The position numbers were made by a program, and so were the translations under genes. A DNA stretch of 64,000 nucleotides from positions 128,053 to 192,052 of the IMG/VR virus record IMGVR_UViG_3300045988_176357; one strand, 5' to 3'. This DNA is from a virus. Shown piece by piece: positions 1 to 64,000 of this stretch (positions are counted from its first letter, which is position 1; the number at the start of each line of letters is the position of its first letter). The notes beneath the pieces were generated by a model. The model worked only from the letters and a program-made list of their open reading frames with translations, was not told the DNA's origin and did no database searches.

Positions 1-21
1 AAGCAGGCCTGAAGCAAAAGG

Positions 22-106
22 AAGCCCGTAGAGGGCCGCTAAAGGGGTCACCCCCTCTCGTTATGTAGGGTTACCCTCTAACAGAAGCCAGAGAGGTCTA
101 AGAATG
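22..106 (+). promoter_or_regulatory. ~85-bp direct repeat, copy 1, ending at an ATG; contains inverted repeat aggggt-N-acccct
   Basis: Near-identical copy at 703-788; both abut ORF starts (104 and 786). Confidence 0.4.
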
Positions 107-334
107 CAAGGAACGGTCTTGGAGGAGGATATCGGAGCATGTAGAAGACAGCAGTATGCTTGCCAGACACCACTGTCGATGGTTTCGGTACTGATTTTGA
201 CGAGATTGAGGATGCACTGGCTTAACAGTTACGACGTAACTGTTACTGACATGTCGCTATTTTCAAGACACCAGAGGCAGCAGAATATCATAATCCATGC
301 CGAAAGGCTGTTTCGTGGGTATCTTCCTCCTTAA
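104..334 (+). CDS. hypothetical small protein
   Basis: ORF directly downstream of the repeated upstream element; no recognisable motif. Confidence 0.25.
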   Translation: MQGTVLEEDIGACRRQQYACQTPLSMVSVLILTRLRMHWLNSYDVTVTDMSLFSRHQRQQNIIIHAERLFRGYLPP

Positions 335-339
335 TGGTC

Positions 340-415
340 CTCCTTCTCCTCCCCTTAAGGTTCCCTGCACCTTCCTAATCCCCTCTATAGTCTCCCCTTA
401 ATGCTCCATCTGCCA
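340..415. repeat. polypyrimidine (CT-rich) tract
   Basis: Uninterrupted C/T-rich run on the + strand. Confidence 0.4.
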
Positions 416-417
416 TA

Positions 418-486
418 AGGTACTTTTTTTATTAGTTTACCTAGTGTACCTTGAAGAAGTACCGTAAGGTACTCTGAAAGGTACAC
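418..486. repeat. cluster of five GGTAC/GTACC motifs at short spacing
   Basis: ggtac...gtacc...gtacc..ggtac...ggtac seen in sequence; iteron-like. Confidence 0.35.
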
Positions 487-520
487 AAGATGGACCTGTA
501 TATTAGGTATTATTTATTAT

Positions 521-540
521 GATACCCCTAAAGGGGTATC
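521..540. promoter_or_regulatory. perfect 20-bp palindrome gataccccTAAAggggtatc
   Basis: Seen directly; followed by a second palindrome cgcgcat-a-atgcgcg near 565-580. Confidence 0.5.
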
Positions 541-702
541 GTAATAATATAATACTGCGCACGCGCATAATGCGCGACGCATATACACGTATACGCAACA
601 CATGCTGCGTCCGGGCTGCGCCCTGTCTGGCATGTGGAGCAAGGATTTTGATTTTCCTTTGTGTGGCACCATATGTTGCCAGAATCCCATCAAACCTAAA
701 AG

Positions 703-788
703 AAAGCCCGTAGAGGGCTCCCAAAGGGGTTACCCCCTCTCGTTGTGTAGGGTTACCCTCTAACAGAAGCCAGAGAGGCCTTAGAATG
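703..788 (+). promoter_or_regulatory. ~85-bp direct repeat, copy 2, immediately upstream of the Mre11-like gene
   Basis: ~93% identical to 22-106. Confidence 0.4.
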
Positions 789-1871
789 AAACGAAAGATA
801 TATCTTGTCAGTGACTGCCATGTGAAGTCACGATTATGGACCAACTTTGCTGCTGTGCAGGGCGACGCCTACATGGCAATGCGCAAGATGGCATCCGAAA
901 CCGACCCGTCAAGTGTGCTGATCTCCTGTGGAGATTTGCTCGACTCGAACAGACCCTCCAATGTCGACCTTGCCGAGACAGCCGAATTCCTGAACCACTT
1001 TCACAGGGTGCTGTACATAGCTGGCAACCATGACGACTGTCAGCCGTCTATCGTGCCTGTGATGTGTCCTTATGCGTTGCATCTGACACCTGATGATGTC
1101 GTTCGTGAAGGCAATCTCGTCATCTGCGGCATTGACTGGCAGCGCAGCAGGGAAGCATTCCTTGAGTGCCTTGCTCAGGCTGCACAAACACTCAGTGACG
1201 AGACCAAAGATGGCGGTCAACCCGTATTGATCATGCACCAGGCTGTGCACGATTTCCTGTCCATCGACGGCGCCAGCATGTGCACAGCAAAGGAAATCCT
1301 GGATACCGTAGGACAGGACGTCCTTGTGTACTCAGGCGACATCCATGTTGTGCAGCATGTCGCTTCCAGCCTTGGCAAAGGCAGAGTACAGTCTCCAGGT
1401 CCGCTCGTCCCTCAGGACACTTTGCAGGCCCGTAGACAGCAGGTTTACTGGGAACTCGACAGTGACACCGGGGTACCCACCCGGCACCCCGTCAGCGTGC
1501 GTTCTTTTGCGTTTCTTGACAGTGCCGCTCCCGACTTCGACCTTGCAGCGTCTCTGGATGCTCTTGACAGAAGCCTTGAGCTGCCGCCTGTTGCGATACT
1601 GCAGGTGCACGGTGACTATGTGCCGCCTAAAAGTCAGCTCAACAGAGAGGACTGCATTGTAGTTGTCCGTACGGAACGGACTTCGACAGAAGTAAGAACT
1701 GCAGATGAGTCCAGTGTAACTACACTGGAGGAAGCCATAGCTCAGGAAATTGAAGCTACCGAACCGCTGCTTGCTGACGTGTTGAAGCCGTTGGTGGACA
1801 GGCTGACAACTGCGGATAAACCTGACGAGCTTCTATCGACATTGCTTACGAATTGGGAGGTGACCACATGA
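786..1871 (+). CDS. Mre11/SbcD-like nuclease (calcineurin-like phosphoesterase)
   Basis: Motifs LVSDCH, GDLLD, GNHDD; sits upstream of a Rad50-like gene as in T4 gp47-gp46. Confidence 0.75.
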   Translation: MKRKIYLVSDCHVKSRLWTNFAAVQGDAYMAMRKMASETDPSSVLISCGDLLDSNRPSNVDLAETAEFLNHFHRVLYIAGNHDDCQPSIVPVMCPYALHLTPDDVVREGNLVICGIDWQRSREAFLECLAQAAQTLSDETKDGGQPVLIMHQAVHDFLSIDGASMCTAKEILDTVGQDVLVYSGDIHVVQHVASSLGKGRVQSPGPLVPQDTLQARRQQVYWELDSDTGVPTRHPVSVRSFAFLDSAAPDFDLAASLDALDRSLELPPVAILQVHGDYVPPKSQLNREDCIVVVRTERTSTEVRTADESSVTTLEEAIAQEIEATEPLLADVLKPLVDRLTTADKPDELLSTLLTNWEVTT

Positions 1872-2116
1872 TACAAGTCAAACACATGGATCTGTTTCAT
1901 TTCTGCCGGTTCGACAAGCTGTCGCTTGATGTACAGCCAGGTCTAACCAGAATAGCAGGTCCCAATGGCTCAGGTAAGACGACGGTCTTCAGAGCCCTGA
2001 TCTACGGTCTGACCGGTTGGTGTGATCCGACATGGGGCACACAAAGCGACCTGCAGCAGGACGATGAAAGCGTTCCAGGCTATGTCGAACTGACACTGTC
2101 GGTAGACGGCGAGGCT
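1853..2116 (+). CDS. Rad50/SbcC-like ATPase, exon 1 (Walker A GPNGSGKTT)
   Basis: N-terminal P-loop; ORF runs into the IStron 5' end (gct|taacaacc). Confidence 0.7.
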
Positions 2117-2605
2117 TAACAACCTCCATTGAGGAGTGATCCTCATTGCAAAGAAAGTGAATTGCTAATAGATCCCAAGAGCCTCACGATGCCTGTAACA
2201 AGGATCGAAAGAGAAAACAAAGAAGTGAGGATACCGCAAGGCGACAGTAAGCCTAAACGGGAGTGACAACGGACGTTTAGCAGCCGAGCCTTGTATCGAG
2301 AGATACCCGGTACAAGGAAGGTTCATCGACTAGGACATCGTGTCCGTACCCGAGCAGCCGTGTGCGTGATAACGCACGAAAGCAAGGGGAAGTACTCTGG
2401 CTCAGGAATGAGTCAATGAAATAGTCAGTGCTTCATGGAAACATGAAGAGTGGTCAGGAGTGACAACCTGAAACCTGCTACTGGGCGGCAACCGGTAGTG
2501 AACAGAACCATGGACTTCAATTGTATTGTTATTTCGTCAAGTTTTATTTACCGTTTTGATCTTTACAGAACGGAGTTATAATACTCTCAGTAACTGGAGA
2601 ACACT
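2117..2605 (+). ncRNA. group-I-like ribozyme portion of IStron A
   Basis: ~490 nt conserved across copies at 10680, 41443, 44361 and 51944, and the transposase-less copies at 31726 and 63703. Confidence 0.5.
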
Positions 2606-3739
2606 TTGGAACCAAGAGCACACATAATCAGATTGTACCCGACAAGGGCACAGGAGAAGCAGCTGAAGAATACCATCGGCTGCGCTCGTTATGCGTACAA
2701 TTGGGCTCTCGAGAAGTGGCGGGAGATGTATGCCGCACATGATAAGGACAAGGCTTCTCCAAAGCCAAGTGCCTTGAAGCTGACCAAGTTATGGACTCAG
2801 GAGAAGCCTGACTGGGCACATGAGACAGCTTATTGCAGCCAGCAAAGAGCGATACATAACGTAGGCGTCGCTTATCAGCGCCTTTAGAGGGGCTTATCGG
2901 CGAAGCCGAAGTTCCATAAGAAGGGCGGCAAGGAGACGTTTTACGTTGATAATGCGAAGGTCGCATGGTACGGCAATAGAATCCAGTTGCCCGACATCGG
3001 ACGTGTCCGCGTAGCGGAGCAGATCCGTTTCGAGGGCAAGGTAATGGGCTACACAGTGTCCCATTATGCCGGACAGTGGCATCTCATAGCTCAGGTCAAC
3101 GCCGAAGGCGACGTGAAACCTTACTGCGCCGATCCCGAGTCCGTCGTCGGTATCGACGTAGGACTTCTGAATCCGGCTGTAGCCTCCGATGGAACCGTCT
3201 TGCAGCTCCCCATAGAGAAGCTCCAAAAGCTTGACGCCAAGCTCAGGCGGCAGCAGAAGGCACTCTCCAGAAGTCAGCGCAACTCCAGAAACCACGCGAA
3301 GCTTCTCGTAAAGAAGCAGCGTACGCAGAATAAGATCAACAACATCCGAAAGGATGCAGTACATAAGTTCACGACCACCATTGCCAAGAGCCACGGCAAG
3401 GTAGTCATCGAAGATCTGGACATCCAAGGAATGAAGGATAAAGCTCCTTCAAGAGCCGTCAGAAGGGCGCATAACAGTTCCCTCATGGGCGCCATCCATC
3501 GGCAGCTCTCCTACAAAGTCCAGCACCTGATCAAGGTGAATCGCTTCTTCCCGTCTTCCAAGACCTGCAGCAACTGCGGGCACATAAGGAGCGCCCTTGA
3601 TTTAAGTGAACGTACATATCATTGCGACCACTGCGGAGCGGTCATCGACCGCGACCTCAATGCCGCAATCAACTTGATGAAATCAGGGCTGGTCAAGCCC
3701 GAAGCGTCTGTGGAGCAAGTCGGTACCGACTTGCGTTGA
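2606..3739 (+). CDS. tnpB: TnpB (IS605 OrfB family, RuvC-like + zinc finger CxxC..CxxC) with in-frame TAG at 2885-2887
   Basis: Same frame either side of the TAG; homologous to the intact copy at 11173-12288; C-terminal CSNCGH...CDHCG. Confidence 0.75.
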
Positions 3740-3779
3740 AGCAGAAAGTACAAACGGACGCAACGTCCGTAAGTTCATG

Positions 3780-5462
3780 ACAGAATACGTCCTGAAGAGG
3801 TTTGCAGGGACTGGTACGAAGCTGGTCGACACATTATGTAAAGACGATGCAATAATTGTTAAGAATCGTCAAAAAATAAATGCATGGTTAGAGCAGTTCA
3901 CAGGCATCTCTATGCCGGTAATGGCACAGTTGATGTGGTTGCGACAGGAAAACTCATCTTGGCTGCTGACGGCTACAGCTGCTCAGATCAACCAGTTCCT
4001 CGGTCTCATTTTCGACACCAAAAAGCTTGAGACCTACAGACAGCATCTGAAGAATGCCTGTGACAGCATACCGAAGCTGCGCGATGACTTTGACACAAGA
4101 AGGAAGCAAGCTGCAGAGACATTGCACCAGCAGTCCTCGCAGAAGGAGCTGCTGTCACAACAGCTGCAGGAACAGCAGGCACTTGTACAGGCTACACGGG
4201 AAACGCTGCAGGCATTTGGTAACAGCATGTCTGTAGCCGACCGTGACAAGATGCTGCGTCTGTGCGAACAGGAACTGGCAGTCTACAACAGAGACCTCGA
4301 CAAGTATAGGGATCTGCAGGAAGCTCCTGTCGTGGATATTGAAACCGAGACAGCAGCTGAGACTGCATTGGTCTCCAAAATATCTGCACAGCGGCTTGAA
4401 AAGTCAACTTGTGAGCGGATGCTGAACAGTGCCCGTGCCGATAGAGACAACAGCAAGTGGAGGCTTGATCAGCTGCGTCATATACATACGCCTGACACCT
4501 GTGAACTATGTGGTTGCAACCTCAGTACCAGTCCGGAAACGTACCGTAACAACAAAGTAAAACTGTTACTGCAGCAGTCTTTAAGCTACGAAGAGGCCAT
4601 CAGAACCTTTTCTGAGACCTACGAAACCAGTGCACATAAATGCATTGAACTGGAAAAGCGTATGGCCCTGCTTGAACATGCTATTGCTTCAGATAATAAA
4701 GTGCTGGAATCAATCGGACAGAAACGTGCTGAAAGACTCCGGTACATGGAACAGCTGCAGCATAAAACAGAGCTTCAACACAAGATTGAACAGGTGACTG
4801 CTGAAATCGAAAAGCTCAAGGCAACACCTGTGTACGATGCGTCTATATCGAAGCAGCAGATTGAAAGCATGCTTCGCAGTGCCGAAGCCAGAGAGACGGA
4901 ACTGAAATCCGCATATGAGACCTGTATTGCTTCTATTGCGTCTGCACAACAGATAATACATGATGCAGAAGAAGATGCTGTCAGGTATAAACGTAACGAA
5001 CGTGTGCGCCAGGTTCTGTCGACTTTGCGTGATGTTTTGTCACAAAGCAGAGCACAGGCAAGATACCTTAACAGCAAGATATCTGCCTTGAATGGCAATA
5101 TAGCTCACTATCTGCAACTGTCCGAGATGCCTTTCACAGTCTTCCTCGACCCTGCAGAGCATGTTTTCAAGTACAGGATGGATGATTGTGATGTGCAGCA
5201 TCAGGCAGGCATGCTGTCTGGTGCACAAAAGGCTGCCGCCGCAATTGCAATACAGATGTCGCTCGTTGTTACGGCAGTGCCGGATCTGACATTGCTTCTG
5301 CTGGATGAAGCGGATGCTTCGTTGTCACCGGAGAACAAAGTAATTGCTACCAAGCTTTACAGGGTCCTTGCAGAGACGCTCAGTGGAAGCGATGGCAGCA
5401 CATTCGTCATAAGTCAGTCAGACACTGTTGCTGCAGAATGTGACAGAGAAATAACACTATAA
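3780..5462 (+). CDS. Rad50/SbcC-like ATPase, exon 2 (coiled coil, CxxC zinc hook, signature motif and Walker B LLLDEAD)
   Basis: CELCGC hook in a coiled-coil region; C-terminal MLSGAQK...LLLDEADASLS. Confidence 0.7.
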   Translation, partial: TEYVLKRFAGTGTKLVDTLCKDDAIIVKNRQKINAWLEQFTGISMPVMAQLMWLRQENSSWLLTATAAQINQFLGLIFDTKKLETYRQHLKNACDSIPKLRDDFDTRRKQAAETLHQQSSQKELLSQQLQEQQALVQATRETLQAFGNSMSVADRDKMLRLCEQELAVYNRDLDKYRDLQEAPVVDIETETAAETALVSKISAQRLEKSTCERMLNSARADRDNSKWRLDQLRHIHTPDTCELCGCNLSTSPETYRNNKVKLLLQQSLSYEEAIRTFSETYETSAHKCIELEKRMALLEHAIASDNKVLESIGQKRAERLRYMEQLQHKTELQHKIEQVTAEIEKLKATPVYDASISKQQIESMLRSAEARETELKSAYETCIASIASAQQIIHDAEEDAVRYKRNERVRQVLSTLRDVLSQSRAQARYLNSKISALNGNIAHYLQLSEMPFTVFLDPAEHVFKYRMDDCDVQHQAGMLSGAQKAAAAIAIQMSLVVTAVPDLTLLLLDEADASLSPENKVIATKLYRVLAETLSGSDGSTFVISQSDTVAAECDREITL

Positions 5463-5472
5463 GGAGAACAGG

Positions 5473-6513
5473 ATGAAGTACAAGAAAGGTGAGTTCGGTT
5501 ACTGGTGGACAGTAATTAAGGGTAATAAGGATATAGAAGGCAAAGTGTATGTAGGTATTATATCTTGTCGTCGCTCTAGCTTGGTATCTCTTAAAGGCGC
5601 ACCAAAAGAGGTTGGCGGTAGTTTTTATTGCTCTGGCAACGCTCTGACATCACTTGAAGGCGCACCAAAAAAAGTTGGCGGTAATTTTGACTGTTCATAT
5701 AACAAGTTGACATCTCTTAAAGGCGCGCCAAAAGAGGTTGGCGGTGGTTTTGACTGTTCGTGCAACAAATTGACATCTCTTAAAGGCGCACCAAAAGAGG
5801 TTGGCGATGGTTTTGACTGTTCATACAACAAGTTGACATCTCTTAAAGGCGCACCGAAAAAAGTTAGTGGTTATTTTTATTGCTACAACAACGCTCTGAC
5901 AACACTTGAAGGCGCACCAAAAGAGATTGGCGATGGTTTTGACTGTTCATACAACAAGTTGACAACACTTAAAGGCGCACCAAAAGAGGTTGGTAGTTGT
6001 TTTTATTGTTCCGGCAATCCACAACTCAAAGAGCTCCTAGATAAGATGCCTACACAAGCTATATGTGGAGACGTGTATAAGTGGTGTGGAAAGATCTGGA
6101 GCTTCTTCGACGGCGTGCAGAAAGAGGTAGCAACGATACGCAAATCCGGCAGCATTACGGTGTACAAGATGAAAGACGGCACCTATGCTATGCACGACGG
6201 AGAGGCGTACGCGCATGGCAAAACACTCAAGGAAGCCAAAGCGGATCTCATCTATAAGCGCACATCAAGGGATCTCAGTGAATACAAGAAGTTCACCATG
6301 GATTCCAAGCTGCCGCTTGAGGAGTGCATCAAGATGTACCGCTCGATAACAGGAGCGTGTTCTCTGGGCACAAAGGAGTTCTGCTCGAAGAGGAAGCTCA
6401 AGAAGGCGTACACTGTTGGGGAAGTCATTGAGATCACAGATGGTGCGTATGGGAATGACAAACTTAAGGAGTTCTTTAAAGAAGGCAAATGTCTACAACA
6501 GATGAAACCGTGA
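5473..6513 (+). CDS. BspA-like leucine-rich repeat protein (22-aa repeats L.SL.GAPK.VGG.F.C..N.LTSL)
   Basis: Eight or more tandem repeats; N-terminus MKYKKGEFGYWW is shared with the gene at 9594. Confidence 0.6.
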   Translation: MKYKKGEFGYWWTVIKGNKDIEGKVYVGIISCRRSSLVSLKGAPKEVGGSFYCSGNALTSLEGAPKKVGGNFDCSYNKLTSLKGAPKEVGGGFDCSCNKLTSLKGAPKEVGDGFDCSYNKLTSLKGAPKKVSGYFYCYNNALTTLEGAPKEIGDGFDCSYNKLTTLKGAPKEVGSCFYCSGNPQLKELLDKMPTQAICGDVYKWCGKIWSFFDGVQKEVATIRKSGSITVYKMKDGTYAMHDGEAYAHGKTLKEAKADLIYKRTSRDLSEYKKFTMDSKLPLEECIKMYRSITGACSLGTKEFCSKRKLKKAYTVGEVIEITDGAYGNDKLKEFFKEGKCLQQMKP

Positions 6514-6621
6514 AAGCGATGAAAGAAGCTCTGGAAGGTGACCCTAAAGAACTGTTCAGTGCTCTGGCACACATTATGGTGCAATTCTTCAACAGAGAAC
6601 TGGTAAACTAAGGAGAACGGA

Positions 6622-7371
6622 ATGAAAGTGACAGAACTTGAAAGAAAAGAAGTTTGTACGCAAGTAAAGTATGCGTGGAATAAGAAGGTATTTGAGCTTG
6701 ACGACTGCCCTGACTGGGCTCAGTACGCAGCTGTTGACAAGGATGGAACCGCATTCTGGTGCAGTAACGAGCCAGATCTGTGTTCCTTCGGCTGGCTAAC
6801 CTCTCTGAAAGACAAATATAAGTCCATATGTGACGCTGATAAGCGTCCGCTTCTGTTCAAGACAGATGGCTGGGTCTACAGTCTGATAAAGAGACCAAAG
6901 TCTGCACACAAGAACGTATCGGCACACTTGTGCAGAGACAGCAAAGGCAGGTTTGTCAGCAGGGTCAAAGACGCCACACCCGATCTGCCTCAAACCCAGT
7001 ATCAGACAACAGAAGGCCACTATGCCTATGGCAGATGCAAATTGCTCGAATTCTCCGCACGTGAGCTCAGCGATGAGTATGGTAATGCAATGCTGCAACT
7101 GAAACTGCTGCTGAAGAACAAAAAGGGCGTTGTAGAGCTGGTCATAGATGTGCGTCCTGTCAGTAAGGAAAAAGGCGCACTGCGTTATTTTGTAGTGCAA
7201 TCAGGGCTTGAGCATGCACTCTTCAGTGCTTTGTTGCATAAAGACAAAGAGATCGACGCGGACTTATCTGCGATATGTCCTGTACTTTATATATACAGTA
7301 ATACTGACATACGTGAAATCAGGTTTCCAGCAGCATCATGCTGGAGAATCGAGCGTGAAATTGCACTGTAA
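6622..7371 (+). CDS. member of the 'CPDWAQYAAVD' small-domain paralog family (long form)
   Basis: FELDDCPDWAQYAAVDKDG...W motif. Confidence 0.5.
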   Translation: MKVTELERKEVCTQVKYAWNKKVFELDDCPDWAQYAAVDKDGTAFWCSNEPDLCSFGWLTSLKDKYKSICDADKRPLLFKTDGWVYSLIKRPKSAHKNVSAHLCRDSKGRFVSRVKDATPDLPQTQYQTTEGHYAYGRCKLLEFSARELSDEYGNAMLQLKLLLKNKKGVVELVIDVRPVSKEKGALRYFVVQSGLEHALFSALLHKDKEIDADLSAICPVLYIYSNTDIREIRFPAASCWRIEREIAL

Positions 7372-7382
7372 CAGAAAGGAGC

Positions 7383-8087
7383 GTGAAAATGAAAGTAACA
7401 GATCTCGATACAAAAGACGTCATAGTAACACGTACAGAAAAACGGTACGTACTTAATGAGAAAGTGTTCGAACTTGATGACTGTCCTGACTGGGCTCAGT
7501 ACGCAGCTGTTGATGAGTGTGGGACTGCGTACTGGCACGAGAACAAGCCATGTCATATGTTGCACCAATGGTTTCACAGATCAGATAGCAGGTATAAGGC
7601 TATTGCTGATTACAGCTTTGATACCACCGACTGGCAGCACAGTCTTATCGAGCGACCCAAGAAGGTACTCGAGGTCACTATGGCTGACCTGGAGAAGAAA
7701 TATGGGTGCAAAGTCAAGCTTGTAAAGGGCTACGATACGCAAGAAAAGATAGATGTTACATCTGACGCTGTAGCTGAGACCAGCAGTAACTTAAGTACAG
7801 ATGTTTACAAGTTGGATACGCAAGTGTTCCTGCTTAACCAGTGTCCGTCTTGGGCTAAGTGGGCTGCTGTGGATCATGACGGTATTGCAAGCTGGTACAA
7901 CACTAAGCCAGTTCTCAGCTCAGACAAAAGATGGCAATTGCCGAAAGGCGTTTTAGGGTGCTGTATGCCAATTGAACGTGTCGGTACTGGACAATACATG
8001 CGCTTCGATGCATCGTCTTACTATGATAGTGTAGTGGAAAAGAAAGCGTGTTTGAGTCCATACAAAGCACGTAAATCCAATGCCTGA
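7383..8087 (+). CDS. 'CPDWAQYAAVD' family protein with two tandem domain copies
   Basis: Two CP(D/S)WA.(Y/W)AAVD motifs; central ...EVTMADLEKKYGCKVKLVK. Confidence 0.5.
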   Translation: MKMKVTDLDTKDVIVTRTEKRYVLNEKVFELDDCPDWAQYAAVDECGTAYWHENKPCHMLHQWFHRSDSRYKAIADYSFDTTDWQHSLIERPKKVLEVTMADLEKKYGCKVKLVKGYDTQEKIDVTSDAVAETSSNLSTDVYKLDTQVFLLNQCPSWAKWAAVDHDGIASWYNTKPVLSSDKRWQLPKGVLGCCMPIERVGTGQYMRFDASSYYDSVVEKKACLSPYKARKSNA

Positions 8088-9597
8088 CAGCCTGACTATA
8101 AAGCTCAGCTATACTGTATGCTCGTGTACCCCGTGGCCTGTGAGCTTGCGGGATACAGCTCGTTTCACAATGCGTGAGCCAAAGACGCCGGAAGAACTTC
8201 GAGCAGAACGAGACGCCATTAAGCGTGCAGGCAGCACAGGCAAACCGAAGCCCTACAAGTTTACAAGTCACAGCTGCGTTGAAACAAGGAGTGGCTCAGG
8301 CTACTTCCTTATAGGCTTTTGGCCGCACCTCAAAGCAGAACTCGAAAAGCGCAATATACCTTACAGTGTAGACGACCAGCGAGATCGTTCACTCAGACCT
8401 GATCCTGATTATAGCTGCCTGTCGGGTATACAGTTCCGAGAAGGACAGGCAGAAGCATTGGCAAGTATCATATCAAGTGATGGCGGTCTGTTGTGCTCCA
8501 ATGTTTCGTTCGGTAAAAGCTTCCTTATTAAGGTGCTCTGTCAATTATATCCTACATTGAACATACTTGTCGTATGCAATGCGGGCGAAGTCGTACGGGA
8601 GCTGTACAGAGCCATCTCTGAGGTGCTTCCCGGTCAGGTTGGCCTGCTGGATATGAAACACAGCGAGATCAATGGCAAACGCATCATCGTTACCACAACG
8701 AAGTCCATGACGAAAGTCAAACCGGAACAGGTACAGCTGATGCTCGTGGATGAATGTCATTGCGCTGGGTACAACGAGACAGGATTCCAAATCCAGCAGT
8801 TCTGCTTCTGCAGACGATTCGGATTCACAGCAACCCCGATCAGAAACCAAGGCGATCATCTGTACTTTGAATCGTTATTTGGGCCTGTGCTGCAGCAGCA
8901 GACATTTGAGCAGTCTGTAGCGGCAGGTTCGGTAACTCCGATTGAGTACACTATGGTACCGATTGAGAAAAAGCTGACATATCTTGACGACATAAAGCAG
9001 CTGCCGAATGCAATTCAGTACCGACTGATGTATACCAACAACCCTGTAAGGAACAGACTTATTGCAGGTGTGTTCAACGATATCAGACAGGCGAATCCTG
9101 ATGCACAGATACTTATCATGACTCAGACTATCGAGCACTTGATACGCCTATGTGAACTTATTCCGGGTTTGCATTTCGCACACGGTGAAAGAGGCGATCT
9201 CAGTTCATATAAGCGCAAGAAGGGGCTCGAGAATGTCGACATGTTCAAGTACAGACAGTCAGCTGAGCAACTGTCGTACGTGAAAAAACAGGCCGAGCTT
9301 GGTGAGTATAAGTCGCTTATAGCTACAGGCGTCTGGTCAAAGGGCATCAACCTGCACCACTTATCCGTACTTATAAGAGCGGATGGTGCTGTATCCGGGA
9401 TACCGTCTGTGCAGATACCTGGACGACTTGCGCGGCTTGACGATGGAAAGGAAATTGCGTTTCTTGTGGACTTTTCGGACGAGTTCTGTGAGTCTGCAGG
9501 TAACAGAGCAGTAGCCAGAACCAGGCATTACAACAAGGAAGGATATGCGTGCGTATCTTATATAGATATGCTGCAGGAAATAAGAAGGACAAAATGA
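8080..9597 (+). CDS. superfamily-2 DEAD/DEAH-type helicase (true start possibly near 8170)
   Basis: Motif I-like GKSF, motif II VDECH, motif III FTATP. Confidence 0.6.
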   Translation: MPDSLTIKLSYTVCSCTPWPVSLRDTARFTMREPKTPEELRAERDAIKRAGSTGKPKPYKFTSHSCVETRSGSGYFLIGFWPHLKAELEKRNIPYSVDDQRDRSLRPDPDYSCLSGIQFREGQAEALASIISSDGGLLCSNVSFGKSFLIKVLCQLYPTLNILVVCNAGEVVRELYRAISEVLPGQVGLLDMKHSEINGKRIIVTTTKSMTKVKPEQVQLMLVDECHCAGYNETGFQIQQFCFCRRFGFTATPIRNQGDHLYFESLFGPVLQQQTFEQSVAAGSVTPIEYTMVPIEKKLTYLDDIKQLPNAIQYRLMYTNNPVRNRLIAGVFNDIRQANPDAQILIMTQTIEHLIRLCELIPGLHFAHGERGDLSSYKRKKGLENVDMFKYRQSAEQLSYVKKQAELGEYKSLIATGVWSKGINLHHLSVLIRADGAVSGIPSVQIPGRLARLDDGKEIAFLVDFSDEFCESAGNRAVARTRHYNKEGYACVSYIDMLQEIRRTK

Positions 9598-10679
9598 AGT
9601 ACAAGAAAGGTGAATTCGGTTACTGGTGGACCAGGAAAAATGAGGATATTGAAGGCGGAGAGTATGAGGGCTCCATATGTTGTCCTGAAAATCTTACGTC
9701 TTTAAGAGGAGCACCACGAATAGTGACAGGTGAATTCTTTTGTCACCGTTGCCGTATCACAACACTGAGAGGAGCGCCTGAGAAAGTAGGCGGAAATTTT
9801 AGCTGTGTTGAAACGAAGCTGACAGATCTGAAAGGAGCTCCTAAAGAAGTCGGCGGTAACTTCTACTGTGACATGTGCGGGCTGATATCTCTGGAAGGAG
9901 GTCCTCGCAGGATAGGAGGAAGCTTTTACTGCGATAACAACAAGCTCACTTCGTTAGAGGGCGGTCCCACTGAGATTTTCGGTGACTACAGATGCAGCTA
10001 TAACGAGCTTAAAAATTTGTTAGGCGCACCAGAAGTTATTCCTGGCGATTTCATCTGCAGTGAAACCACTCTTAATTCACTGGAGGGCTGTCCAAAAGTA
10101 GTGAAGGGCTCATTGATCCTGGACTATAATTCGCTCATATCCTTGGAGCATTGCGCTAAAAGTGTAGGAGGGGACTTCAATGTAAACTTCAATGGGCTTA
10201 AGTCGTTGTTAGGCGGGCCCGTATCTGTAGGAGGATCCTATAAGTGCGTGAACAATGATCTGCGTACTCTTTTTGGTTGTCCGTCAGTCATAAACGGAGA
10301 CTTTGAGTGCGCAGGCAATGCACTGAATGATCTTGCCTCCTGTCCAAGTAAAGTAACAGGTAATTTTGATTGCTGTAGTAATCATCTGGTTACCTTGGAA
10401 GGAGGTCCCACAGAGGTAGGCGGCGACTATGACTGCTCCGTCAATAATCTACAGACGCTTAAAGGAGCTCCATCGTGTGCTAACGGTGATTTTGATTGCA
10501 GCTTCAATGAATTGACAAGTCTTGAAGGCTCTCCTGATGTGGTGGCTGGAGAATTCGTCTGTCATAATAACAAATTGGAGTCTTTGGTCGGAGGACCTAG
10601 CGTAGTGTCCGCTCACTATTGCTGTTCGTACAATAACTTGAAGTCCCTGAGAGGGATTGCTCATAAAATCGGTGGAGCT
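9594..10679 (+). CDS. second BspA-like LRR protein, exon 1
   Basis: Same N-terminus and repeat pattern as 5473; ORF runs into the IStron B 5' end (gct|taacaact). Confidence 0.55.
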
Positions 10680-11172
10680 TAACAACTCCCTTTAACCAGT
10701 GATGGTTATTGAACAAGAAAGTGAATTGCTAATAGATCCCAAGAGCCTCACGACGCCAATAAAATGGATCGAAAGAGAAAACAAAGAAGTGAGGATACCG
10801 CAAGGCGACAATAAGCCTAAACGGGAGTGACAACGGACGTTTAGCAGCCGAGCCATGCGTTCGACAGAACGCCAGCGCATGGAAGGTTCATCGACTAGGA
10901 CATTGTGTCCGTACCCGAGCAGCCATGTGCGTGATAACGCACGAAAGCAAGGGGAAGTACTCTTGGTTGGGAACAACCAAATGAAATAGTCAGTGCTTCA
11001 TGGAAACATGAAGAGCGGTTAGGAGTGACAACCTGAAACCTGCTACTGGGTGGCAACCGGTAGTGAACAGAACCATGGACTTCAATTGTACTTTAATTTC
11101 ATCAAGAACATTTAACGTTTTGATCTTTACAGATACGGTGTATAATACACCTAAACTGAAGGTGTAAATTTC
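10680..11172 (+). ncRNA. group-I-like ribozyme portion of IStron B
   Basis: Conserved with the other copies. Confidence 0.5.
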
Positions 11173-12288
11173 ATGATCAGAACAAACGTCATAAGATTGT
11201 ACCCGACAAGGGCACAGGAAGCGCAGCTGAATAACACAGCTGGCGCTTGTCGTTTCGCATGGAATAAAGCCCTCAGTTACTGGGATGAGCAATATGAAGC
11301 TCATCTTAAGGATAAATCCATTCCGTTACCGATTTCTTCCAAAGTAGCAAGCTGGTATAAAGACAACCGCGAAGAATGGGCGTCCGAAACATCTTCTGTC
11401 TGTCAGCGCCAGGAAATACTTCACCTTGGCAAAGCCTTCCACAGCTACTTTAGACGTCCGGACCATTTCGCACATTCGAAGTTCCACAAGAAGGGAATTA
11501 AGGACTCATTCGAGGTTCCGAATGACAAGGCGAAAATCAAAGACGGCAGACTTTCATTGCCGAAGATAGGCGAAGTCAAAATGGCTGAGCCGCTTCGCTA
11601 CCAAGGCAAGATATGCAGCTACACAGTAAAGAAGTCAGGCGGCAACTGGTATGTTCACATACCTGTGGAAACAGGTAAGGACGAGAGAGTTCGTTGCATC
11701 AATCCAGAGTCCGTCGTCGGTATCGACGTAGGACTTCTGAATCCGGCTGTAGCCAGCGACGGCACCAAGCTGGAGCTCCCAAAGGAAACCTTGGACAAGC
11801 TCGACGCCAAACTCAGGCGACAGCAAAAGGCACTCTCCCGTTCACAAAGGAACTCCAGAAACCATGCCAAGCTTCTTCTCAAGAAGCAGCGTACTCAAAA
11901 TAAGATCAACAACATCCGAAAGGATGCAGTACACAAGTTCACGACCGCCATTGCCAAGAGCCACGGCAAGGTAGTCATTGAGGATCTGGATATAAAAGAG
12001 ATGAAGGCCAAGGCCCCCGCACGTTCAGTGCGTCGCGCCTACAACAGCTCCCTCATGGGCGCCATTCGCTGGCAGCTCTCTTACAAAGTCCAGCACCTGA
12101 TCAAGGTGAATCGTTTCTTCCCGTCTTCCAAGACCTGCAGCAACTGCGGGCACATAAAGGGCGACCTCACCGTAGGTGAACGTACATATCATTGCGACCA
12201 CTGCGGAGCGGTCATCGACCGCGACCTCAACGCCGCAATCAACTTGATGAAAGCAGGGCTGGTCAAGCCCGAAGTGTCTGTGGAGTAA
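11173..12288 (+). CDS. tnpB: TnpB, intact, 371 aa
   Basis: IS605 OrfB N-terminus MIRTNVIRLYPT; C-terminal zinc finger; Shine-Dalgarno site upstream. Confidence 0.85.
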   Translation: MIRTNVIRLYPTRAQEAQLNNTAGACRFAWNKALSYWDEQYEAHLKDKSIPLPISSKVASWYKDNREEWASETSSVCQRQEILHLGKAFHSYFRRPDHFAHSKFHKKGIKDSFEVPNDKAKIKDGRLSLPKIGEVKMAEPLRYQGKICSYTVKKSGGNWYVHIPVETGKDERVRCINPESVVGIDVGLLNPAVASDGTKLELPKETLDKLDAKLRRQQKALSRSQRNSRNHAKLLLKKQRTQNKINNIRKDAVHKFTTAIAKSHGKVVIEDLDIKEMKAKAPARSVRRAYNSSLMGAIRWQLSYKVQHLIKVNRFFPSSKTCSNCGHIKGDLTVGERTYHCDHCGAVIDRDLNAAINLMKAGLVKPEVSVE

Positions 12289-12349
12289 GCTGGTACCAGC
12301 TTACGTTGAATCAGAAAGTACAGACGGACGCAATGTCCGTAAGTTCATG

Positions 12350-12590
12350 ACAGACATATATTGCGCCGATAATGAGCTGCCTGTTGCTGACAGCAAAAGA
12401 GCAAGATACGCTTTCGAAGCCAAGGATAATCTGCTGGAGGTATGTGGTGGCTTATAACAAGAACGTCGAGTATTTGTACTCCGTCGTATTTCCTTCGTTT
12501 AGTTCCAGCAAGGCGGTGCATGATGAGCTGGTGCACAGACACAGGAAAGAGACGGAAAAGGTGGGATATGTCCGAAGCAAGTTTGACTGA
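12350..12590 (+). other. 3' exon of LRR gene 2, with an apparent frame discontinuity
   Basis: Frame starting at 12350 continues the LRR pattern (IGGATDIYCADNELP) but stops at ~12457; a different frame (12372-12590) matches the LRR C-terminal domain (AVHDELVH vs AMHDGEAYAH). Confidence 0.35.
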
Positions 12591-13014
12591 GTTCACGATG
12601 TTCGGCAATGAATACGAGGCTGTCGACAGCAACATATGCGATGGCTGCGTCTTTTTCAGTAAAGAGGGGCGTAGGTGTCACAGATACGAGATTGTACGGT
12701 CAGCTTCCGTTCACGGCGATCTTTCTTGTAGCAGCGTCGAAAGGACTGACGGCAGGGATGTTATTTTCGTAAAGAAGAGCAGCAAACCCTATAAGACTGA
12801 CTGCGGTTCAGTTACCAATGGCGACCTGCTCAGGCGTATGAACAACAGGGAGCTGGCAGATGTCATAGGGTTCTTTGCCCGCTGGATGCAGAGGGCCGAC
12901 ATAGGCGAGGACAACTACAGTGAATATATGCTGCGCTGGCTGAGCTCGTTGGGAACACCTGGAGATGCTGACGCAAAATCAAGGGGTTTTTATGAGAATC
13001 AAAAAGGTAACTGA
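12442..13014 (+). CDS. hypothetical protein
   Basis: ORF only. Confidence 0.35.
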   Translation: MWWLITRTSSICTPSYFLRLVPARRCMMSWCTDTGKRRKRWDMSEASLTEFTMFGNEYEAVDSNICDGCVFFSKEGRRCHRYEIVRSASVHGDLSCSSVERTDGRDVIFVKKSSKPYKTDCGSVTNGDLLRRMNNRELADVIGFFARWMQRADIGEDNYSEYMLRWLSSLGTPGDADAKSRGFYENQKGN

Positions 13015-13300
13015 CGACTATATAGAGTTCGACACAGGTGATACGTTGCGTTCGTATCACATGCCTGCATGCTGTGAAGACAACTACGCTGCATTTAAGG
13101 AGGTCGATGATCTTGCTCTTGAGGCCGACTTCGATCAGCCTCTGATGTTTGAGGCTGTATTTGGCGGGTTTCGTTTCGGCAACGAAGGCAAGATGTTCTT
13201 TGTTCCTTGCTATTCAGAGCAGAACGGATACTACACAAACGAGGTCGATATCGAGCTCAATGGGAGTCGGGTGCTCAGCTGCGAAGGTACGCTTATCTGA
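12965..13300 (+). CDS. hypothetical protein
   Basis: ORF only. Confidence 0.3.
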   Translation: MLTQNQGVFMRIKKVTDDYIEFDTGDTLRSYHMPACCEDNYAAFKEVDDLALEADFDQPLMFEAVFGGFRFGNEGKMFFVPCYSEQNGYYTNEVDIELNGSRVLSCEGTLI

Positions 13301-13415
13301 TGTCAGATGTGAAACATGTAAAAGTAAACAAGGACAGAAAGAGGGGACTTAAGATGCCTAAGAAAGCGGCAGGCTTACATAGTCAACAATAAGGAGCACA
13401 AGAAAGGAGAACAAA

Positions 13416-13766
13416 ATGAAAATAACAGACCTCGACACAAAAAATGTACAGGTAACACGTACAGAAAAACGGTACATATTGAACGATAAGGTCTTCCAGC
13501 TTGACTGCTGCCCTGACTGGGCTCAGTATGCAGCTGTGGATGAGGATGGACATGCTTACTGGTACGAGTATAAACCGAACCAATATTCTGCCAGTTGGAG
13601 AAATACGGCACCTCGTTTAGTGTCGCACATACATACTGACACACTTTTCGATGCCACCGACTGGTGGAATAGCCTTATCAGGCGCCCACAGAAGGTACTT
13701 GAGGTTACTATGGCAGACCTGGAGAAGAAGTTTGGATGTAAAGTGAAAATTGTAAAGGATATTTGA
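13416..13766 (+). CDS. 'CPDWAQYAAVD' family small protein
   Basis: MKITDLDTKNV...CCPDWAQYAAVDEDG...EVTMADLEKKFGCKVKIVKD. Confidence 0.5.
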   Translation: MKITDLDTKNVQVTRTEKRYILNDKVFQLDCCPDWAQYAAVDEDGHAYWYEYKPNQYSASWRNTAPRLVSHIHTDTLFDATDWWNSLIRRPQKVLEVTMADLEKKFGCKVKIVKDI

Positions 13767-13767
13767 T

Positions 13768-14157
13768 ATGCTGACTGCAGATGATGTCTTGTGGCGTCTG
13801 GAACGTAACGCATATGAATGTGATGCAATCATACTGGACGGTCAGCTGGAGACTGTAAAGATCAGCTGCGAATCACGTGACTATATCTTATTAGACATCT
13901 CCATAGATGTTAAGCAGAAAACCCAGCGCCTTTTGGTTAGGCTGTATTACAGTGAATTGTTCAAGCGTAAACTCTCACAGAAAGATATCAAAGACACTGT
14001 GTCAAACCTTGTATGCAGGTTGCTTGAATATCCGAATTCATATATTACTGTAAGCAGTATAGACACTGATGGAGTGGTTATCACTGATGGTAACAACAGT
14101 AATATCTGGTTACCTTCTGGTGATTGGCAGCTGCTGCCTCCTGTGAAGGAAGCATAA
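13768..14157 (+). CDS. hypothetical protein
   Basis: ORF only. Confidence 0.4.
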   Translation: MLTADDVLWRLERNAYECDAIILDGQLETVKISCESRDYILLDISIDVKQKTQRLLVRLYYSELFKRKLSQKDIKDTVSNLVCRLLEYPNSYITVSSIDTDGVVITDGNNSNIWLPSGDWQLLPPVKEA

Positions 14158-14256
14158 GCCGTGATCTTCTTGAACGGCAACAGTAAATTAACTTACAGTG
14201 ATCTTTTCAAGCATGAATGCCTGTTGCAACTTGGACAAGATCAGAAAAATAAACTC

Positions 14257-14284
14257 TTGACAAACGTCAATTTTGTGCTATATT
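14257..14284 (+). promoter_or_regulatory. sigma70-like promoter: -35 TTGACA, 16-bp spacer, extended -10 TGcTATATT
   Basis: Seen directly; followed by Shine-Dalgarno aaaggag and an ATG at 14308. Confidence 0.5.
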
Positions 14285-14307
14285 ACCTCACATAGAAAGG
14301 AGACGAT

Positions 14308-14493
14308 ATGGAAGATACAACCTACAGCGCTACAGTCAATACACCTGTGGAAGACATCAGCGATGTCAAAACGGTCAGTGCGGATCAGTTCGACGCAGGA
14401 GCATCAGTCAGTGTTAAGGCATCTTGTGCAGGAGATATCACTGTGGATGACTTCAAGGCTACCAGAGAAACAGCAACAATTACAGTAAAGTAA
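14308..14493 (+). CDS. hypothetical small protein
   Basis: ORF with promoter and Shine-Dalgarno site. Confidence 0.4.
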   Translation: MEDTTYSATVNTPVEDISDVKTVSADQFDAGASVSVKASCAGDITVDDFKATRETATITVK

Positions 14494-14505
14494 GAAAGGA
14501 ACAGT

Positions 14506-14883
14506 ATGCAGAAGAGAGACAGTAAAGGAAGATTCATGAAAGCTGATAAGGCATATGGCAGAGGCTGCAAGCGCAATCACGACACTTGTAAGTGCAACAA
14601 GCCCGCTGACAGTGTCAAGGACGAAGGTCCGCAGCTCCCTGTCGACTGCTCAAATATGAGTGATGACGAGCTTGAACAATTCATCAAATCGCTTGTAGCA
14701 GAACTCGCCAATGCAGTCTATATCCCAGGCAAAACCATGACCATCGATGTTACCATCGAGGATAACGACGAAGCTGCTTGTACAGGTGACGATGCTGACG
14801 CAGATGACGACAAAGGTCACAGTGATAACTTCATGGATTCCTTCAGAGCCTTCTTGAAGGAGCGTGGAGTGGCACTTGATTAA
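14506..14883 (+). CDS. hypothetical acidic protein
   Basis: ORF with Shine-Dalgarno site. Confidence 0.4.
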   Translation: MQKRDSKGRFMKADKAYGRGCKRNHDTCKCNKPADSVKDEGPQLPVDCSNMSDDELEQFIKSLVAELANAVYIPGKTMTIDVTIEDNDEAACTGDDADADDDKGHSDNFMDSFRAFLKERGVALD

Positions 14884-15400
14884 GGCGGCAGCTGCCGGTT
14901 TCCTGATAAGCATTGGTTGCAAAGTGGCCGTTATGGAAGGATCGTTCTTAGGGGCGATCCTTTTTTCTTTGGCCCTGTTGTGTATCATTCACTACAAGTT
15001 GCCTTTGTTTACAGGAAAGGTCGGTTACAGGACGCCTGTGACGATACTCGTGGTCGTACTTGTGTTCAACATGATTGGCGCATTCTCCGGCAGCCTGTTG
15101 TTCGATGCCCAGCTGTCTGCTGTAAATCTGTATCAGAGATGCAACGCGCCCTGGTACAAGGTATTGTGCAACGGTATAGGTTGCGGAGTGCTCATGTTCA
15201 TCGCAGTGGATTACGGTAAGCGCAACCCGTTGATTGTTATCATGGCGATCACCACGTTTATACTGTGCGGTTTTGAGCACTGTATTGCAGACATGTCTTA
15301 CATAGCTACGAAAGTCGATACATATTGGGCATTCTTGTTGCTTGTTATTGCAGGCAACGCAATAGGCGGCAAGCTTGCGTACTATTTAACAGGAGCACAT
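14864..15400 (+). CDS. formate/nitrite transporter (FNT) family channel-like protein, short form
   Basis: LFTG, GFEHCIADM (compare FocA GFEHSIANMF) and GNAIGG motifs; the frame stays open to 15679 but the tail is low-complexity and overlaps the next gene. Confidence 0.5.
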
Positions 15401-15401
15401 A

Positions 15402-15878
15402 ATGACAGAACGAGAATTGCGGCTCCGACTGAAGCGTCTCCTGGGTACGGACAGGGGACTGCCGGTCGAGAAGCTCGCTGCAGAACTGACGACACACAAG
15501 GTGGACATTTTTCCGTACATGACATGGCTGTGGAAAACGCAGGGACAGAAGTTTCGAGTGCTGCTGACAAAGAAAGTGGCGGACTACGCAAAAGCAGCGG
15601 AAAAGGAAAAACAGAGCCTTCCGCAGCTGATCGTAAATGCTGGCACAATTTTCTTGCATCTCTCAGAAGGCTCGCTTGAATCCGACAGGACAATTGAGAT
15701 ACTAGGCGACATGTGTGAACCTTATGCACTGTACTTCTTGTTTGCAGGCGTAGGATTGCCTTGCGACAAGTACCGTGCAGCTGCCAAGGAATACGCAGCC
15801 ATGTTTCCGGATGCAGTACGTGCTCTGCCTGAACCATATAAGAAACTTGGAGAGGCACTGACACATGATACCACTTGA
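15402..15878 (+). CDS. hypothetical protein
   Basis: ORF with balanced composition. Confidence 0.45.
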   Translation: MTERELRLRLKRLLGTDRGLPVEKLAAELTTHKVDIFPYMTWLWKTQGQKFRVLLTKKVADYAKAAEKEKQSLPQLIVNAGTIFLHLSEGSLESDRTIEILGDMCEPYALYFLFAGVGLPCDKYRAAAKEYAAMFPDAVRALPEPYKKLGEALTHDTT

Positions 15879-18363
15879 CAAGCATGACTTGACTATGCTG
15901 CATGTGCTAAGTTCCGAGAAACTGATGCTGAAGTCACTGAAGGCGGCTAAGGCAGGACAGGAACTGTTCCCTCCGAGACGTGTGCCTCATCTTGATCTGT
16001 TGTGGCGGCACTTCATACGTTTCGCCATACAGTCCAAGAAAGAAGGACACTGGCTGCAGTGGGACAGACAGGCATATGTAGCCGATTGTCTTGAAGAGCT
16101 GAAGCAGCGTGACGACATCAGCGACGAATGCAAGGCGCGATTCCAGGCAATATGCGTGCAGTATATCGGCGCTGAGCCGTTGGATGCAGCGGCAGGTGAT
16201 AAGCTGCTGATGGATGCTGTAAACGAGGCAATCAGAACACAGATCAGCAGAGCTGTGTACAACTCCGAGGCCTTTGACGGTATCAGACAGCTGGTCAATA
16301 AAGGCGTCGAGCTGAAGGAATCTCTTGAGACAGCGGATGAGAAGCAGAAATTGTTTGTGAATCCGTTGCTTGACGTCGAGACTTACCTGCATGTACTGCC
16401 TAAGATGCCAACAGGTGTACGCTATTTCGACAGGGTGACTAACGGTGGTATGTCTGAAGGTGAGGTAGCGTTGATTGCTGGCTTGATGGGCGGTGGAAAG
16501 TGCCTTGGGAAAGACACACCCGTTCTCATGTACGACGGAACTGTAAAGAAAGTTCAGGATGTACGTGTAGGTGATCAGCTCATTGGTATGGACTCTACAC
16601 CAAGGACAGTATTGTCTTTAGGTAGAGGCCGTAGTGAGATGTATAAAGTCACACCAGTAAAAGGTGACTCATTTACAGTTAACAGGTATCATATTTTGAC
16701 GATGATATGCAGCGGTCCTGTGTTGTGGAAAGGAGTTAGATATAAACCAGGCGAGCTTATTGATATCTGTGTTGAAGATTTGTACGCGCAGTCCGACAGC
16801 TTTAAATCACTCCTTAAGGTGGTCAGAACAGGTGTGGACTTTAAATCCAAGTCTGCGCCTGAGTTAGACCCTTACTTTGTAGGTCTGTATTTGGGTGATG
16901 GCACAAAGGGAAAGGCACAGATCACAACTGCCGACACGGAAGTTGTTGGCTACTGTGTTAAGTATATGCAAGGTCTAGGGTTTAATTGCAACATACATAA
17001 AGATCCCAGACACAATTGCATTTATGTAAATATAAGTAAAGTCAGCAACAAAACCGAAGGGGCGTTAACTATAATCCGTAGGAATACGTTTATAGATGGT
17101 GAGAAGCGAATTCTGGATGTGTATAAGACTGGAAGCAGAGAGGTTCGCATGAAAATACTTGCGGGTCTAATTGACTCCGATGGATACACGCACCATGGTT
17201 TCCATGAGATAGTTACGAAGTATAGCAGTCTAGCAGATGATATATGTTTCGTAGCGAGATCATTAGGGTATGCAGCATATGTTAAAAAGTGTGAGAAAAC
17301 ATGCTATAATACAGGTGCTGCAGGCACGTACTATAAGGTCAGTATATCTGGAGATTTCTCAGACTTACCTGTTTTGTTACCTAGACATAAGTTGTCAAAA
17401 CGTAAGCAAGTTAAATCTGTGCTGAGGACAGGGTATACTATAACCAAATTACCCGAGGATGAGTATTATGGGTTTACCATAGATGGTGATCACAGATTTC
17501 TTCTGGGTGACTTTACAATTACACATAACACAGCAACAGCAATCCAACTTGTCGGCAGTCAGTTGCTTGTAGGCAATCCAGTAGCATGGTTCACCTTTGA
17601 GCAGCCATTCGATCAGGACCTGATGCAGCGTATGGTATCCTTCATCACAGGCTACAGCCTGGACATCATACGTGGCCGAGAGTTTAAGGATCTGCCAGAG
17701 GATATCCGAACAAAGTTCCTTGCACTCAGCAACCAGATGTCGGACAAGCTGATAGCAGCAGACTTCTCGAACAACAACATGCTTGACAAGAACGATCCTG
17801 AAGACGATGGCTCTGTGTACAGTCTGTGCAAGCGACTTGACATATGGGCGGACCAAGGTAAAGTGCCAAGTTACATCATGTTCGACTGGGTAGGCGCGGC
17901 AGTAAAGAGACTGGCTGCTGTACGCAGCATAGACATTGGGCAGATCACCAATTACATCGCGCTTGCCAATGAGATCATCGATGGTCTTGTGCAGCTTGCC
18001 AAGCAGTACCATACGCGTGTGATCTTCTTTCATCAGCTGGACCCGGCGATCAAGAAGTCGCCTCCGTCCAGAAAGCCCACAACTGTAGAGCTTCAAATGA
18101 TGAAGACCATGTCGAACTACACGCAGTATGCAATGGCAATCGGCAAGCGCGACGAAAACCAGCGCTGTTGGTTCATCTGCGACAAGTGTCGTAACAGTTA
18201 TCCATCGGAATGCGTGATCGAACTTGATGGCGCACATGCCAAGTTCAATCTGCTGGAAGGCTATGCACCGGGTCGCAATGGTCAGTTCATCAACATCAAC
18301 GAGCTGCAGGAAGAGCTCAGTGAGAACAGCGACACGGAAAACAGCTACCAGCCTATAATCTGA
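15865..18363 (+). CDS. DnaB-like replicative helicase interrupted by an intein
   Basis: P-loop GLMGGGK|C...HN|TATAIQL; downstream RecA-fold motifs. Confidence 0.75.
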   Translation: MIPLDKHDLTMLHVLSSEKLMLKSLKAAKAGQELFPPRRVPHLDLLWRHFIRFAIQSKKEGHWLQWDRQAYVADCLEELKQRDDISDECKARFQAICVQYIGAEPLDAAAGDKLLMDAVNEAIRTQISRAVYNSEAFDGIRQLVNKGVELKESLETADEKQKLFVNPLLDVETYLHVLPKMPTGVRYFDRVTNGGMSEGEVALIAGLMGGGKCLGKDTPVLMYDGTVKKVQDVRVGDQLIGMDSTPRTVLSLGRGRSEMYKVTPVKGDSFTVNRYHILTMICSGPVLWKGVRYKPGELIDICVEDLYAQSDSFKSLLKVVRTGVDFKSKSAPELDPYFVGLYLGDGTKGKAQITTADTEVVGYCVKYMQGLGFNCNIHKDPRHNCIYVNISKVSNKTEGALTIIRRNTFIDGEKRILDVYKTGSREVRMKILAGLIDSDGYTHHGFHEIVTKYSSLADDICFVARSLGYAAYVKKCEKTCYNTGAAGTYYKVSISGDFSDLPVLLPRHKLSKRKQVKSVLRTGYTITKLPEDEYYGFTIDGDHRFLLGDFTITHNTATAIQLVGSQLLVGNPVAWFTFEQPFDQDLMQRMVSFITGYSLDIIRGREFKDLPEDIRTKFLALSNQMSDKLIAADFSNNNMLDKNDPEDDGSVYSLCKRLDIWADQGKVPSYIMFDWVGAAVKRLAAVRSIDIGQITNYIALANEIIDGLVQLAKQYHTRVIFFHQLDPAIKKSPPSRKPTTVELQMMKTMSNYTQYAMAIGKRDENQRCWFICDKCRNSYPSECVIELDGAHAKFNLLEGYAPGRNGQFININELQEELSENSDTENSYQPII
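16501..17529 (+). other. intein (343 aa) with LAGLIDADG homing endonuclease domain
   Basis: Starts with Cys, block A CLGKDTPV, LAGLIDSDGY, ends FTITHN followed by Thr; inserted in the Walker A motif. Confidence 0.75.
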
Positions 18364-18364
18364 C

Positions 18365-18392
18365 TTGCATTTTGTTGAATCTGTGCTATATT
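18365..18392 (+). promoter_or_regulatory. sigma70-like promoter: -35 TTGCAT, extended -10 TGcTATATT
   Basis: Shares the tgtgctatattac box with the promoter at 14257. Confidence 0.5.
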
Positions 18393-18416
18393 ACTATCCC
18401 TAAAAAGGAGACAGAT

Positions 18417-18920
18417 ATGGACAGATTCAGCACGATATTGCAGACAGCCAAGGCAAACTACAGCACAACACATGGCGTTATTCTGAACCTGAGGAGCTCG
18501 AATAAACGCATACCGATCACGTTATGCGTATCCACAAGGCGCAACAGAAGCAAGATTGTACCTACAGACTGCATTGTCTGGAGTAAGGATCGCATACTGT
18601 ATCAGGGAACGTTGAATGGCAAGCGACTCAGGAACCTTATAGAGAAGTCTGACTTGTGCTGCATAGAGGTGACAAATGCTGTGGACATGGATTATGGTCC
18701 TGGCAAGTATATATGTCTTAATGATAAGAATACCTGTCAGTGTACATCATGTTTGTGCCACAAGCAGGAGGACATAAGCTCAGTTCAGTGTTCAGATGCT
18801 GTATCATACAGAACAAATGTACTGGATGAACTGTGGCGGCAAGGAATAAAAGAATCACGAAAAACACTAAAAGCAAAAAGAAAGGAAGCATTGCGTTATG
18901 CAACTGCTTTTTCTGGCTGA
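18417..18920 (+). CDS. hypothetical protein (Cys-rich)
   Basis: ORF with Shine-Dalgarno aaaaggag. Confidence 0.4.
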   Translation: MDRFSTILQTAKANYSTTHGVILNLRSSNKRIPITLCVSTRRNRSKIVPTDCIVWSKDRILYQGTLNGKRLRNLIEKSDLCCIEVTNAVDMDYGPGKYICLNDKNTCQCTSCLCHKQEDISSVQCSDAVSYRTNVLDELWRQGIKESRKTLKAKRKEALRYATAFSG

Positions 18921-19197
18921 TGCCGGATCAACAATACACGCCTTTAAGAGCCCTGAAGCATGCGTTAATCATGTCTTCAGGGTTTTTGCTGATGCCGGTA
19001 AAGGGCCGCATATAGAGAAACAATTGTTCAGCAACTCAGACGGACTCCACATGGTAACAGTGAAGTCGTTCGACAAGAAGAAGGTGACAGACTTCATCAA
19101 ACAGATGCACCTGCACGCCTCATTCATTGTCGTACTGAGAAACAGAGAGCTGGATACAGAGGAACGGTACACCATCCGTAAGTCGTACTTAATGTGA
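18898..19197 (+). CDS. hypothetical protein
   Basis: ORF only. Confidence 0.3.
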   Translation: MQLLFLADAGSTIHAFKSPEACVNHVFRVFADAGKGPHIEKQLFSNSDGLHMVTVKSFDKKKVTDFIKQMHLHASFIVVLRNRELDTEERYTIRKSYLM

Positions 19198-20594
19198 ACA
19201 AAATAAGGAGCACTATGCAGAAAGACATTACAAGATCAACACAGACAACATCTTACATAAGAACCAGCATTGTAGACAACGAAGCTGCCGGAACTGATTT
19301 CCAGCAGGTTTTCCCATATCAGAAGAAGCTGTTCGGCCGCATTCTGTGGCCCAGCAAGGACAGCATATTGCGTATTGTGCCAGGCAATGACGGTACGCAT
19401 ACATTCCCGCAGGTTATCAACGCAGACACCTGGACCACAGACGGTGACCAGACAAATTACCTGTCTGACACCTTCTACATGACATATACCCTTAGTGGTT
19501 TCGGTGACAGCAAGTGCGATATCTGCAGCAACTTGAAACCCGGCAGCGATGAAGCTGCCATGTACCCAGAATCTCCGCTAAATTACTTCTGCAACAAGAT
19601 ACATCGTACCATGAGGTATGTCTTGCAGGGCAAGGGCACCAAAGTCAGGTACAATGACAAGTGGCGCATGTGGACAGGGCTGCAAGGTACATTGCCGTTC
19701 CCGAGACCTACACTCATGTTCCAGGCTATCTGTGTACATCTGTGCGGAAGGGACTGTCTCAAAGAAGGGGAAGGAACCGATCCGGCACCTTTGTATGGTG
19801 TTATAGGCATCAACAACAAGACATCCATTGGCGAACTTGTCAAAGCGCTTGTCGCACCTATGGACAGACGTAGACCGATCGGGACAAACAACAATACATA
19901 TGGTGCACTTGCTGAGGCGTCAGGGAATGTGCTGTATCTGAACAGTGTACTGGATACGCAAGGTCATAAGTATCTTCAGCCCAGTATCCAGAGTTCGTCC
20001 GCACCGGCAAACAGCTGGGAACCTCAGCAGTACGACCTGACAGAGGATCTGTGCAAGCAGCTGTGGGTTCCATGGGACAAGGTGCTGAAATATTACACAG
20101 TAAAGGAACAGCTCGAACTGATAGCATCTGAGTTTGGCGCCGATACTGTTAATTATGTGTTCTCTCTGTCCCCGCAATGGGAAGGGCTGCAGATTCCTGA
20201 GCGTATTGCCGCTGTAGGTATGGGGCAGTATGCAGAGAATGCTCAGAGAGCCCCTTCATACAGTGCTTTCGGACAGAACATGCAGAAACAGGCATTTGGC
20301 AGTACTCAAAGACAGGCAGCGCCAGCTTCAGTATCAAGCGCTGTTCCTGGCTTCGGCAGGGCTGCCCAGCCGTCTTTTGCACCGCCGAACACGACACCGT
20401 CAGCCGGTGCTTCAGCAAGTCCTGCTGTAAGCATGGACAGCATCAAAGCAGAGCTGGCAAAGATCAGAGCGGCCGCCAACACTGTACCTAGTGGTGCGGG
20501 AGCATTGGCAAGCGCTATGCTGAACGATCTCGAACTGCCGCCTGATGATGACGTATACGAAGCTACAGGTGAGGAGAGCTTGGGAATCGAATAA
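19194..20594 (+). CDS. possible ssDNA-binding protein (gp32-like architecture: Cys/His cluster, Q/A/S-rich linker, acidic C-terminus DDDVYE)
   Basis: Architecture only; weak. Confidence 0.3.
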   Translation: MNKIRSTMQKDITRSTQTTSYIRTSIVDNEAAGTDFQQVFPYQKKLFGRILWPSKDSILRIVPGNDGTHTFPQVINADTWTTDGDQTNYLSDTFYMTYTLSGFGDSKCDICSNLKPGSDEAAMYPESPLNYFCNKIHRTMRYVLQGKGTKVRYNDKWRMWTGLQGTLPFPRPTLMFQAICVHLCGRDCLKEGEGTDPAPLYGVIGINNKTSIGELVKALVAPMDRRRPIGTNNNTYGALAEASGNVLYLNSVLDTQGHKYLQPSIQSSSAPANSWEPQQYDLTEDLCKQLWVPWDKVLKYYTVKEQLELIASEFGADTVNYVFSLSPQWEGLQIPERIAAVGMGQYAENAQRAPSYSAFGQNMQKQAFGSTQRQAAPASVSSAVPGFGRAAQPSFAPPNTTPSAGASASPAVSMDSIKAELAKIRAAANTVPSGAGALASAMLNDLELPPDDDVYEATGEESLGIE

Positions 20595-20643
20595 CTAAAA
20601 CATTCAGCCGGGTACTTATGTGCCCGGCATAAGGACAAACGAA

Positions 20644-21891
20644 ATGAAAACAGAAAAAGTGCTGAAGAAGAACGCAATCAAGGCCTATAAAGCCTTTAAC
20701 AGTGACCTTACCTGCAAAGGCTTCCAATATGAAGTCGGGAAGGAATACCACCATATAGGCGAGATTACAGTATGTTGGGCAGGCTTCCATGCTTGTGAAA
20801 GTTTGGCTGACTGCTTCCGCTTTTACCCGTTCAGTGAAACTAAAACCAGAGTGGCCGAGGTGCTCGCCTGGGGTAAAGTCAAGTACGAAGATACAGGTGT
20901 AAAACTCTGCGCCTCAAATATCAAGGTAGTCAGAGAACTCACATGGAGCGAGGTGTTGTCTCTGTGTAACAGCGGCGACAATAATACCGGCGACTGTAAT
21001 AGCGGCAACCATAACACCGGTGACTGGAACAGTGGCAGCCGTAACAGTGGCAATTGGAATACAGGCAACTGGAACAGCGGCAACAATAACACCGGTGACT
21101 GGAATAGCGGCGACTATAACACCGGCAACTATAACAGCGGCTACTGGAATTCCGGCAACAGTAACAGTGGCGAAGATAATAGCGGCAACAGTAACACCGG
21201 CAAGCGGAATAGCGGTGACAATAATAGCGGCAACAGTAACACCGGCAACTATAATACAGGCAACGGTAACAGCGGCAACCAGAACACCGGCTGCGGTAAC
21301 AGCGGCGACTGTAACAGCGGCGACTGTAACAGCGGCGACTGTAACAGCGGCAACCATAACAGAGGCTGCGGTAACAGCGGCGACTGGAATAGCGGCAACT
21401 GGAACATTGGCAACTGGAACATTGGCGACCGGAACAGCGGATACTTAAATACTTCGGCACAGAAATATTGCTTTATCTTTAACAAACAAGTTGAAAAGTC
21501 AGTCTTGGCTCAGATTGAGTTTCCGGAGTTCATGTGCTTCACTTTGATAGAGTGGATACCTGACTACAAAATGTCACAGCAGGAGAAAGAGCGGCACCCT
21601 GAATACGTCACAACAGGAGGATACCTAAAGGAGTACACATATAAGGAAGCCTTCAGGAAGTCCTTCGAGAAGGCCAGACGCAAATCTGACTGGCCCAAGC
21701 AGCGTCAGAAGCTGCTGGATCTGCCCAACTTCGATGCCAAGGTATTCGAGGAGATATCAGGCATCACATCTGAGGAACTTGGTGTCAGCGCTAAGGAGCT
21801 GGCAGACAAGCCAAAGACAGCCATGGAAGTCACAATGGCGGACATAGAGAAGGTATTCGGTTGTAAAATCAAGATTGTAAAGGATAGGTGA
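20644..21891 (+). CDS. NxGxx pentapeptide-like repeat protein, paralog 1 (~30 repeats); C-terminus carries the EVTMADIEKVFGCKIKIVKD motif
   Basis: Conserved N-terminal domain KAYKAFNSDLTCKGFQYEVGK..FHAC; conserved C-terminal domain HPEYVTTGGYLK..KEAFRKSFE. Confidence 0.6.
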   Translation: MKTEKVLKKNAIKAYKAFNSDLTCKGFQYEVGKEYHHIGEITVCWAGFHACESLADCFRFYPFSETKTRVAEVLAWGKVKYEDTGVKLCASNIKVVRELTWSEVLSLCNSGDNNTGDCNSGNHNTGDWNSGSRNSGNWNTGNWNSGNNNTGDWNSGDYNTGNYNSGYWNSGNSNSGEDNSGNSNTGKRNSGDNNSGNSNTGNYNTGNGNSGNQNTGCGNSGDCNSGDCNSGDCNSGNHNRGCGNSGDWNSGNWNIGNWNIGDRNSGYLNTSAQKYCFIFNKQVEKSVLAQIEFPEFMCFTLIEWIPDYKMSQQEKERHPEYVTTGGYLKEYTYKEAFRKSFEKARRKSDWPKQRQKLLDLPNFDAKVFEEISGITSEELGVSAKELADKPKTAMEVTMADIEKVFGCKIKIVKDR

Positions 21892-21892
21892 T

Positions 21893-22291
21893 ATGTCCGT
21901 AAATTCTTTCTATCCACATACAGAAAGGGAGCAGCTAGCTCCTTTTGCAAACAAACGTGTGTTGGTAACTGGAAAAGTGCAGCATATTGCGGCTTGGATG
22001 TCGGGTAAAAGGTGGGGGTTGCGAGCTAACCTGGTTCAGTGCAAAGTAAAGCATGGTAATATTCAAGTAAGTGTCGACCATTTTACAGTCAATGTCGGGA
22101 AACAATTTATCGCTGTTCGAGCCAAAAGGAACACAACAGTATCTTTCTATGCCACAGTCAAGGCATATCAGCCTGACAAACAACTGAAATATGTACCTGA
22201 TGACGTCAAGATCGCTCTCGGTCTTACACCAAGAGTACCATCATATGGCATCAAGTGGCCTACAAGGGTCGAGGTGGTCAGTAGATGTTAG
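21893..22291 (+). CDS. hypothetical protein (one of only two ORFs here ending in TAG)
   Basis: ORF; its stop overlaps the next start (ATGTTAG). Confidence 0.4.
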   Translation: MSVNSFYPHTEREQLAPFANKRVLVTGKVQHIAAWMSGKRWGLRANLVQCKVKHGNIQVSVDHFTVNVGKQFIAVRAKRNTTVSFYATVKAYQPDKQLKYVPDDVKIALGLTPRVPSYGIKWPTRVEVVSRC

Positions 22292-22773
22292 TACGTGTAA
22301 TTCCAAGGTACCTTATGGTACAGCTGTATAACAAGCATGTAGAAACTGGAGATACTGATGCCTTTCTTGACGGAAACCACTTTATTTCCGTTTACAGCAC
22401 CAGAGACACGTCACCTTTGCCGGACCATCCACATGTACTTAAATTGATGTGTGATGACCTGACACTTGCTGATATGCGTACATTTACAGAGGATGGCTGG
22501 AATCATGTTACACTGTTTGACGAGGACATGGCAGACAAGACCGCAGCTTTCATAAAGAGTATTCCCAGTACATGCAATTCACTTATAGTACACTGCGACG
22601 CAGGTGTCTCAAGATCTGGGGCCATAGGCATACTTGCCAACAGATATTTTAACGAAGAAGGCAGTGCTGACGATGAAAAGTTTCAACATGACTCAATGCC
22701 CTGGCTGTCGCCAAATCCGCACATATTGATGCTTCTCAGACCAAAGTTACAGAGAAAGGAAAACAATGTCTAA
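22285..22773 (+). CDS. protein-tyrosine/dual-specificity phosphatase-like
   Basis: CX5R motif VHCDAGVSRSGA. Confidence 0.6.
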   Translation: MLVRVIPRYLMVQLYNKHVETGDTDAFLDGNHFISVYSTRDTSPLPDHPHVLKLMCDDLTLADMRTFTEDGWNHVTLFDEDMADKTAAFIKSIPSTCNSLIVHCDAGVSRSGAIGILANRYFNEEGSADDEKFQHDSMPWLSPNPHILMLLRPKLQRKENNV

Positions 22774-23719
22774 CTTAATCAAAATCGGACGCAACAACGA
22801 ACTTAAGAGAGCCACACTGGAACTGCCTAAGTACGGTGAGCTCACGGACGAGCGTGTAGTACAGGAAATGCGTGGTGTGTTTGACGGTTTCGAGTACGAC
22901 CCAGACACGCAGGTCGAGACTGTGTTCAAGACAGTCGAACAGATCGAGACTTATGCCGCCGAAGTCAGTAAAGAGCTTGAACAGGCTGACAACGACTTCA
23001 AGATGGCCGCAATCACCAATGCAGGGGCCATTGCAGCTAAACGCTGGCACTTTGGCTTTATGATCAGCAAGTGCCTCAAGGCTTCCAAGTACGGTGAAGG
23101 CGTCGCCAATAAGATCGCAGCCGCAGCCAATATTTCGCTGCCGTACCTTTATCAGTACAGAGCAGTCGGAGACAATCTCAGCATCAGAGACGCCTATATC
23201 CTTGGTATGTACGGCGCTGGCTGGGACTGCATTCGTCAGGTTGCCGCAGTAAACGATCCCGATACAAGACAGAACCTCATTCAGTACTTTGTCCAGTCTA
23301 TCACCGACTGGAACAACAGTGTCGCCAAAGAGCAGGCGAAAGAGGCACTCAAGTCGGCATTGTCCATGCTGAAGCACGGTCCTGCCGAACTTGATGTTTC
23401 CAGTCCGGCCAAGATCGAGACAGCGGTCAACTTCGAATCCGAAGCGCCTGAATTCATGGAAGCCAAGAAGCAGCTGCAGAAGCTGATGACAGCATGCAGA
23501 GGGATTGTCAAAGATAACAAGTTGTCTCCGATGCTGAAGTCCTTTGGCGATTGTTACCTTGCGGATAATGTCCCTGATGCCGAGGCGCACCTCGATACAC
23601 TGCACGAAGATGCGACATCAGCATTGGAGCTTCTGCAGCAGGTCGAGAGCGTGCTGCCGCAACTCAAGGAAGAAGTCACAAGCTTGCAAAATATGGGGCT
23701 CAGTCATGCAGACAGTTAA
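22766..23719 (+). CDS. hypothetical protein
   Basis: ORF. Confidence 0.45.
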   Translation: MSNLIKIGRNNELKRATLELPKYGELTDERVVQEMRGVFDGFEYDPDTQVETVFKTVEQIETYAAEVSKELEQADNDFKMAAITNAGAIAAKRWHFGFMISKCLKASKYGEGVANKIAAAANISLPYLYQYRAVGDNLSIRDAYILGMYGAGWDCIRQVAAVNDPDTRQNLIQYFVQSITDWNNSVAKEQAKEALKSALSMLKHGPAELDVSSPAKIETAVNFESEAPEFMEAKKQLQKLMTACRGIVKDNKLSPMLKSFGDCYLADNVPDAEAHLDTLHEDATSALELLQQVESVLPQLKEEVTSLQNMGLSHADS

Positions 23720-23945
23720 GGTGGAAGTCGATGTGTCGGCCCTTATGTGTCCTCATTGCGGTTCTGTCGACAGTGTCAAGTTGATCGACCTTGGACCGGA
23801 AAGAGATGCAGAAGGTGAATACGGTAACTTTAGGTGCACCTGTTTCGAGTGCGGCTGGTCGACATGTGACATGGATACCGCAGAGGATGCAGTGTACGCT
23901 TTTATCACGGGTCTCGACTGTGATGTCAGGCATGACATAATATGA
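23706..23945 (+). CDS. small zinc-ribbon protein
   Basis: CPHCG...C.C..CG. Confidence 0.35.
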   Translation: MQTVKVEVDVSALMCPHCGSVDSVKLIDLGPERDAEGEYGNFRCTCFECGWSTCDMDTAEDAVYAFITGLDCDVRHDII

Positions 23946-24661
23946 AACCAATAGGCTACGGGAAGCTCATTAAGCTCCTCAAAGCCACAGCACCAATATC
24001 AAAGCAGTTCGAAAATGAAGTTCTGCGGGATCAGCGTCTCGCAGAACTTTTTTCTTGTGTAGCCGAGGTCGTGCTGCCGAAAGCTACAGAACCGCAGAGA
24101 TGGGCGTTGTGGCAGTGTTTCAAGGGTCTGAACGGCGTGCGTGTAACACAGCGACATATAGTGTCCTGTGTGTGCAGAGCAGCAGCAAATATGCACTACA
24201 TCCACGAGGGTATCGCACCCTTCTATTGGGATGGCAACAGCACAGCTGCTGTAATGAATTGCTTAGGTATAGAACAAGATGTAGCAGCTAAAGGAAAGCG
24301 CAGATTGATAGTGCATTTGATGTGTCTTCTTGGCGAACCTGCTGGACTAATATTCAAGGTGTCTCTAAGTTGTAACATGCTTGAGTATCTACTGGGTAAG
24401 CAGTTTGGCGTCTCTTTTCGCAAGTACAATGCAGCAGCCGAAGAGATCGCCGGTTGTGTCTTCAAGTGTACATTAAGTGAAGACACAGCAGGAGCCTATC
24501 TAGCGGATTTCAGCGCAACGCAAGCTATGAAAGACCATAACAGAAAGCTGGCAGAGATGCGCGTAAATCCAAGAAAATGCAAAACACCTGCAATGCCATG
24601 CGCGTCCTGTACCAAAACAAGGGCTCAGTGCATTTTGGCATGCAGAGTTGAGGACAAATGA
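23942..24661 (+). CDS. hypothetical protein
   Basis: ORF. Confidence 0.45.
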   Translation: MKPIGYGKLIKLLKATAPISKQFENEVLRDQRLAELFSCVAEVVLPKATEPQRWALWQCFKGLNGVRVTQRHIVSCVCRAAANMHYIHEGIAPFYWDGNSTAAVMNCLGIEQDVAAKGKRRLIVHLMCLLGEPAGLIFKVSLSCNMLEYLLGKQFGVSFRKYNAAAEEIAGCVFKCTLSEDTAGAYLADFSATQAMKDHNRKLAEMRVNPRKCKTPAMPCASCTKTRAQCILACRVEDK

Positions 24662-24662
24662 A

Positions 24663-25625
24663 ATGAAAACAGAAAGAGTACTGAAGAAGAACGCAATCAA
24701 GGCTTACAAAGCCTTTAACAGTGACCTGACTTGCAAAGGCTTCCAATATGAAGTCGGCAAGACCTACAGGCATAATGCTGTCTTGAAACTGTGCGAGTCA
24801 GGCTTCCATGCTTGCGAAAGGCTGGTTGACTGCTTCAGTTATTATGAGCCAAACCGAGCAAAAACTCGAATTTGCGAGATTCTGGCTTGGGGCGATATCC
24901 AGAGAAATACCGAAGACACCAAGTTATGTGCATCCAGAATCCACATTGTAAAGGAGTTGTCCTGGGATAACGTATGCTGTCTATGCAATAATATCGGCAT
25001 CGGAAATCAAGGATTGGGTAACTCTGGAAATTACAACAGTGGAAACTCAAATTCCGGTAACTGGAATACAGGTAATAACAACGAAGGTAAGTACAATTCA
25101 GGCAATTGTAACGCTGGCTTAGGGAATGTAGGCACAGGCAATATAGGCAATAATAACTGTGGCCACTATAATTACGGTCATAGGAATTCCGGAAACAATA
25201 ACATAGGATGTCGCAATGTAGGAAACCACAATACGGGCTACTATAATGTCGGTAACTGGAACAAAGGGTCGTTTAATATCGGCTGCTTCAATACAACAGA
25301 TGCCACTGTACATATGTTTAACAAGCCTGTTATCGGAATCAGGCCATTTGATATTTTAGTCCCAGGTTTCTGCATCTTCGATACGACAGAATGGGTATCG
25401 GCCAGATGTATGACAGCTGAAGAAAAGAGGTGGCATCCCGAGTACGTTACAACAGGAGGGTACCAAAAACAATACGACTACAAGGAAGCCTTCAGAAAGT
25501 CCTTCGAGGAGGCAAAGCGCCTTCCGGACTGGCCCGAACAGCTTAAGAGGCTGAAGGCGCTGCCCAACTTCGATGCCAAGGTATTCGAGGAGATATCAGG
25601 CATCAAGGAAGAGGAACTTGTTTAA
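24663..25625 (+). CDS. NxGxx repeat protein, paralog 2
   Basis: Same N- and C-terminal domains as 20644. Confidence 0.6.
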   Translation: MKTERVLKKNAIKAYKAFNSDLTCKGFQYEVGKTYRHNAVLKLCESGFHACERLVDCFSYYEPNRAKTRICEILAWGDIQRNTEDTKLCASRIHIVKELSWDNVCCLCNNIGIGNQGLGNSGNYNSGNSNSGNWNTGNNNEGKYNSGNCNAGLGNVGTGNIGNNNCGHYNYGHRNSGNNNIGCRNVGNHNTGYYNVGNWNKGSFNIGCFNTTDATVHMFNKPVIGIRPFDILVPGFCIFDTTEWVSARCMTAEEKRWHPEYVTTGGYQKQYDYKEAFRKSFEEAKRLPDWPEQLKRLKALPNFDAKVFEEISGIKEEELV

Positions 25626-25640
25626 AGAAAGGAGGACAAA

Positions 25641-25985
25641 ATGAAAGTAACAGATCTCGACACAAAAGAAGTAACAGTAACAGTAACACGCTACATACTG
25701 AATGAGAAGGTCTTTGACCTTGAAGAGTGCCCCGACTGGGCTCAGTATGCAGCTGTGGATGCTGATGGGAAAGCGCATTGGTTTGGTTCTCAGCCGTGTA
25801 TTCGAGCAAAGTGGTGGAGACGCCAACCATGTAGTAGCTCAAGTCATGTATGCTTTGGTTGGCTTTTCGACGCTACCGACTGGCAGCACAGCCTTATCGA
25901 GCGGCCAAAGAAGGTGCTCGAGGTCACCATGTCGGATATCGAGAAGAAATATGGATGCAAAGTCAAGCTTGTACGGGAGGAGTGA
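25641..25985 (+). CDS. 'CPDWAQYAAVD' family small protein
   Basis: Motif present; follows a repeat-protein paralog. Confidence 0.5.
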   Translation: MKVTDLDTKEVTVTVTRYILNEKVFDLEECPDWAQYAAVDADGKAHWFGSQPCIRAKWWRRQPCSSSSHVCFGWLFDATDWQHSLIERPKKVLEVTMSDIEKKYGCKVKLVREE

Positions 25986-25987
25986 AA

Positions 25988-26524
25988 ATGACTACAAAAG
26001 AATTTGTTACAAAATATGGGACTCAGATTAGCGGTGATTTGGTCGATGAGCTGTCGCATCATTCAGATGTACGCAGTTTCGTTTACTGGTTGCTGTATGC
26101 GTGCGGTTATCTTGAATCTCTGAAACTGGAGTGGCTGGTCCAGTTGCTTAGAACCAGAGATGCAGACAGCTTGAGACCTTATGTTGCCGAAGCTGTACTC
26201 AAATCCTGGCAGCAGCCAGTGTCCATCGGTATTCCGTCATCACTGTCGACTGAAGCTGAAGCATTGCTTACGACAATGATAAATGACCATGAACATACGC
26301 AAGATGTATATGCACATGCAGTGAGCATGAAAGAGCTCTCTGTGCAGAATGTACAGGTGGCCTATTGCGCCTCACCAGATATCAAGCGGTTGCTGTGGCA
26401 AATCCTGCATGGTATTGTTGTCTGGAAATCTCTTGATTATCGGTTATCAGAAGCTTATGTAACAAATCAGGTGCTTAAGTACATGCAACCAGTTGTATCT
26501 TTGTTCGAGGAGAACCTGGAATGA
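25988..26524 (+). CDS. hypothetical protein
   Basis: ORF. Confidence 0.4.
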   Translation: MTTKEFVTKYGTQISGDLVDELSHHSDVRSFVYWLLYACGYLESLKLEWLVQLLRTRDADSLRPYVAEAVLKSWQQPVSIGIPSSLSTEAEALLTTMINDHEHTQDVYAHAVSMKELSVQNVQVAYCASPDIKRLLWQILHGIVVWKSLDYRLSEAYVTNQVLKYMQPVVSLFEENLE

Positions 26525-27162
26525 CTGTAGACGATTTGGTTATGTTCGATAACAAGAAGCTCCTTGATTTCTTTAAGCTCGATCAGTGCCCTGACTGGGC
26601 AGAGTGGGTCGCTGTAGATAAGGATGGAACAGTCTGTTATTATTCTGGCGAACCTATTATATTTACTTGTGCGGGTGAATGGACACGTAACTCACCGAGC
26701 CATACATTGCAAGCTGTCAAGATAAACGGCATTAATATCAAAATTACTGTCGATGACTGGACAAAAGCGAAAGTCAAGAGGCCTCCTACAGGCAATGAAA
26801 TGTTTCTTGGTAAGTGCAGAAACATCCATGTTCTCATGAAAGACTCTAAGTATGTAGTTTCTTTCGAGTGCCGTACAGAGGACACCCACGACAACGATAG
26901 CTATTATTTGGAACTGACAGTCGAACATAGATTGGCAGCAGAGATACTCGAGAGAGACTTAGGGCATATCATTGCTGAGTGGCTGGGTAAGGATGTGTCT
27001 GTAGAAACCATAGGTTCATATATTCGCAGTGCTCTTCAGTCCAGTATACCTGAAGCTTTCTTAGCCGCAGTCACTGATGTTCGTCTGTTTCAGGGCCAGG
27101 CACGAAAGGTCTGTGAAAACTATGAAAACACTCAAAGATTTGATAATGTACAGCAACGATGA
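26521..27162 (+). CDS. 'CPDW' family divergent member (KLDQCPDWAEWVAVDKDG)
   Basis: Motif present. Confidence 0.45.
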   Translation: MTVDDLVMFDNKKLLDFFKLDQCPDWAEWVAVDKDGTVCYYSGEPIIFTCAGEWTRNSPSHTLQAVKINGINIKITVDDWTKAKVKRPPTGNEMFLGKCRNIHVLMKDSKYVVSFECRTEDTHDNDSYYLELTVEHRLAAEILERDLGHIIAEWLGKDVSVETIGSYIRSALQSSIPEAFLAAVTDVRLFQGQARKVCENYENTQRFDNVQQR

Positions 27163-27424
27163 GCTCCTGGCGTTTTTCGAGCTGAACATATGTCCGACAT
27201 GGGCGACTTGGCTAGCAGTCGATATTGATGGGTTGGTGACATTTTTCGACGCTGAACCGGAGATGCACTGTGGTTATTGGCAGCCAGCACAAGGGCGTGG
27301 TAAATTTTATACGTTGAAACTTAATGACGTGTATGTACGTATTTATGTCGCTGACTTTAATTTGGCAAAGGTCAGTCGACAGTTGCAACGTACAATAGAA
27401 AATAACAGAGAGGAGAATACATGA
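27122..27424 (+). CDS. 'CPDW' family divergent member (ELNICPTWATWLAVDIDG)
   Basis: Motif present. Confidence 0.4.
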   Translation: MKTLKDLIMYSNDELLAFFELNICPTWATWLAVDIDGLVTFFDAEPEMHCGYWQPAQGRGKFYTLKLNDVYVRIYVADFNLAKVSRQLQRTIENNREENT

Positions 27425-28761
27425 AAAAAGGACTCGGAAACCTGCTGGATGCACTTAGCAAGGCAGATGGCGGCGTCAGTATGTCCATCACAGAATTCAA
27501 AGAAGCCCAGTATGGTATTCCACTTAAGCATTACTGTCTGCAGTATCTTTTCGGCAGCACTGGGCTCAGGTACGGCGGTTTCTATCTGCTTGCAGGTAAG
27601 CCGAAGTCGTGCAAGTCGCCGTTTGCTTTCTTTCTCGCACATCTCAGCTGTGAGAATGATGGCATTGCATATGTGTACGAACTTGAAGGCAAAGCGTCAC
27701 CGACGTTGCTCAACAGCATGTTTGCAGACAAGCCCGAATGGCGAGAGGATGGCGGCCCTTTCAAGCTCATCAGAGGATTGACCTTGGATGGTGCAGAGAA
27801 GCACCTTACAAAGTCCGTGCTTAAATTATTCAAGCAGTATGAAGTCTACGACACTCCGCTGCTGATCGACTGGGACTCCATCTCAGGGGCTGCGATGTCA
27901 GATGTCGTGTCCAAGATCGAGAAGGAAGGTGTAGCCAGTAAAGGCTACTACGAGAAAGCACACATCATGAAGCATCTGACAGAGAGCTGGGTGGCACTTA
28001 CCAATAACCTGCCTGTCGTATTCGTCGGCGTCCTGCAGGAAAAAGAAAAGGCTGCAGAAGGATGGGCACCTGCAGGCGGACCGCAGAAGTCATATGGCGG
28101 CGGCGATTCGCAGCTGTTCAAGGCAGGTACATTGCTGTCATTCTCTCACAGCACGCTGCAGAACGGCGCAGGCAAACTTGTGCGTATCAAAACTGCACTG
28201 AATGGGTTCGCAGACAGCAGAGGCATTGAAGTCAAGTTTGTCTGGGACCAGTTCGGAGATCTTGAAACTGATTCACAGGGACATAAGTGGCTCTTCGCAG
28301 AGGCGACGGCAAAGTGTCTCGCACAGCCGAAGATCGTCGGCGAACTCAGAGACATCATTGATGTGAAGATCAACGACTCCGGCGACAGAGTGACATGCAA
28401 GACGTTCGGTCTTGACAAGGTTACAGCAACAGAGTTCGAGGAGGCCTTGTTCGCACCTGAGAACGCCAAGGTGCTGGAAGACCTCTACAGGTATCAGAAA
28501 ATCGAGAAGATCAAGCTGCCCTCAGAGTACGCAGCTTACGCCGAGAAAGCAGGTGACAAAGAGGCTGCGTACAAAGAGGCGCAGAAACAGGCACAGCTCG
28601 AAGAGCGTGAGGCCAAGGCGGCTGAAGCTGCAGCAAAGGAAGCAGCCAAGCAGGCAAAACGAGAGGCGAAAGCCAAGAAGTCAGCTGCGGCATCCAACCC
28701 GTTAGCTGCCTTGGCAGATATGGCTAAGAAAGCGGAGGCATCCGATGCAAAAGCTGAATAA
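27421..28761 (+). CDS. UvsX/RecA-family recombinase
   Basis: LLAGKPKSCKSPFAFF versus T4 UvsX ILAGPSKSFKSNFGL; Lys/Ala/Glu-rich C-terminal tail. Confidence 0.7.
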   Translation: MKKGLGNLLDALSKADGGVSMSITEFKEAQYGIPLKHYCLQYLFGSTGLRYGGFYLLAGKPKSCKSPFAFFLAHLSCENDGIAYVYELEGKASPTLLNSMFADKPEWREDGGPFKLIRGLTLDGAEKHLTKSVLKLFKQYEVYDTPLLIDWDSISGAAMSDVVSKIEKEGVASKGYYEKAHIMKHLTESWVALTNNLPVVFVGVLQEKEKAAEGWAPAGGPQKSYGGGDSQLFKAGTLLSFSHSTLQNGAGKLVRIKTALNGFADSRGIEVKFVWDQFGDLETDSQGHKWLFAEATAKCLAQPKIVGELRDIIDVKINDSGDRVTCKTFGLDKVTATEFEEALFAPENAKVLEDLYRYQKIEKIKLPSEYAAYAEKAGDKEAAYKEAQKQAQLEEREAKAAEAAAKEAAKQAKREAKAKKSAAASNPLAALADMAKKAEASDAKAE

Positions 28762-29086
28762 CAAGCGCGTGTTCTGTACACCTTACGACGATCAGCGTAT
28801 CGTGACAGCAAAAATCAAGAACGAAAAGCACTATGTACTGAAAGCATGTCCGTTCTGCGGCCGCAAGCCTGTAATCGAGACAGTAGAACCGATATTCCAT
28901 GCCGATAAAGTCCAGTACTTTGTATCATGTGCGCACCACGGCTGCGACTGCTACACAAGAACCTATCGCAGTCCGGGTGAGGCAATCGCGAAATGGAACA
29001 GACGCATCAGTCCACTTGACCGTATTGTAGCTTCTGACTTGAAACGCAGTCTTAAAGCAGCACAGAAAGAGGCGACAAATGAGTGA
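28745..29086 (+). CDS. Lar-like zinc-finger protein (possible restriction alleviation)
   Basis: CPFCG...C.HHGC motif. Confidence 0.35.
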   Translation: MQKLNNKRVFCTPYDDQRIVTAKIKNEKHYVLKACPFCGRKPVIETVEPIFHADKVQYFVSCAHHGCDCYTRTYRSPGEAIAKWNRRISPLDRIVASDLKRSLKAAQKEATNE

Positions 29087-29780
29087 CACACCAGAGTGGC
29101 CCACGACAGCACAGGCTGTCAAGGAAATGATGACCGAAGTCTGCGACAAGAATTTGTTCGACTCCGGCGGAGCTTACGGCTACGCTTATGAACGCAGAGC
29201 CAATTGTGACAAGGAACCTGAATTCAAGGTACATTACGAGCTCCTTGATACTGGGAAATTGTGTATCGAAGTCACAAAGAGCATGTACTGGCATCTTGTG
29301 AACACCTGCCAGTACAGACACGACCTCACTGTTATGCTGGACGCATATGCAGATCTCAAAGACGAGCGCTACGGAGCATGGCTTGGCGAGGATTTCTTCA
29401 CCTCGTTTGGTCTCAAGTCAGGATCCGACAATACATGCAACACTGAAACGATGCTAGACGGTACGTTTCTGTTCACACAGGCGTACACCAGCGATGAATC
29501 GACAGACCTGTTCGTGATCAGCACACACAATGGCTGCGATGTGCGCTCTGGTTACAGCAGCGCCAAAGTCTTTGAGAGTCCGGACGCTGAAGTTCTGTAT
29601 GGCTTGGACAGTGCAAGTCTTATGTGTCACGGTTGTGATAGACAGTTCTATCTGTCAGCCAGCGGCACTCTGACACTCGATCCTGACCAGTTCAGCCTCG
29701 AGCAGAACGACGACTTGCCGTACTTTGTTGACGGCAAGCTTTACTGTCCGAAGTGCCATGAGCCGCTGGAGGTGTACTGA
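29079..29780 (+). CDS. hypothetical protein
   Basis: ORF. Confidence 0.45.
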   Translation: MSDTPEWPTTAQAVKEMMTEVCDKNLFDSGGAYGYAYERRANCDKEPEFKVHYELLDTGKLCIEVTKSMYWHLVNTCQYRHDLTVMLDAYADLKDERYGAWLGEDFFTSFGLKSGSDNTCNTETMLDGTFLFTQAYTSDESTDLFVISTHNGCDVRSGYSSAKVFESPDAEVLYGLDSASLMCHGCDRQFYLSASGTLTLDPDQFSLEQNDDLPYFVDGKLYCPKCHEPLEVY

Positions 29781-30256
29781 TGCCGAATGCACAACTCATG
29801 GCTGCGCTGCATGCGAGTACTAAAGCGTTGCGAGAAATGGCACGTGACGACGCTACGTACGACTTCGTATACGCGCACAGGAACATGTTCGTCAGCAACA
29901 GAGAGTCCTTCAAGGCTGCTGTATCTGCATGCCAGGAGCGCTCAGGCAGAGAGCTGTTGGACAGATTGGATCTGCAGGAGATCTGCATCGAGAAAGTAAC
30001 CGAAGCGGAGCTGCTGCACAGCTGCTACTACTTTGTCGACAGTCCACTGTACAAGCGTTTCATTCAGCTCGTCAGCAAGCACGGCGGCATAGGTACGGCA
30101 ATCTTCGTCGTCAACAAGCGAGGCATCGTCGTTACCAATAAGTACAGTCTGGACGCCTATGTGCGGGTCAAGCATGTACTCGGCAGCACAGGTAAATTGC
30201 CAGACATCATGTGGGCGCCCATAGAAGACCTTAAAGGCTTCACGTTTTACAACTAA
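29780..30256 (+). CDS. hypothetical protein
   Basis: ORF. Confidence 0.45.
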   Translation: MPNAQLMAALHASTKALREMARDDATYDFVYAHRNMFVSNRESFKAAVSACQERSGRELLDRLDLQEICIEKVTEAELLHSCYYFVDSPLYKRFIQLVSKHGGIGTAIFVVNKRGIVVTNKYSLDAYVRVKHVLGSTGKLPDIMWAPIEDLKGFTFYN

Positions 30257-30265
30257 GGAGGTTGA

Positions 30266-31725
30266 ATGCTGGAAACAAAAGTCATGTTCAATGCTACAGA
30301 GATCACGATCAAAGTGTCTGTGTGGGCGCGGGGTGATCCGTTCCCTGCTATTGGACATGCTGTAGGTATAGACACAGAAACCGAACTGATTACAGACGCC
30401 GAGCTTACGCCTCCGTTGGTTGTACTCGGCGTTTTTAATCCTGCTGACATGACCTGCTACCAGATATCCTGGACCGACGCGCAGTACTTCATGCAGGAAC
30501 TGCTTAAGCGTGACTGCAAGCTGTACTTCGCCAATGCAGGATTTGATTACTTCGAGCTTGAAAGCGATGAACTTCGAGATGCGGTCAGCAATGACCGTCT
30601 CGTAGACTTGCTCATCAGGGCTCCGCTGAAAGAGATCGCTACGATAGGTTACATCAGAACGCACAGCCTGAAGGATGCCTGCCAGTGGCATCTCAATTAC
30701 GAGATGGACAAGCACGAGGATGAAGGCGACCAGGCAGCTCGTGTCACGTTCCGAAGGAACAAGGACATTACAGATGAGCAGCGCATTTACCTGACAATCG
30801 ACTGTGCGTCCACCTATTATGCATGCGAGGCGATCGGGCCTCAGGCGACAGAGTGCACGCATACACGTGGGCAGATCGTCCTGTATCATATCAGCAAGAA
30901 CGGCTTTCCGTATGATCCGTACATGTTTGATTACTGCGAGAAGCTGTTACAGCAGCATATGGACCAGTACCGTGCAGAGCTCATCACGTACGGGTATCCT
31001 GATCCATACAAGAAGGACATGCCGACAGATATCAAGCAGCTGCAGGACGGCTGGCCGATGTTCAGGGACGCCTGGTTCGCCGCTCATATCAAAGAGAAGT
31101 ACCAGTTCGAGGACTCGCTGCCAGGCAAGAGCACTGTAAAGCGCATATTGCTGTACGGCACTGCGTATATGCAGCACGGTACCGATAAAGGCACTCTGGC
31201 ACGAGTGTTCGCAGCATTGCTGCTGCAGGACAAGAACCTGTCCAAGAAGGAACAGGCTGCATATGACCAATTGGTGGAGGAGCACGACTTTCTGGATGCC
31301 TGCAACGGTGTTGGCAAGAAGGAGGTTTGGCCGACGCTGCTGGTTGCGTGGATGCGTGCCGAGCTGGATGGCAAGGACATTGCTGGCATCTGGCAGGCAG
31401 TGGACGATGCGGTGCAGGACCACCCGCAGTGGTTCTGTACTGAGGAGCCTGTCAAGCCCAAGGCGTTCATGCAGGACCATCTGCGGGAACTGCAGGAAAA
31501 GTACCCTGGACTGGAGTTCGACAAGACGCTCAAGTCAGGTGAACTGAAGTGCTCCAAGAAGGACGCGTGGAAGTTGGCGGATGCGGGAGTGAACGATCCG
31601 CTGCTGACCGCGTACGTAAACTTTGGCCATGTGCAAAAGTATAAGTCGTCGTTTACCAATAGGGAATACCTGAGGAGCGACGGCAGAGTGCGGTGCCGCT
31701 TTGGCATCGTGGAGAGCGGTCGGTT
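30266..31725 (+). CDS. family-A DNA polymerase, exon 1 (3'-5' exonuclease domain plus N-terminal polymerase domain)
   Basis: Exo I GIDTETE, Exo II FANAGFDYFEL; ORF then reads into intron 1. Confidence 0.75.
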
Positions 31726-32051
31726 TGGCCGCTTCACACCGCGAGGTGTGTCGAACAAGAAAGTGAATTGCTGGGACACCTTAACGGGTAACGCCGAAGG
31801 CAATCAGCAGCCGAGCCATGCGTTCGACAGAACGCCAGCGCATGGAAGGTTCATCGACTATCCCGTACGTAATGGGAGTACCCGAGTAGCCATGTGCGTG
31901 ATAACGCACGAAAGCAAGGGGAAGCACTCTGGCTCAGGAATGAGTCAATGATATAGTCAGTGCGCTTATGGAAACATAAGGAGTGGTCAGGAGTGACAAC
32001 CTGAAACCTGCTACTGGGCGGCAACCGGTAGTGAACAAGATCCTTGGTGTG
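31726..32051 (+). ncRNA. polA intron 1: transposase-less IStron-type group-I-like intron
   Basis: Hairpin cacacc-gcga-ggtgtg plus the conserved core; ends ...ccttggtgtg; junction restores ..SGRFT|ISSLRTSASKPNLQQYP (PolA TGRLSS..PNLQNIP region). Confidence 0.55.
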
Positions 32052-32183
32052 TACAATATCAAGCCTGCGTACATCGGCATCTAAGCCGAATCTCCAACAA
32101 TATCCGTCACACGATCCGGTGTTTGCCTTGAAAAACATGTACAAGCCACCGGATGGAACCATTTTTGTCAGCGTAGACTATAG
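32052..32183 (+). CDS. polA exon 2 (through motif A ..VSVDYS)
   Basis: PNLQQYP and VSVDYS motifs. Confidence 0.6.
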
Positions 32184-33227
32184 CTTCGAAGCGGAGCCTT
32201 CACACCGCGAGGTGTGTCGAACAAGAAAGTGAATTGCTGGGAGTGCATAATGCCTGCGAGGCTACAGCGTAACCGCAAGGTAAGCGCGACAGCTGCGAAA
32301 GCAGAAAGAACACGCAGGATGGCATAAGGTGACAGTAAGCCTAAGTGCTGTGACAATTGCTGATCAGCAGCCGATCAAGGGATCTCCTAAGGCGAAAGCT
32401 ATGGAGCCCGGAAAGGGTTCAGAGACTAAGCGCTCCTTCTCTGGAAACGGAGAAGATGATATAGTCCGATTGTATTTAAATATTATTGCTGTATAATTAG
32501 AATATATAAGGCATTAACCACACAGAATTAACATGGACACAAAACCCGTTGGTTTCATTTACAGAATATATTGTACGTTGTAGTACTGTAGCAAAAGCTA
32601 TATAGGGCAGACACGACACAGCATATAGAAAAGGTTCGCTCAGCACTGTTGTCCTGGAGCGAAGCGAAAGACTTACATAGACAGAGCTATCGCATATCTA
32701 GGTAAATAGCATTTTTGTATCGAGTAGCTTGCAGAAGCACAAACGCTTCAGTAGTTAAATAAGCTGTAGATCTAGTATATAGAGAAGTACGGTAGTTTGT
32801 TTCCGGGTGGATTTAATATATCTAAAGGAGGTACAGTACCGTAGTTTACTTACTCTGGTAAGCCTGTAGTGCATTACTAGACCGGTATTGTATATAGAAA
32901 CAGTCAGTAGGCTGCATAGGCTACAGGTTGTAATGCTTCAGATATTCGTAGTATAGCCAACAAACGTATAAAGTCTACAAAAGGGAATCACTTTTATTGG
33001 TAGTTTACAGCTTTATAGGCTTATTTGGACTTTTGGAATACTCCGGATAAGAATGGTCCGAAGCGTATTATCAATGTCAGTACTGGATAGGTGTTTTAGT
33101 CACAGATAGCTGTATGCAGAAAATACAACCTAACTAAGTCACAGGTATCCAGAATGTGCCTAGGCAAAACAGCTAGTCTGAAGTCGTGTCCTTATGTATT
33201 TGAGTTTTACCAGCAATAAGCAGTTAG
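32184..33227 (+). ncRNA. polA intron 2: second type of group-I-like core (32186-32468, sharing the 5' module) plus a GIY-YIG HEG
   Basis: Core has a close homolog at 34910-35194; ends with G at 33227; junction restores DYS|AELVALAES (compare DYSQIELRILAHLS). Confidence 0.55.
32533..33219 (+). CDS. GIY-YIG homing endonuclease with NUMOD1 DNA-binding module; 15 in-frame TAG codons, no TAA/TGA
   Basis: With TAG read as a sense codon: MDTKPVGFIYRIYCTL.YCSKSYIGQTRHSI.KRFAQH ... STG.VF.SQIAVCRKYNLTKSQVSRMCLGKTASLKSCPYVFEF; stops with TAA 9 nt before the 3' splice site. Confidence 0.7.
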
Positions 33228-33465
33228 CGCAGAGTTGGTCGCGCTGGCAGAATCGTGCATAACAAAGTACGGCGAGTCCGTATTAGGCACTATTATCAAC
33301 GCGGATGTATGTCCGCATTACTTCTTCGCCGGTGTCATGATGGGTCTCATAGACGCCGACGTCAGCTTTTGCAGGGATCCCCAGGAAGTGGATCGTGTCA
33401 AGAAGTTCCTTAAAGAGCACGTAAGCAAGGAAGAAAGACAGAGAGCAAAAGCAGTTAATTTCGGT
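33228..33465 (+). CDS. polA exon 3 (O-helix / motif B up to ..RQRAKAVNFG)
   Basis: Motif B RRxAKxxNFG. Confidence 0.65.
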
Positions 33466-34498
33466 TAAATAATGTAAAGGAATGTAAAATGTAGTATAGA
33501 TGTTTGGAGTGTGGGTGTCTGTTCTAGGCTAAGCAACCGGCTAAATACTGCTCGCAAGCACATAAACAAAGGAAACAGAACCACAAAAGATAGGTGTATA
33601 TCTGTTTAAATTGCGGTTGTAAATTTTAGAGAGCAAAGCGTTCTGATTATGTTTTTTGCGGGCATAAATGCCGGTGTGCATATAGATAGAGTCATCCTTA
33701 GTTCGACTAGAGATAGTTCGTAGTTAGTAGAATGCAAGCGGATAACACACTGAAGTTCAGTAATAGATAGGCAAAAGCTAAAGCTAATGACATATATTGT
33801 GGTAAAACCCGGTTACGGTGGTCATAGGAAGCTTTAGATGCTTAGCTGTAGAGACGTGGTATATCAGTAACAGATTTTGGTCATAGGTGCTACAATAAAA
33901 CTTTAGCCCAATCGCCCTACGCATAGGTAATTGCGTCTAAATAGAAAACTTTAGATAAGCGTAGACGTATATATGCAAAGAAGAAAGCACTCGGCCTTAT
34001 TGTTACTGAAAAGTCTACTAACCAGAAGGTAAGATAGGCTATAATTAAATAGAGATATGGAATATGCTAGTGCTGTGGTTACTGTCAAAATGTCGATGCT
34101 TTGCAGTTACATCATGCAGATATGGATAGAAGCCACAATAATAAAGCTAATCTAGTTCTCTTATGCGCTAATTGTCATCAGATACTGCATACACGTATAA
34201 AGCGCAATTGGCATATGTATACGTAGCCTAAAGTCACATGTATATTACAATAGTTGCAAAGTATGTAGGCCGAAGTAAAAGAGCGGAATAAAGCGGGAAC
34301 TGCCGACAGGCAAACCCGAACCGAAGGCACGCAGGAATGCGTGTCAGGGGCAACGCGTAGCAGTACGTCCAGCTCGGATATGAACTGCCAAGAGGCCGCT
34401 CCTCTGCAGCCTATGCTGCAAAAATGTACGCTGAACACCGGTGTATGGACAGAAAGACCGGGAGCTATGGGATAAAAAGCCCGTAGGATAACAAATTG
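33466..34498 (+). ncRNA. polA intron 3 carrying an HNH HEG
   Basis: 5' splice site after ggT, 3' splice site after ttG; junction restores NFG|LPGGMKGKRLYQHL (compare NFGLIYGMSAFGLARQL). Confidence 0.55.
33489..34475 (+). CDS. HNH homing endonuclease with N-terminal CxxC zinc-ribbon repeats; 20 in-frame TAG codons, no TAA/TGA
   Basis: With TAG as sense: ..YRCLECGCLF..YCS..YICLNCGCKF... CQCCGYCQNVDALQLHHADMDRSHNNKANLVLLCANCHQILH; ends with TAA ~25 nt before the 3' splice site. Confidence 0.65.
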
Positions 34499-34909
34499 CT
34501 GCCAGGTGGCATGAAAGGCAAACGCCTATATCAGCACCTGAGAGAATGCGGCATCAAGGCTACGTTGCAGGAAGCCTTTCAGCTCAGGGAAACCTGGCTG
34601 CGAACCTTTAAGGAAATGAACCTGCACTTCGCCAGAACGCCGCTAAGACAAGACCCAAGGGAAAGGTACGCCTGGATACCTGCAAGTGACGACGACACAA
34701 GTACAGAGGACGCTGACCCGAAGGCAGATAAGCGCAAGGGTCGTCAGCTGTATGAAGTCACAACAATTACAGGCTTCAGACGTAACCGTACCGTAATCAA
34801 CAGCTGCCTGAACACAGAGTTTCAGAACCCAGTTGCACATCTTGCAAAGGAGGCTCTATGGAACTTCGAGAGGGCAGGACTCGGTAATCGTCTGCTGAAT
34901 TTTGTCCAT
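34499..34909 (+). CDS. polA exon 4 (to ..LLNFVH of motif C)
   Basis: Ends with the H of the VHDE motif. Confidence 0.65.
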
Positions 34910-35194
34910 GGCATCGTGGACGTTAAAGAAAGTGAATTGCTGGGAGTGCATAATGCCCGACTGCCTGATACAGGAGCGAAAGCAGAAACAAGTGTCGGGA
35001 TGCCTCAAGCTGAAACAAGTACCCGTGAGGGGCGCTAAAAGGTGGTGCAATTGCTAATCAGCAGCCGATCAAGGGATCTCCTAAGGCGAAAGCTATGGAG
35101 CCCGGAAAGGGTTCAGAGACTATCCCGCAAGGGAGTAGGGCGAAAGTCCGAAGCACTCCTTCTCTGGAAACGGAGAAGATGATATAGTCCGAAG
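34910..35194 (+). ncRNA. polA intron 4: compact group-I-like intron (same core type as 32186-32468)
   Basis: 5' splice site after caT, terminal G at 35194; splicing restores motif C FVH|DEADYW. Confidence 0.65.
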
Positions 35195-35440
35195 GATGAA
35201 GCAGACTACTGGGCCTACCCAAAAGAGGTCAGGCAGCTAGCTCCGATAGTGGAGCGATTGTGGCTGGAGCCTGGTCGCCGTGTGTTCCCTCATGTCATGC
35301 TCAAGTGCGAGACATCACTGAGCCTGTACTGGGACAAAGGCGGCGTCGAATTTCCAGATGTCAAGTGGAACGATAACGGGGAGCCGATACTGGAACTCCC
35401 GCCGTTCGTTCAACAGGCGTATGCCGCAAAAAGTACATAA
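35195..35440 (+). CDS. polA exon 5 (C-terminus)
   Basis: In frame from DEADYW to the TAA stop. Confidence 0.65.
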   Translation, partial: DEADYWAYPKEVRQLAPIVERLWLEPGRRVFPHVMLKCETSLSLYWDKGGVEFPDVKWNDNGEPILELPPFVQQAYAAKST

Positions 35441-35447
35441 ACATGGT

Positions 35448-35482
35448 CCCCCTGTGAGGTAACTCTTGCAGGGGGCTTTTCT
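35448..35482 (+). terminator. rho-independent terminator after polA
   Basis: cccccTG-loop-CAggggg followed by cttttct. Confidence 0.55.
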
Positions 35483-35497
35483 ATTGAGGAAACGAGC

Positions 35498-35746
35498 ATG
35501 AAAACAATTACAAAATGTACGTTGCTTGCAGCAGCTGCAGCTTGTACCATGTTAACTGGCTGCGATAGCGAAGAGGATTTGCAGAGATATAAATGCGAGG
35601 AGATTACGCGTCTATGCGAAGACCTGAAGGTGATTGAGTACGACGGATGTGAGTACTTGCTTTTTGGTCCGTACTCCTATGCTGGACTTCTAACACATAA
35701 AGGTAACTGCAAGTACTGTGAACAGCGAAGGAACAAAACGAAATGA
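35498..35746 (+). CDS. small Cys-rich putative lipoprotein
   Basis: Signal peptide with lipobox LTGC. Confidence 0.45.
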   Translation: MKTITKCTLLAAAAACTMLTGCDSEEDLQRYKCEEITRLCEDLKVIEYDGCEYLLFGPYSYAGLLTHKGNCKYCEQRRNKTK

Positions 35747-36831
35747 GAACAAAAAGAGTACTGAAGAAAAATGCAATCAAGGCCTATAAAGCCTTTAACA
35801 GTGACATGACTTGCAAAGGCTTCCAATATGAAGTCGGCAAGACCTACAGGCATAATGCTGTCTTGAAACTGTGCGAGGCAGGCTTCCATGCTTGCGAAAG
35901 GCTGGCTGACTGTTTCAGTTTTTACCCGTTCAGGGAAGCTGAAACCAGAGTGGCCGAGGTGCTAGTCTGGGGTAAAGTCGAGTATGCAGATACAGGTGTA
36001 AAACTCTGCGCCTCAAATATCAAGATAGTCAGAGAACTTGCATGGAGCGAGGTGTTATCTCTGTGTAACACTGGCTACGATAACAGCGGCCACAGTAACA
36101 GCGGCAACCATAATAGCGGCAGCTGGAACAGTGGCAGCTTTAATAGCAGCAACTGGAACAGCGGCGACTGGAACAGTGGCGGCTTTAATAGCGGCAGCTG
36201 TAATAGCGGCAGCTGTAATAGCGGCAACTGGAACAGTGGCAGCCGTAACAGCGGCGACTATAATATAGGCAACTATAATATAGGCTACGGTAACAGCGGC
36301 AACCAGAACAGCGGCGACTATAATACAGGCGACTGTAACAGCGGCAACAATAACACCGGTGACTGGAATAGCGGCGACTATAACACCGGCAACTATAATA
36401 TAGGCAACTGGAATGCAGGTATATTCAATACAGGGGCTTGTGAATATGCTTTTGCGTTCAATCAGCTTGTCAAGAAACAAGACTTAGAATGTCTTCCAAG
36501 TATACCATTCCTACGTTTTAAGCTTGTCGAATGGATACCGGAAAAGCATATGTTGCCGGAAGAGAAAGAGCAGCACCCTAAGTATGCGACAGCCGGAGGT
36601 TATCTCAAGAAGTACGACTACAAGGAAGCCTTCAGAAAGTCCTTCGAGGAGGCAAAGCGCCTTCCGGATTGGCCCGAACAGCTTAAGAGGCTGAAGGCGC
36701 TGCCCAACTTCAACTTCAAAATCTTTGAAGAGATATCGGGTATCACTGCCGAGGAGTTAACAGGCAGCACTGTCGAGAAGTTGACTACGAAACCGAAACG
36801 CAAACGGGAAAAGAGCACTAAGGGTGCTTAA
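35743..36831 (+). CDS. NxGxx repeat protein, paralog 3
   Basis: Same family as 20644. Confidence 0.6.
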   Translation: MRTKRVLKKNAIKAYKAFNSDMTCKGFQYEVGKTYRHNAVLKLCEAGFHACERLADCFSFYPFREAETRVAEVLVWGKVEYADTGVKLCASNIKIVRELAWSEVLSLCNTGYDNSGHSNSGNHNSGSWNSGSFNSSNWNSGDWNSGGFNSGSCNSGSCNSGNWNSGSRNSGDYNIGNYNIGYGNSGNQNSGDYNTGDCNSGNNNTGDWNSGDYNTGNYNIGNWNAGIFNTGACEYAFAFNQLVKKQDLECLPSIPFLRFKLVEWIPEKHMLPEEKEQHPKYATAGGYLKKYDYKEAFRKSFEEAKRLPDWPEQLKRLKALPNFNFKIFEEISGITAEELTGSTVEKLTTKPKRKREKSTKGA

Positions 36832-36848
36832 CTTAGAAGGATATTCAT

Positions 36849-37733
36849 ATGTATGTAAAACGTAAAGACGCAATCATAGCGTTCAAAGTGTTTTCTGATG
36901 CGGAACTGAATATGCATCATATTGTTCCAGGTACAATTCTTGACACTAAGTCCATGACCTCAGATGATAAAAGAATGTTCACTGTGTTCAAACATGCTGA
37001 GGATGCAATATCGTTGGCAGTGCATATGTGTATGCAGACTGTTTGCAGAGTGCGCGTATCAGGTAACGTACGAGAGCTGGAAGGTGGAAGGCTGTTAGTG
37101 CAGCATATGCAAGTAGACTGCGATGGACTGATACCGCTCAGAAAGCTGCTTGTTACAGTGAATAAAGGTTCTGCCAACTACGGTATATACAATGAAGGAA
37201 CTCGGAATGATGGTAACCACAATGTTGGCTGCAATAATGTCGGTAACTGGAACTTCGGCTCATACAATCTGGGCTCCTTTAATTTTGGCACTGGTAATAT
37301 CGGCAATCATAATAGTGGCGACTATAACTATGGTGACTTAAACGAAGCCGGATATTGCAATGTGGCTAAACGCACACGCTCGTGCGTCTTTACCACAGTA
37401 AATAACACCGGATATTTGAGCTTTAATAAGCCTTATACAGTTAATCTCTATACTTGTCAAATTCCTGATTTCTGCAGAGTAAAAGTCATTGAATGGATTC
37501 CTGTTTCCAGCCTGGCTACAGTTAAGGATACAAAAGAGAAATGCATGTATGCATGCTGCGGAGGTCGATTGAAAATCACCAGTTATCGGGAAGCCTTCAG
37601 GATCTCTTTTGAGGTAGCCAGACGCAAACCGGATTGGCCCAAGCAGCGGCAAATGCTGCTGGATCTGCCCAACTTCGATGCCGAGGTATTCGAGGAGATA
37701 TCAGGTATCACACCAAATGAACTTGGATTGTAA
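36849..37733 (+). CDS. NxGxx repeat protein with a divergent N-terminal domain
   Basis: NxGxx repeats plus the conserved C-terminal domain. Confidence 0.5.
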   Translation: MYVKRKDAIIAFKVFSDAELNMHHIVPGTILDTKSMTSDDKRMFTVFKHAEDAISLAVHMCMQTVCRVRVSGNVRELEGGRLLVQHMQVDCDGLIPLRKLLVTVNKGSANYGIYNEGTRNDGNHNVGCNNVGNWNFGSYNLGSFNFGTGNIGNHNSGDYNYGDLNEAGYCNVAKRTRSCVFTTVNNTGYLSFNKPYTVNLYTCQIPDFCRVKVIEWIPVSSLATVKDTKEKCMYACCGGRLKITSYREAFRISFEVARRKPDWPKQRQMLLDLPNFDAEVFEEISGITPNELGL

Positions 37734-37749
37734 CAGAAAGGAGAACGAA

Positions 37750-38112
37750 ATGAAAGCAGCAGATCTTGACACAAAAGACGTCACAGTAATACGTACAGAA
37801 AAGCGGTGCGTGCTGAATGAGAAGGTATTCGACCTTGACAACTGCCCTGACTGGGCGGAATGGGCGGCTGTGGATGAGGATGGTACGGCGTCTTGGTATG
37901 GAGCTAAGCCGGAGACCGTTGGAAGCGTTTGGATTAACGATGGTAGTAGCGGTTTAATCGGGGATGAGGATAGGATTGTAGCAATCATTTTCGATGCTGC
38001 CGACTGGAAGCGCAGCCTTATCGAGCGACCCAAGAAGGTGCTTGAGGTTACCATGTCGGATATTGAGAAGCAGTTTGGTTGTAAAGTGAAAATTGTAAAG
38101 GAGGCAGAATGA
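37750..38112 (+). CDS. 'CPDW' family small protein
   Basis: DNCPDWAEWAAVDEDG. Confidence 0.5.
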   Translation: MKAADLDTKDVTVIRTEKRCVLNEKVFDLDNCPDWAEWAAVDEDGTASWYGAKPETVGSVWINDGSSGLIGDEDRIVAIIFDAADWKRSLIERPKKVLEVTMSDIEKQFGCKVKIVKEAE

Positions 38113-38315
38113 AGCATCAGGAAACTATTATGTGGTGTCTCACAGGACATACTTGCAGTATATCGTACAATGCAGGGAAAGACAGGTACGATTGGGATAT
38201 CAGGAAAGGCGAAGAGTTGCAGGCAAAGGGATCAGCGGTGACTCTGTCGGAAGCGCGCAGTACAGCCATGTCCGCATATCAGATTGTCCGTGACGGCGCA
38301 GCATTGTCGAGGTGA
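38109..38315 (+). CDS. hypothetical small protein
   Basis: ORF. Confidence 0.3.
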   Translation: MKHQETIMWCLTGHTCSISYNAGKDRYDWDIRKGEELQAKGSAVTLSEARSTAMSAYQIVRDGAALSR

Positions 38316-38318
38316 CTT

Positions 38319-38648
38319 ATGATTGCAAAATTTAAGTATCCCGATATGTATGTTGGTTACGGCGTATGGCGCATTGTCGGTAATGCTGTGCGTAAAGATA
38401 AAATCACATTTGCGAACTTTCTATATGGTCCTGACGGAATCGAAATTACAACACTGTACTTCGACAAAGAGTGTACTGATTTTGAGCGTCCTGAAGATCT
38501 CTATATGACCAAAGCGGAAGCTGTCAATGTTTTGCGTAAACGCACCGAACGTGCATATGAGATAAGCAAAAAAGAGCTGTCAGAAGCAGAGCAGGATATG
38601 AAATTTGTTTCCAGCTACTGCAGCAAAAAGTATCCGAAAGATGCGTAA
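38319..38648 (+). CDS. hypothetical protein
   Basis: ORF. Confidence 0.35.
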   Translation: MIAKFKYPDMYVGYGVWRIVGNAVRKDKITFANFLYGPDGIEITTLYFDKECTDFERPEDLYMTKAEAVNVLRKRTERAYEISKKELSEAEQDMKFVSSYCSKKYPKDA

Positions 38649-38842
38649 GTGCAACTGCCGTGTGTGTAAGAGATCTCGGAAGCTCGAAGCTGTGCTGAGC
38701 AGGTACAACATGAAGCCAAAGGATGTAAATTTCCTGCACGCCATACTGACCAGCCTGATGACAGCAGAACTGGACAGAGACTGGGCACTGGTCGAGCTGA
38801 AGGAGGTGGCGTAGAAAATGACACAAGAAAAAGGAAAGCAAA

Positions 38843-39721
38843 ATGAGAGTACTGAAAAGTAGACCGATGACAGGATTCAAGGCAGTACAGTCCGATATGG
38901 CTGTCGACAATCCAAGAAGAATGGACGTCGGAACTGTGTACTCAACGAAATCTATGGCGTTGGCAGATCACAGTATGTTCTGTTTCGATGAGGAACTTGA
39001 AGACGCTGTGCGTGCATGCCTGTACAGTACGGCATTTAAGGTGTACAGATGCAAAGTCTGGGGCACAGTGCTGGATGTTGAAGGTCGCAAAATCGCACAG
39101 CACATACAGCTGGAATGCGAGTTGTCTATGCGCAAGCTTCTTAAATTGTGCAACAAGGGCGCAAGCAATTTAGGTCTCCATAACAGCGGCAGCTTCAATT
39201 TCGGAGACTGTAATGATGGCAACCAGAATTACGGGGACCACAATTTCGGCAGTAACAATGTAGGAAGCTACAACGATGGAAGCGGCAACTGCGGCAGTCA
39301 TAATTCCGGTAACTACAATTTAGGCAGCTACAATGCGGGCGGTGGATGGAATGCTGCCTGTCACACAGAGAGTTGCTTCTTTACAACAAAGAGTCATGTT
39401 GCGTTCAGGTTCTTCAATAAGCCGTACAGGGATGCCAGCATTACTGTACACACGCCTGATTTTCTTAACATCAGACCTGCTGTGTGGATTCCAGGTAAGT
39501 ATATGACTGACAAACTCAAAAGGCTTATGCCAAGAGGCGCGGATGTAGGCGGCTGCACTGTGTACTTTGACTACAAGACAGCCTTCATGAAGTCCTTCGC
39601 GGACGCCAGACGCAAACCTGACTGGCCCAAGCAACGCCAGATGCTGCTGGATCTGCCAAATTTCGACGCAAAGATATTCGAGGAGATATCAGGCATCAAG
39701 GAGGAGGAACTTGGATTGTAA
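38843..39721 (+). CDS. NxGxx repeat protein with a divergent N-terminal domain
   Basis: Repeats plus the conserved C-terminus. Confidence 0.5.
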   Translation: MRVLKSRPMTGFKAVQSDMAVDNPRRMDVGTVYSTKSMALADHSMFCFDEELEDAVRACLYSTAFKVYRCKVWGTVLDVEGRKIAQHIQLECELSMRKLLKLCNKGASNLGLHNSGSFNFGDCNDGNQNYGDHNFGSNNVGSYNDGSGNCGSHNSGNYNLGSYNAGGGWNAACHTESCFFTTKSHVAFRFFNKPYRDASITVHTPDFLNIRPAVWIPGKYMTDKLKRLMPRGADVGGCTVYFDYKTAFMKSFADARRKPDWPKQRQMLLDLPNFDAKIFEEISGIKEEELGL

Positions 39722-39737
39722 CAGAAAGGAGAACAAA

Positions 39738-40082
39738 ATGAAAGCAGCAGATCTCGACACAAAAGAAGTAACAGTAACAGTAACACTGTATATCTTGAAC
39801 GAAAAGGTCTTCGAACTGGACGGGTGCCCGGACTGGGCTCAATGGGCTGCTGTAGATAAGGATGGCAGTGCATACTGGTACGAGGATGAGCCGGAAACAG
39901 ACTGCGTCTACTGGACATCTGCGTATGAATGTAGCCGCTCCAAGTGTATTGTCGACATATCCTTTGATGCTACCAATTGGCAGCACAGCCTTATCAAGCG
40001 ACCTGAGAAGGTACTTGAGGTTACCACAGCGGACATTGAGAAGAAGTTTGGTTGCAAAGTGAAAATTGTAAAGGAGAAGTGA
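39738..40082 (+). CDS. 'CPDW' family small protein
   Basis: DGCPDWAQWAAVDKDG. Confidence 0.5.
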   Translation: MKAADLDTKEVTVTVTLYILNEKVFELDGCPDWAQWAAVDKDGSAYWYEDEPETDCVYWTSAYECSRSKCIVDISFDATNWQHSLIKRPEKVLEVTTADIEKKFGCKVKIVKEK

Positions 40083-40083
40083 A

Positions 40084-40815
40084 ATGACAGAAAGTAAATC
40101 AGAATTGCATTTCGTACGTATCAGAGAGAAAGACTCCAAAGAGCCGTTCTGTGATCCGTATGCGGACATCAAGTTTGTTGTTACGTCTTTCTTTAAGGAG
40201 CTGCCTCAGTTGTATGGAATCAAACTGCAGCCTGCCGAGGACAAGATAGACTACTTGAAGGCATGTCTTAAAGTGTTTCTCACCAGGTTGGAAGAGGATC
40301 CGCAGCCGGTCAAGGCACAGCTGGAAGCCTTTATTGCAGCAATGCAGAAGGCGTTTACTCCTGCCGAGATTCTGTTCTTCGGAGAGGAGTTCCTGTCCTA
40401 TGTGTTCTGCACCTTTGTGCTCCATTACAGACGCGACGCAAAGGTGGATAAACCGACCACTATGCGGCTCGCAAGCCTGCTGCTCACGCTGTCGGGATCC
40501 GTACCTGCTGATGTGTGGGCACGCATGATGAACGGTACACAGGAAGAGCTTAAAGCCAAATTGGAGTGTGCGGCCTCACATCTGGAAGAGGTGCGTGCAG
40601 AGTGTGTAGAAGACGCCTCGAAGACCATTCCTGACATCAAGGATCTGGCAGCTCAGGCAATGGGCGCTACAGGAAGCCAGAAATGGGAAGATGTTGCGGC
40701 AGCATGCGACAAGTATGTACAGGAAGCTGCAGAAGATGACGACAAGGTTATTGCAGCTGCACTCGCGTATCCTGACTATCCTACGCCGTACTTTGAGGTC
40801 ACAAAAGATGCTTGA
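40084..40815 (+). CDS. hypothetical protein
   Basis: ORF. Confidence 0.45.
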   Translation: MTESKSELHFVRIREKDSKEPFCDPYADIKFVVTSFFKELPQLYGIKLQPAEDKIDYLKACLKVFLTRLEEDPQPVKAQLEAFIAAMQKAFTPAEILFFGEEFLSYVFCTFVLHYRRDAKVDKPTTMRLASLLLTLSGSVPADVWARMMNGTQEELKAKLECAASHLEEVRAECVEDASKTIPDIKDLAAQAMGATGSQKWEDVAAACDKYVQEAAEDDDKVIAAALAYPDYPTPYFEVTKDA

Positions 40816-41431
40816 GATGTTGTTGCAGAAACTGAAGATCGCGCGCGAAAGCAGTTCGCGTGTTGTCTTCTGCTATAAGTATGTCTGGTCCCGAATCGAC
40901 GACTATGTGTCACTGACCAATCTGAGACTGGAAGCAATACAGGTCCGCGACGGCAAGGTCTTCCATACACAGGCCGCTCCAGTGCTTGATGTGAACCATG
41001 GTAAGCCCAGAGTCGCATTCGCAGATTCCGGTATCGTGCAGGTCACCTCAGGACCCCGATCGAACATTGTCTTGAGAGAACGTCTGCTGCACGCCAACGA
41101 GACAGCAGCTCCGGTTCCCTTTTGTGGAACCAGGGAAATTACAGAAAGCAGCGATGAGAAGGATCTTCAGGTAGTCTATGACTTCCTGACATCCGCAGCC
41201 TTTCCTGGCGTGGATATGCGCATGCCGCAGTTGTTCCGGATCACGAAGAACCCTGAAAGGCTGCGCCTGAACATCACACCTGACTTGCTGCAGGCTCTTG
41301 ATCTGGATCCCGGAACACCCAGTAAGGAGATACAGGATGCGTTCCTGAACAAACTGCCTTCCATTTCAGCGCAGACATCCGAAGGATACGTGTTGCCGTT
41401 CAACGTGTGCCGCATGTGTTTCACATGCTGA
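40803..41431 (+). CDS. hypothetical protein
   Basis: ORF. Confidence 0.4.
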
Positions 41432-41442
41432 CCAGCACACAA

Positions 41443-43010
41443 AGGACTCCTTGGCGCGTGAGCGCCATTGAACAAGAAAGTGAATTGCTGGAACACCTTA
41501 ACGGGTCATGCCGAAGGCAATCAGCAGCCGAGCTTATGGATGCCCAGACCGGGCGCCGTGAGAAGGTTCATCGACTATCCCGGAAGGGAGTACCCGAGCA
41601 GCCATGTGACCGGCAGGTCACGAAAGCAAGGGGAAGCACTCTGGCTCAGGAATGAGTCAATGATATAGTCAGTGCGCTTATGGAAACATAAGGAGTGGTC
41701 AGGAGTGACAACCTGAAACCTGCTACTGGGCGGCAACCGGTAGTGAACAGAACCATGGTCTCAAAATAGCAACATTATTTTGACGTTTTGATTTTCATAA
41801 AGGTGATGTATATTATCTGTATACAATAAGGAGCGCCATGTACAGAGCCCATAAGATACGCATAGATTGCACAAAAGAGCAGCACAGTCTGTTAATGCAG
41901 ACTGCAGGCTGCGCTCGTTATGCGTACAACTGGGGACTCGAGAAGTGGGGCAAGCAGTACGAAGCCTGGAAGGCTGATAGCAGCTTGGAGGAACCCAACT
42001 GGGTTAACATATCCAGACAGTGGACACAAGAGAAACCTGAATGGGCAAACAAGACAGCACGCAGTGCTGTTACCTGCTCACTGCGTAATCTCGGCACCGC
42101 CTTCAAGAACTTCTCAAGGCGCAAAGCAAAGTACCCGAAGAGGCATAAGAGGTCTCAAGGAATCTCCTTCCAGCTTGGAAACGATACCTGCAGTATCGAA
42201 GGCAACCGCATCAGGCTGCCTATCATAGACTACGTAAAGCTCCGTGAGACTCCACGATTCCAAGGCAAGATAACAGGCTACACAGTGCAGCTCATCGCTT
42301 CCCACTGGTACGTGACAGTCGCCTTCGACTGTCCAGACGTCCCCAAAGAAGCTCCAGAGTCCGTCGTCGGTATCGACGTAGGACTCCAGCACCCGGCTGT
42401 AGCCTCCGATGGAACAGTACTCCAGCTCCCTCTTGAGAAACTACAGAAGCTCGAAGCCAAACGGCGCAGAGCTCAGCGAGCCCTTTCAAGGAGCAAACGC
42501 AATTCCAATGCGCGAGAGCGCAAGCGTGATAGACTCCAACGTATACAGCAGAGGATCACCAACATCCGACAGGATGCAGTTCACAAGTTTACGACTGCAG
42601 TGTGCAAAAACCACGCCACTGTAGTCACCGAAGATCTGGACATAAACGAGCTCAAAGACAAGGCCCCCGCACGTTCAGTGCGCAGAGCCTACAACAGCTC
42701 CCTTATGGGACTCATTTTGTTCCAGATCTCGTACAAGGCGGTGCACCACGTAAAGGCACCCAAGTTCTTCCCGAGCACCAAGAGATGCTCAACTTGTGGA
42801 CACATTAAGGAGGCCATGCCTCCGCAAATCAGAACATACCATTGCGACCACTGCGGAGCCCATCTCGACAGAGATGAGAACGCAGCTCGCAACTTGATGT
42901 TGCAACCGTGGGTCACACGGTAAGAGGCGCGGTGATGGTACAGGCAGCGTCAGCTGCAGGTACCAGATGATCCGCGAAGACAGTCCGGTGCAACGCCGGA
43001 TGAGATCATG
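41443..43010 (+). mobile_element. IStron copy 4 (subfamily 2), apparently intergenic
   Basis: Hairpin ggcgc-gtga-gcgcc then the core; right-end hairpin atccgg-tgcaacg-ccggat + gagatcatg. Confidence 0.65.
41838..42923 (+). CDS. tnpB: TnpB, intact, 361 aa
   Basis: OrfB N-terminus; zinc finger. Confidence 0.85.
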   Translation: MYRAHKIRIDCTKEQHSLLMQTAGCARYAYNWGLEKWGKQYEAWKADSSLEEPNWVNISRQWTQEKPEWANKTARSAVTCSLRNLGTAFKNFSRRKAKYPKRHKRSQGISFQLGNDTCSIEGNRIRLPIIDYVKLRETPRFQGKITGYTVQLIASHWYVTVAFDCPDVPKEAPESVVGIDVGLQHPAVASDGTVLQLPLEKLQKLEAKRRRAQRALSRSKRNSNARERKRDRLQRIQQRITNIRQDAVHKFTTAVCKNHATVVTEDLDINELKDKAPARSVRRAYNSSLMGLILFQISYKAVHHVKAPKFFPSTKRCSTCGHIKEAMPPQIRTYHCDHCGAHLDRDENAARNLMLQPWVTR

Positions 43011-43119
43011 ACAGTGACTGGGTATATGCAGGCGGCATGATCGCTGCAAGTATAACAGGCATCGGCAAGCATAAGCCTAAGGTACTGTACACCAGAGGTA
43101 TGGACTTCTTCCGTAACTG

Positions 43120-43761
43120 GTGCGCCGCAAAACAGTGGAGTATCCAATGCTGCTGACAGAGTTGTTCGATACATGGGGAACCAAGCCTCTGCTGATGACG
43201 ACTGCGACCAACGGCTTGACACCCGGCAAAGACAAGCTGCTTGGGGTCTGTGTCAAGGACCCTGAGTTCAGCTCAGGTGACAGGCTGCTGCTCAACTACA
43301 CAACAGGCGTAGAACTTCAGCAGTCGTCGAAGTTTCATGGCATCAGTCAGCAGGACATGCAGAGCGCAGGCTTGCAGGAAGCCCAGTTCAAAGACGAGTT
43401 GGACAAGCTGCTATCAGAGAACAGCGTCGCGGTACTCACTTATAATGTACCTTTCCAGAGCAGCTTCTTAGGCGAATGTCTTCCGGAACTGGAAAGCTTG
43501 CCCCTCTATGACCTGACGATCATCGAGAAGGCAATCAGAAACGCCTATGCCTTCGACACTGAAGAGCTGGCGACGTTCAGCTCTTTCTACGCTGCCTGCT
43601 GCCACGCGGCTATGCCTGTACCTCTGGCTACACTGTGCAGGAATCTGAAGATGACTCGACAGCCTCCGCCAGGACAGCTTCCAATGGAACGGATGCTGGA
43701 CGTTTTGCAAGCGCTTTACAACGTAGCTTGCCTTGAAGATATTTCTGTGCTTCCGAGTTGA
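43120..43761 (+). CDS. DnaQ-like (DEDD) exonuclease-fold protein with substituted catalytic residues
   Basis: MTTATNGL in place of FDTETTGL; YN in place of HN; Exo III YDL retained. Confidence 0.35.
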   Translation: MRRKTVEYPMLLTELFDTWGTKPLLMTTATNGLTPGKDKLLGVCVKDPEFSSGDRLLLNYTTGVELQQSSKFHGISQQDMQSAGLQEAQFKDELDKLLSENSVAVLTYNVPFQSSFLGECLPELESLPLYDLTIIEKAIRNAYAFDTEELATFSSFYAACCHAAMPVPLATLCRNLKMTRQPPPGQLPMERMLDVLQALYNVACLEDISVLPS

Positions 43762-44260
43762 AGCTGGGAGTGACGAATCCTGTACCCAAAGCAGTCATCT
43801 ATATCTGCACCTGGGTACAGGGCTTAATGACAGGTGTGCAGGTCTAATCGATTTGCAGCATGCTGTCCTGTTTGTCAAAATTAACCCACAGGAATGTCTA
43901 TCCCACCGGACAATACAGAAGTACGAATCCCTAGCAGGCATCAAGCAACAGTGATTTGTCCGTGGCCTGATCAGCCGGTTTGACAAATTTGGTTTGAACC
44001 TACACGATGCAGCCGGACTTGGAAACTGTGCAGTTAGTCTGTGGTGCAGGTGTCACATAGTTGACCGATAACTGTACCATAGTCTAAGAGACAGAGGATA
44101 CCTGCTATTCGGGATACAGAGGGTATGAAGCTATCATCCCTTTAGTCGTTACTTCCTGCTTCTGTACGTGCGCAGCCTTATACTTGCTCAAGTCTATGCC
44201 GGATGAGACTGCGCCATCTTTAATTGAATACAATTTATGATACTACATAGGAGCTCCTAT
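43762..44260 (+). ncRNA. candidate retron msr/msd-type structured region (speculative)
   Basis: ORF-free ~500 nt directly upstream of the RT 5' exon; 10-bp inverted repeat cctgtaccca/tgggtacagg (43779-43821) and others. Confidence 0.2.
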
Positions 44261-44261
44261 T

Positions 44262-44360
44262 GTGTTGGATACATCTATCAGACCTCCGGATAAATGGAGG
44301 GCAGCAGCAATACCAAAGAAAGACGGATCGTTCAAAATATACTACATATTAGGTATACGT
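44262..44360 (+). CDS. retron-type reverse transcriptase, 5' exon (..AIPKKDGSF..)
   Basis: IPKKDGSF finger motif in a frame open from 44241; start codon uncertain (GTG or TTG). Confidence 0.45.
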
Positions 44361-45928
44361 AAAGGACGCCTTGGCGCGTGAGCGCCATTGAACAAGAAAG
44401 TGAATTGCTGGGACACCTTAACGGGTAATGCCGAAGGCAATCAGCAGCCGAGCTTATGGATGCCCAGACCGGGCGCCATGAGAAGGTTCATCGACTATCC
44501 CATATGGGAGTACCCGAGCAGCCTGGCTGCGACAGCAGCGAAAGCAAGGGGAAGCACTCTGGCTCAGGAATGAGTCAATGATATAGTCAGTGCGCTTATG
44601 GAAACATAAGGAGTGGTCAGGAGTGACAACCTGAAACCTGCTACTGGGCGGCAACCGGTAGTGAACAGAACCATGGTCTCAAAATAGCAACATTATTTTG
44701 ACGTTTTGATTTTCATAAAGGTGATGTATATTATCTGTATACAATAAGGAGCGCCATGTACAGAGCCCATAAGATACGCATAGATTGCACAAAAGAGCAG
44801 CACAGTCTGTTAATGCAGACTGCAGGCTGCGCTCGTTATGCGTACAATTGGGGTCTCGAGAGGTGGGGCAAGATGTACGAAGCCTGGAAGGCTGACAACA
44901 GCTTGGAGAAACCCAACTGGAAAAACATATCCAGACAGTGGACACAAGAGAAACCTGAATGGGCGAACAAGACGACACGCAGTGCTGTCACTTGCTCACT
45001 AAGCAATCTCGGTACTGCCTTCAAGAACTTCATAAGGCGCAAAGCAAAGTACCCGAAGAAGCACAAGAGGTCCCAAGGAATCTCATTCCAGCTTGGAAAC
45101 GATACCTGCAGTATCGAAGGCAACCGCATCAGGCTGCCTATCATAGACTACGTAAAGCTCAGAGAGCTTCCGCGCTTCCAAGGCAAAATCACAGGCTACA
45201 CAGTTCAGTACATAGCTTCCCACTGGTACGTGATAGTCGCCTTCGACTGTCCAGACGTCCCCAAAGAAGCGCCAGAGTCCGTCGTCGGTATCGACGTAGG
45301 ACTCCAGCAACCAGCTGTAGCCTCAGATGGAACCAAGCTAGAGCTACCCATAGAGAAGCTCCAGAAGCTCGAAGCCAAACGACGCAGAGCTCAGCGAGCC
45401 CTTAGCAGGAGCAAGAGGAATTCCAATGCGCGAGAGCGCAAACGGGCCAAGCTTCAACGTATACAACAGAAGATCATCAACATCCGTCAGGATGCAGTTC
45501 ACAAGTTTACGACTGCAGTGTGCAAAAACCACGCAACTGTAGTCACCGAAGATCTGAACATAAACGAGCTCAAAGACAAGGCCCCCGCACGTTCAGTGCG
45601 CAGAGCCTACAACAGCTCCCTTATGGGACTCATTTTGTTCCAGATCTCGTACAAGGCGGTGCACCACGTAAAGGCACCCAAGTTCTTCCCGAGCACCAAG
45701 AGATGCTCAACTTGTGGACACATTAAGGAGGCCATGCCTCCGCAAATCAGAACATACCATTGCGACCACTGCGGAGCCCATCTCGACAGAGATGAGAACG
45801 CAGCTCGCAACTTAATGTTGCAACCGTGGGTCACACGGTAAGATGCGCGGTGATGGTGCTTGTGACATTCGTCACGAGCTCCAGACGATCCGCGAAGACA
45901 ATCCGGTGCAACGCCGGATGAGATCATG
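44361..45928 (+). mobile_element. IStron copy 5 (subfamily 2) inside the RT gene
   Basis: ~93% identical to copy 4; same ends. Confidence 0.65.
44756..45841 (+). CDS. tnpB: TnpB, intact, 361 aa
   Basis: Near-identical to 41838. Confidence 0.85.
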   Translation: MYRAHKIRIDCTKEQHSLLMQTAGCARYAYNWGLERWGKMYEAWKADNSLEKPNWKNISRQWTQEKPEWANKTTRSAVTCSLSNLGTAFKNFIRRKAKYPKKHKRSQGISFQLGNDTCSIEGNRIRLPIIDYVKLRELPRFQGKITGYTVQYIASHWYVIVAFDCPDVPKEAPESVVGIDVGLQQPAVASDGTKLELPIEKLQKLEAKRRRAQRALSRSKRNSNARERKRAKLQRIQQKIINIRQDAVHKFTTAVCKNHATVVTEDLNINELKDKAPARSVRRAYNSSLMGLILFQISYKAVHHVKAPKFFPSTKRCSTCGHIKEAMPPQIRTYHCDHCGAHLDRDENAARNLMLQPWVTR

Positions 45929-46791
45929 ACAGAAGGTACCTGTTGATACCTAACGACGAACTGAAACAAAGACAAAGAGAAATCCTCGACTACCTGTACA
46001 AGGCGCATCTGAGAGTGCACGAGGCTGCTGTCGGCTTCATGCCGAACAAGTGTACTCTCAACGGCTGCTTGCAGCATGCTGCCGATGCACAGGTAATTAT
46101 CAACCTTGATGTACATGATTTCTTCCCCAGCTTTCCTGTAGATAAAGTCAGGTCAGTGTTGACAGCCCAGCTAGGCGCGGCAGTTGCAGACTACATTGTC
46201 GATATAGCAACTTTTAAAGGTAAGCATAGACAGCAGTTGCCTCAAGGTGCGCCGACTAGCCCGTATCTTACCAACATTGCACTTTACAAGTTCGATTGCA
46301 ATATGGCGGCAAATGCGAAACGCAGAGGATTCACGTATACGCGATATGCGGATGACATCACATTGGCGAGCAGCAGCGAGATGCGTGTCAACTACATCAA
46401 GACTCTGATTCACGGAACTGAAAGAAGGTTGCGTGCGCTCGGTCTTACGCTGTCCAGGAAGAAAACAAATGTCATATTCAGGAACAGTCCGCGTGTTCCG
46501 AGACGCATAACAGGGGTAACTGTTCGTAAGGATGGATTCGGATTCAATGCACCTATCGGCTTGCGCAAGCAGGCTCGGGCAATGATACACAACCTGTACA
46601 CAGCACTTAAGAGCGGTGTGCCTGCACAGGAACTTGTACCTGAATATCGCAGTGCAATGGGTACTGTGCAGTATTGCGACTTTATTCGCAGTGCCAGTAT
46701 TGTTCCTGAATGTGCAACAGCCGACCCGGCTATAAAAACACATGAACTCGAATATGTAAAGGGGGTCTTCCGTGCCTATAGACATTATTGA
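45929..46791 (+). CDS. retron-type reverse transcriptase, 3' exon
   Basis: Aligns with Ec86 RT: NLDVHDFFPS, QLPQGAPTSPYLTN, RYADDITL, ITGVTV. Confidence 0.75.
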
Positions 46792-47692
46792 TGGCAATAC
46801 ATCACAATCAGAAATACGCGTTGGCGAAATCTTCAAAGAGTATGGCAATGTAGCTATAAACTTTAATGTCAGCGGCTACCGGACTATGTCGCTTGACGAG
46901 TTCAGGAAGGACGTGCTGCCGTCTTTACAGCCAGCAAAGTGCAGCCAGGCTATGTCGTATTATGTAATACGCGACTTGTCGCACAAAACCTGCTATTGTC
47001 TTCTTCCTGACTGTGTCGAAGAATTCCGTGTCTCATCCTGGTATGAGATCACAACAGACAAGGTGAGAGAAAAGCTCCTGCAGGAAGCCGGACCAAGTGC
47101 AGAGACGGAAATTGTCTTTGACTTGCCTGTGCCTTTGCTCAAGTATCGGTACAATGAGACCTCATGGACCGCGATCGTAAAGATCCCGCATACTAAATTC
47201 ATGTACAGGTCGACATTGCTGGCAGAATGCATTGGCGACGGCATTCTCATCAACTTGCCTCCGTGTATCTTCAAAGTCAAAGCCAACAACAATGACGTAG
47301 TCCAGCAAGTCGCAGTATATGTCATTAAAGCAGACAGTGTTGTTTTTGACAACATCAAACTGGCACATTTGCCTTTACCGAACATATACAACGATGGCAG
47401 CGTGTGCATGGGCAGCACACGCATTGAGGATCAGGCTAGCATTAAGTCAAAGGGGCAGTTGGTGATGGCTGTATGGGATTTGTTCATCAACTCTAACTGG
47501 AACTTGGATCTGCTGACATCAAGTATATTGCCGGACAACTTGATCGACGTGTATGAGTCATTGCCAGTACATGCAGTAGATACAGGGTGCAGCGCCGGAC
47601 GTGTTTTGTCCTTGCTGCAGTTGCTGGATTGTCTGCACGACGATACCGCTTACCTTAATTTGAACTGGGCAGGTCTATATGTTCACGTCTGA
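46772..47692 (+). CDS. E2-like ubiquitin-conjugating enzyme homolog (C-terminal UBC-like domain)
   Basis: LPLPNIYNDGSVCMG matches HPN-x3-4-G-x-[IV]-C; start overlaps the RT stop by 20 nt. Confidence 0.5.
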   Translation: MPIDIIDGNTSQSEIRVGEIFKEYGNVAINFNVSGYRTMSLDEFRKDVLPSLQPAKCSQAMSYYVIRDLSHKTCYCLLPDCVEEFRVSSWYEITTDKVREKLLQEAGPSAETEIVFDLPVPLLKYRYNETSWTAIVKIPHTKFMYRSTLLAECIGDGILINLPPCIFKVKANNNDVVQQVAVYVIKADSVVFDNIKLAHLPLPNIYNDGSVCMGSTRIEDQASIKSKGQLVMAVWDLFINSNWNLDLLTSSILPDNLIDVYESLPVHAVDTGCSAGRVLSLLQLLDCLHDDTAYLNLNWAGLYVHV

Positions 47693-47933
47693 TCTGTTTG
47701 CACGCGCTCCCGAAGCTGCGTTTAGGCAAAGGGCAATGAAGCCGATCAGACAGCGCCCACTTAAGTACATCATCCTGTCCGGTACAGAGATTGATGGAAC
47801 CATGAGCGGTACCTTGATACGTAGCTTAGTCGTGCTCCAATTACGCTCGAAAAGATCAAAGGACGTTATGCGTGCTGTGCTGGAAGTACCAGTCAACGAT
47901 GACGGCCTTAACATTAAAACACTTGAAAACTGA
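47679..47933 (+). CDS. hypothetical small protein
   Basis: ORF within the cassette. Confidence 0.25.
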   Translation: MFTSDLFARAPEAAFRQRAMKPIRQRPLKYIILSGTEIDGTMSGTLIRSLVVLQLRSKRSKDVMRAVLEVPVNDDGLNIKTLEN

Positions 47934-47944
47934 AAGGAAAAACG

Positions 47945-48361
47945 ATGGTAAAAATCTACACTAAAGGGCACGATACTGTGCATCATCCTTCGCATTATGC
48001 AACACAGGCACTCCCATGTCACATAGAGTGTCAGGATATCAGGCGGCATTTACCGCAGGCGGTTGCGGACGCTTTCAAGTATGTATGGCGTTCCGGCTCA
48101 AAGGGCACACCTAAAGATGCAGAGACAGACATCAGGAAAGCCGTCTGGTATCTTGACGATTTCTTTGAGCACTTTACAGTCAGTCAGTTCGACTTCACAA
48201 CAGCAAAAGCTGTATTCGATCTGGTTGCCCTGGTATCACAGGAGACATGGCGAGCAGAGGCATTGACATACCTTGTACATGGCAAAGTCAATGAGGCACG
48301 TGAAGTTCTTGTGAAATATCTTGATGAGAAGGAGAAAGTTTATGCGCAGCAAAGTGTTTGA
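47945..48361 (+). CDS. hypothetical protein
   Basis: ORF within the cassette. Confidence 0.35.
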   Translation: MVKIYTKGHDTVHHPSHYATQALPCHIECQDIRRHLPQAVADAFKYVWRSGSKGTPKDAETDIRKAVWYLDDFFEHFTVSQFDFTTAKAVFDLVALVSQETWRAEALTYLVHGKVNEAREVLVKYLDEKEKVYAQQSV

Positions 48362-49262
48362 AACCGGCGGGTACATTTACATCGACAGCCCCAACGCAAA
48401 GGGCTGGCATCAATGCGAACCGGAAGAGTTCTTTGCCAACCAGCGTCCATACGATACAGAGCTCAACAAGGATCTGCTGAAGTGGACAGGCGCCAAAGTC
48501 GGAAAGGATCTGCTGCTGCAGGTAGCGGCACTGGCAAACTGTTTTCCCAGAATGGAAATCATGGTCTGCCTGTATTACAGCAGCGCAGAACAGAAGTGGC
48601 TGGCGAATGTACCTAAGCAGAAGGGTTCCGGTGCGCACGTCAAGTACGATGATGAGGATTTTGCGCCGCCGAAAGGCTACGAGTTCCTCGGCACCATACA
48701 CACTCATCCTGAAATGTCGGCTTTCTGGTCATGTGTCGATCGCAATGATCAGAACCGTAAGAACGGGTTGCATCTTGTACTCGGTCTGAGAAACGGAAAG
48801 ATCAACGAGGTCCTGTGCAGCCTGTTCTACAACGGTAAGCAGTACGATCAGCCTGATGCGTATGAGCTGCCTGCAGCGGATGACCCGCTGCCTGAAGTCA
48901 ATGAGGACTGGAAAGCGAAAGTGACCATACAGGAGCTTGCAGAACCTAAACTGAATATCATAAAGGACACTGACGCATTTCTCGAACCCAGATGGTTGCC
49001 TGATGCAGATGGCAGGTATAAGTTCAGTTACGACAGTGACAGCATCAGTCCATGCCTGTCAGACACAGCCAGTTACTTCGATGTTCTGCACGCTGCAGTC
49101 AAGCTCAATGAGCAACAGATGTATGATCTTTGTGGCCAACTGCTCGAGATACTTGGTCAACAAGAACTGGCCGACGAAGTTGATGTAGCAGCCTTTGATG
49201 CAGCTCTTGGAGATGAAGATGATACATGTTGTGAGGCACGGTATGATCAGGAATCCACTTAA
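48342..49262 (+). CDS. JAB/MPN (JAMM) metalloprotease-like
   Basis: HTHPEMSAFWSCVD matches HxHx7Sx2D. Confidence 0.65.
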   Translation: MRSKVFETGGYIYIDSPNAKGWHQCEPEEFFANQRPYDTELNKDLLKWTGAKVGKDLLLQVAALANCFPRMEIMVCLYYSSAEQKWLANVPKQKGSGAHVKYDDEDFAPPKGYEFLGTIHTHPEMSAFWSCVDRNDQNRKNGLHLVLGLRNGKINEVLCSLFYNGKQYDQPDAYELPAADDPLPEVNEDWKAKVTIQELAEPKLNIIKDTDAFLEPRWLPDADGRYKFSYDSDSISPCLSDTASYFDVLHAAVKLNEQQMYDLCGQLLEILGQQELADEVDVAAFDAALGDEDDTCCEARYDQEST

Positions 49263-50148
49263 TGTCGTAGTGATTGGGTGCGGAGGTATCGGCGGCTATC
49301 TTTGTCGACTGCTTCCACAGACAATGGCATGCCTGTATGTCGATTCCCTGGGTGCCGACCAGGCTCAGCAGCTCATGCAGTCGGAAGGGATGTCTGATGA
49401 CGTGCGAGCTTCAGGCGCAGTCTTCAGCTCCCTTACCCTTATAGATGGCGACACGTTCTCAGGACATAACGCACTTAGGCAGGAAGGAACGGCTGGCAGC
49501 AAGCTGGCAACTGTCATGTCTATGATACGCAGCACAGACGCCTTCAGTACCTGGCTCAACGCCACGGAACTTGTCGGGTATAACAACTACATCACGCCCA
49601 GGAACATACATAAAATCTTAGATCCCTTGTATAACGTCGTCATATTCCTGTGTGTCGACAACCATAAAACAAGGTACGAAGTGACCAGATGGGCAGTGGA
49701 TCAGAAAACACAGAATATCCTGATCATTAACGGCGGCAATAAGAAAACAGCCGGGAATGTCACGGTATTCCAGAATAACGCAGGCAAGCTTCTCGATCCC
49801 CCTATCTACAAGCTGTATCCTGAAGTGACGGACAAGTTTGATCGTCGTCCCGACGAGATAGACTGCGGCTCAGTGTCGGTAACCAACGACCAGACAGCAG
49901 TGACCAACAATATGATAGCATCTATAATGCTCGCCATGTTCAGCAAGTATGTTCGCACAGGGGGCTTCGACCAGAAAACCAGACATAAAGATGCCAATGG
50001 AAACAACATTGTAGTCAGGAAAAATGAAGTCGTAGTCGACTTCGAAACCATGACTATGCAATCGTTCGCACATTCACCGGACACAGACAATACGCCTTTG
50101 CAGTCGGCACTCGAGGGAGTTCCGGAAGGCGAGACAGAAATCATATAA
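49195..50148 (+). CDS. E1-like (ThiF/MoeB family) adenylyltransferase
   Basis: VIGCGGIGG Rossmann motif; LIDGDTFSGHNALRQ compared with DxDxVExSNLNRQ. Confidence 0.6.
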   Translation: MMQLLEMKMIHVVRHGMIRNPLNVVVIGCGGIGGYLCRLLPQTMACLYVDSLGADQAQQLMQSEGMSDDVRASGAVFSSLTLIDGDTFSGHNALRQEGTAGSKLATVMSMIRSTDAFSTWLNATELVGYNNYITPRNIHKILDPLYNVVIFLCVDNHKTRYEVTRWAVDQKTQNILIINGGNKKTAGNVTVFQNNAGKLLDPPIYKLYPEVTDKFDRRPDEIDCGSVSVTNDQTAVTNNMIASIMLAMFSKYVRTGGFDQKTRHKDANGNNIVVRKNEVVVDFETMTMQSFAHSPDTDNTPLQSALEGVPEGETEII

Positions 50149-50162
50149 GAAAGGAAACACAA

Positions 50163-50483
50163 ATGCACAAACTCACAATCAACGGATCCACCTCCACCCA
50201 GATCAAACTCGGACGTTACACCACAGTGCTCAATCTCAGGAAGGCCCTGCAGGAAGTAGGGTACAACGTTAAAGGCAAGGCGTGCCTTATCAAGCAGACG
50301 CACAGCAGCATGCCCGCCAGAGCCAGAGACAATTACGTCATCCAGTACGGAGACGAGATCGAGTTTACCAACGTGCCGCCCAAGATCGGAGCCAGAAAAG
50401 AGCGTGGTTCAGGAACCACTGTCACTGTAGGACGCAACACATTCACGTTCAATGACGGCGTTCTCATCATCTGCAGCCTGTGA
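50163..50483 (+). CDS. small protein, possible ubiquitin-like beta-grasp
   Basis: Size and operon position only. Confidence 0.3.
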   Translation: MHKLTINGSTSTQIKLGRYTTVLNLRKALQEVGYNVKGKACLIKQTHSSMPARARDNYVIQYGDEIEFTNVPPKIGARKERGSGTTVTVGRNTFTFNDGVLIICSL

Positions 50484-50521
50484 TTACAACTAACAAACTA
50501 TAATACGAAAGGAAAACACAT

Positions 50522-51943
50522 ATGATCATCATTGCAACTGCTAACAACAACGAAAACCTCAACAACATCAGGATCAACCTTGACAACAGCATCTCTCTCG
50601 GTCAGCTTCTCGACAGAGATGATGTTCGTGCATTCTTCCACAATGCCAGCAAAGAGAGCATTCTGGCAAGCCTCGTTACCATTGACGGACTCGATGCCTA
50701 TGCCATTACGAATGCGAGCTCTCTGACTGTTGACAATACTATGGAATTGCAGTTCGACATCTACGGCAGAGCACCGGAGACCGCACATACAGCTGCTGCT
50801 TCCGCCGGGTTCGTCACAATTACTCAGGGCGGAGGTTTCAACAGCAAGCGTGTGCCTATTGTGTCAGATACGACAAGAGCAGGGGATGTGCTTACACAGG
50901 ATGTGGCCAATTTCTTCGCCACAACTGTGGATACTCTGCACAATATGCGTATTCTTATCAATGATGTCGAGGCGGAAACAACAGCTGTACTGCACGACGG
51001 CGACGCGATTACTCTCATGTCCAGAAAGTGCGGCGACAAGGGGGCATGTGTACCCATTCTTGCAATTACGCATACTGACGGATCTGTGACGAGACATGCA
51101 GTCCTTGCAGGTTCCAGGCTCAAGGAATGTCTCTCCAGGATTGTTCCCGGTGCGGTAGTGCTGTCTATCGACGGTACAGCGGTACCCATGAACTTCTATG
51201 ATGCTATTGTAGAAGGCAAGCTGGTTGACAAGGACATGCAAGTGACTGTCAACGATAACAAGAAGTGCACGGTGCATTGCTGCGCCAATGACGGCAGTGA
51301 TCCGGTCGACATGATCCTGGATGATGGCAGTTCTGTGATGGACCTGCTTACCAAAGTACAGGACAAGTTTGAAAACGCTGAGATCTATGTCTTTGACGTG
51401 GACGGCGATCTGGTACCGGAAGCTTTCGCCGATACCATCCTGACTAATACACTTGTCGTTGATGGTATGTATGTAACTTTCAGTTCGCTGCGTGAGATGC
51501 CTGTTGTACATGGCTATATGAACATGGAAGACGACAGCGAAGAAGATGAAGAAGATGAAGAAGATGGTGCTGAGTATGCAGATGACGAGCAGGTACTTGA
51601 AGGTCCTGCAGAAGATGCTGTAGGCGCCGTAACAGTCGTTCTTCCCGGGGGCTTCAGCACCTCTCAGGTCGCAATCAGGAACAATGTGACGAAGCTTCGT
51701 GATGTTGTTCTCAGCGCACGTATTCTGAATATGTCTGCGATGAACGAAAGCCAGGCGCAGACTCTCGTATACACAGTGAACGATGTCGAGAGCAATCTCG
51801 ATGATACTCTGAGCATCGGTGATGTGATCCGGATGTCTGCACGTAAAGCAGGCGACAAAGGAAGTGCATTGAAAGTTACTGTCAAGCTGATGGATGCCAC
51901 CGAATTCCGGTATGACGTGGAGCCGGGGACAAGGCTCGAGGCT
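50522..51943 (+). CDS. multi-domain ubiquitin-like protein, exon 1
   Basis: Repeated ~90-aa modules ending (I/M)S(R/A)K(C/A)GDKG; acidic linker; ORF runs into the IStron E 5' end. Confidence 0.45.
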
Positions 51944-53606
51944 TAACAACCTCCATTGAGGAGTGATCCTCAATGCAAAGAAAGTGAATTGCTAATAGAT
52001 CCCAAGAGTCTCACGACGCCTTTAACAAGGATCGAAAGAGAAAACAAAGAAGTGAGGATACCGCAAGGCGACAGTAAGCCTAAACGGGAGTGACAACGGA
52101 CGTTTAGCAGCCGAGCCTTGTATCGAGAGATACCCGGTACAAGGAAGGTTCATCGACTAGGACATCGTGTCCGTACCCGAGCAGCCGTGTGCGTGATAAC
52201 GCACGAAAGCAAGGGGAAGTACTCTGGCTCAGGAATGAGTCAATGAAATAGTCAGTGCTTCATGGAAACATGAAGAGTGGTCAGGAGTGACAACCTGAAA
52301 CCTGCTACTGGGCGGCAACCGGTAGTGAACAGAACCATGGACTTCAATTGTATTGTTATTTCGTCAAGTTTTATTTACCGTTTTGATCTTTACAGAACGG
52401 AGTTATAATACTCTCAGTAACTGGAGAACACTTTGGAACCAAGAGCACACATAATCAGATTGTACCCGACAAGGGCACAGGAGAAGCAGCTGAAGAATAC
52501 CATCGGCTGCGCTCGTTATGCGTACAATTGGGCTCTCGAGAAGTGGCGGGAGATGTATGCCGCACATGATAAGGACAAGGCTTCTCCAAAGCCAAGTGCC
52601 TTGAAGCTGACCAAGTTATGGACTCAGGAGAAGCCTGACTGGGCACATGAGACAGCTTATTGCAGCCAGCAAAGAGCGATACATAACGTAGGCGTCGCTT
52701 ATCAGCGCCTTTAGAGGGGCTTATCGGCGAAGCCGAAGTTCCATAAGAAGGGCGGCAAGGAGACGTTTTACGTTGATAATGCGAAGGTCGCATGGTACGG
52801 CAATAGAATCCAGTTGCCCGACATCGGACGTGTCCGCGTAGCGGAGCAGATCCGTTTCGAGGGCAAGGTAATGGGCTACACAGTGTCCCATTATGCCGGA
52901 CAGTGGCATCTCATAGCTCAGGTCAACGCCGAAGGTGATGTGAAACCTTATTGTGCCAATCCAGAGTCCGTCGTCGGTATCGACGTAGGACTTCTGAATC
53001 CTGCTGTAGCCTCCGATGGAACCGTCTTGGAGCTCCCTATTGAGAAGCTTCAGAAGCTCGACGCCAAACTCAGGCGACAGCAGAAGGCACTCTCCCGTTC
53101 ACAAAGAAACTCCAGAAACCACGCGAAGCTTCTCATAAAGAAGCAGCGTACACAGAATAAGATCAACAACATCCGTAAGGATGCAGTACATAAGTTCACG
53201 ACCACCATTGCCAAGAGCCACGGCAAGGTAGTCATCGAAGATCTGGACATCCAAGGAATGAAGGATAAAGCTCCTTCAAGAGCCGTCAGAAGGGCGCATA
53301 ACAGTTCCCTCATGGGCGCCATCCATCGGCAGCTCTCCTACAAAGTCCAGCACCTGATCAAGGTGAATCGCTTCTTCCCGTCTTCCAAGACCTGCAGCAA
53401 CTGCGGGCACATAAGGAGCGCCCTTGATTTAAGTGAACGTACATATCATTGCGACCACTGCGGAGCGGTCATCGACCGCGACCTCAATGCCGCAATCAAC
53501 TTGATGAAATCAGGGCTGGTCGAGCCCGAAGCGTCTGTGGAGCAAGTCGGTACCGACTTGCGTCGAAGCAGAAAGTACAAACGGATGCAATGTCCGTAAG
53601 TTCATG
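51944..53606 (+). mobile_element. IStron copy E (~98% identical to copy A) inside the multi-ubiquitin-like gene
   Basis: Same 5' end (gaggct|taacaacctccattgaggagtgatcctca) and right end; junction ...RLEA|TDFLMS is in frame. Confidence 0.7.
52433..53599 (+). CDS. tnpB: TnpB with in-frame TAG at 52712-52714
   Basis: Same TAG position as copy A. Confidence 0.75.
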
Positions 53607-54017
53607 ACAGATTTCCTTATGTCTAATTATCCGGACTCCATTGTACTTGGCATCAATGGTGTCAGGGTAGATCCTGAGTTCTATGTGCCTGTTCTTGATG
53701 GCTTCACCCTGAACAGAGATACTGTGCTGATTGTGAAGGCCAGCCCGAAGATGACAGTGCACTGTTACTCCGGACATGTCGAGCCAAGCCTCTACTGCAC
53801 ATCTTATAAGATGAATTACGACAGTACCGTACAGGACTTGCTTAAACTGGTACAGAAGGACTTCGGCAATGAAGACATACGCGTGACGCAGATTGATCTC
53901 AAGGACGTACCGGAAGACTTTATGCAGGTTATCCTGGCAGGCACGTTTATTACAGAGCAAATGGTTGTTACTTTCAATGAGCTCAATGGAGCGGGAAAGG
54001 CACGCAAGACACTGTAA
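53607..54017 (+). CDS. multi-ubiquitin-like protein, exon 2 (ends ..NGAGKARKTL)
   Basis: In-frame continuation after the IStron. Confidence 0.45.
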   Translation, partial: TDFLMSNYPDSIVLGINGVRVDPEFYVPVLDGFTLNRDTVLIVKASPKMTVHCYSGHVEPSLYCTSYKMNYDSTVQDLLKLVQKDFGNEDIRVTQIDLKDVPEDFMQVILAGTFITEQMVVTFNELNGAGKARKTL

Positions 54018-54058
54018 AGCAAGGAGATCAGGCGCCCTGAGATATGGGCGCCTTTACC

Positions 54059-54580
54059 ATGGAAACATATACGCCTAAAACATTCACATTTGATATTCCG
54101 ATAAGGGCAAAGGCAGTACAGAGCACACGCTTTGCCAGAGGCCACTCTTTTGTCGACGCAAAGACAAAGAAATGGAAAAAGGCTGTCGGAGACTGTATCA
54201 AGTTACACGCTCCAGATGTACCCAGCGAGCTTCCTTTTGAGGTCGTAGAGGCGGTATACACATTCAAGCTGCCTCAGGCACTGACAAAGAAAGCTCGTGC
54301 TCGCATTGAAGGTGCATGGGCCAGAGGAGAAGATGTCGCGTACATCAGCACACCGGACCTCGATTCCAACATAAACAAGGGTCTGTCTGACCTGCTCACC
54401 GACATGGGCGTGTGGGCAGATGACAGGCGCATGTGGCGTGTGGCAAAGGACGCTGTCATCAAGAAAGTGTACGGAAAGGTGGACAGCATCCGCATCACAG
54501 TAAGAGAGACGCCATTTGTTCTTCTGAGCAACGGCAAGACAGCCTTGGAACACTTCTATGGACATCCTGGAACTGCGTAA
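54059..54580 (+). CDS. rusA: RusA-like Holliday junction resolvase
   Basis: PDLDSNINKGLSDLLTDMGVWADDRRM. Confidence 0.6.
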   Translation: METYTPKTFTFDIPIRAKAVQSTRFARGHSFVDAKTKKWKKAVGDCIKLHAPDVPSELPFEVVEAVYTFKLPQALTKKARARIEGAWARGEDVAYISTPDLDSNINKGLSDLLTDMGVWADDRRMWRVAKDAVIKKVYGKVDSIRITVRETPFVLLSNGKTALEHFYGHPGTA

Positions 54581-54908
54581 ACGGCTGCACGAAATGCTCG
54601 ACCCGTTGTGGCAGACAGGTCAGTACAGACGCGATGATCTGTATCAGGAGCTCAGCAGCCTGCTGAAAAAGGATGCACATGTGTCCAAGATGACTGAGCA
54701 GGAGATATCAAAGTGTGCGGAATATCTTGCTGCCAGAACAGCTGTAGCGTATCCATGCTACAGATGCGTCCACCATATAACAGACATCAATAACATACCA
54801 GTGTGCGCTAAGCACATAGAAAGGGGGAATCGTTGTGAGCGTTTCTGCGCTTCAGAAAATTTTCGATCAGGCACTTACAACAGCAACCGAAGCACAGTAT
54901 TGGGTTGA
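54558..54908 (+). CDS. hypothetical protein
   Basis: ORF. Confidence 0.3.
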   Translation: MDILELRKRLHEMLDPLWQTGQYRRDDLYQELSSLLKKDAHVSKMTEQEISKCAEYLAARTAVAYPCYRCVHHITDINNIPVCAKHIERGNRCERFCASENFRSGTYNSNRSTVLG

Positions 54909-56052
54909 CAGCGGCCAGAAGTGGCAGTACTGCAAGACGTGTATCTATGCAGTGCCCACGCAGACAAATGACAGCAGGCCCACAGCTTTTGCGAACAAGA
55001 AAATGAATGCCAACCTGGCAGCCAATCCTACGCTGTGTTATCCTGAGAACATGGTAACGCAGGTATGTGAACTGACAGGAGAATACACAGACTTTATTTT
55101 CGGAGGCGGCTTTGTTGTTGCTGCAGGCAAGGGCAGCATAAGGCACGAGCTCTTGAATGACCTTCCCATAAGGCATTACAAGTTCACACAGCCACGTGCA
55201 TTTTCATATATGCAGGAACATGGCGGCATGCTGTGTGTTGTAAAAACCACAGGTTTTCCAATCGTAAGGCTGATGGAAGGCGACGAGATGCTGTTCGTAC
55301 TGCCTGCATATGAGAAAGAAATCGAAGATATCACATTCGAACATGAAGGTCGACAATACAAGTGCATAGGCTGGATCGATGACACAAGAAGCTATGCAAG
55401 AATAGAGGAGGTAACAGTGGCAGATTTCTCAAATCTTATCGGGCTTGGCAACAAGCAGGTAGCCGAGGTTCTCGGGGAAACACAGGAAACTTTGCAGGAG
55501 CAGGGCGTCATCCCGTCTGATTCCGGCAGCAGTGAAATGTCCTTCGCAAAGGATAAGGATGCGATGCTGAAAGTACTCAACAGCATTCCGACAGGCGCAA
55601 ACAGAGCTCGCAAGAAACCTGTACAGGAACCAGAGCAACCCAAACAGACAGAGAAAGAAGATCCTGTCAAGGACTTCAAGCAGGTTGAAGCAGGCAAGGT
55701 GACAGGCACGATTGTCACTTCAGTGCCTTCCGACTCTGCAACACCTGCCGAACAGGCAGAAGCACCTAAAGCAGAGCCTAAGGCTGAACCTGTGCAGGAA
55801 GAAACAAAGAAGAGCACACGCAGGAAGACACCTAAGGGAAAGTGCACGGATCTTACAGACATCATTGAACAGGTTGCACAGGATGTTCCTGAAGATATGC
55901 CTGTCGAAGATGTGCTTAAGGAAATCAGACAGCTCAGAGACCTGATGATCGCGGCTTCAAGGCGCTCGGCGAATCTTGCTCTGAAGTATCTCGACAAAGC
56001 GTCTGACGCTGAGATCAAGATCACGCAGCTCAAGGAATTGCTTAAATGCTGA
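54835..56052 (+). CDS. hypothetical protein
   Basis: ORF. Confidence 0.45.
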   Translation: MSVSALQKIFDQALTTATEAQYWVDSGQKWQYCKTCIYAVPTQTNDSRPTAFANKKMNANLAANPTLCYPENMVTQVCELTGEYTDFIFGGGFVVAAGKGSIRHELLNDLPIRHYKFTQPRAFSYMQEHGGMLCVVKTTGFPIVRLMEGDEMLFVLPAYEKEIEDITFEHEGRQYKCIGWIDDTRSYARIEEVTVADFSNLIGLGNKQVAEVLGETQETLQEQGVIPSDSGSSEMSFAKDKDAMLKVLNSIPTGANRARKKPVQEPEQPKQTEKEDPVKDFKQVEAGKVTGTIVTSVPSDSATPAEQAEAPKAEPKAEPVQEETKKSTRRKTPKGKCTDLTDIIEQVAQDVPEDMPVEDVLKEIRQLRDLMIAASRRSANLALKYLDKASDAEIKITQLKELLKC

Positions 56053-56684
56053 TATCCGATCTGCAAAGGGCGGTGACGCGCAGTGCCTTACAGCGTAACG
56101 ACTATATGCTGCAAGACATATCTATGCTACCTGAGGTTAACAGTGAAGTCATTGCACCGCGTTCAACAGCGGTACGCTATATGACCAGATATGAGCACAT
56201 AGATTTTAGTTCTGCCGACGATGGTCCAGGGTGCGTCATGATCCCGCATGAACAATATCTTCGCATAGGTGAAAATGGGCAGTTCACATTGCTTGATCAG
56301 CACATACCAGAGAGGCGCTACATTGAGTTCGGCGACAACTGCTTTTTCAGTATGTACAGTGTAACTGAGCATGCCAAGAATGTTGTCATTACCGGTAAAA
56401 ATGACTGCAGTGTCATAATCAAAGACCGCTTGTGCGATGATTTTCGGCTGGAAGGCGACAGTTATGTATGCAAGATCCTGAGGGAAGATTTAACAATAAT
56501 AGTAGTGTTGAAAGGAACTCTGACAATGACTATAGATGGGGAATCCTTGATTTTCCCCGAGCATACGAGACACACGTTTTATCCTGGTTTTATAGATACT
56601 GGTAAACTTGATGCGGTTAAAGTCCGCATAAATACTGATCTCGGCATGCAGAGAGCTGAAAATAACAGGTTCCGCTATGCCTAA
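56046..56684 (+). CDS. hypothetical protein
   Basis: ORF. Confidence 0.4.
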   Translation: MLISDLQRAVTRSALQRNDYMLQDISMLPEVNSEVIAPRSTAVRYMTRYEHIDFSSADDGPGCVMIPHEQYLRIGENGQFTLLDQHIPERRYIEFGDNCFFSMYSVTEHAKNVVITGKNDCSVIIKDRLCDDFRLEGDSYVCKILREDLTIIVVLKGTLTMTIDGESLIFPEHTRHTFYPGFIDTGKLDAVKVRINTDLGMQRAENNRFRYA

Positions 56685-57264
56685 TGCTGAACACGAATCA
56701 GATCGGCACAGCAGCAACCGGCAATCCGAGATGCCCATAGAGCTGTATGATCCAGACTATCCAGAAGGTGATCCTGAAGAGGCGGCCAAGGCCAGAATAA
56801 AGAACGAGGATCTGGTGCGACAGCTTACAGCAGCCAGGTCAGAGTTCTGCGGCATAGGTACGAACAAGGTCAAGAGACGCCTCAATCGGATTGCTGTCAG
56901 AGATCCCGATGCTATGTACGTCAGAAAGCTCCTCGAAATAGAGGACACGAATATACGTGCAAAGCAGTGCAGCAAGTATAAGTACAAGAACAAGATATAC
57001 GGCACTAAGGAATATCTGCTGAAGGAACTTGTGGCATTCTGCATAGAGCACAATTATGTGCACGGCATGCAGGAAACAGATAACTTCAGTACATCCAAAG
57101 TGCTGTACTTTGAGCTGCCCGACGGCACTCAAGTGTCTTTCCACTGCAACGATGCCAGAGCCAGACCCTATAAAGGTACATGGGACGGTCTTGTGAACTC
57201 GACGCTGCCCAAGCTTGAAAAGTACATAAGGCAGCACTACGGAAAGGAACTCGATGTCCACTAA
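56677..57264 (+). CDS. hypothetical protein
   Basis: ORF. Confidence 0.4.
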   Translation: MPNAEHESDRHSSNRQSEMPIELYDPDYPEGDPEEAAKARIKNEDLVRQLTAARSEFCGIGTNKVKRRLNRIAVRDPDAMYVRKLLEIEDTNIRAKQCSKYKYKNKIYGTKEYLLKELVAFCIEHNYVHGMQETDNFSTSKVLYFELPDGTQVSFHCNDARARPYKGTWDGLVNSTLPKLEKYIRQHYGKELDVH

Positions 57265-57781
57265 CCTGGAAAAGGAAATAGCAAGACTCGATATCAGGCA
57301 GCAGCCTGTGGACGGCCTTGAAATTGCCCCTGGCTGTGTGCGCACTTCAGGCGGGTTCGTTATTCGAACACCAAAATCCAAGCTGAAGAAACAGACGATA
57401 AAACAGCAGACACAACCGGAGGCGCCGGTAACCAAGACTGCAACACGGTCTGTGCTGCCTGCACCTGAACCCGCAGCTCCTGTACATGTGCAGACCGAGA
57501 CGCGTCCTGTGTACAGAGAGCCTGAACAGCAGGTCACTTTTACTACTCCTGTAGGAAGCATATCCGGCAAGTACTGGCCGGTCATAGATGCAGGTGACTA
57601 TGTTGTTCTTGGGCTGACGGAGCAGTCGTTTGTTCCGTCCACGTACAAGGATGCGCCTGATATGAAGCTGCAGTTAAAGTCCGGCAAGATGGATGCTTGT
57701 GTTGTTTACACAGGCTGCAGGTTCACTGATCCTGATATTGAGAGAGAATACATTGTAATGCTGAAGGTAAACAATGCTTAA
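57254..57781 (+). CDS. hypothetical protein
   Basis: ORF. Confidence 0.4.
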   Translation: MSTNLEKEIARLDIRQQPVDGLEIAPGCVRTSGGFVIRTPKSKLKKQTIKQQTQPEAPVTKTATRSVLPAPEPAAPVHVQTETRPVYREPEQQVTFTTPVGSISGKYWPVIDAGDYVVLGLTEQSFVPSTYKDAPDMKLQLKSGKMDACVVYTGCRFTDPDIEREYIVMLKVNNA

Positions 57782-57937
57782 CAAACAAAGTAACAAAGGA
57801 ATTCCCTGCACATATTGTGACGAGAAGGCGCTGCCGGATACGCAGCCGCCAGTGTGTGCAAAACACAAGGGAATCAAGAAAAAGGCTTCCGGAGCGGTAA
57901 CGCTTAAGGAACTCGAAAACAAACCCGCAGGTCAATA

Positions 57938-58492
57938 ATGTTGGCATACCTGACGGTCGTAGGCACTCTGCTTATCATATGGATACTCGCAGCACCTCTG
58001 TATTATTGGATCGCTGCAGGCATAGAGTGTAACGCAAAATACGCTTCCGCAAGGGAGCGCAGAGAAGCGGAATACGCATACATGAACGAACAGTTCAAGC
58101 TGTTTGAAAATGCTGTCCGCGATGAAGCTGATAAGCGACTGTCAGGTCTTGACCGGGAACAAGACAGCCGCCGCAATGCTTTAATACGTGCCAATAAGGC
58201 GCACAAAACACAGAGCAATAAGGTGTACCAAGGTAAACAGGATAAGGCGTACTCAGATAAGGCGCACAAACAGAAAAAGCATATGCGGCAGCTGCCCAAA
58301 CCACAGAAACAAGGAAAGGGCAACAATGCTGGTAAAAAGACCAAGTGCAGCAATAGTAAACGAACCGGACATCTTCCGGCAGATGGAATACGCGGGCAGG
58401 GTGTGCACAAACACTCTGCACAGAATGGACGAAAACAAGGCGCTCGACTTTGTAACAAAAAGGGCGCAGACAAGAGAGTTCAGCGTTCTTGA
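57938..58492 (+). CDS. hypothetical membrane protein (N-terminal TM helix; the 3' part overlaps thyX and may be spurious)
   Basis: Hydrophobic N-terminus. Confidence 0.3.
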   Translation: MLAYLTVVGTLLIIWILAAPLYYWIAAGIECNAKYASARERREAEYAYMNEQFKLFENAVRDEADKRLSGLDREQDSRRNALIRANKAHKTQSNKVYQGKQDKAYSDKAHKQKKHMRQLPKPQKQGKGNNAGKKTKCSNSKRTGHLPADGIRGQGVHKHSAQNGRKQGARLCNKKGADKRVQRS

Positions 58493-59129
58493 GCATGCAG
58501 GCATCGATGTCACAAATGAGATGCCGAAGCTTGACCTGCTCGACGAAGATTCGCCTGAATTCGGCCTTGTAATGTCCAGAGCGGTGCTGGGCGGTATCAG
58601 ATGCAGCGACCTTGCACAATACAGCTCACATCACAGAGATCCGTCCACATGGGCAGACCTGCCCAGAGACCGTACAATTCTGACATTCGATGTTACATGT
58701 TCAAGGGCTACAGCTCAACAGCTCGAAAGACATAGGAACCTGTCCTTCTGTGAGAGATCGCTGCGATATGTCAAGCTGTCGAAGGATACCTTCGAGATGT
58801 GCACGGCAGATCCGGAAAGCAACTCCAATAACAAGGCATTCATGAAGGCGGCGGAAACGGCGCTTGACTGTTATCTCGAGCTGCTTGATTCGGGGTACTC
58901 TGCAGACGATGCAAGAAAAGTGCTTCCTCTCGGAACAGCTACACGTGTCGTAGTCACTGCCCAATGGTCATGGTGGTTAGACGTGCTCAGCAAGCGCTAC
59001 CACAGACGTGCGTCCAGAGAGATGATCCTGCTGATGCAGGAACTGTACAAGCTGATGCCTGAGCAGATCAATCACGTCGTCGACAACAACTTGCAGAAGC
59101 AGTTCGACGAGGCCGACAGGTATGTTTGA
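58326..59129 (+). CDS. thyX: flavin-dependent thymidylate synthase ThyX
   Basis: ThyX signature RHRNLSFCERSLRY (RHR-x7-S). Confidence 0.7.
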   Translation: MLVKRPSAAIVNEPDIFRQMEYAGRVCTNTLHRMDENKALDFVTKRAQTREFSVLEHAGIDVTNEMPKLDLLDEDSPEFGLVMSRAVLGGIRCSDLAQYSSHHRDPSTWADLPRDRTILTFDVTCSRATAQQLERHRNLSFCERSLRYVKLSKDTFEMCTADPESNSNNKAFMKAAETALDCYLELLDSGYSADDARKVLPLGTATRVVVTAQWSWWLDVLSKRYHRRASREMILLMQELYKLMPEQINHVVDNNLQKQFDEADRYV

Positions 59130-59430
59130 CCGACATCGTGATTTTGCGGTAGTCGGCAAACCCGGAATGTCAGGTCGTGTGGTGGGCGAAAAGTCGGTGA
59201 AACAGGAAACGCAGCCAAGGTCGCAAGACGTGCTAAGTGACATCAAGGCTGCGATGTTATCTGTCCAACCGACTGATATAAGTGCAGGTATAAGCAACCT
59301 GCCATTCACATACATAAAGAAACTTGCGTATCTGCGTTCCGTTGAGACCTTCCTCAGCGCACAGCTCAACAGCGTGCGCAAAGAGATACAATCTATACAG
59401 GAAGACTCACTGCTGGATACAGACAATTAA
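59122..59430 (+). CDS. hypothetical protein
   Basis: ORF. Confidence 0.35.
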   Translation: MFDRHRDFAVVGKPGMSGRVVGEKSVKQETQPRSQDVLSDIKAAMLSVQPTDISAGISNLPFTYIKKLAYLRSVETFLSAQLNSVRKEIQSIQEDSLLDTDN

Positions 59431-59475
59431 AACATTCAGCCGGGTACTTATGTGCCCGGCATAAGGACAAACGAA

Positions 59476-60483
59476 ATGAAAACAGAAAAAGTGCTGAAGA
59501 AGAACGCAATCAAGGCCTATAAAGCCTTTAACAGTGACCTTACCTGCAAAGGCTTCCAATATGAAGTCGGGAAGGAATACCACCATATAGGCAAGCTTGA
59601 GCTGTGTGAGTCGGGTTTCCATGCCTGCCCAAAGCTGACCGACTGCTTCTACTTTTACCCATTCAACAAAACTAAAACCAGAGTAGCTGAGGTGCTGGTC
59701 TGGGGTAAAGTCGAGTACGAAGACAGAGGTAACAAGCTCTGCGCCTCAAACATCAAGGTAGTCAGAGAACTTGCATGGGGCGATGTGTTGTTTCTGTGCA
59801 ACAGCGGCTACGGTAACAGCGGTTACGGTAACACCGGCAACGATAACACCGGCAACTGGAATAGCGGTGACTGTAATAGCGGCAACCTTAACAACGGCAA
59901 CAATAACACCGGCAACCGTAACTCCGGCGACTGTAATAGCGGCAACTGGAATAGCGGCAACTATAACAGCGGCGCCTATAATACAGGCGACTGGAACAGC
60001 GGCAACCTTAACAACGGCAACAATAACAGCGGTTACCGTAACAGCGGCGCCTATAATACAGGCGACTGGAACAGCGGCAACCTTAACAACGGCAACAATA
60101 ACAGCGGCAACTGGAATAGCGGTGACTGGAACAGCGGACACTTAAACACTCCGGCACAGAAATATACATTTATCTTCAACAAACAAGTTAAAAAGTCAGT
60201 GTTGGAAAGTACTGAGTTTCCGTCATTCATGTTCTTTGTTCTGACAGAGTGGGTTCCTGCCCGCGACATGTCACAGGTGGAGAAAGAGCAGCATCCTGAG
60301 TATGCTATTACAGGCGGTTACCTAAAGAGGTACGACTACAAGGAAGCCTTCAGGAAGTCCTTCGAGGAGGCAAAGCGACTCCCGGATTGGCCTGAACAAC
60401 TTAAGAGACTGAAGGCGCTGCCGAATTTCGATGCCAAGATATTCGAGGAAATATCAGGCATCAAGGAAGAGGAACTTGTTTAA
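59476..60483 (+). CDS. NxGxx repeat protein, paralog 6
   Basis: Upstream ~60 nt and N-terminus identical to 20594-20700. Confidence 0.6.
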   Translation: MKTEKVLKKNAIKAYKAFNSDLTCKGFQYEVGKEYHHIGKLELCESGFHACPKLTDCFYFYPFNKTKTRVAEVLVWGKVEYEDRGNKLCASNIKVVRELAWGDVLFLCNSGYGNSGYGNTGNDNTGNWNSGDCNSGNLNNGNNNTGNRNSGDCNSGNWNSGNYNSGAYNTGDWNSGNLNNGNNNSGYRNSGAYNTGDWNSGNLNNGNNNSGNWNSGDWNSGHLNTPAQKYTFIFNKQVKKSVLESTEFPSFMFFVLTEWVPARDMSQVEKEQHPEYAITGGYLKRYDYKEAFRKSFEEAKRLPDWPEQLKRLKALPNFDAKIFEEISGIKEEELV

Positions 60484-60498
60484 AGAAAGGAGGACAAA

Positions 60499-60957
60499 AT
60501 GATAACAGCAAGTGAACTTTATTGGATTTTCAGATGCGACAGCATACATGACATGCTGACAGCAAGTCTTATCGTGCTTGGTATCGCATCAGCAATAGGT
60601 TGTATCATTATCTTAGCTATGTGCTTTAGCAGCCCCTGGGATGATGACGTAAGGTCGTGGTTCGAACCTGACAGTGATACAAGTACCGAGCGTAAACAGA
60701 TACTTACAGCTGTTAAGTGCGTTGCATGTCTGCTTGGTATTGTATGTATGCTGGCTGTCGGCAAGATTATGCTGCCTACAACGAAAGAGCTTGTGCTGAT
60801 AAAGGTACTGCCTGAAGTGGTAAACAGCAAGTTTGTCCAGGAAGATCTGCCCAGTGATATCCGTAAATTGTACACAGCAGCGGTACAGTCAACTTTGAAT
60901 ACATTGACAGACTCACAACAAAACACAAAGAAAGGAAAAGAATATGCTGACCATTGA
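60499..60957 (+). CDS. hypothetical membrane protein
   Basis: Two hydrophobic segments. Confidence 0.4.
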   Translation: MITASELYWIFRCDSIHDMLTASLIVLGIASAIGCIIILAMCFSSPWDDDVRSWFEPDSDTSTERKQILTAVKCVACLLGIVCMLAVGKIMLPTTKELVLIKVLPEVVNSKFVQEDLPSDIRKLYTAAVQSTLNTLTDSQQNTKKGKEYADH

Positions 60958-61219
60958 CGACTATTTCGATAACTGCGAGAATCCCGACTACACATATAGC
61001 TGTCCCGAATGTGGAAGCACCGTTGAGCGCGATGACATTGAATGTCCCGAGTGCGGCTATCGGTTTGAAGACCCTGCAGATGTGTCAGAAATAGACGGCA
61101 TGATATCTGACTCTGTCTCAGGTCAGCTGCTTGTAGACAGCGCATACAGTATGCCTGACAGTGAGGATCTTGATGATATCATGGATGACATTATGAAAGA
61201 GGCCCGAAATGAAGCATAA
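60944..61219 (+). CDS. small acidic zinc-ribbon protein
   Basis: CPECG..x..CPECGY. Confidence 0.35.
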   Translation: MLTIDDYFDNCENPDYTYSCPECGSTVERDDIECPECGYRFEDPADVSEIDGMISDSVSGQLLVDSAYSMPDSEDLDDIMDDIMKEARNEA

Positions 61220-61589
61220 AGTCGGCGTACCGGTAGTGGCTCAGGTGCGTAGGTTTCTTGCACTCTCAATCAAGGAACATACAGACATCAAGCGTGACTA
61301 TAGAACTCGCGATTCCAAGTGTGACGAGCATGCAGAAAGCTGTACGAAGTACCAACGACGCCTATATGCTTCAGTATACTATGACAGCTGCAAGTTTATT
61401 TGCGCAATGAATGGGCTGCAGAGAGCAATCAATTACAGGCTCAGACATAAAGATATGAGCGGGTATGTCGACAAGATCACCCAGGATAAGTGGTACGCCG
61501 AGTTGACACGAATTCTTCTCCGATCACTCTTGGCCGAAGACACAATAGAACAGTTCATCAACTACATGGAGGGAAAGAGCACAAAATAA
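61209..61589 (+). CDS. hypothetical protein
   Basis: ORF. Confidence 0.35.
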   Translation: MKHKVGVPVVAQVRRFLALSIKEHTDIKRDYRTRDSKCDEHAESCTKYQRRLYASVYYDSCKFICAMNGLQRAINYRLRHKDMSGYVDKITQDKWYAELTRILLRSLLAEDTIEQFINYMEGKSTK

Positions 61590-61601
61590 AGGACACAGCC
61601 T

Positions 61602-62342
61602 ATGTTGCAGGCAATCAAACGACTCATCAAACGTATCACAATCAACCTAATCAGAGCAGTAAGGAAACTATTCACAACAAACACAACGGCAAGCGTTGCC
61701 ACTAAAACAAAGAAAGAAGAAAGAATGAAAAACACGAAAACAACCGCAATCACTCTCGCATCCGCAACCTCCTACAACCTCCAGTTCTTCCGTAAGGATG
61801 GACAGCGCTGGTTCGCCCAGAGAGACGTCACGTGCGTCTACGGGGCCAACTACTATCCCGGTGCTAACATTGGCCGCCCTGTGATAGTGTCCAAGACAGA
61901 TTTCGAGTACTTCGCCAACAACAAGAGAGCCTACAGAGGCCGTGTGTACCTTCCTGAGAAGGAACTTGTACAGTACATCAAGGACAGAACCGAAGTCGCT
62001 CTGGACGCACGCAAGATGCACATGAAAGGCAACCACACAGCAGGCTGGTCGACTTTCGCAGCTGACGCAATCGAGCAGCTGTTTGGTATGAAGGTACCTG
62101 TCAGTGCTGTGGCAACCAAAGCACTCAGCCCGTCCACTAACCCGGAGAGAAGGAGAGTGGAGGAGGCGCTCGCCAACGACAGCAACGCACGCAGAGCATA
62201 TGTCTCCGGTCGTCGCGCACGCGCGTACGCGAGAGCGATCACGTTCAACATGGACAAACAGGAGTCGCTGCTGTACAGCGTCTTCGGAAAGGAAAGTAAT
62301 GACAGTAATAGAAATCGCAATCGGCAGACCAAAGGAAAATGA
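61602..62342 (+). CDS. Bro-N-like domain protein (phage antirepressor family)
   Basis: LQFFRKDGQRWFAQRDVTCVYG resembles Bro-N. Confidence 0.4.
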   Translation: MLQAIKRLIKRITINLIRAVRKLFTTNTTASVATKTKKEERMKNTKTTAITLASATSYNLQFFRKDGQRWFAQRDVTCVYGANYYPGANIGRPVIVSKTDFEYFANNKRAYRGRVYLPEKELVQYIKDRTEVALDARKMHMKGNHTAGWSTFAADAIEQLFGMKVPVSAVATKALSPSTNPERRRVEEALANDSNARRAYVSGRRARAYARAITFNMDKQESLLYSVFGKESNDSNRNRNRQTKGK

Positions 62343-62607
62343 AGCTTCCGAGACTGTATTCGTCAGTGATACCTATGTAGCTGCAAATTGGCTGCTGGCA
62401 AAGGCTGCGCGTACATTGGAATCAGGCAGCTTCAAGAAACTGGAGGGCAGACGGCGCTTCAATGTCGAGCTGACTCAGCAGTATCTTGACAAGCAACTGG
62501 AAGAGGACAGTGTGTATCTTGAATTCGGGAAGCAGAACGACATTCTGTTCTGGGTCAATCTGAATGTTGTCGAAGTGATCGACACAGCAGAAGTCGCCGA
62601 AGCTTAA
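62299..62607 (+). CDS. hypothetical small protein
   Basis: ORF. Confidence 0.3.
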   Translation: MTVIEIAIGRPKENEASETVFVSDTYVAANWLLAKAARTLESGSFKKLEGRRRFNVELTQQYLDKQLEEDSVYLEFGKQNDILFWVNLNVVEVIDTAEVAEA

Positions 62608-62754
62608 CAGCACCAGTCGTAGAGATTCACTGTGCACACGTATAAGTGCACAATTCCTGCAGGGGCATCGGATACAAGTCCGGTGTCCCTGCTCTTTAGT
62701 ACGCTACAGCATTTGTTACCGGCCAATAAGACCGGCAGCAACAAAAGAGGTATT

Positions 62755-63700
62755 ATGACAAAGACTATTGTCAAAAGAGACGGACGCACAGAAGCGTTCG
62801 ATGCCGCCAAAATCAAAGCAGCAATCGAAGCAGCAATGGTAGCTGTGCACAAAGGGCTGACAGGTGACCTCGCACAGAAAGCTGTGCAGCTGTCAGAGCA
62901 GATCGCACAGAGCACAGAAGACGGTGCCAGCATAGAAAGCATCCAGGACAGGGTCGAGAAGGGTCTGATGGATGCAGATCTGATAGAGGAAGCCAAAGCC
63001 TACATCAAGTACAGAGCGGCGCGTACGGATATACGTGAGGCCCGCACGCACCTGATGAAGATCATCGACAGCTTCTTCACAGAGAAGCAGGACGACGGCA
63101 GCTCGCACAAAGAAAATGCGAACATCAATGCGTCCTCAGTATCTGGAGCCTTCTACAGAATCGGCTCGGAGGCAAGCAAGGACTATTATACCAGGTGTCT
63201 GATTCCGTCTGAATTCGTAGAAGCGCATACGAACGGATATTTGCATTATCACGATGCAGACTATTATGGTCTCAGTCTCAACTGTATGCAGCATGACCTC
63301 GGTAAGATGTTTAAGAAAGGTTTCTCCACAGGCAACGCCTATATAGGGGAGCCTCAGAGCATCACATCAGCAATGGCGCTGACTTGTGTTATTCTGCAGA
63401 GCGGGCAGACGGACCTGTTCGGCGGCGAGAGCATTCCGGCATGGGACTTCTACATGGAACCCTATGTTGAGAAGAGCTTTAAGAAGGCGCTGAAGAAGCA
63501 TCTCGAGAACATGGCCTTTGCGCCTGCGAACATGCAGGAGCTGTGGGTCAAGGAAAACGGGTACCAGGAACACACACCTGTGTTCGAGAACGACGACTTA
63601 TACAAGGCCTACAAGTGGGCCAAGCGTGACGTCGAAGCTGAGACGTACCAGGCTGCACAAGCCATGGTGTATAACTTGAATTCCTTAGCCAGCAGGGCCT
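62755..63700 (+). CDS. nrdD: anaerobic ribonucleotide reductase NrdD (class III), 5' exon with ATP cone
   Basis: NGYLHYHDADYYG...GNAYIGEPQSI aligns with T4 NrdD; ORF ends at a TGA that straddles the intron 5' end. Confidence 0.75.
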
Positions 63701-63702
63701 GA

Positions 63703-64000
63703 TTGGCCCCTTCACACCGCGAGGTGTGTCGAACAAGAAAGTGAATTGCTGGGACACCTTAACGGGTCATGCCGAAGGCAATCAGCAGCCGAGCCTTGTA
63801 TCGAGAGCTACCCGGTACAAGAAAGGTTCATCGACTATCCCATAAGGAATGGGAGTACCCGACAAGTGAAGGGGAAGCACTCTTGGTTGGGAACAACCAA
63901 ATGATATAGTCAGTGCTTCATGGAAACATGAAGAGTGGTCTCGAAAGAGAAACCTGGCGGTACGTAACGAGTACCGTTGAACAGAACCTTGGTGTGTACA
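63703..64000 (+). ncRNA. transposase-less IStron-type group-I-like intron in nrdD (runs to the window edge)
   Basis: ttggccccttcacaccgcgaggtgtgtcgaacaagaaagtgaattgctggg...; same type as polA intron 1; window ends at ...ccttggtgtgtaca. Confidence 0.5.

What the first reader, a model, noticed from the sequence alone, without database searches (positions are those of the whole stretch)
1..64000. TAG is almost never used as a terminator in this window
By my reading of the stop codons of ~65 predicted genes, only two small hypothetical ORFs (21893-22291 and 38605-38814) end in TAG. All recognisable genes end in TAA or TGA, including sbcD, the helicases, uvsX, polA, thyX, the E1/E2/JAB genes and the tnpB copies.

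Together with the TAG-containing homing endonuclease genes and the TAG-containing tnpB copies, this fits a genome adapted to partial TAG reassignment. Early and replication genes are compatible with both codes, while selected genes require suppression.
Basis: seen in the sequence. Interest (0 to 1): 0.7.

Follow-up and report, generated by a model that had tools for sequence, protein, structure and literature searches.

The report
Gut phage reads TAG as glutamate
The window is the early-gene arm of a roughly 200-kb human-gut phage that has turned the stop codon TAG into a sense codon, and every sequence test points to glutamate rather than the glutamine assumed for all such phages so far.

Summary
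Of 60 non-mobile genes in the window, 32 end in TGA, 27 in TAA and 1 in TAG, and that one has a TAA two codons downstream. Chance would give about 9 TAG stops (P = 0.0005).

The interpretation also holds. The window is the last 64 kb of a 192-kb gut metagenome scaffold. About 3 kb upstream, the terminase gene carries 21 in-frame TAGs. Late-gene regions read in a 96%-identical strain rise from 53-68% to 90-98% coding when TAG is read as sense, and that strain has a tRNA(CUA) gene about 37 kb upstream. Early genes use TAG neither as stop nor as sense. Only intron-borne mobile genes in the window do: a GIY-YIG endonuclease (15 TAG), an HNH-like endonuclease (20) and two tnpB copies (1 each).

The new result is that TAG behaves as glutamate, not glutamine (code 15).
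- A non-recoded relative has E 34, D 10 and Q 2 at 91 TAG sites.
- Late genes have 2.4% GAA+GAG plus 4.1% TAG, against 6.15% GAA+GAG in early genes. Gln codons are not depleted.
- The invariant catalytic Glu of the GIY-YIG enzyme is a TAG.
- The tRNA has a tRNA-Glu-type acceptor stem.

I found no earlier report of this in phages. Proteomic proof is still missing.

The parts
1..64000 (+). Early/replication arm of the phage. All genes are on the + strand. It holds 60 non-mobile genes with no in-frame TAG and stops of 32 TGA, 27 TAA and 1 TAG.
   Evidence: It equals bases 128,160-192,159 of ENA scaffold LIJU14-1_SAMEA2338819 scaffold_51, worked out from sbcD lying at record 128945-130030.
21893..22300 (+). 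The only well-supported gene whose first stop is TAG (22289-22291). A TAA follows two codons later (22298-22300), so read-through adds only 3 residues (the TAG position plus Tyr-Val).
   Evidence: 16 synonymous against 3 non-synonymous differences between strains.
32533..33219 (+). GIY-YIG homing endonuclease gene with 15 in-frame TAG codons and no TAA or TGA. The codon for the invariant catalytic Glu (residue 79) is a TAG.
33489..34475 (+). HNH-like endonuclease gene with 20 in-frame TAG codons. The HNH motif (LHHAD...NLVLLCANCHQILH) was read by eye and there is no Pfam hit. Most of it is absent from another strain.
2606..3739 (+). tnpB copy with one in-frame TAG at 2885-2887.
52433..53599 (+). 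tnpB copy with one in-frame TAG at 52712-52714, the same site as in copy 2606.
2115..3782 (+). Insertion of 1,668 nt that splits sbcC. It is IStron-like: a group I intron-like RNA at 2116-2448 followed by tnpB. It is absent from a related strain, where sbcC is one 646-aa gene.
31711..35212 (+). Intron region that holds the two endonuclease genes. Group I intron-like matches lie at 31711-31981, 32177-32485 and 34884-35212.
   Evidence: (Rfam RF00028, 26-41 bits, below the gathering score of 50; E 5e-7 to 0.012).
11173..12288 (+). tnpB copy without TAG, given for contrast. Two more TAG-free copies lie at 41838-42923 and 44756-45841.
38605..38814 (+). It is probably not a gene.
   Evidence: 4 synonymous against 8 non-synonymous differences; overlaps 38319-38648.
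519..713 (+). TAG-ending ORF upstream of, and in frame with, sbcD. Its sequence is low-complexity and it is probably non-coding. ORF 49003-49188 upstream of the E1 gene is the same kind of case.

Best explanation
The window is the early/replication arm of a roughly 200-kb tailed phage from the human gut that switches the meaning of TAG during infection.

Shown:
- Late genes just outside the window are full of in-frame TAG (about 4% of codons).
- A 96%-identical strain encodes a tRNA with anticodon CUA about 37 kb upstream of the window.
- The window's own genes avoid TAG both as a sense codon and as a terminator, so they read the same before and after the switch.
- The only TAG-bearing genes in the window belong to mobile introns: two homing endonucleases and two tnpB copies.

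Inferred with strong support: the tRNA inserts glutamate, not glutamine. In most late genes TAG has replaced 70-95% of the GAA/GAG codons.

Inferred: the tRNA carries a tRNA-Glu-type acceptor stem (G1-C72, G73) and the D-stem pairs U11-A24 and U13.G22. A glutamyl-tRNA synthetase would therefore load it with Glu. Because it lacks the U1-A72 pair that bacterial GatCAB needs, the Glu would not be converted to Gln.

Inferred by analogy with published recoded phages: early genes are translated with host machinery alone, and late genes and the intron-borne nucleases are made only once the suppressor tRNA is present.
For: The genome is recoded.
- The terminase has 21 TAG and its neighbours 8-14.
- Coding density is 53-68% in code 11 against 90-98% with TAG as sense, in four late-gene loci.
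- tRNA(CUA) matches Rfam tRNA at 61.4 bits.
- Early genes have 0 in-frame TAG in 15,296 codons and 1 TAG stop in 60.

TAG is Glu.
1. At 91 TAG sites, the orthologues of a non-recoded relative (L006, terminase 46% identical, 0 TAG) have E 34, D 10, S 8, A 7 and Q 2. Log-likelihood is -219.2 for E and -247.0 for Q. The difference of 27.8 has a bootstrap 95% interval of 17.8-36.9. At sites with conserved flanks the counts are E 25 of 44 and Q 2 of 44.
2. In codon use, early genes have GAA+GAG 6.15% and Gln 3.58%. The 37 late genes (13,019 codons) have GAA+GAG 2.37%, TAG 4.14% (sum 6.51%) and Gln 4.77%.
3. The summed net charge of 7 late proteins is +57 with Q and -45 with E. Their orthologues sum to -57.
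4. For the window's GIY-YIG gene against 149 homologues found with a Q-substituted query, TAG column 79 is E in 143 of 146 (the column that lines up with the catalytic Glu of I-TevI by my own recall). E is the top residue in 10 of 15 TAG columns, and summed column frequency is E 5.0 against Q 0.87. The Pfam GIY-YIG score is 34.1 bits with E and 24.6 with Q.
5. Across 23 strain loci, TAG<->GAR co-occurs in 0.044 of columns, close to synonymous G/T change at four-fold sites (0.036). TAG<->CAG co-occurs in 0.075, well below the synonymous first-position C/T change TTG<->CTG (0.195) and close to Ile<->Val (0.095) and Lys<->Arg (0.061).
6. Of 119 cellular tRNAs that share the acceptor stem GCUCCCA/UGGGAGC, 88 are tRNA-Glu, 69 of them CUC, which is one base from CUA.
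7. tRNA-Glu identity elements and the GatCAB requirement for U1-A72 come from PMC9976931 and PMC2811023.
Against: - There is no protein-level evidence.
- TAG<->CAG is the commonest polymorphism at TAG sites (50 columns). In a two-strain comparison it looked neutral: 10 of about 119 sites, against 10.4% at two-fold C/T sites.
- The terminase ATPase domain scores slightly better with Q (36.4 against 35.0 bits).
- The tRNA lacks U34 and C36, which are strong GluRS determinants in E. coli. It also has a 6-nt variable loop instead of the missing residue 47.
- Its closest cellular sequences overall are tRNA-Arg(UCU) at 0.79 identity, against 0.75 for tRNA-Glu.
- The tRNA was read in a 96%-identical strain, not in the window's own scaffold.
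- The 119 tRNAs are the first rows of a truncated scan.
- The temporal gating is inferred, not measured.
Confidence: 0.8

Rival explanations
1. Ordinary code 15: the phage tRNA(CUA) inserts glutamine, as in crAss-like and Lak phages. The Glu-like signal would reflect only the chemical similarity of Glu and Gln.
For: - There is precedent: TAG->Gln was predicted and validated by mass spectrometry in crAss-like phages (PMC9523058; 10.1101/2021.08.26.457843).
- CAG is the commonest alternative codon at TAG sites (50 columns).
- The two-strain comparison looked near neutral.
- The GpA_ATPase Pfam score is 1.4 bits higher with Q.
Against: - It would need about 64% of all Glu positions in late proteins, including an invariant catalytic Glu, to have become Gln, while the CAG/CAA codons that could change to TAG for free were left untouched.
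- Q occupies 2 of 91 aligned sites, against 21% at ordinary Gln sites.
- Net charge would flip to +57 against -57 in the orthologues.
- TAG<->CAG runs at 0.075 against 0.195 for a synonymous change of the same mutational type.
- The tRNA has G1-C72, not the U1-A72 typical of tRNA-Gln.
Confidence: 0.07
2. Mixed or ambiguous decoding: TAG gives both Glu and Gln, for example because a Glu-charged suppressor is partly amidated or because two enzymes compete for it.
For: Both GAR and CAG alternate with TAG in the population (22 and 53 alternative-codon counts). The tRNA is a hybrid that matches no single isotype well.
Against: Conserved and catalytic Glu positions are encoded by TAG, which argues that Glu is inserted most of the time. 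G1-C72 disfavours bacterial GatCAB (PMC2811023).
Confidence: 0.1
3. No recoding matters in the window: TAG stops are rare by base composition or chance, and the TAG-rich endonuclease genes are dead copies brought in from another genome.
For: TAG is the rarest stop trinucleotide overall (451, against 841 TAA and 1217 TGA). Many bacteria and phages use few TAG stops.
Against: - P = 0.0005 against the off-frame background.
- The two endonuclease genes carry 35 TAG and no TAA or TGA in 556 codons.
- All 15 TAG of the GIY-YIG gene are kept in a second strain.
- The same scaffold carries heavily recoded late genes, and a 96%-identical strain carries the suppressor tRNA.
Confidence: 0.01

Closest known systems
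TAG-recoded gut phages using genetic code 15 (crAss-like phages, Lak megaphages, Phassvirus; Borges et al. preprint 10.1101/2021.08.26.457843, PMC9523058, PMC8346664, PMC10607447)
   Same: - Hosts are presumed to use the standard code.
- In-frame TAG is concentrated in structural and packaging genes.
- Early and replication genes are free of it.
- The phage encodes a tRNA(CUA).
- The recoded codon is little used as a terminator.
   Different: - In those phages TAG aligns with Gln. The Lak paper noted some Glu alignments but concluded Gln. Here TAG aligns with Glu (E 34, Q 2 of 91 sites).
- Here TAG has become the majority Glu codon of most late genes.
- No RF2 was seen in the parts read.
Recoded intron homing endonuclease in an early gene of TGA-recoded Agate phages (10.1101/2021.08.26.457843)
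   Same: A group I intron endonuclease sits in an early gene and preferentially uses the recoded stop codon, so the enzyme should be made only after the code switch.
   Different: Here the codon is TAG and the inferred residue is Glu. There are two endonuclease genes plus two TnpB genes that carry the codon.
UAR->Glu nuclear codes of eukaryotes (peritrich ciliates, Blastocrithidia nonstop; PMC12153298 and PMC11687900, seen)
   Same: [quoted passage not shown]
   Different: Those are cellular, genome-wide codes of eukaryotes, and UAA is also reassigned. Here it is a virus-borne, stage-specific reading of UAG only, in a bacterial host.
IStrons (group I intron fused to an IS200/605-type tnpB).
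   Same: A group I intron-like RNA lies directly 5' of tnpB, inserted inside a gene, with an empty site in a sister strain.
   Different: They sit in a phage genome. The Rfam intron scores are below the gathering threshold, and splicing has not been shown.

Membership tests
Stop-codon-recoded phage (TAG read as sense late in infection) | In-frame TAG in conserved late genes that are otherwise intact | tested here: met
   The terminase (Pfam GpA_ATPase) has 21 TAG and no TAA or TGA. The 37 late genes hold 539 TAG.
Stop-codon-recoded phage (TAG read as sense late in infection) | Coding density recovers when TAG is treated as sense, and does so more than for TGA or TAA | tested here: met
   Late loci go from 53-68% to 90-98%. 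In the window alone the values are 85.0% in code 11, 88.7% with TAG as sense and 85.8% with TGA or TAA as sense.
Stop-codon-recoded phage (TAG read as sense late in infection) | Phage-encoded suppressor tRNA with anticodon CUA | tested here: met
   L009 2636-2709, found by ARAGORN and by Rfam tRNA at 61.4 bits. It lies in a 96%-identical strain, not in the window's own scaffold.
Stop-codon-recoded phage (TAG read as sense late in infection) | Early genes are compatible with the standard code and the recoded codon is avoided as a terminator | tested here: met
   There are 0 in-frame TAG in 15,296 codons and 1 TAG stop in 60 genes, P = 0.0005.
Stop-codon-recoded phage (TAG read as sense late in infection) | Release factor 2 or an aminoacyl-tRNA synthetase encoded by the phage (present in some members, not required) | not tested
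   None appeared among the window proteins scanned with Pfam. Only about 125 kb of about 200 kb was read, and the late ORFs were not all scanned.
Genetic code 15 (TAG = Gln) | TAG positions align with Gln in homologues that use the standard code | tested here: not met
   Q occupies 2 of 91 sites against E 34. In the GIY-YIG family, summed column frequency is Q 0.87 against E 5.0.
Genetic code 15 (TAG = Gln) | TAG and CAG interchange as synonymous codons | tested here: not met
   The rate is 0.075, against 0.195 for the synonymous change TTG<->CTG in the same columns. A two-strain sample on its own was inconclusive.
UAG = Glu reassignment (proposed here) | TAG positions align with Glu, and GAR codons are depleted by the amount of TAG gained | tested here: met
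UAG = Glu reassignment (proposed here) | Glu found at TAG sites in the proteins, and the tRNA(CUA) charged with Glu | not testable with these tools
   This needs proteomics or aminoacylation assays. The only indirect support is the tRNA-Glu-type acceptor stem (88 of 119), the U11-A24 and U13.G22 pairs, and G1-C72.
Pyrrolysine decoding of UAG | tRNA-Pyl architecture and pyl genes | tested here: not met
   ARAGORN's 'tRNA-Pyl' label rests on the anticodon alone. The tRNA fits the general tRNA model end to end. TAG sites align with Glu, not with Lys-like residues: K occupies 1 of 91. pyl genes were not searched for.
Group I intron-encoded homing endonuclease | A GIY-YIG or HNH nuclease ORF inside a group I intron that interrupts a host gene | tested here: inconclusive
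   The GIY-YIG domain is above the Pfam threshold. The flanking intron matches are below the Rfam gathering score (37-41 bits against 50). The HNH gene is present in one strain and absent in another. Exon junctions and splicing are not shown.
IStron (group I intron + tnpB) | An intron RNA 5' of tnpB, inserted in a gene, with an empty site in a relative | tested here: inconclusive
   Five tnpB genes each have an RF00028 match directly upstream (E 1e-8 to 0.3, all below gathering). There is an exact empty site for 2115-3782 in sbcC. Splicing is not shown.

The most novel reading that the evidence does not exclude
This phage lineage is the first reported virus, and the first system outside eukaryotic nuclei, in which UAG is read as glutamate.

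The reassignment is stage-specific and extreme. A phage tRNA(CUA) built on a tRNA-Glu-type acceptor stem decodes a codon that has replaced 70-95% of GAA/GAG in most late genes and in the intron homing endonucleases. Early genes and the most abundant head proteins keep the standard Glu codons.

If this is right, current phage annotation, which always translates recoded TAG as Gln, puts the wrong residue at about 4% of positions in this lineage's late proteins. Some other 'code 15' clades may be affected as well.
Probability: 0.75. Interest if true: 0.85.

Novelty: new variant of a known kind. Interest (0 to 1): 0.72.

Why it matters
Stop-codon recoding in gut phages is established, and so is the idea that early genes stay readable in both codes.

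What is not in the literature I could search is a phage that reads TAG as glutamate. Gene callers and annotation pipelines (prodigal-gv, Pharokka-gv, table 15) translate recoded TAG as Gln. For this lineage that would mistranslate about 1 residue in 25 of late proteins, including catalytic glutamates. It would also flip predicted charge and weaken homology and structure prediction.

Three questions become testable:
- How does a tRNA with anticodon CUA obtain Glu, when GluRS normally reads the anticodon?
- In hosts without GlnRS, does the indirect Gln pathway make Glu the easier outcome for an amber suppressor?
- Why does selection drive TAG to 70-95% of Glu codons in late genes, far more than gating would need?

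A Glu-inserting amber suppressor of natural origin may also interest genetic-code engineers.

Tried and rejected
- Megablast of 24 kb of the window against GenBank phages found no match.
- Rfam at gathering thresholds found nothing in the window. The introns appeared only at E-value thresholds.
- tblastn of the terminase against GenBank phages gave only 21-24% identical relatives, too distant for residue inference.
- The word-indexed protein search with TAG masked as X found only the protein itself. I then used the exhaustive HMMER search with the Q-translated database entry.
- phmmer of the masked GIY-YIG protein against PDB gave no meaningful hit.
- BLAST of the tRNA against GenBank phages returned a mixture of Arg, Trp, Asn, Lys and suppressor tRNAs at 76-82% identity, which says nothing about identity.
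- A scan for the same tRNA with any anticodon in IMG/VR found only the same contig.
- I looked for the syntenic tRNA in the non-recoded relative through the capsid-like protein and got no hit.
- My first bacterial-genome pattern had a wrong spacer (5 N instead of 4) and found nothing. The corrected pattern worked.
- The first two-strain polymorphism count (10 TAG<->CAG, no TAG<->GAG) made me take TAG = Gln seriously. The 23-locus data set with internal synonymous controls reversed that reading.
- Pyrrolysine, Asp and Arg as the decoded residue were rejected on likelihood: D -260.7, K -269.4 and R -281.1, against E -219.2.
- The tnpB TAG site is not informative, because the other copies have F, S or I there.

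Full report
**What the window is.** All substantial ORFs lie on the + strand, and GC skew is positive throughout. Pfam recognises these genes:
- an sbcD-like phosphoesterase (786-1871)
- an SMC/sbcC-like ATPase
- a superfamily-2 helicase
- a RecA/KaiC-like ATPase with an intein
- RusA and ThyX
- an anaerobic ribonucleotide reductase
- a reverse transcriptase
- Prok-E2 and ThiF/E1 proteins
- five tnpB genes

Exact-protein look-ups place the window in human-gut metagenome assemblies. sbcD lies at 128,945-130,030 of a 192,159-bp ENA scaffold, so the window is that scaffold's last 64,000 bases. GenBank phages hold nothing similar at the DNA level. The terminase has only 21-24% identical relatives there, mostly phages of Bacillota.

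**Checking the observation.** A mechanical tiling of + strand ORFs gives 43 TGA, 41 TAA and 5 TAG stops.
- Two of the TAG-ending ORFs are the front parts of tnpB genes that continue in frame.
- Two are low-complexity ORFs in frame with the next gene.
- One, 21893-22291, is a real gene: 16 synonymous against 3 non-synonymous differences between strains. Its TAG is followed by TAC GTG TAA.

In a curated set of 60 non-mobile genes the stops are 32 TGA, 27 TAA and 1 TAG. TAG is 15.5% of stop trinucleotides in the off-frames of those genes, so at most one TAG stop has P = 0.0005. Early genes just outside the window behave the same way. A standard-code relative uses TAG to end 3 of 36 tiled ORFs, among them 540-aa and 433-aa genes.

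**Is the genome recoded?** Inside the window, reading TAG as sense joins fragments into four genes:
- a GIY-YIG endonuclease, 32533-33219, 15 TAG
- an HNH-like endonuclease, 33489-34475, 20 TAG
- two near-identical tnpB copies, 1 TAG each

The decisive evidence lies just outside. On the same scaffold, 3-9 kb upstream of the window, the terminase large subunit has 21 in-frame TAG and no other stop, and its neighbours have 8-14. I walked along a 95-kb IMG/VR contig of a strain with 96% terminase identity. Four late-gene loci are 53-68% coding in code 11 and 90-98% coding with TAG as sense. A tRNA with anticodon CUA lies about 37 kb upstream of the window start, next to a tRNA-Met (ARAGORN; Rfam tRNA at 61.4 bits). 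The window itself has no tRNA.

This is a TAG-recoded phage, the window is its code-neutral early arm, and a few genes in it need suppression.

**Which amino acid?** I expected glutamine. The evidence says glutamate.

1. *A standard-code relative.* IMG/VR holds a relative (L006, 176-kb contig) whose terminase is 46% identical and has no TAG.
   - In the terminase alignment, the 21 TAG sites face E 8, D 5, A 3 and Q 0. Several lie in conserved strings, such as SSQAxW against SSQAEW and LALKxDPR against LALREDPR.
   - Over the orthologous pairs aligned between the two phages, seven of which carry TAG, 91 TAG sites face E 34, D 10, S 8, A 7 and Q 2.
   - Using substitution frequencies measured on the same alignments, log-likelihood is -219.2 for Glu and -247.0 for Gln, the runner-up. 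The difference of 27.8 has a bootstrap interval of 17.8-36.9.
   - Where at least two flanking residues are identical, E holds 25 of 44 sites and Q 2.

2. *Codon use.* Early genes have 6.15% GAA+GAG and 3.58% Gln codons. The 37 late genes (13,019 codons) have 2.37% GAA+GAG, 4.14% TAG and 4.77% Gln codons. TAG fills the Glu deficit almost exactly (sum 6.51%), and Gln codons are not depleted. If TAG meant Gln, the free CAG-to-TAG change would have been used first. It was not.

3. *Net charge.* Seven late proteins sum to +57 with Gln and -45 with Glu. Their orthologues sum to -57.

4. *The window's own GIY-YIG gene.* An exhaustive HMMER search with the database's Gln-translated copy, which biases against Glu, gave 149 homologues.
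   - At TAG residue 79 they have E in 143 of 146. By my recollection of I-TevI, this is the catalytic Glu (E75) of GIY-YIG nucleases.
   - E is the commonest residue in 10 of the 15 TAG columns. Summed column frequency is 5.0 for E and 0.87 for Q.
   - The Pfam GIY-YIG score is 34.1 bits with Glu and 24.6 with Gln.

5. *Population data.* A first comparison of two strains worried me. Ten TAG<->CAG differences and no TAG<->GAG looked like synonymous change. I then fetched 21 more loci from metagenomes and scored 6,762 codon columns with internal controls.

| Codon exchange | Fraction of columns holding both |
|---|---|
| TAG<->CAG | 0.075 |
| TTG<->CTG (synonymous, same mutation type) | 0.195 |
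| Ile<->Val | 0.095 |
| Lys<->Arg | 0.061 |
| TAG<->GAA/GAG | 0.044 |
| G/T change at four-fold sites | 0.036 |
| GAR<->CAR (standard Glu<->Gln) | 0.004 |

   - TAG<->CAG therefore behaves as a well-tolerated replacement that a transition has made cheap.
   - TAG<->GAR behaves as a synonymous change.

**The tRNA.** Its sequence is GCUCCCAUAGUUUAAUGGCAGAACAGCGGACUCUAAAUCCGCCAGAUCUUGAGUUCGAAUCUCAGUGGGAGCG.
- It has G1-C72, discriminator G73, U11-A24, U13.G22, U35 and A37.
- Among 119 cellular tRNAs that share its acceptor stem, 88 are tRNA-Glu, 69 of them with anticodon CUC, one base from CUA.
- Against this, the D arm resembles tRNA-Arg(UCU) of candidate-phyla bacteria without their A20. The variable loop has six bases, and U34 and C36 are missing.

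My reading is that a GluRS charges this tRNA and that G1-C72 keeps the Glu from being amidated. This is inference. The enzyme is unknown.

**How TAG is distributed.** In most late genes TAG makes up 70-95% of Glu-like codons. The share is 0-5% in a head-gene block (capsid-like and scaffold-like proteins) and 30% in a sheath-like gene. It is 0% in early genes. The two endonuclease genes in the window have the late-gene signature: 6.3% TAG against 2.3% GAR. One or two TAG codons would be enough to gate a gene, so the near-replacement of GAR implies further selection that I cannot explain.

**The TAG-bearing genes in the window are mobile.** Rfam at E-value thresholds finds nine group I intron-like RNAs, all below the gathering score. 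Five lie directly upstream of the five tnpB genes, three lie around the endonuclease genes, and one splits nrdD.
- In the sister strain, sbcC is one 646-aa gene and window 2115-3782 is missing exactly.
- The tnpB at 41838 and most of the HNH-like gene are also missing there.
- The GIY-YIG gene is 99.85% identical between strains whose flanks are about 94% identical, and it keeps all 15 TAG.

Borges and colleagues described a similar situation for TGA-recoded Agate phages. They proposed that the in-frame stops delay endonuclease synthesis until after the code switch.

**Comparison with what is known.** These features are published:
- recoding of TAG or TGA in gut phages
- its concentration in late genes
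- suppressor tRNAs
- low use of the recoded codon as a terminator, including in close standard-code relatives

In every phage case I could find, TAG is taken as Gln. The Lak study saw some Glu alignments and still concluded Gln. Five literature searches found no report of TAG read as Glu in a phage. UAR->Glu is known only from eukaryotic nuclear codes. The library covers open-access papers and bioRxiv only, so I may have missed a report.

**Verdict.** As first written, the finding is a new member of a known kind. The follow-up makes it a new variant: a stage-specific UAG-to-glutamate reassignment. My confidence is about 0.97 that the genome is TAG-recoded, about 0.8-0.85 that Glu is the main residue, and about 0.6 for the gating role. 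Protein-level proof is the missing step.

Noticed in passing
window 2116-2448, 10683-11013, 41390-41693, 44333-44611, 51931-52275 (each directly 5' of a tnpB gene): Five IStron-like units: a group I intron-like RNA (Rfam RF00028, below gathering, E 1e-8 to 0.3) followed by tnpB. Window 2115-3782 splits sbcC and is exactly absent from a sister strain that has an intact 646-aa sbcC. The unit with tnpB 41838 is also absent there.
   Followed up: partly
window 63690-63933 and L001 10236-10559: The anaerobic ribonucleotide reductase gene nrdD is split into two ORFs by an ORF-less group I intron-like RNA of about 320 nt (46.7 bits, E 1e-8).
   Followed up: no
window 32533-33219 compared with L034 12267-12953: The GIY-YIG endonuclease gene is 99.85% identical between two strains whose surrounding DNA is about 94% identical. 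This suggests recent spread by homing. The neighbouring HNH-like gene is present in one strain and absent in the other.
   Followed up: partly
window 15865-18363: An 832-aa RecA/KaiC-like ATPase gene carries an intein (Hint plus LAGLIDADG domains). Unlike the free-standing endonucleases, it has no TAG.
   Followed up: no
window 20620-21891, 24648-25625, 35743-36831, 36849-37733, 38843-39721, 59452-60483: A family of at least six paralogous genes. All six have pentapeptide repeats, and four (20620, 24648, 35743, 59452) also have an N-terminal DUF7666. They show up as DNA with a 15-nt period. More copies lie beyond the window end in L001.
   Followed up: no
window 6679-6774, 7455-7550, 7815-7910, 13482-13577, 25701-25796, 26560-26655, 37816-37911, 39798-39893: Eight copies of a 96-nt coding motif (peptide about 'CPDWAQYAAVDxDG') spread over several small genes of unknown function.
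   Followed up: no
window 14864-15679: A gene that matches the formate/nitrite transporter family (58 bits), which is unusual cargo for a phage.
   Followed up: no
window 45943-50148: A reverse transcriptase gene (45943-46791) overlaps a Prok-E2_D gene (46772-47692), with a ThiF/E1-like gene at 49195-50148. This is a ubiquitin-like conjugation set next to an RT.
   Followed up: no
L032 1-110 (Logan contig SRR14509770_23530): In this strain, homology to the suppressor tRNA gene stops inside the anticodon. The unrelated upstream sequence ends in G, as a group I intron would. The tRNA(CUA) gene may carry an intron in some strains. The contig ends there.
   Followed up: partly
L032 2397-6628: A block of head genes (capsid-like 337 aa, scaffold-like 418 aa and others) uses standard Glu codons almost exclusively (TAG share 0-5%, 21% in one small ORF). 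The genes on both sides are 67-95% TAG.
   Followed up: partly
L032 6679-9804: A 1,041-aa late gene with 56 TAG appears to contain intein-like segments (Hint-like 'CF..G' and 'HNC' junction motifs), read by eye only.
   Followed up: no
window 5518-6017: Six tandem copies of a 63-nt unit lie inside the 346-aa gene 5473-6513.
   Followed up: no

What the first reader, a model, noticed from the sequence alone, without database searches (positions are those of the whole stretch)
2117..3779. IStron (group-I-like intron fused to IS605-family tnpB) splits the Rad50/SbcC-like gene
The Walker-A N-terminus (1853-2116) and the coiled-coil/zinc-hook/Walker-B remainder (3780-5462) are separated by 1.66 kb: a ~490-nt structured segment plus tnpB. 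The ends are precise. 5' is ...gct|taacaacc with a GNRA-loop hairpin gagga-gtga-tcctc. 3' is a hairpin acggacg-caa-cgtccgt followed by aagttcatG|aca.

Removing the element gives the in-frame junction ...SVDGEA|TEYVLKRF. There is no tnpA. This matches the IStron architecture known from clostridia, where expression of the host gene depends on self-splicing.
Basis: partly seen in the sequence, partly recalled or inferred. Interest (0 to 1): 0.6.

Follow-up and report, generated by a model that had tools for sequence, protein, structure and literature searches.

The report
Self-splicing transposon splits phage Rad50 gene

Summary
The insertion is real and it is an IStron. Two related viral contigs carry the same Rad50-like gene uninterrupted (95% aa identity). 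They show that the inserted DNA is window 2115-3783 (CTTAACAA...CATGACAG), not 2117-3779, and that exact removal restores ...VDGE|EYVLKRF.

The 5' ~415 nt form a group I ribozyme. The Rfam match is weak, but covariation is strong, including P3 and P7. tnpB (2606-3739) carries an in-frame TAG. The last ~100 nt look like a TnpB guide-RNA scaffold. There is no tnpA.

The window holds seven related intron copies, five of them with tnpB, plus two weaker introns. They sit in a DNA polymerase, NrdD, a reverse transcriptase and other genes. Ten insertion sites are occupied in one phage and empty in a relative.

The last four exon bases pair with the intron guide sequence and covary with it (GAGG/CCUC, GGAG/CUCC, GGCG/CGCC, NGUU/GACN). 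The TnpB N-terminal half tracks the target type.

A 5' exon ending in G at a GAGG site has a precedent in "group B" IStrons. This is a new member of a known kind. Its unusual features are that no copy in the lineage has tnpA, the copy density in a phage is high, and the TAG is conserved under purifying selection.

The parts
1868..2114 (+). Rad50/SbcC-like gene, exon 1. The ATG at 1868 overlaps the stop of the Mre11-like gene 786-1871. The exon ends ...GGC GAG G.
   Evidence: AAA_23 and SMC_N with Walker A. Collinear with L079 and L078 up to 2114.
2115..3783 (+). IStron copy A, the inserted DNA: CTTAACAACCTCC...GTTCATGACAG, 1669 nt.
   Evidence: Absent from the otherwise collinear Rad50 genes of L078 and L079. 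The empty site reads GAGG|AATAC.
2115..2530 (+). Group I ribozyme (IA2-like, P1 to P9.2). Helices: P1 exon 2111-2114 GAGG with 2123-2126 CCUC; P2 2130-2145; P3 2155-2159 with 2393-2396; P4 2162-2167 with 2278-2283; P7 2328-2332 with 2422-2426; P7.1 2333-2345; P7.2 2362-2377; P8 2399-2414; P9 2432-2447; P9.1 2455-2470; P9.2 2478-2498.
   Evidence: Rfam Intron_gpI 2116-2448 at 26.9 bits, E 6e-4. Covariation. Coordinates.
2509..2517 (+). 5' arm (CAUGGACUU) of the stem that closes the tnpB-containing loop. It pairs with 3771-3779.
   Evidence: Compensatory variants in copies E, F, L080 and L087.
2606..3739 (+). tnpB, 377 codons, with an in-frame TAG at 2885-2887. The RuvC D (GIDVG), E (IEDL) and D (DRD) residues and the zinc-finger CxxC pairs are present.
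   Evidence: Pfam and NCBIfam. The TAG is shared with C, L009_2 and L086. dN/dS is 0.05-0.08 on both sides of it.
3686..3783 (+). Putative omega-RNA scaffold 3' part and right end. SL1 is 3686-3700 (loop GGUCA), SL2 is 3715-3734, SL3 is 3755-3769. The 3' arm of the closing stem is 3771-3779. UGAC at 3778-3781 is complementary to the SL1 loop. The terminal G at 3783 is the proposed omega-G.
   Evidence: Consensus fold with compensatory changes between families. Coordinates. The layout matches the three-stem-loop plus pseudoknot scaffold described in 10.1101/2023.11.20.567912.
3784..5462 (+). Rad50/SbcC-like gene, exon 2 (AA TAC GTC ...), with coiled coil, CxxC hook and Walker B. The first ~16-20 nt would be the guide or target segment of the omega-RNA.
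   Evidence: Collinear with L079 and L078 from 3783 or 3784 on. The spliced N-lobe aligns to T. maritima Rad50 3qf7 across the junction.
10678..12353 (+). IStron copy B. Target GGAG|, guide sequence CUCC, P2 AACCA/UGGUU. tnpB 11173-12288 is intact (371 aa).
51942..53610 (+). IStron copy C, 98% identical to A. Target CGAGG|, same TAG.
   Evidence: Empty site in L009.
31721..32067 (+). Related group I intron D, without tnpB, in the family-A DNA polymerase gene (..ESG|RTSASKPNLQ..).
   Evidence: Rfam at 40.9 bits, E 4e-9. The spliced product aligns to Taq Pol I across the junction.
41401..43014 (+). IStron copy E (family 2). Target ..CGTT|, ends ..GATCATGACAG. tnpB 41838-42923 is intact.
44333..45932 (+). 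IStron copy F (family 2), splitting a reverse-transcriptase gene.
   Evidence: The empty allele in L055 reads IPKKDGSLRYLLIPNDKLK. RVT_1 hit.
63701..64000 (+). Related intron G in the NrdD gene, cut by the window end. The 5' boundary is accurate to about 1 nt.

Best explanation
Window 2115-3783 is an IStron, a mobile element with three overlapping functions. It is inserted in the sense orientation after the tetranucleotide GAGG in codon 83 of a phage Rad50/SbcC-like gene.

(1) Ribozyme. The first ~415 nt fold into a group I (IA2-like) ribozyme.
- The last four exon bases (GAGG, 2111-2114) pair with the intron guide sequence CCUC (2123-2126) to form P1.
- A 9-bp stem (2509-2517 with 3771-3779) closes the loop that holds tnpB. 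This places the 3' end ...ACAG| next to the core.
- Splicing at G2114|C2115 and G3783|A3784 would restore GAG GAA TAC (..DGEEYV..), the exact sequence of the uninterrupted alleles.
- The 5' exon therefore ends in G paired with C, not in the usual U.G. This was shown experimentally for the 'group B' IStron BcISt1.

(2) tnpB. tnpB (2606-3739) encodes an RNA-guided RuvC nuclease. In this copy it carries an in-frame TAG.

(3) Guide RNA. The last ~100-150 nt form three stem-loops plus a UGAC/GUCA pseudoknot. This is the layout of a TnpB omega-RNA scaffold, and its guide would be the first ~16-20 nt of exon 2.

Proposed spread. No copy has a transposase gene (tnpA). The most likely route between phages is homing. 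TnpB with its omega-RNA would cut the intron-less allele (TAM CGAGG plus target) in a co-infecting relative, and recombinational repair would copy the element in. Movement to new sites needs an unknown extra activity.

Shown here: the insertion and its ends, the ribozyme fold, the tnpB and omega-RNA-like modules, the presence/absence polymorphism, and the target/guide-sequence covariation.

Inferred: splicing in vivo at these junctions, TnpB activity, and homing.

The confidence given (0.8) is for the identity of the element as an IStron that splices at the DNA insertion boundaries. The homing step alone I would put near 0.45.
For: Ends
- Empty Rad50 alleles in L078 and L079 fix the boundaries.
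- The same CTTAACAA...CATGACAG ends flank B, C, L009-1, L009-2, L086 and L092.
- Ten occupied/empty site pairs are seen among related phages.

Ribozyme
- Rfam Intron_gpI matches at E 6e-4 (copy A) and 4e-9 (copy D).
- In 16 homologues, 95.8% of cells pair, against 29-43% when partners are slid. The covariation score is 0.575 against 0.06-0.10. 29 of 50 pairs have double changes.
- P7 shows AU to GC, CG to UA and UA to CG changes. P3 is 100% paired.

P1
- Exon and guide sequence covary: GAGG/CCUC, GGAG/CUCC, GGCG/CGCC, and AGUU/GACU versus CGUU/GACG.

Closing stem and 3' splice site
- The closing stem covaries in four versions.
- In the ORF-less intron D, the 3' splice site lies 4 nt after the equivalent stem. 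This site was fixed independently by the Pol I motif.

tnpB and guide RNA
- tnpB domains are present.
- The omega-RNA-like stems show compensatory changes between families. The nexus loop GGUCA and the terminal UGAC are invariant.

Host gene
- Both Rad50 exons are open and in frame. The spliced N-lobe aligns to Rad50 3qf7 across the junction.

No tnpA
- None lies in the five full copies.
- None was found in 40 window ORFs.
- None was found next to homologues in ten other contigs.

Protein-level target recognition
- The TnpB N-terminal half tracks the target type. It is 95-97% identical within a type and 41% between types, while the C-terminal half is 88-94% identical.
- 6 of 7 GAGG sites have C at position -5, which cannot pair with the guide sequence.

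Precedents
- PMC4227781 describes GAGG targets, a 5' exon ending in G, and the ORF-B-only IStron CsISt1 ending in CAG.
Against: - The Rfam score is below the gathering threshold for every copy (26.9-40.9 bits against 50).
- P1 is only 4 bp and lacks the canonical U.G.
- No RNA data exist, so splicing and its exact sites are inferred from DNA.
- The tnpB of this very copy has a premature TAG, so copy A may not make TnpB.
- No suppressor tRNA was found.
- Homing cannot explain arrival at new sites.
- The transposase type (IS605 tyrosine or IS607 serine) cannot be assigned. NCBIfam scores are ambiguous. The left-end and right-end hairpins are dissimilar. The core dinucleotides match only in the GGAG type.
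- The window is 64 kb of a larger genome, so a tnpA elsewhere is not excluded.
Confidence: 0.8

Rival explanations
1. The RNA splices where the first reader placed the ends (after GCU at 2116 and after CAUG at 3779). This would give a canonical exon-terminal U and leave a 6-nt scar (CU + ACAG), so that Ala-Thr is added to Rad50 (..GEATEY..).
For: - The exon would end in U and the intron in G, as in almost all group I introns.
- The scar is in frame in A, B and C.
Against: - That U is unpaired in the P1 loop, and no G partner is available.
- CAUG lies inside the covarying closing stem.
- In intron D the 3' splice site is 4 nt beyond that stem.
- In family 2 the scar would not be in frame in the same way.
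- BcISt1 was shown to splice after G at the DNA boundary (PMC4227781).
- Uninterrupted alleles lack Ala-Thr.
Confidence: 0.08
2. The element is a plain TnpB-only insertion sequence that does not splice, so the Rad50-like gene is a pseudogene or a split gene.
For: - No RNA evidence exists.
- Rfam scores are below gathering.
- tnpB carries a stop, which suggests decay.
Against: - The ribozyme core is maintained by compensatory changes across copies and distant relatives.
- Both exons stay open and in frame.
- Sister copies sit in DNA polymerase motifs, NrdD and an RT, always in sense orientation and always with frame-restoring ends.
- A and C differ by 2% without damage to any helix.
Confidence: 0.05
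3. The element spreads mainly by classical transposition. A TnpA (IS607-type serine or IS605-type tyrosine enzyme) would be supplied in trans by the host or by an unseen part of the phage genome. TnpB would serve only for retention, as in the bacterial IStrons studied so far.
For: - Many different insertion sites share a short motif and have no target duplication.
- GAGG and AG/CAG ends match reported group B IStrons.
- The TAG-bearing A type has reached at least 5 sites.
Against: - No tnpA was found in any of more than 15 copies or their surroundings.
- Family 2 ends (..GTT| and ..CAG|) share no core dinucleotide.
- The left-end hairpin changes completely between types while the right end does not.
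Confidence: 0.35

Closest known systems
Group B (IS607-type) IStrons: BcISt1 of Bacillus cereus, CboIStron and CbISt3/4 of Clostridium botulinum plasmids and phages c-st and D-1873, CsISt1 of C. sporogenes
   Same: - An IA2-type group I ribozyme at the 5' end and tnpB downstream in the same sense.
- Insertion after a G-ending site. GAGG is a listed target.
- The 5' exon ends in G paired with C.
- The omega-RNA overlaps the 3' splice site.
- CsISt1 is ORF-B-only, inserts after AG and ends in CAG. CbISt3/4 are phage-borne.
   Different: - The element ends in ACAG, not CGG.
- The closing stem is short (9-10 bp) and compositionally balanced, not a 15-34 bp AU-rich stem.
- No serine-recombinase tnpA occurs anywhere in the lineage.
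- TnpB is at most ~35% identical to any TnpB in cultured phages.
- Sister elements with the same right end insert after ..GTT with a canonical U.G.
Group A (IS200/IS605-type) IStrons: CdISt1 of Clostridioides difficile
   Same: - Ribozyme plus tnpB.
- A short, balanced closing stem.
- A 3' end of the ..CAG type (TCAG against ACAG).
- Target specificity on the 5' side only and no target duplication.
- Family 2 copies (E, F) have an exon-terminal U.
   Different: - Copy A's target is GAGG, not a T-rich pentanucleotide.
- There is no tyrosine tnpA.
- The left-end and right-end hairpins are unlike each other.
Phage group I introns with homing endonucleases (T4 td, nrdD/sunY, Twort orf142 introns)
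   Same: - IA2-like ribozymes in essential DNA-metabolism genes of large phages (Pol, NrdD).
- Presence/absence polymorphism between relatives.
- Spread is presumed to occur by cleavage of the intron-less allele during co-infection.
   Different: - The nuclease is an RNA-guided TnpB rather than a protein-only GIY-YIG, HNH or LAGLIDADG enzyme.
- The same element occupies many unrelated sites.

Membership tests
IStron (any group) | A group I ribozyme forms the 5' part of the element. | tested here: met
   Rfam at E 6e-4 (A) and 4e-9 (D). P3-P9 covariation.
IStron (any group) | An IS200/IS605/IS607-type ORF B (tnpB) lies downstream in the same orientation, inside the intron. | tested here: met
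   Pfam HTH_OrfB_IS605, OrfB_IS605 and Cas12f1-like_TNB. NCBIfam guided_TnpB at 260 bits against a cutoff of 100. The gene is enclosed by the covarying stem 2509-2517/3771-3779.
IStron (any group) | Element ends coincide with points whose joining restores the host ORF, with no target duplication. | tested here: met
   Empty alleles.
IStron (any group) | Self-splicing from the host transcript. | not testable with these tools
   Needs RT-PCR or in vitro splicing.
Group B / IS607-type IStron | Insertion after a G-ending site (AGGG, TGGG or GAGG), with the 5' exon ending in G paired with C. | tested here: met
   The target is GAGG| in 7 sites and GGAG| in 3. G(-1) pairs with C of CCUC or CUCC.
Group B / IS607-type IStron | The 3' end is CGG (CAG in CsISt1). 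| tested here: inconclusive
   All copies end in ACAG. This fits only the CsISt1 variant.
Group B / IS607-type IStron | A serine-recombinase tnpA, or its remnant. | tested here: not met
   No ORF lies between the ribozyme and tnpB in any copy. No resolvase hit in 40 window ORFs.
Group B / IS607-type IStron | A long AU-rich closing stem (15-34 bp, more than 80% AU). | tested here: not met
   The stem is 9-10 bp and compositionally balanced.
Group A / IS200-IS605-type IStron | A T-rich pentanucleotide target ending in U, and a TCAG 3' end. | tested here: not met
   Copy A's target is CGAGG. Family 2 copies E and F insert after NGTT and so meet this only partly.
Group A / IS200-IS605-type IStron | A tyrosine (HUH) tnpA and similar subterminal palindromes at both ends. 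| tested here: not met
   No Y1_Tnp hit. The left-end hairpin (UGAGGA..UCCUCA) is unlike the right-end hairpin (CGGACG..CGUCCG).
TnpB / OMEGA nuclease with omega-RNA | A RuvC D-E-D triad, a zinc finger, and a 3'-overlapping structured RNA that ends at the element boundary. | tested here: met
   The motifs GIDVG, IEDL, DRD and CxxC...CxxC are present. Three covarying stem-loops and a UGAC/GUCA complement are present. Nuclease activity was not tested, and copy A has an in-frame TAG.
Group I intron, canonical 5' splice site | A U.G wobble pair at the last exon position in P1. | tested here: not met
   In family 1 the pair is G-C. It is met in D, E and F (GCGGU/GCCGC, CGUU/GACG).

The most novel reading that the evidence does not exclude
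These are transposase-free IStrons that behave as RNA-guided homing introns of large gut or rumen phages.
- TnpB with its omega-RNA would replace the protein homing endonuclease.
- New target specificities would arise by swapping a module made of the intron guide sequence, P2 and the TnpB N-terminal (TAM-reading) half. The RuvC half, the omega-RNA and the right end would stay shared.
- The conserved in-frame TAG in the GAGG-type tnpB would be decoded, by suppression or late-infection recoding, and so act as an expression switch.
Probability: 0.3. Interest if true: 0.75.

Novelty: new member of a known kind. Interest (0 to 1): 0.55.

Why it matters
IStrons have been studied mainly in clostridial and Bacillus chromosomes, plasmids and prophages. 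There TnpA moves them and TnpB retains them.

This case shows three things:
- The same three-part design thrives without any tnpA in a lineage of uncultured large phages.
- It reaches a density of at least 9 group I introns, five of them with tnpB, in 64 kb, and it sits in essential replication genes.
- Sites are occupied in one phage and empty in its relative.

That gives a natural system in which to test whether TnpB alone can drive intron homing between co-infecting phages. It also allows study of how the RNA-level target (P1) and the protein-level target (TAM) co-evolve. For annotation, it explains why several core genes of these phages appear truncated.

Tried and rejected
- DNA search of the element against cultured phages found no match.
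- Whole-window Rfam at gathering threshold found nothing. The introns are only seen with E-value thresholds.
- My first-guess boundaries for family 2, taken from where copies E and F become identical (41441 and 44361), were wrong. Independent insertions in L031 and L055 show that the left end starts at CAA after ..GTT.
- General TAG recoding of the window was tested and not supported. No other gene is bridged by TAG, and there is no suppressor tRNA in the window or in 18 loci.
- Assigning TnpB to IS605 or IS607 with NCBIfam was ambiguous.
- A Rad50 search against cultured phages gave only two weak hits, so no cultured relative was found.
- One scan of bacterial genomes for the ribozyme found six MAG contigs from four unrelated taxa. 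This gives no reliable host assignment and no tnpA.
- P10 pairing with the 3' exon was looked for by eye and not found.

Full report
**1. What is in the sequence**

ORF and domain scans give the following layout:
- A Mre11-like phosphoesterase gene lies at 786-1871.
- A Rad50/SbcC-like N-terminus with Walker A starts at ATG 1868. It hits AAA_23 at E 1e-10.
- A 1.66-kb interruption follows.
- The rest of the Rad50-like gene runs to 5462. It hits SMC_N and has a CxxC hook.

The interruption holds a 377-codon tnpB (2606-3739). This gene has HTH_OrfB_IS605, OrfB_IS605 and Cas12f1-like_TNB domains. It is broken by one in-frame TAG at 2885-2887. About 490 nt without any ORF precede it.

**2. The true ends**

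A search with the spliced protein found two viral contigs, L078 and L079 (the latter a 95-kb contig). Their Rad50-like gene is 95% identical and uninterrupted.
- The empty site reads GACGGCGAGG|AATACG (..VDGEEYV..).
- The window reads GACGGCGAGG[CTTAACAACC...GTTCATGACAG]AATACG.
- The inserted DNA is therefore 2115-3783 (1669 nt, with a 1-nt ambiguity at G).

**3. It is multi-copy and mobile**

A core 17-mer occurs 7 times on the + strand, against 0.08 expected by chance. BLAST and nhmmer define the copies:
- Family 1 comprises A, B (10678-12353) and C (51942-53610).
- Family 2 comprises E (41401-43014) and F (44333-45932).
- Related tnpB-less introns are D (31721-32067, in a family-A DNA polymerase) and G (from ~63701, in NrdD).
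- Two weaker Rfam group I matches lie in the polymerase gene, at 32177-32485 and 34884-35212.

Comparison with related contigs shows presence/absence polymorphism:
- Sites A, C and F are empty in relatives.
- The relatives carry copies at seven window sites that are empty here: about 14074, 20580, 22532, 55081, 56590, 56944 and 59112.
- Further copies occur in other metagenomes (L086, L092, L085, L080, L087).

**4. Target rule**

- Family 1 always starts CTTAACAA and ends CATGACAG.
- It inserts after GAGG when intron nt 9-12 are CCUC, and after GGAG when they are CUCC.
- L085 inserts after GGCG and has CGCC.
- Family 2 starts CAA.., has the same CATGACAG end, and inserts after NGTT. The exon NGUU pairs with GACN: AGUU/GACU in L031 and L055, and CGUU/GACG in F. 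This gives a canonical U.G.

The last four exon bases and the internal guide sequence therefore covary, which is P1 of a group I intron.

In 6 of 7 GAGG sites position -5 is C. That base cannot pair with the guide sequence, which points to additional recognition at the DNA or protein level.

**5. The ribozyme**

- Rfam Intron_gpI matches A at 26.9 bits (E 6e-4) and D at 40.9 bits (E 4e-9). Both are below the gathering score of 50.
- An alignment of 16 homologues from the window and viral contigs gives a consensus with P2, P4, P5, P6, P7, P8, P9 and P9.2. 29 pairs show double changes.
- Adding P3 as a pseudoknot, 95.8% of cells pair, against 29-43% when partners are slid. The covariation score is 0.575 against 0.06-0.10. 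None of 500 shuffles reaches the observed pairing or covariation score.
- P7 (GACUA/UAGUC) changes to GAUCA/UGAUC and GGUCA/UGACC in relatives.
- Two covarying hairpins lie between P7 and P3'. They fit P7.1 and P7.2 of subgroup IA2, the subgroup of all described IStrons. This last point is an inference and was not formally classified.

**6. The 3' splice site**

- A stem joins CAUGGACUU (2509-2517) to AAGUUCAUG (3771-3779) and encloses tnpB.
- It covaries in four versions.
- Four unpaired bases follow it (ACAG|).
- In the ORF-less intron D the equivalent stem (CUUG/CAAG) is followed by CCUG|. That junction is fixed independently, because the spliced polymerase reads ..ESGRTSASKPNLQ.., aligned without a gap to TGRLSSSDPNLQ of Taq Pol I.
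- This supports splicing after ACAG rather than after CAUG, which lies inside the stem.

**7. The 5' splice site**

- Exact restoration requires cleavage after G2114, which is paired with C2123.
- This is unusual for group I introns.
- It is reported for 'group B' IStrons, which insert after AGGG, TGGG or GAGG. BcISt1 was shown to splice after G (PMC4227781; review PMC13565253).

**8. TnpB and guide RNA**

- The intact sister TnpB scores 260 bits on NCBIfam guided_TnpB. Its scores on the IS200 and IS607 subtype models are ambiguous.
- The RuvC and zinc-finger motifs are present in copy A.
- The last ~100 nt form three stem-loops with compensatory changes between families.
- An invariant nexus loop GGUCA is complementary to the invariant terminal UGAC. 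This is the scaffold layout described for IStron omega-RNAs (10.1101/2023.11.20.567912).
- The guide would be the start of exon 2.
- The L078 allele matches that start for 31 nt. L079 differs at positions 6-8.

**9. No tnpA**

- There is no room or ORF for it in any full copy.
- 40 window ORFs gave no Y1_Tnp or resolvase hit.
- TnpB homologues at 40-92% identity, examined in ten other contigs, all have the ribozyme directly upstream. In the five checked for it the element ends in ATCATGACAG. None has tnpA.
- Those metagenomic contigs carry phage-type neighbour genes (Rad50-like, helicase, DnaB, RusA, ThyX) where neighbours were listed. Their sample names point to gut or rumen material.

**10. 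Modularity**

- TnpB N-terminal halves are 95-97% identical within a target type but 41% identical between the GAGG and GGAG types.
- The C-terminal halves are 88-94% identical.
- The guide sequence, P2 and the TnpB N-terminal half therefore travel together. The RuvC half, the omega-RNA and the right end are shared.

**11. The TAG**

- Copies A, C, L009_2 and L086 sit at four different sites and share the TAG.
- L092 has CGG at that codon and P0005 has Trp there.
- Between A and L009_2, pS is 0.23-0.25 and dN/dS is 0.08 before the TAG and 0.05 after it.
- The 33 codons between the TAG and the next possible start codon are less clearly constrained: 6 synonymous-only and 5 amino-acid-changing variable codons.
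- TAG terminates only 1 of 49 window genes.
- No other gene needs TAG read-through, and no suppressor tRNA was seen.
- Read-through, a two-piece protein, or gene conversion among copies all remain open.

**12. Verdict**

- The element is a new member of the IStron class. It is closest to group B elements and to the ORF-B-only CsISt1.
- Its lineage-level features may be new: no tnpA, high density in phages, and both G-type and U-type targets sharing one right end. I found no paper describing them in the held library.
- Splicing, TnpB activity and homing are inferred, not shown.

Noticed in passing
window 2885-2887 (also 52712-52714; L009:11642-11644; L086:1206-1208): The in-frame TAG in GAGG-type tnpB is conserved in four copies at four sites. 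dN/dS is 0.05-0.08 on both sides of it. Other copies have CGG (Arg) or Trp at that codon. TAG ends only 1 of 49 genes in the window.
   Followed up: partly
window 16500-17526, inside ORF 15865-18363: A DnaB/KaiC-like ATPase gene carries a 1027-nt in-frame insert that is absent from the relative L031. The insert hits Hom_end_hint and LAGLIDADG homing-endonuclease domains, so it is an intein.
   Followed up: partly
window 30266-35200: The family-A DNA polymerase gene is broken several times. The breaks are intron D (31721-32067) and two further Rfam group I matches, 32177-32485 (37 bits) and 34884-35212 (26 bits). About 800 nt (33458-34267) are absent from the relative L042.
   Followed up: partly
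window 62632-64000: The anaerobic ribonucleotide reductase gene (ATP-cone + NRDD) is interrupted by related intron G, which is cut by the window end. This parallels the classic T4 nrdD intron.
   Followed up: partly
window ~44241-44332 + 45933-46791: The phage encodes a reverse transcriptase (RVT_1, YADD motif), which is itself split by IStron F. Its role is unknown. It could in principle support reverse-splicing-based intron movement.
   Followed up: no
window 46772-47692 and 49195-50148: Prok-E2_D and ThiF (E1-like) genes lie next to the RT gene. They may form a ubiquitin-like conjugation module in a phage.
   Followed up: no
window 20905-21504, 25026-25267, 35989-36400, 59469-60100: At least four paralogous genes contain long arrays of 15-nt (pentapeptide-type) repeats. 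Neighbours of TnpB homologues in other contigs carry Pentapeptide and DUF7666 domains.
   Followed up: no
window 6679-6774, 7455-7550, 13482-13577, 25701-25796, 26560-26655, 37816-37911, 39798-39893: A small-protein family with the conserved motif CPDWAQYAAVD is present in about eight paralogous copies across the window.
   Followed up: no
L079:4248-4270 versus window 3784-3806: The empty Rad50 allele of the 95-kb relative differs from the putative guide at positions 6-8 (GTC to ACT, Val to Thr). The L078 allele matches perfectly. This may be an allele resistant to TnpB targeting.
   Followed up: no
L009:5162-6839 and L009:10871-12540; L031:6089-; L055:9055-; L004:10258-; L017:1-497; L062:1-71: Related phages carry IStron copies at seven window sites that are empty here, among them the 3' end of the ThyX gene (window ~59112).
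   Followed up: yes

What the first reader, a model, noticed from the sequence alone, without database searches (positions are those of the whole stretch)
2606..3739. Two near-identical tnpB copies share an in-frame TAG
tnpB in IStron copy A (TAG at 2885-2887) and copy E (52712-52714) keeps the same frame on both sides of the TAG. Homology to intact TnpB continues across it (..GVAYQRL * RGLSAKPKFHKKG.. versus ..FAHSKFHKKG.. in copy B). The other three tnpB copies have no internal stop.

Either TAG is decoded here, making TnpB production conditional on the recoding state, or one nonsense allele was copied to a second site. Copy E being a recent transposition of A supports the second reading equally well, so the two explanations are not distinguishable from sequence alone.
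Basis: partly seen in the sequence, partly recalled or inferred. Interest (0 to 1): 0.6.

Follow-up and report, generated by a model that had tools for sequence, protein, structure and literature searches.

The report
Conserved sense-read TAG in phage tnpB
The TAG inside two copies of an intron-borne RNA-guided nuclease gene (tnpB) is not a dead-gene lesion: the phage reads TAG as an amino acid, apparently glutamate rather than the usual glutamine, so full-length nuclease can be made only while that reading is active.

Summary
tnpB copies A and E each carry one in-frame TAG, at codon 94. The three other copies have none.

The same TAG occurs in at least four more alleles from other gut metagenomes, and at least four insertion sites are documented. 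These alleles differ by up to about 13% in nucleotides. They have no other premature stop or frameshift, and dN/dS is 0.04-0.25 on both sides of the TAG. The nearest non-TAG alleles have TGG (Trp) or CGG (Arg) at that codon.

The phage is about 192 kb, from human gut, and uncultured. It uses TAG heavily as a sense codon. The terminase just outside the window has 21 in-frame TAGs. Inside the window, a GIY-YIG gene has 15 and an HNH homing-endonuclease gene has 20. No real gene depends on TAG to terminate.

Five tests on four protein families point to Glu, not Gln (code 15). No suppressor tRNA was found in the roughly 40% of the genome I could read.

The TAG is therefore decoded, and TnpB production is tied to the recoding state. 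Whether that link is selected or merely tolerated is open.

The parts
2115..3783 (+). IStron copy A: group I intron plus tnpB, with no tnpA, inserted in an SbcC/Rad50-like ATPase gene.
   Evidence: Removing 2115-3783 joins 1868-2114 to 3784-5462. This gives a 641-aa ORF that is collinear with the uninterrupted gene of the IMG/VR relative and identical at 609 of 642 positions. It is homologous to copies B and E end to end.
2116..2448 (+). Group I intron ribozyme core of IStron A.
   Evidence: Rfam RF00028 matches over the full model (1-253) at 26.9 bits, E = 2.5e-4, which is below the gathering score of 50. The core motif AAGGTTCATCGACTA occurs at seven intron sites in the window.
2606..3739 (+). 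tnpB copy A: 377 codons, TTG start, TGA stop, read through the TAG at codon 94.
   Evidence: Pfam hits are HTH_OrfB_IS605 (E = 6.6e-16), OrfB_IS605 (1e-20) and Cas12f1-like_TNB (1.2e-17).
2885..2887 (+). In-frame TAG, codon 94 of tnpB A.
   Evidence: Seen directly in the sequence. The same codon is TAG in L001, L032, L033/L034 and L035. It is TGG in L037 and CGG in L036.
1868..2114 (+). Exon 1 of the SbcC/Rad50-like host gene of IStron A.
   Evidence: The Walker A motif GPNGSGKT is present. Pfam AAA_23 and SMC_N are recorded on the called product.
3784..5462 (+). Exon 2 of the same host gene.
   Evidence: The splice check is.
51942..53610 (+). IStron copy E.
   Evidence: This site is empty in the IMG/VR relative, where L001 reads ...CTCGAGG|ATTTCC.... 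Removing the element gives a 614-aa ORF.
52433..53599 (+). tnpB copy E. TAG at codon 94. The codon that is the stop in A is CGA here, so the ORF ends 11 codons later at a TAA.
52712..52714 (+). In-frame TAG, codon 94 of tnpB E.
10678..12353 (+). IStron copy B. Its tnpB (11173-12288) has no TAG and has Phe at the aligned position.
41838..42923 (+). tnpB copy C. No TAG; Ser at the aligned position.
44756..45841 (+). tnpB copy D. No TAG; Ile at the aligned position.
32533..33219 (+). GIY-YIG homing-endonuclease gene next to a group I intron. It has 15 in-frame TAG codons against 4 GAA/GAG. This is in-window evidence that TAG is a sense codon.
   Evidence: The Pfam GIY-YIG score is 34.1 bits with TAG read as Glu and 24.6 bits with Gln.
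33489..34475 (+). HNH-type endonuclease gene with 20 in-frame TAG codons.
   Evidence: The HNH motif was read by eye; Pfam gave no hit.
43577..44440 (-). Minus-strand ORF of unknown function with 11 in-frame TAG codons, lying between IStrons C and D.

Best explanation
The TAG at codon 94 of the A-type IStron tnpB is translated. The element sits in a roughly 192-kb uncultured human-gut phage that uses TAG as a sense codon. TAG makes up 4-7% of codons in its late and structural genes and in its intron-associated homing-endonuclease genes. TAG most likely encodes glutamate.

The codon arose from TGG (Trp) by one G-to-A change, at a position that also tolerates Arg, Phe, Ser and Ile in relatives. 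It has been kept since then in a family of alleles that move between insertion sites and phage strains.

What follows for the protein:
- Ribosomes finish the 377-aa RNA-guided nuclease only while the phage's TAG-decoding activity is present.
- Otherwise they release a 93-aa N-terminal HTH fragment.
- The intron ribozyme still splices the element out of its host mRNA either way.

What is shown: TAG is a sense codon in this phage, and the TAG-bearing tnpB is under in-frame purifying selection on both sides of the TAG.

What is inferred: decoding is confined to a late phase. This rests on the bimodal TAG use among genes and on published analogy. It is also inferred that TnpB from copies A and E is therefore delayed or reduced.

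What is not shown: that the delay is selected for, and which tRNA does the decoding.
For: (1) TAG is a sense codon in this phage.
- The terminase large-subunit gene lies 3-5 kb upstream of the window, in contigs identical or 99.7% identical to the overlapping start of the window. It has 21 in-frame TAGs and no other stop.
- The adjacent late block in a 94%-identical relative has 7-25 TAGs per gene.
- Inside the window, the GIY-YIG gene has 15 TAGs, the HNH gene 20, and a minus-strand ORF 11.

(2) TAG is not used as a terminator.
- Of 76 non-nested plus-strand ORFs, 37 end in TGA, 36 in TAA and 3 in TAG.
- Two of those three are the tnpB N-terminal fragments. The third has a TAA two codons further on.

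(3) The same TAG is present in four further alleles.
- They are L001 (IMG/VR), L032, L033/L034 and L035. All have a TTG start and no other premature stop or frameshift.
- The neighbouring codon 95 varies between AGG, AAG and ATG.

(4) Selection acts in frame on both sides of the TAG.
- dN/dS is 0.04-0.25 upstream and 0.12-0.21 downstream.
- In codons 95-167, which are specific to the A type, it is 0.06-0.26.
- Variable sites by codon position are 41/32/114 (p = 1e-14). Just downstream of the TAG they are 2/6/19 (p = 9e-5).
- In a simulation, 187 random substitutions left the frame open in only 0.23% of trials.

(5) Mobility.
- The relative has sites A and E empty and carries its TAG allele at another site.

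(6) Origin.
- The closest non-TAG alleles have TGG in an identical context, or CGG.

(7) Precedent.
- A group I intron endonuclease in an early gene of TGA-recoded Agate phages is preferentially recoded. The authors propose this delays the endonuclease until late infection (bioRxiv 10.1101/2021.08.26.457843).
Against: - No suppressor tRNA (anticodon CUA) or release-factor gene was found. I could examine the window, about 17 kb of flanks and about 30 kb of the relative's late block. Only a tRNA(CAT) and a tRNA-Leu(TAA) turned up in relatives. About 110 kb of the genome was out of reach.
- tnpB alleles are mosaic, so part of the low dN/dS downstream could come from intact donor alleles. This does not explain codons 1-167, where donors would normally also overwrite the TAG.
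- tnpB has only one TAG among 16 GAA/GAG Glu codons, and copies B, C and D have none. tnpB is therefore otherwise coded like the TAG-free gene class, and a single TAG is weak evidence for designed gating.
- The timing of TAG decoding is inferred, not measured.
Confidence: 0.8

Rival explanations
1. Neutral passenger. TAG is decoded, but it is just a tolerated missense change (Trp to Glu) at a variable position. Either the decoding is not usefully time-restricted for this gene, or the delay has no fitness effect. In that case there is no regulation to explain.
For: - The position is variable: W, R, F, S and I occur in relatives.
- Copies B, C and D in the same genome do without a TAG.
- Only one TAG occurs in 377 codons, whereas the GIY-YIG and HNH genes have 15-20.
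Against: - The TAG is kept in six alleles while codon 95 and about 187 other sites changed.
- None of the 16 GAA/GAG codons of tnpB drifted to TAG. This suggests TAG is generally avoided in this gene and that the codon-94 TAG is a special case.
- Neither point is decisive.
Confidence: 0.4
2. Dead allele. A nonsense mutation inactivated tnpB in one IStron, which was then copied. The copies persist because the intron keeps them harmless and TnpB is supplied in trans by intact copies.
For: - A and E share an identical 913-nt stretch that includes the TAG.
- Intact paralogues are present in the same genome.
Against: - The frame is intact and shows third-position-dominated variation on both sides of the TAG, in six alleles up to about 13% diverged.
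- In simulation, only 0.23% of neutral trials kept the frame open.
- TAG is demonstrably a sense codon in essential genes of this phage.
Confidence: 0.04
3. Split or re-initiated protein. Translation ends at the TAG and restarts just after it, giving a 93-aa HTH piece and a 283-aa nuclease piece that work together or separately.
For: - In L033/L034 the codon after the TAG is ATG (TAGATG), and gene callers predicted adjacent 93-aa and 283-aa products.
- Both halves are under purifying selection.
Against: - In A, E, L001 and L035 the next codon is AGG, and in L032 it is AAG. Neither is a start codon.
- The next candidate start in A is TTG at 2987, 34 codons downstream.
- From established knowledge of TnpB structure, the N-terminal region is part of one folded guide-RNA and DNA-binding unit.
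Confidence: 0.03
4. Host-provided decoding. TAG is read by a host system, such as pyrrolysine or a natural host suppressor, not by a phage-controlled switch.
For: - No phage suppressor tRNA was found in the parts examined.
- From memory, TAG-containing transposase genes are known in Pyl-decoding archaea.
Against: - TAG use is sharply bimodal between gene classes within one genome: 0 in about 73 genes against 4-7% of codons in others. This is the published signature of phage-controlled recoding.
- TAG positions align with conserved Glu, not with Pyl-type sites.
Confidence: 0.03

Closest known systems
Recoded intron homing endonuclease in stop-codon-recoded gut phages (Agate phages; Borges et al., bioRxiv 10.1101/2021.08.26.457843)
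   Same: [quoted passage not shown]
- Its nuclease ORF carries the phage's reassigned stop codon, so the nuclease can be completed only once recoding is active.
- The GIY-YIG gene of this window (15 TAG) is a direct counterpart.
   Different: - Here the nuclease is an RNA-guided TnpB in an IStron, not a protein-guided homing endonuclease.
- The codon is TAG rather than TGA.
- There is a single recoded codon at a non-synonymous site (Trp to TAG), not many preferentially recoded codons.
IStrons: group I intron fused to an IS200/IS605- or IS607-family element (CdISt1 of Clostridioides difficile; Tourasse et al. 2014, PMC4227781; review PMC13565253)
   Same: - A 5' group I ribozyme is followed by a 3' tnpB.
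- Removing the whole element restores the host ORF.
- tnpB is retained without tnpA.
- Insertion is after GAGG or GGAG, with G as the last exon base, as described for group B (IS607-type) IStrons.
   Different: - These elements are in a phage genome, at five copies in 64 kb.
- The 3' end is ...ATGACAG rather than the CGG described for group B.
- The ribozyme scores below Rfam's gathering threshold.
- One allele family carries a sense-read TAG.
Genetic code 15 phages (TAG read as Gln) such as crAss-like and Lak phages (PMC9523058, PMC11210395)
   Same: - TAG is a sense codon concentrated in late and structural genes.
- Standard-looking early genes lack it.
- TAG is avoided as a terminator.
   Different: - TAG here aligns with conserved Glu, never with conserved Gln.
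- TAG interchanges with GAA/GAG at invariant-Glu columns among relatives.
- Automatic callers nevertheless translated it as Gln (P0001).
TnpB of IS200/IS605 and IS607 elements (ISDra2 TnpB, PMC8612924)
   Same: - The same three Pfam domains are present.
- The RuvC-like D/E/D motifs and the CxxC...CxxC zinc ribbon are visible in the sequence.
   Different: No guide RNA, TAM or cleavage activity was tested here, and no tnpA partner is present.

Membership tests
TnpB (OrfB_IS605 / Cas12f-like RNA-guided nuclease) | The three-domain architecture: HTH_OrfB_IS605, OrfB_IS605 (RuvC) and the zinc-ribbon TNB domain. | tested here: met
   Pfam E-values are 6.6e-16, 1e-20 and 1.2e-17, all above the curated cut-offs, with codon 94 read as Glu.
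TnpB (OrfB_IS605 / Cas12f-like RNA-guided nuclease) | Catalytic RuvC D-E-D residues and the CxxC...CxxC zinc finger are intact. | tested here: met
   By inspection of the alignment: GIDVGL, VIEDLD, DRDLNAA, CSNCG and CDHCG are conserved in all five copies. The assignment of catalytic roles rests on knowledge of the family.
TnpB (OrfB_IS605 / Cas12f-like RNA-guided nuclease) | A guide (omega/re) RNA from the 3' end of the element, and TAM-dependent DNA cleavage. | not testable with these tools
   Only a conserved hairpin at 3754-3770 near the 3' end was noted.
IStron | A group I intron ribozyme at the 5' end of the element. | tested here: inconclusive
   RF00028 matches over the full model at 26.9 bits, E = 2.5e-4, below the gathering score of 50. 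Related introns in sister phages reach 51-55 bits.
IStron | Removal of the whole element restores the interrupted host ORF. | tested here: met
   For A, the result is a 641-aa ORF collinear with the uninterrupted gene of a relative. For E, it is a 614-aa ORF, and the empty site is seen in L001. Splicing itself was not tested.
IStron | An IS200/IS605- or IS607-family transposon module with its end signatures. For group B this means insertion after GG, G as the last exon base, and a 3' end of CGG. | tested here: inconclusive
   The 5' side fits: GAGG| for A and E, and GGAG| for B. The 3' end is ACAG, not CGG. No tnpA is present. The criteria are taken from review PMC13565253.
Stop-codon-recoded phage (TAG as a sense codon) | Many in-frame TAGs in conserved essential genes that are otherwise intact. 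| tested here: met
   Terminase has 21 TAGs. The late block has 7-25 per gene. GIY-YIG has 15 and HNH has 20.
Stop-codon-recoded phage (TAG as a sense codon) | TAG is not used as a terminator. | tested here: met
   Three of 76 ORFs end in TAG. Two are the tnpB fragments and one is backed by a TAA two codons later.
Stop-codon-recoded phage (TAG as a sense codon) | A phage-encoded suppressor tRNA with anticodon CUA. | tested here: inconclusive
   None was found in the window, the flanks or the relatives' loci. Published surveys find such tRNAs in only about 52-61% of TAG-recoded phages.
Genetic code 15 (TAG = Gln) | TAG positions align with Gln in homologues. | tested here: not met
   - At 21 terminase TAG columns, distant homologues have E 183, D 114 and Q 6.
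- A family HMM scores Glu 820.2 bits against Gln 806.8.
- At columns that are at least 80% Gln, the four recoded phages use CAG 20 times and TAG 0 times. At columns at least 80% Glu they use TAG 18 times and GAA/GAG 12 times.
- Pfam scores favour Glu over Gln by 9.6, 7.2 and 9.5 bits for Sigma70_r3, Baseplate_J and GIY-YIG. GpA_ATPase is neutral at -1.4 bits.

The most novel reading that the evidence does not exclude
This clade of roughly 190-kb gut phages reads TAG as glutamate. I could not find that reassignment described for any phage or bacterium in the searchable literature. Current gene callers silently mistranslate it as glutamine.

The clade's selfish nucleases are tied to that private codon. 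The intron-borne GIY-YIG gene, the HNH gene and one lineage of IStron TnpB could therefore be completed only in the recoded phase of infection.
Probability: 0.5. Interest if true: 0.8.

Novelty: new variant of a known kind. Interest (0 to 1): 0.62.

Why it matters
- It resolves an ambiguity that looked unresolvable from one window. An apparent nonsense codon in a mobile nuclease gene is a conserved sense codon.
- As far as I could find, it is the first case of an RNA-guided TnpB, rather than a protein-guided homing endonuclease, coupled to a phage's stop-codon recoding. That coupling would be a simple way to keep a genome-cutting enzyme off until late infection.
- The amino acid behind TAG appears to be Glu, not Gln. 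If that holds, code-15 annotation pipelines put the wrong residue at 4-7% of positions in the late proteins of this phage clade, and the list of natural stop-codon reassignments gains a member.
- It would also raise a testable question: how is a CUA-anticodon tRNA charged with Glu?

Tried and rejected
- GenBank phages: near-identity searches with IStron A and with 20 kb of the window found nothing. A terminase tblastn found only hits of 25% identity or less, mostly in phages of Bacillus, Listeria, Staphylococcus and Lactobacillus. No annotated relative was available.
- Suppressor tRNA hunt: ARAGORN and Rfam were run on the window and on 30-odd loci. I walked the IMG/VR contig, the flanks of the window's own genome, and 19 metagenome loci around the RNA-ligase gene. 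Only tRNA(CAT) and tRNA-Leu(TAA) were found. One pattern scan returned only 1.5 kb of new sequence, and one query was too short.
- A PDB sequence search with the GIY-YIG protein, meant to read off the catalytic Glu, gave no meaningful hit.
- The Pfam GpA_ATPase domain did not discriminate Glu from Gln, at 35.0 against 36.4 bits. Few TAGs fall inside the matched stretch.
- Micro-evolution test: between the window strain and the 94%-identical relative, TAG interchanges with CAG 10 times, with TAT once, and with GAG never. On its own this favours Gln. I set it aside for three reasons. The three terminase cases lie at variable columns. TAG-to-CAG is a transition, whereas TAG-to-GAG is a transversion. 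At greater divergence, TAG interchanges with GAA/GAG in 12 columns, including invariant-Glu ones. It remains a caveat.
- Looking up tnpB copy C elsewhere in the genome gave only a 3-kb contig.
- The listing of cluster P0121 contained unrelated pentapeptide proteins (P0241, P0242), so cluster sizes were not used as allele counts.
- No sigma-70-like promoter lies upstream of tnpB A on the plus strand.

Full report
**Observation**

Five tnpB homologues lie on the plus strand of the window:
- A: 2606-3739
- B: 11173-12288
- C: 41838-42923
- D: 44756-45841
- E: 52433-53599

Copies A and E each have a single in-frame TAG at codon 94, at 2885-2887 and 52712-52714. Homology to TnpB runs on both sides of it. 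Copies B, C and D have no internal stop.

With the TAG read through, copy A matches all three Pfam TnpB domains above their cut-offs.

**Anatomy**

Each tnpB is the 3' part of an element of about 1.67 kb. The 5' part is a group I intron. Rfam RF00028 matches 2116-2448 over the full model at 26.9 bits (E = 2.5e-4), which is below the gathering score. A shared core motif marks seven introns in the window.

Deleting 2115-3783 restores a 641-aa SbcC/Rad50-like ORF. It is collinear with the uninterrupted gene of a related phage and identical at 609 of 642 positions. Deleting 51942-53610 restores a 614-aa ORF, and that site is empty in the relative.

The elements are therefore IStrons that carry tnpB but no tnpA. 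They are inserted after GAGG or GGAG, with G as the last exon base. A recent review describes that pattern for IS607-type (group B) IStrons (PMC13565253). The 3' end (ACAG) does not fit that description.

**Relationship between A and E**

A and E are not simple copies.
- They are identical from 2196 to 3108, a stretch that includes the TAG.
- They then differ at 26 positions in 22 codons between 3109 and 3349. Nineteen of those codon changes are synonymous.
- At 14 of the 26 sites, E matches copy B.
- The stop codon of A is CGA in E.

This is a gene-conversion mosaic.

**Is TAG a stop in this phage?**

No. The gene at the start of the window is found on a 192,159-bp scaffold and a 141,535-bp contig from human-gut metagenomes. 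These are 99.7-100% identical to the window where they overlap. The second contig joins the end of the window back to its start, so the genome is about 192 kb and circularly permuted.

Evidence that TAG is read as sense:
- Three to five kb upstream of the window lies the terminase large-subunit gene. It has 21 in-frame TAGs and no other stop.
- An IMG/VR relative (IMGVR_UViG_3300045988_177579), about 94% identical, has 20 TAGs in its terminase. It also has a late-gene block of more than 25 kb with 7-25 TAGs per gene.
- Inside the window, a GIY-YIG endonuclease gene beside an intron has 15 TAGs. An HNH endonuclease gene has 20, and a minus-strand ORF has 11.

Evidence that TAG is not used to terminate:
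- Of 76 non-nested plus-strand ORFs, 37 end in TGA, 36 in TAA and 3 in TAG.
- Two of those three are the tnpB fragments.
- The third has a TAA two codons later.

**Is the tnpB TAG translated?**

The same codon-94 TAG, in the same context, occurs in more alleles:
- in the IMG/VR relative (L001), at a different insertion site, with sites A and E empty there;
- in L032, L033/L034 and L035, from other metagenomes.

These alleles differ by up to about 9% in the first 500 nt and about 13% beyond that. All start with TTG. None has another premature stop or a frameshift. Codon 95 varies between AGG, AAG and ATG.

Evidence for selection on the reading frame:
- Pairwise dN/dS is 0.04-0.25 upstream of the TAG and 0.12-0.21 downstream.
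- In codons 95-167 it is 0.06-0.26. This part is specific to the A type, where B-type donors are too diverged to explain the pattern.
- Variable sites fall 41/32/114 by codon position (p = 1e-14). Just downstream of the TAG they fall 2/6/19 (p = 9e-5).
- In simulation, 187 random substitutions left the frame open in 0.23% of trials.

The nearest non-TAG alleles have TGG (Trp) in an identical context, or CGG (Arg). One CGG allele sits at the same insertion site as a TAG allele. More distant homologues have W, F, S or I at that position.

The codon therefore arose as TGG to TAG at a tolerant position. It has been maintained in a translated gene.

**Which amino acid?**

Public gene calls translate these TAGs as Gln (P0001). 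Five tests say Glu.
1. Composition: TAG-rich genes have 2.2% Glu plus 4.6% TAG, against 6.3% Glu in TAG-free genes.
2. Homologue columns: at the 21 terminase TAG columns, 25 distant homologues have E 183, D 114 and Q 6. Several of these columns are invariant Glu.
3. Family HMM: a model built from those homologues scores Glu best, at 820.2 bits against 806.8 for Gln.
4. Pfam: scores favour Glu over Gln by 9.6 bits (Sigma70_r3), 7.2 (Baseplate_J) and 9.5 (GIY-YIG). GpA_ATPase is neutral.
5. Codon use across four recoded terminases:
   - Columns at least 80% Glu in homologues use TAG 18 times and GAA/GAG 12 times.
   - Columns at least 80% Gln use CAG 20 times and TAG never.
   - TAG interchanges with GAA/GAG in 12 columns.

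One caveat remains. Between the two closest strains, TAG interchanges with CAG 10 times and with GAG never. I attribute this to transition bias at variable sites.

The literature I could search treats phage TAG recoding as Gln.

**Mechanism**

*Shown:* TAG is a sense codon in this phage, and the TAG-bearing tnpB is under in-frame selection on both sides of the TAG.

*Inferred:*
- TAG use is bimodal: none in about 73 genes, and 4-7% of codons in others. This implies that decoding is switched on during infection, as proposed for other recoded phages.
- Borges et al. report an intron endonuclease in an early gene that is preferentially recoded, and they propose this delays the endonuclease until late.
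- By the same logic, copies A and E would give only a 93-aa HTH fragment early and full-length TnpB late.

*Not shown:*
- Whether that delay is selected. tnpB has only this one TAG among 16 ordinary Glu codons, and copies B, C and D have none. A neutral, tolerated missense codon remains a serious possibility.
- The decoding tRNA. None was found in the window, its flanks or the relatives' loci. About 110 kb of the genome could not be reached.

**Verdict**

The feature is real and the decoded reading is right. It is a new variant of a known kind, namely recoded-stop coupling of an intron-borne nuclease, here an RNA-guided TnpB.

The most novel result is the side observation that TAG appears to mean Glu in this phage clade.

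Noticed in passing
Late genes just outside the window (L005 4279-6105; L008 9626-20008; L012 1-17496). In the window: 32533-33219, 33489-34475 and 43577-44440(-).: TAG appears to encode glutamate, not glutamine. It aligns with invariant Glu in terminase homologues and never sits at conserved Gln. It interchanges with GAA/GAG among relatives, and Pfam scores are 7-10 bits better with Glu in three families. Public gene calls use code 15 (Gln). I found no report of TAG read as Glu in phages.
   Followed up: yes
Window 2318, 10883, 31846, 41563, 44483, 52145 and 63823 (intron core motif sites).: The window holds seven group I introns in 64 kb. Five are tnpB IStrons. One is followed by a GIY-YIG gene. 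One is an ORF-less intron in the anaerobic ribonucleotide reductase (NrdD) gene at the end of the window. Which sites are occupied differs between 94%-identical strains: sites A and E are empty in the relative, which instead has copies at window-equivalent positions about 55081 and 59112.
   Followed up: partly
Window 3109-3349 compared with 52936-53176.: A patch of 26 substitutions, 19 of 22 codon changes synonymous, lies between otherwise identical stretches of copies A and E. E matches copy B at 14 of the sites. This points to gene conversion among tnpB paralogues. The 3' halves of A-type alleles elsewhere are also B-like.
   Followed up: partly
Window 3737-3739 compared with 53564-53566.: The TGA stop of tnpB A is CGA in copy E, which extends that ORF by 11 codons into the 3' end of the element, the presumed guide-RNA region. 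Other alleles end earlier, at codon 371.
   Followed up: no
L005 compared with L008, TAG-rich genes.: Between the two closest strains, TAG interchanges with CAG 10 times, with TAT once, and with GAG never. The TAG-to-CAG route is a one-transition path between Glu and Gln that the standard code does not offer. It is also the one observation that favours Gln.
   Followed up: partly
Window 15862-18363.: An 833-aa ORF contains an intein. Hom_end_hint and LAGLIDADG homing-endonuclease domains sit inside a KaiC/RecA-like ATPase. Because it is translated with its host protein, it is TAG-free, unlike the free-standing endonuclease genes.
   Followed up: no
Window 45922-50148.: A reverse transcriptase gene (RVT_1) starts at the 3' end of IStron D. 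It is followed by genes with Prok-E2_D, Prok-JAB and ThiF domains, which together resemble a ubiquitin-like conjugation module.
   Followed up: no
Window 20599-21891, 24567-25625, 35722-36831, 36837-37733, 38822-39721 and 59452-60483.: There are at least six paralogous genes with pentapeptide repeats, most also carrying DUF7666. Some share nucleotide similarity, as seen in the matches between L001 and the window.
   Followed up: no
Window 21881-22300.: This is the only other plus-strand gene that reaches a TAG (22289-22291). It has a TAA two codons later, so it terminates within three codons under either reading of TAG.
   Followed up: no
L014 13568-13645, L018 17599-17675, L024 18667-18744 and L039 10699-10783.: The only tRNAs seen in about 300 kb of this phage and its relatives are a tRNA(CAT) about 8 kb downstream of the RNA-ligase gene and a tRNA-Leu(TAA) next to one terminase. 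No CUA anticodon was found.
   Followed up: partly
L012 1224-2024.: The late block of the relative encodes a sigma-70-like factor that itself carries 15 TAGs. The TAG-free region just upstream of the window encodes a second sigma factor without TAG (L005 7499-8299). A recoded late sigma factor could make late transcription depend on TAG decoding.
   Followed up: no
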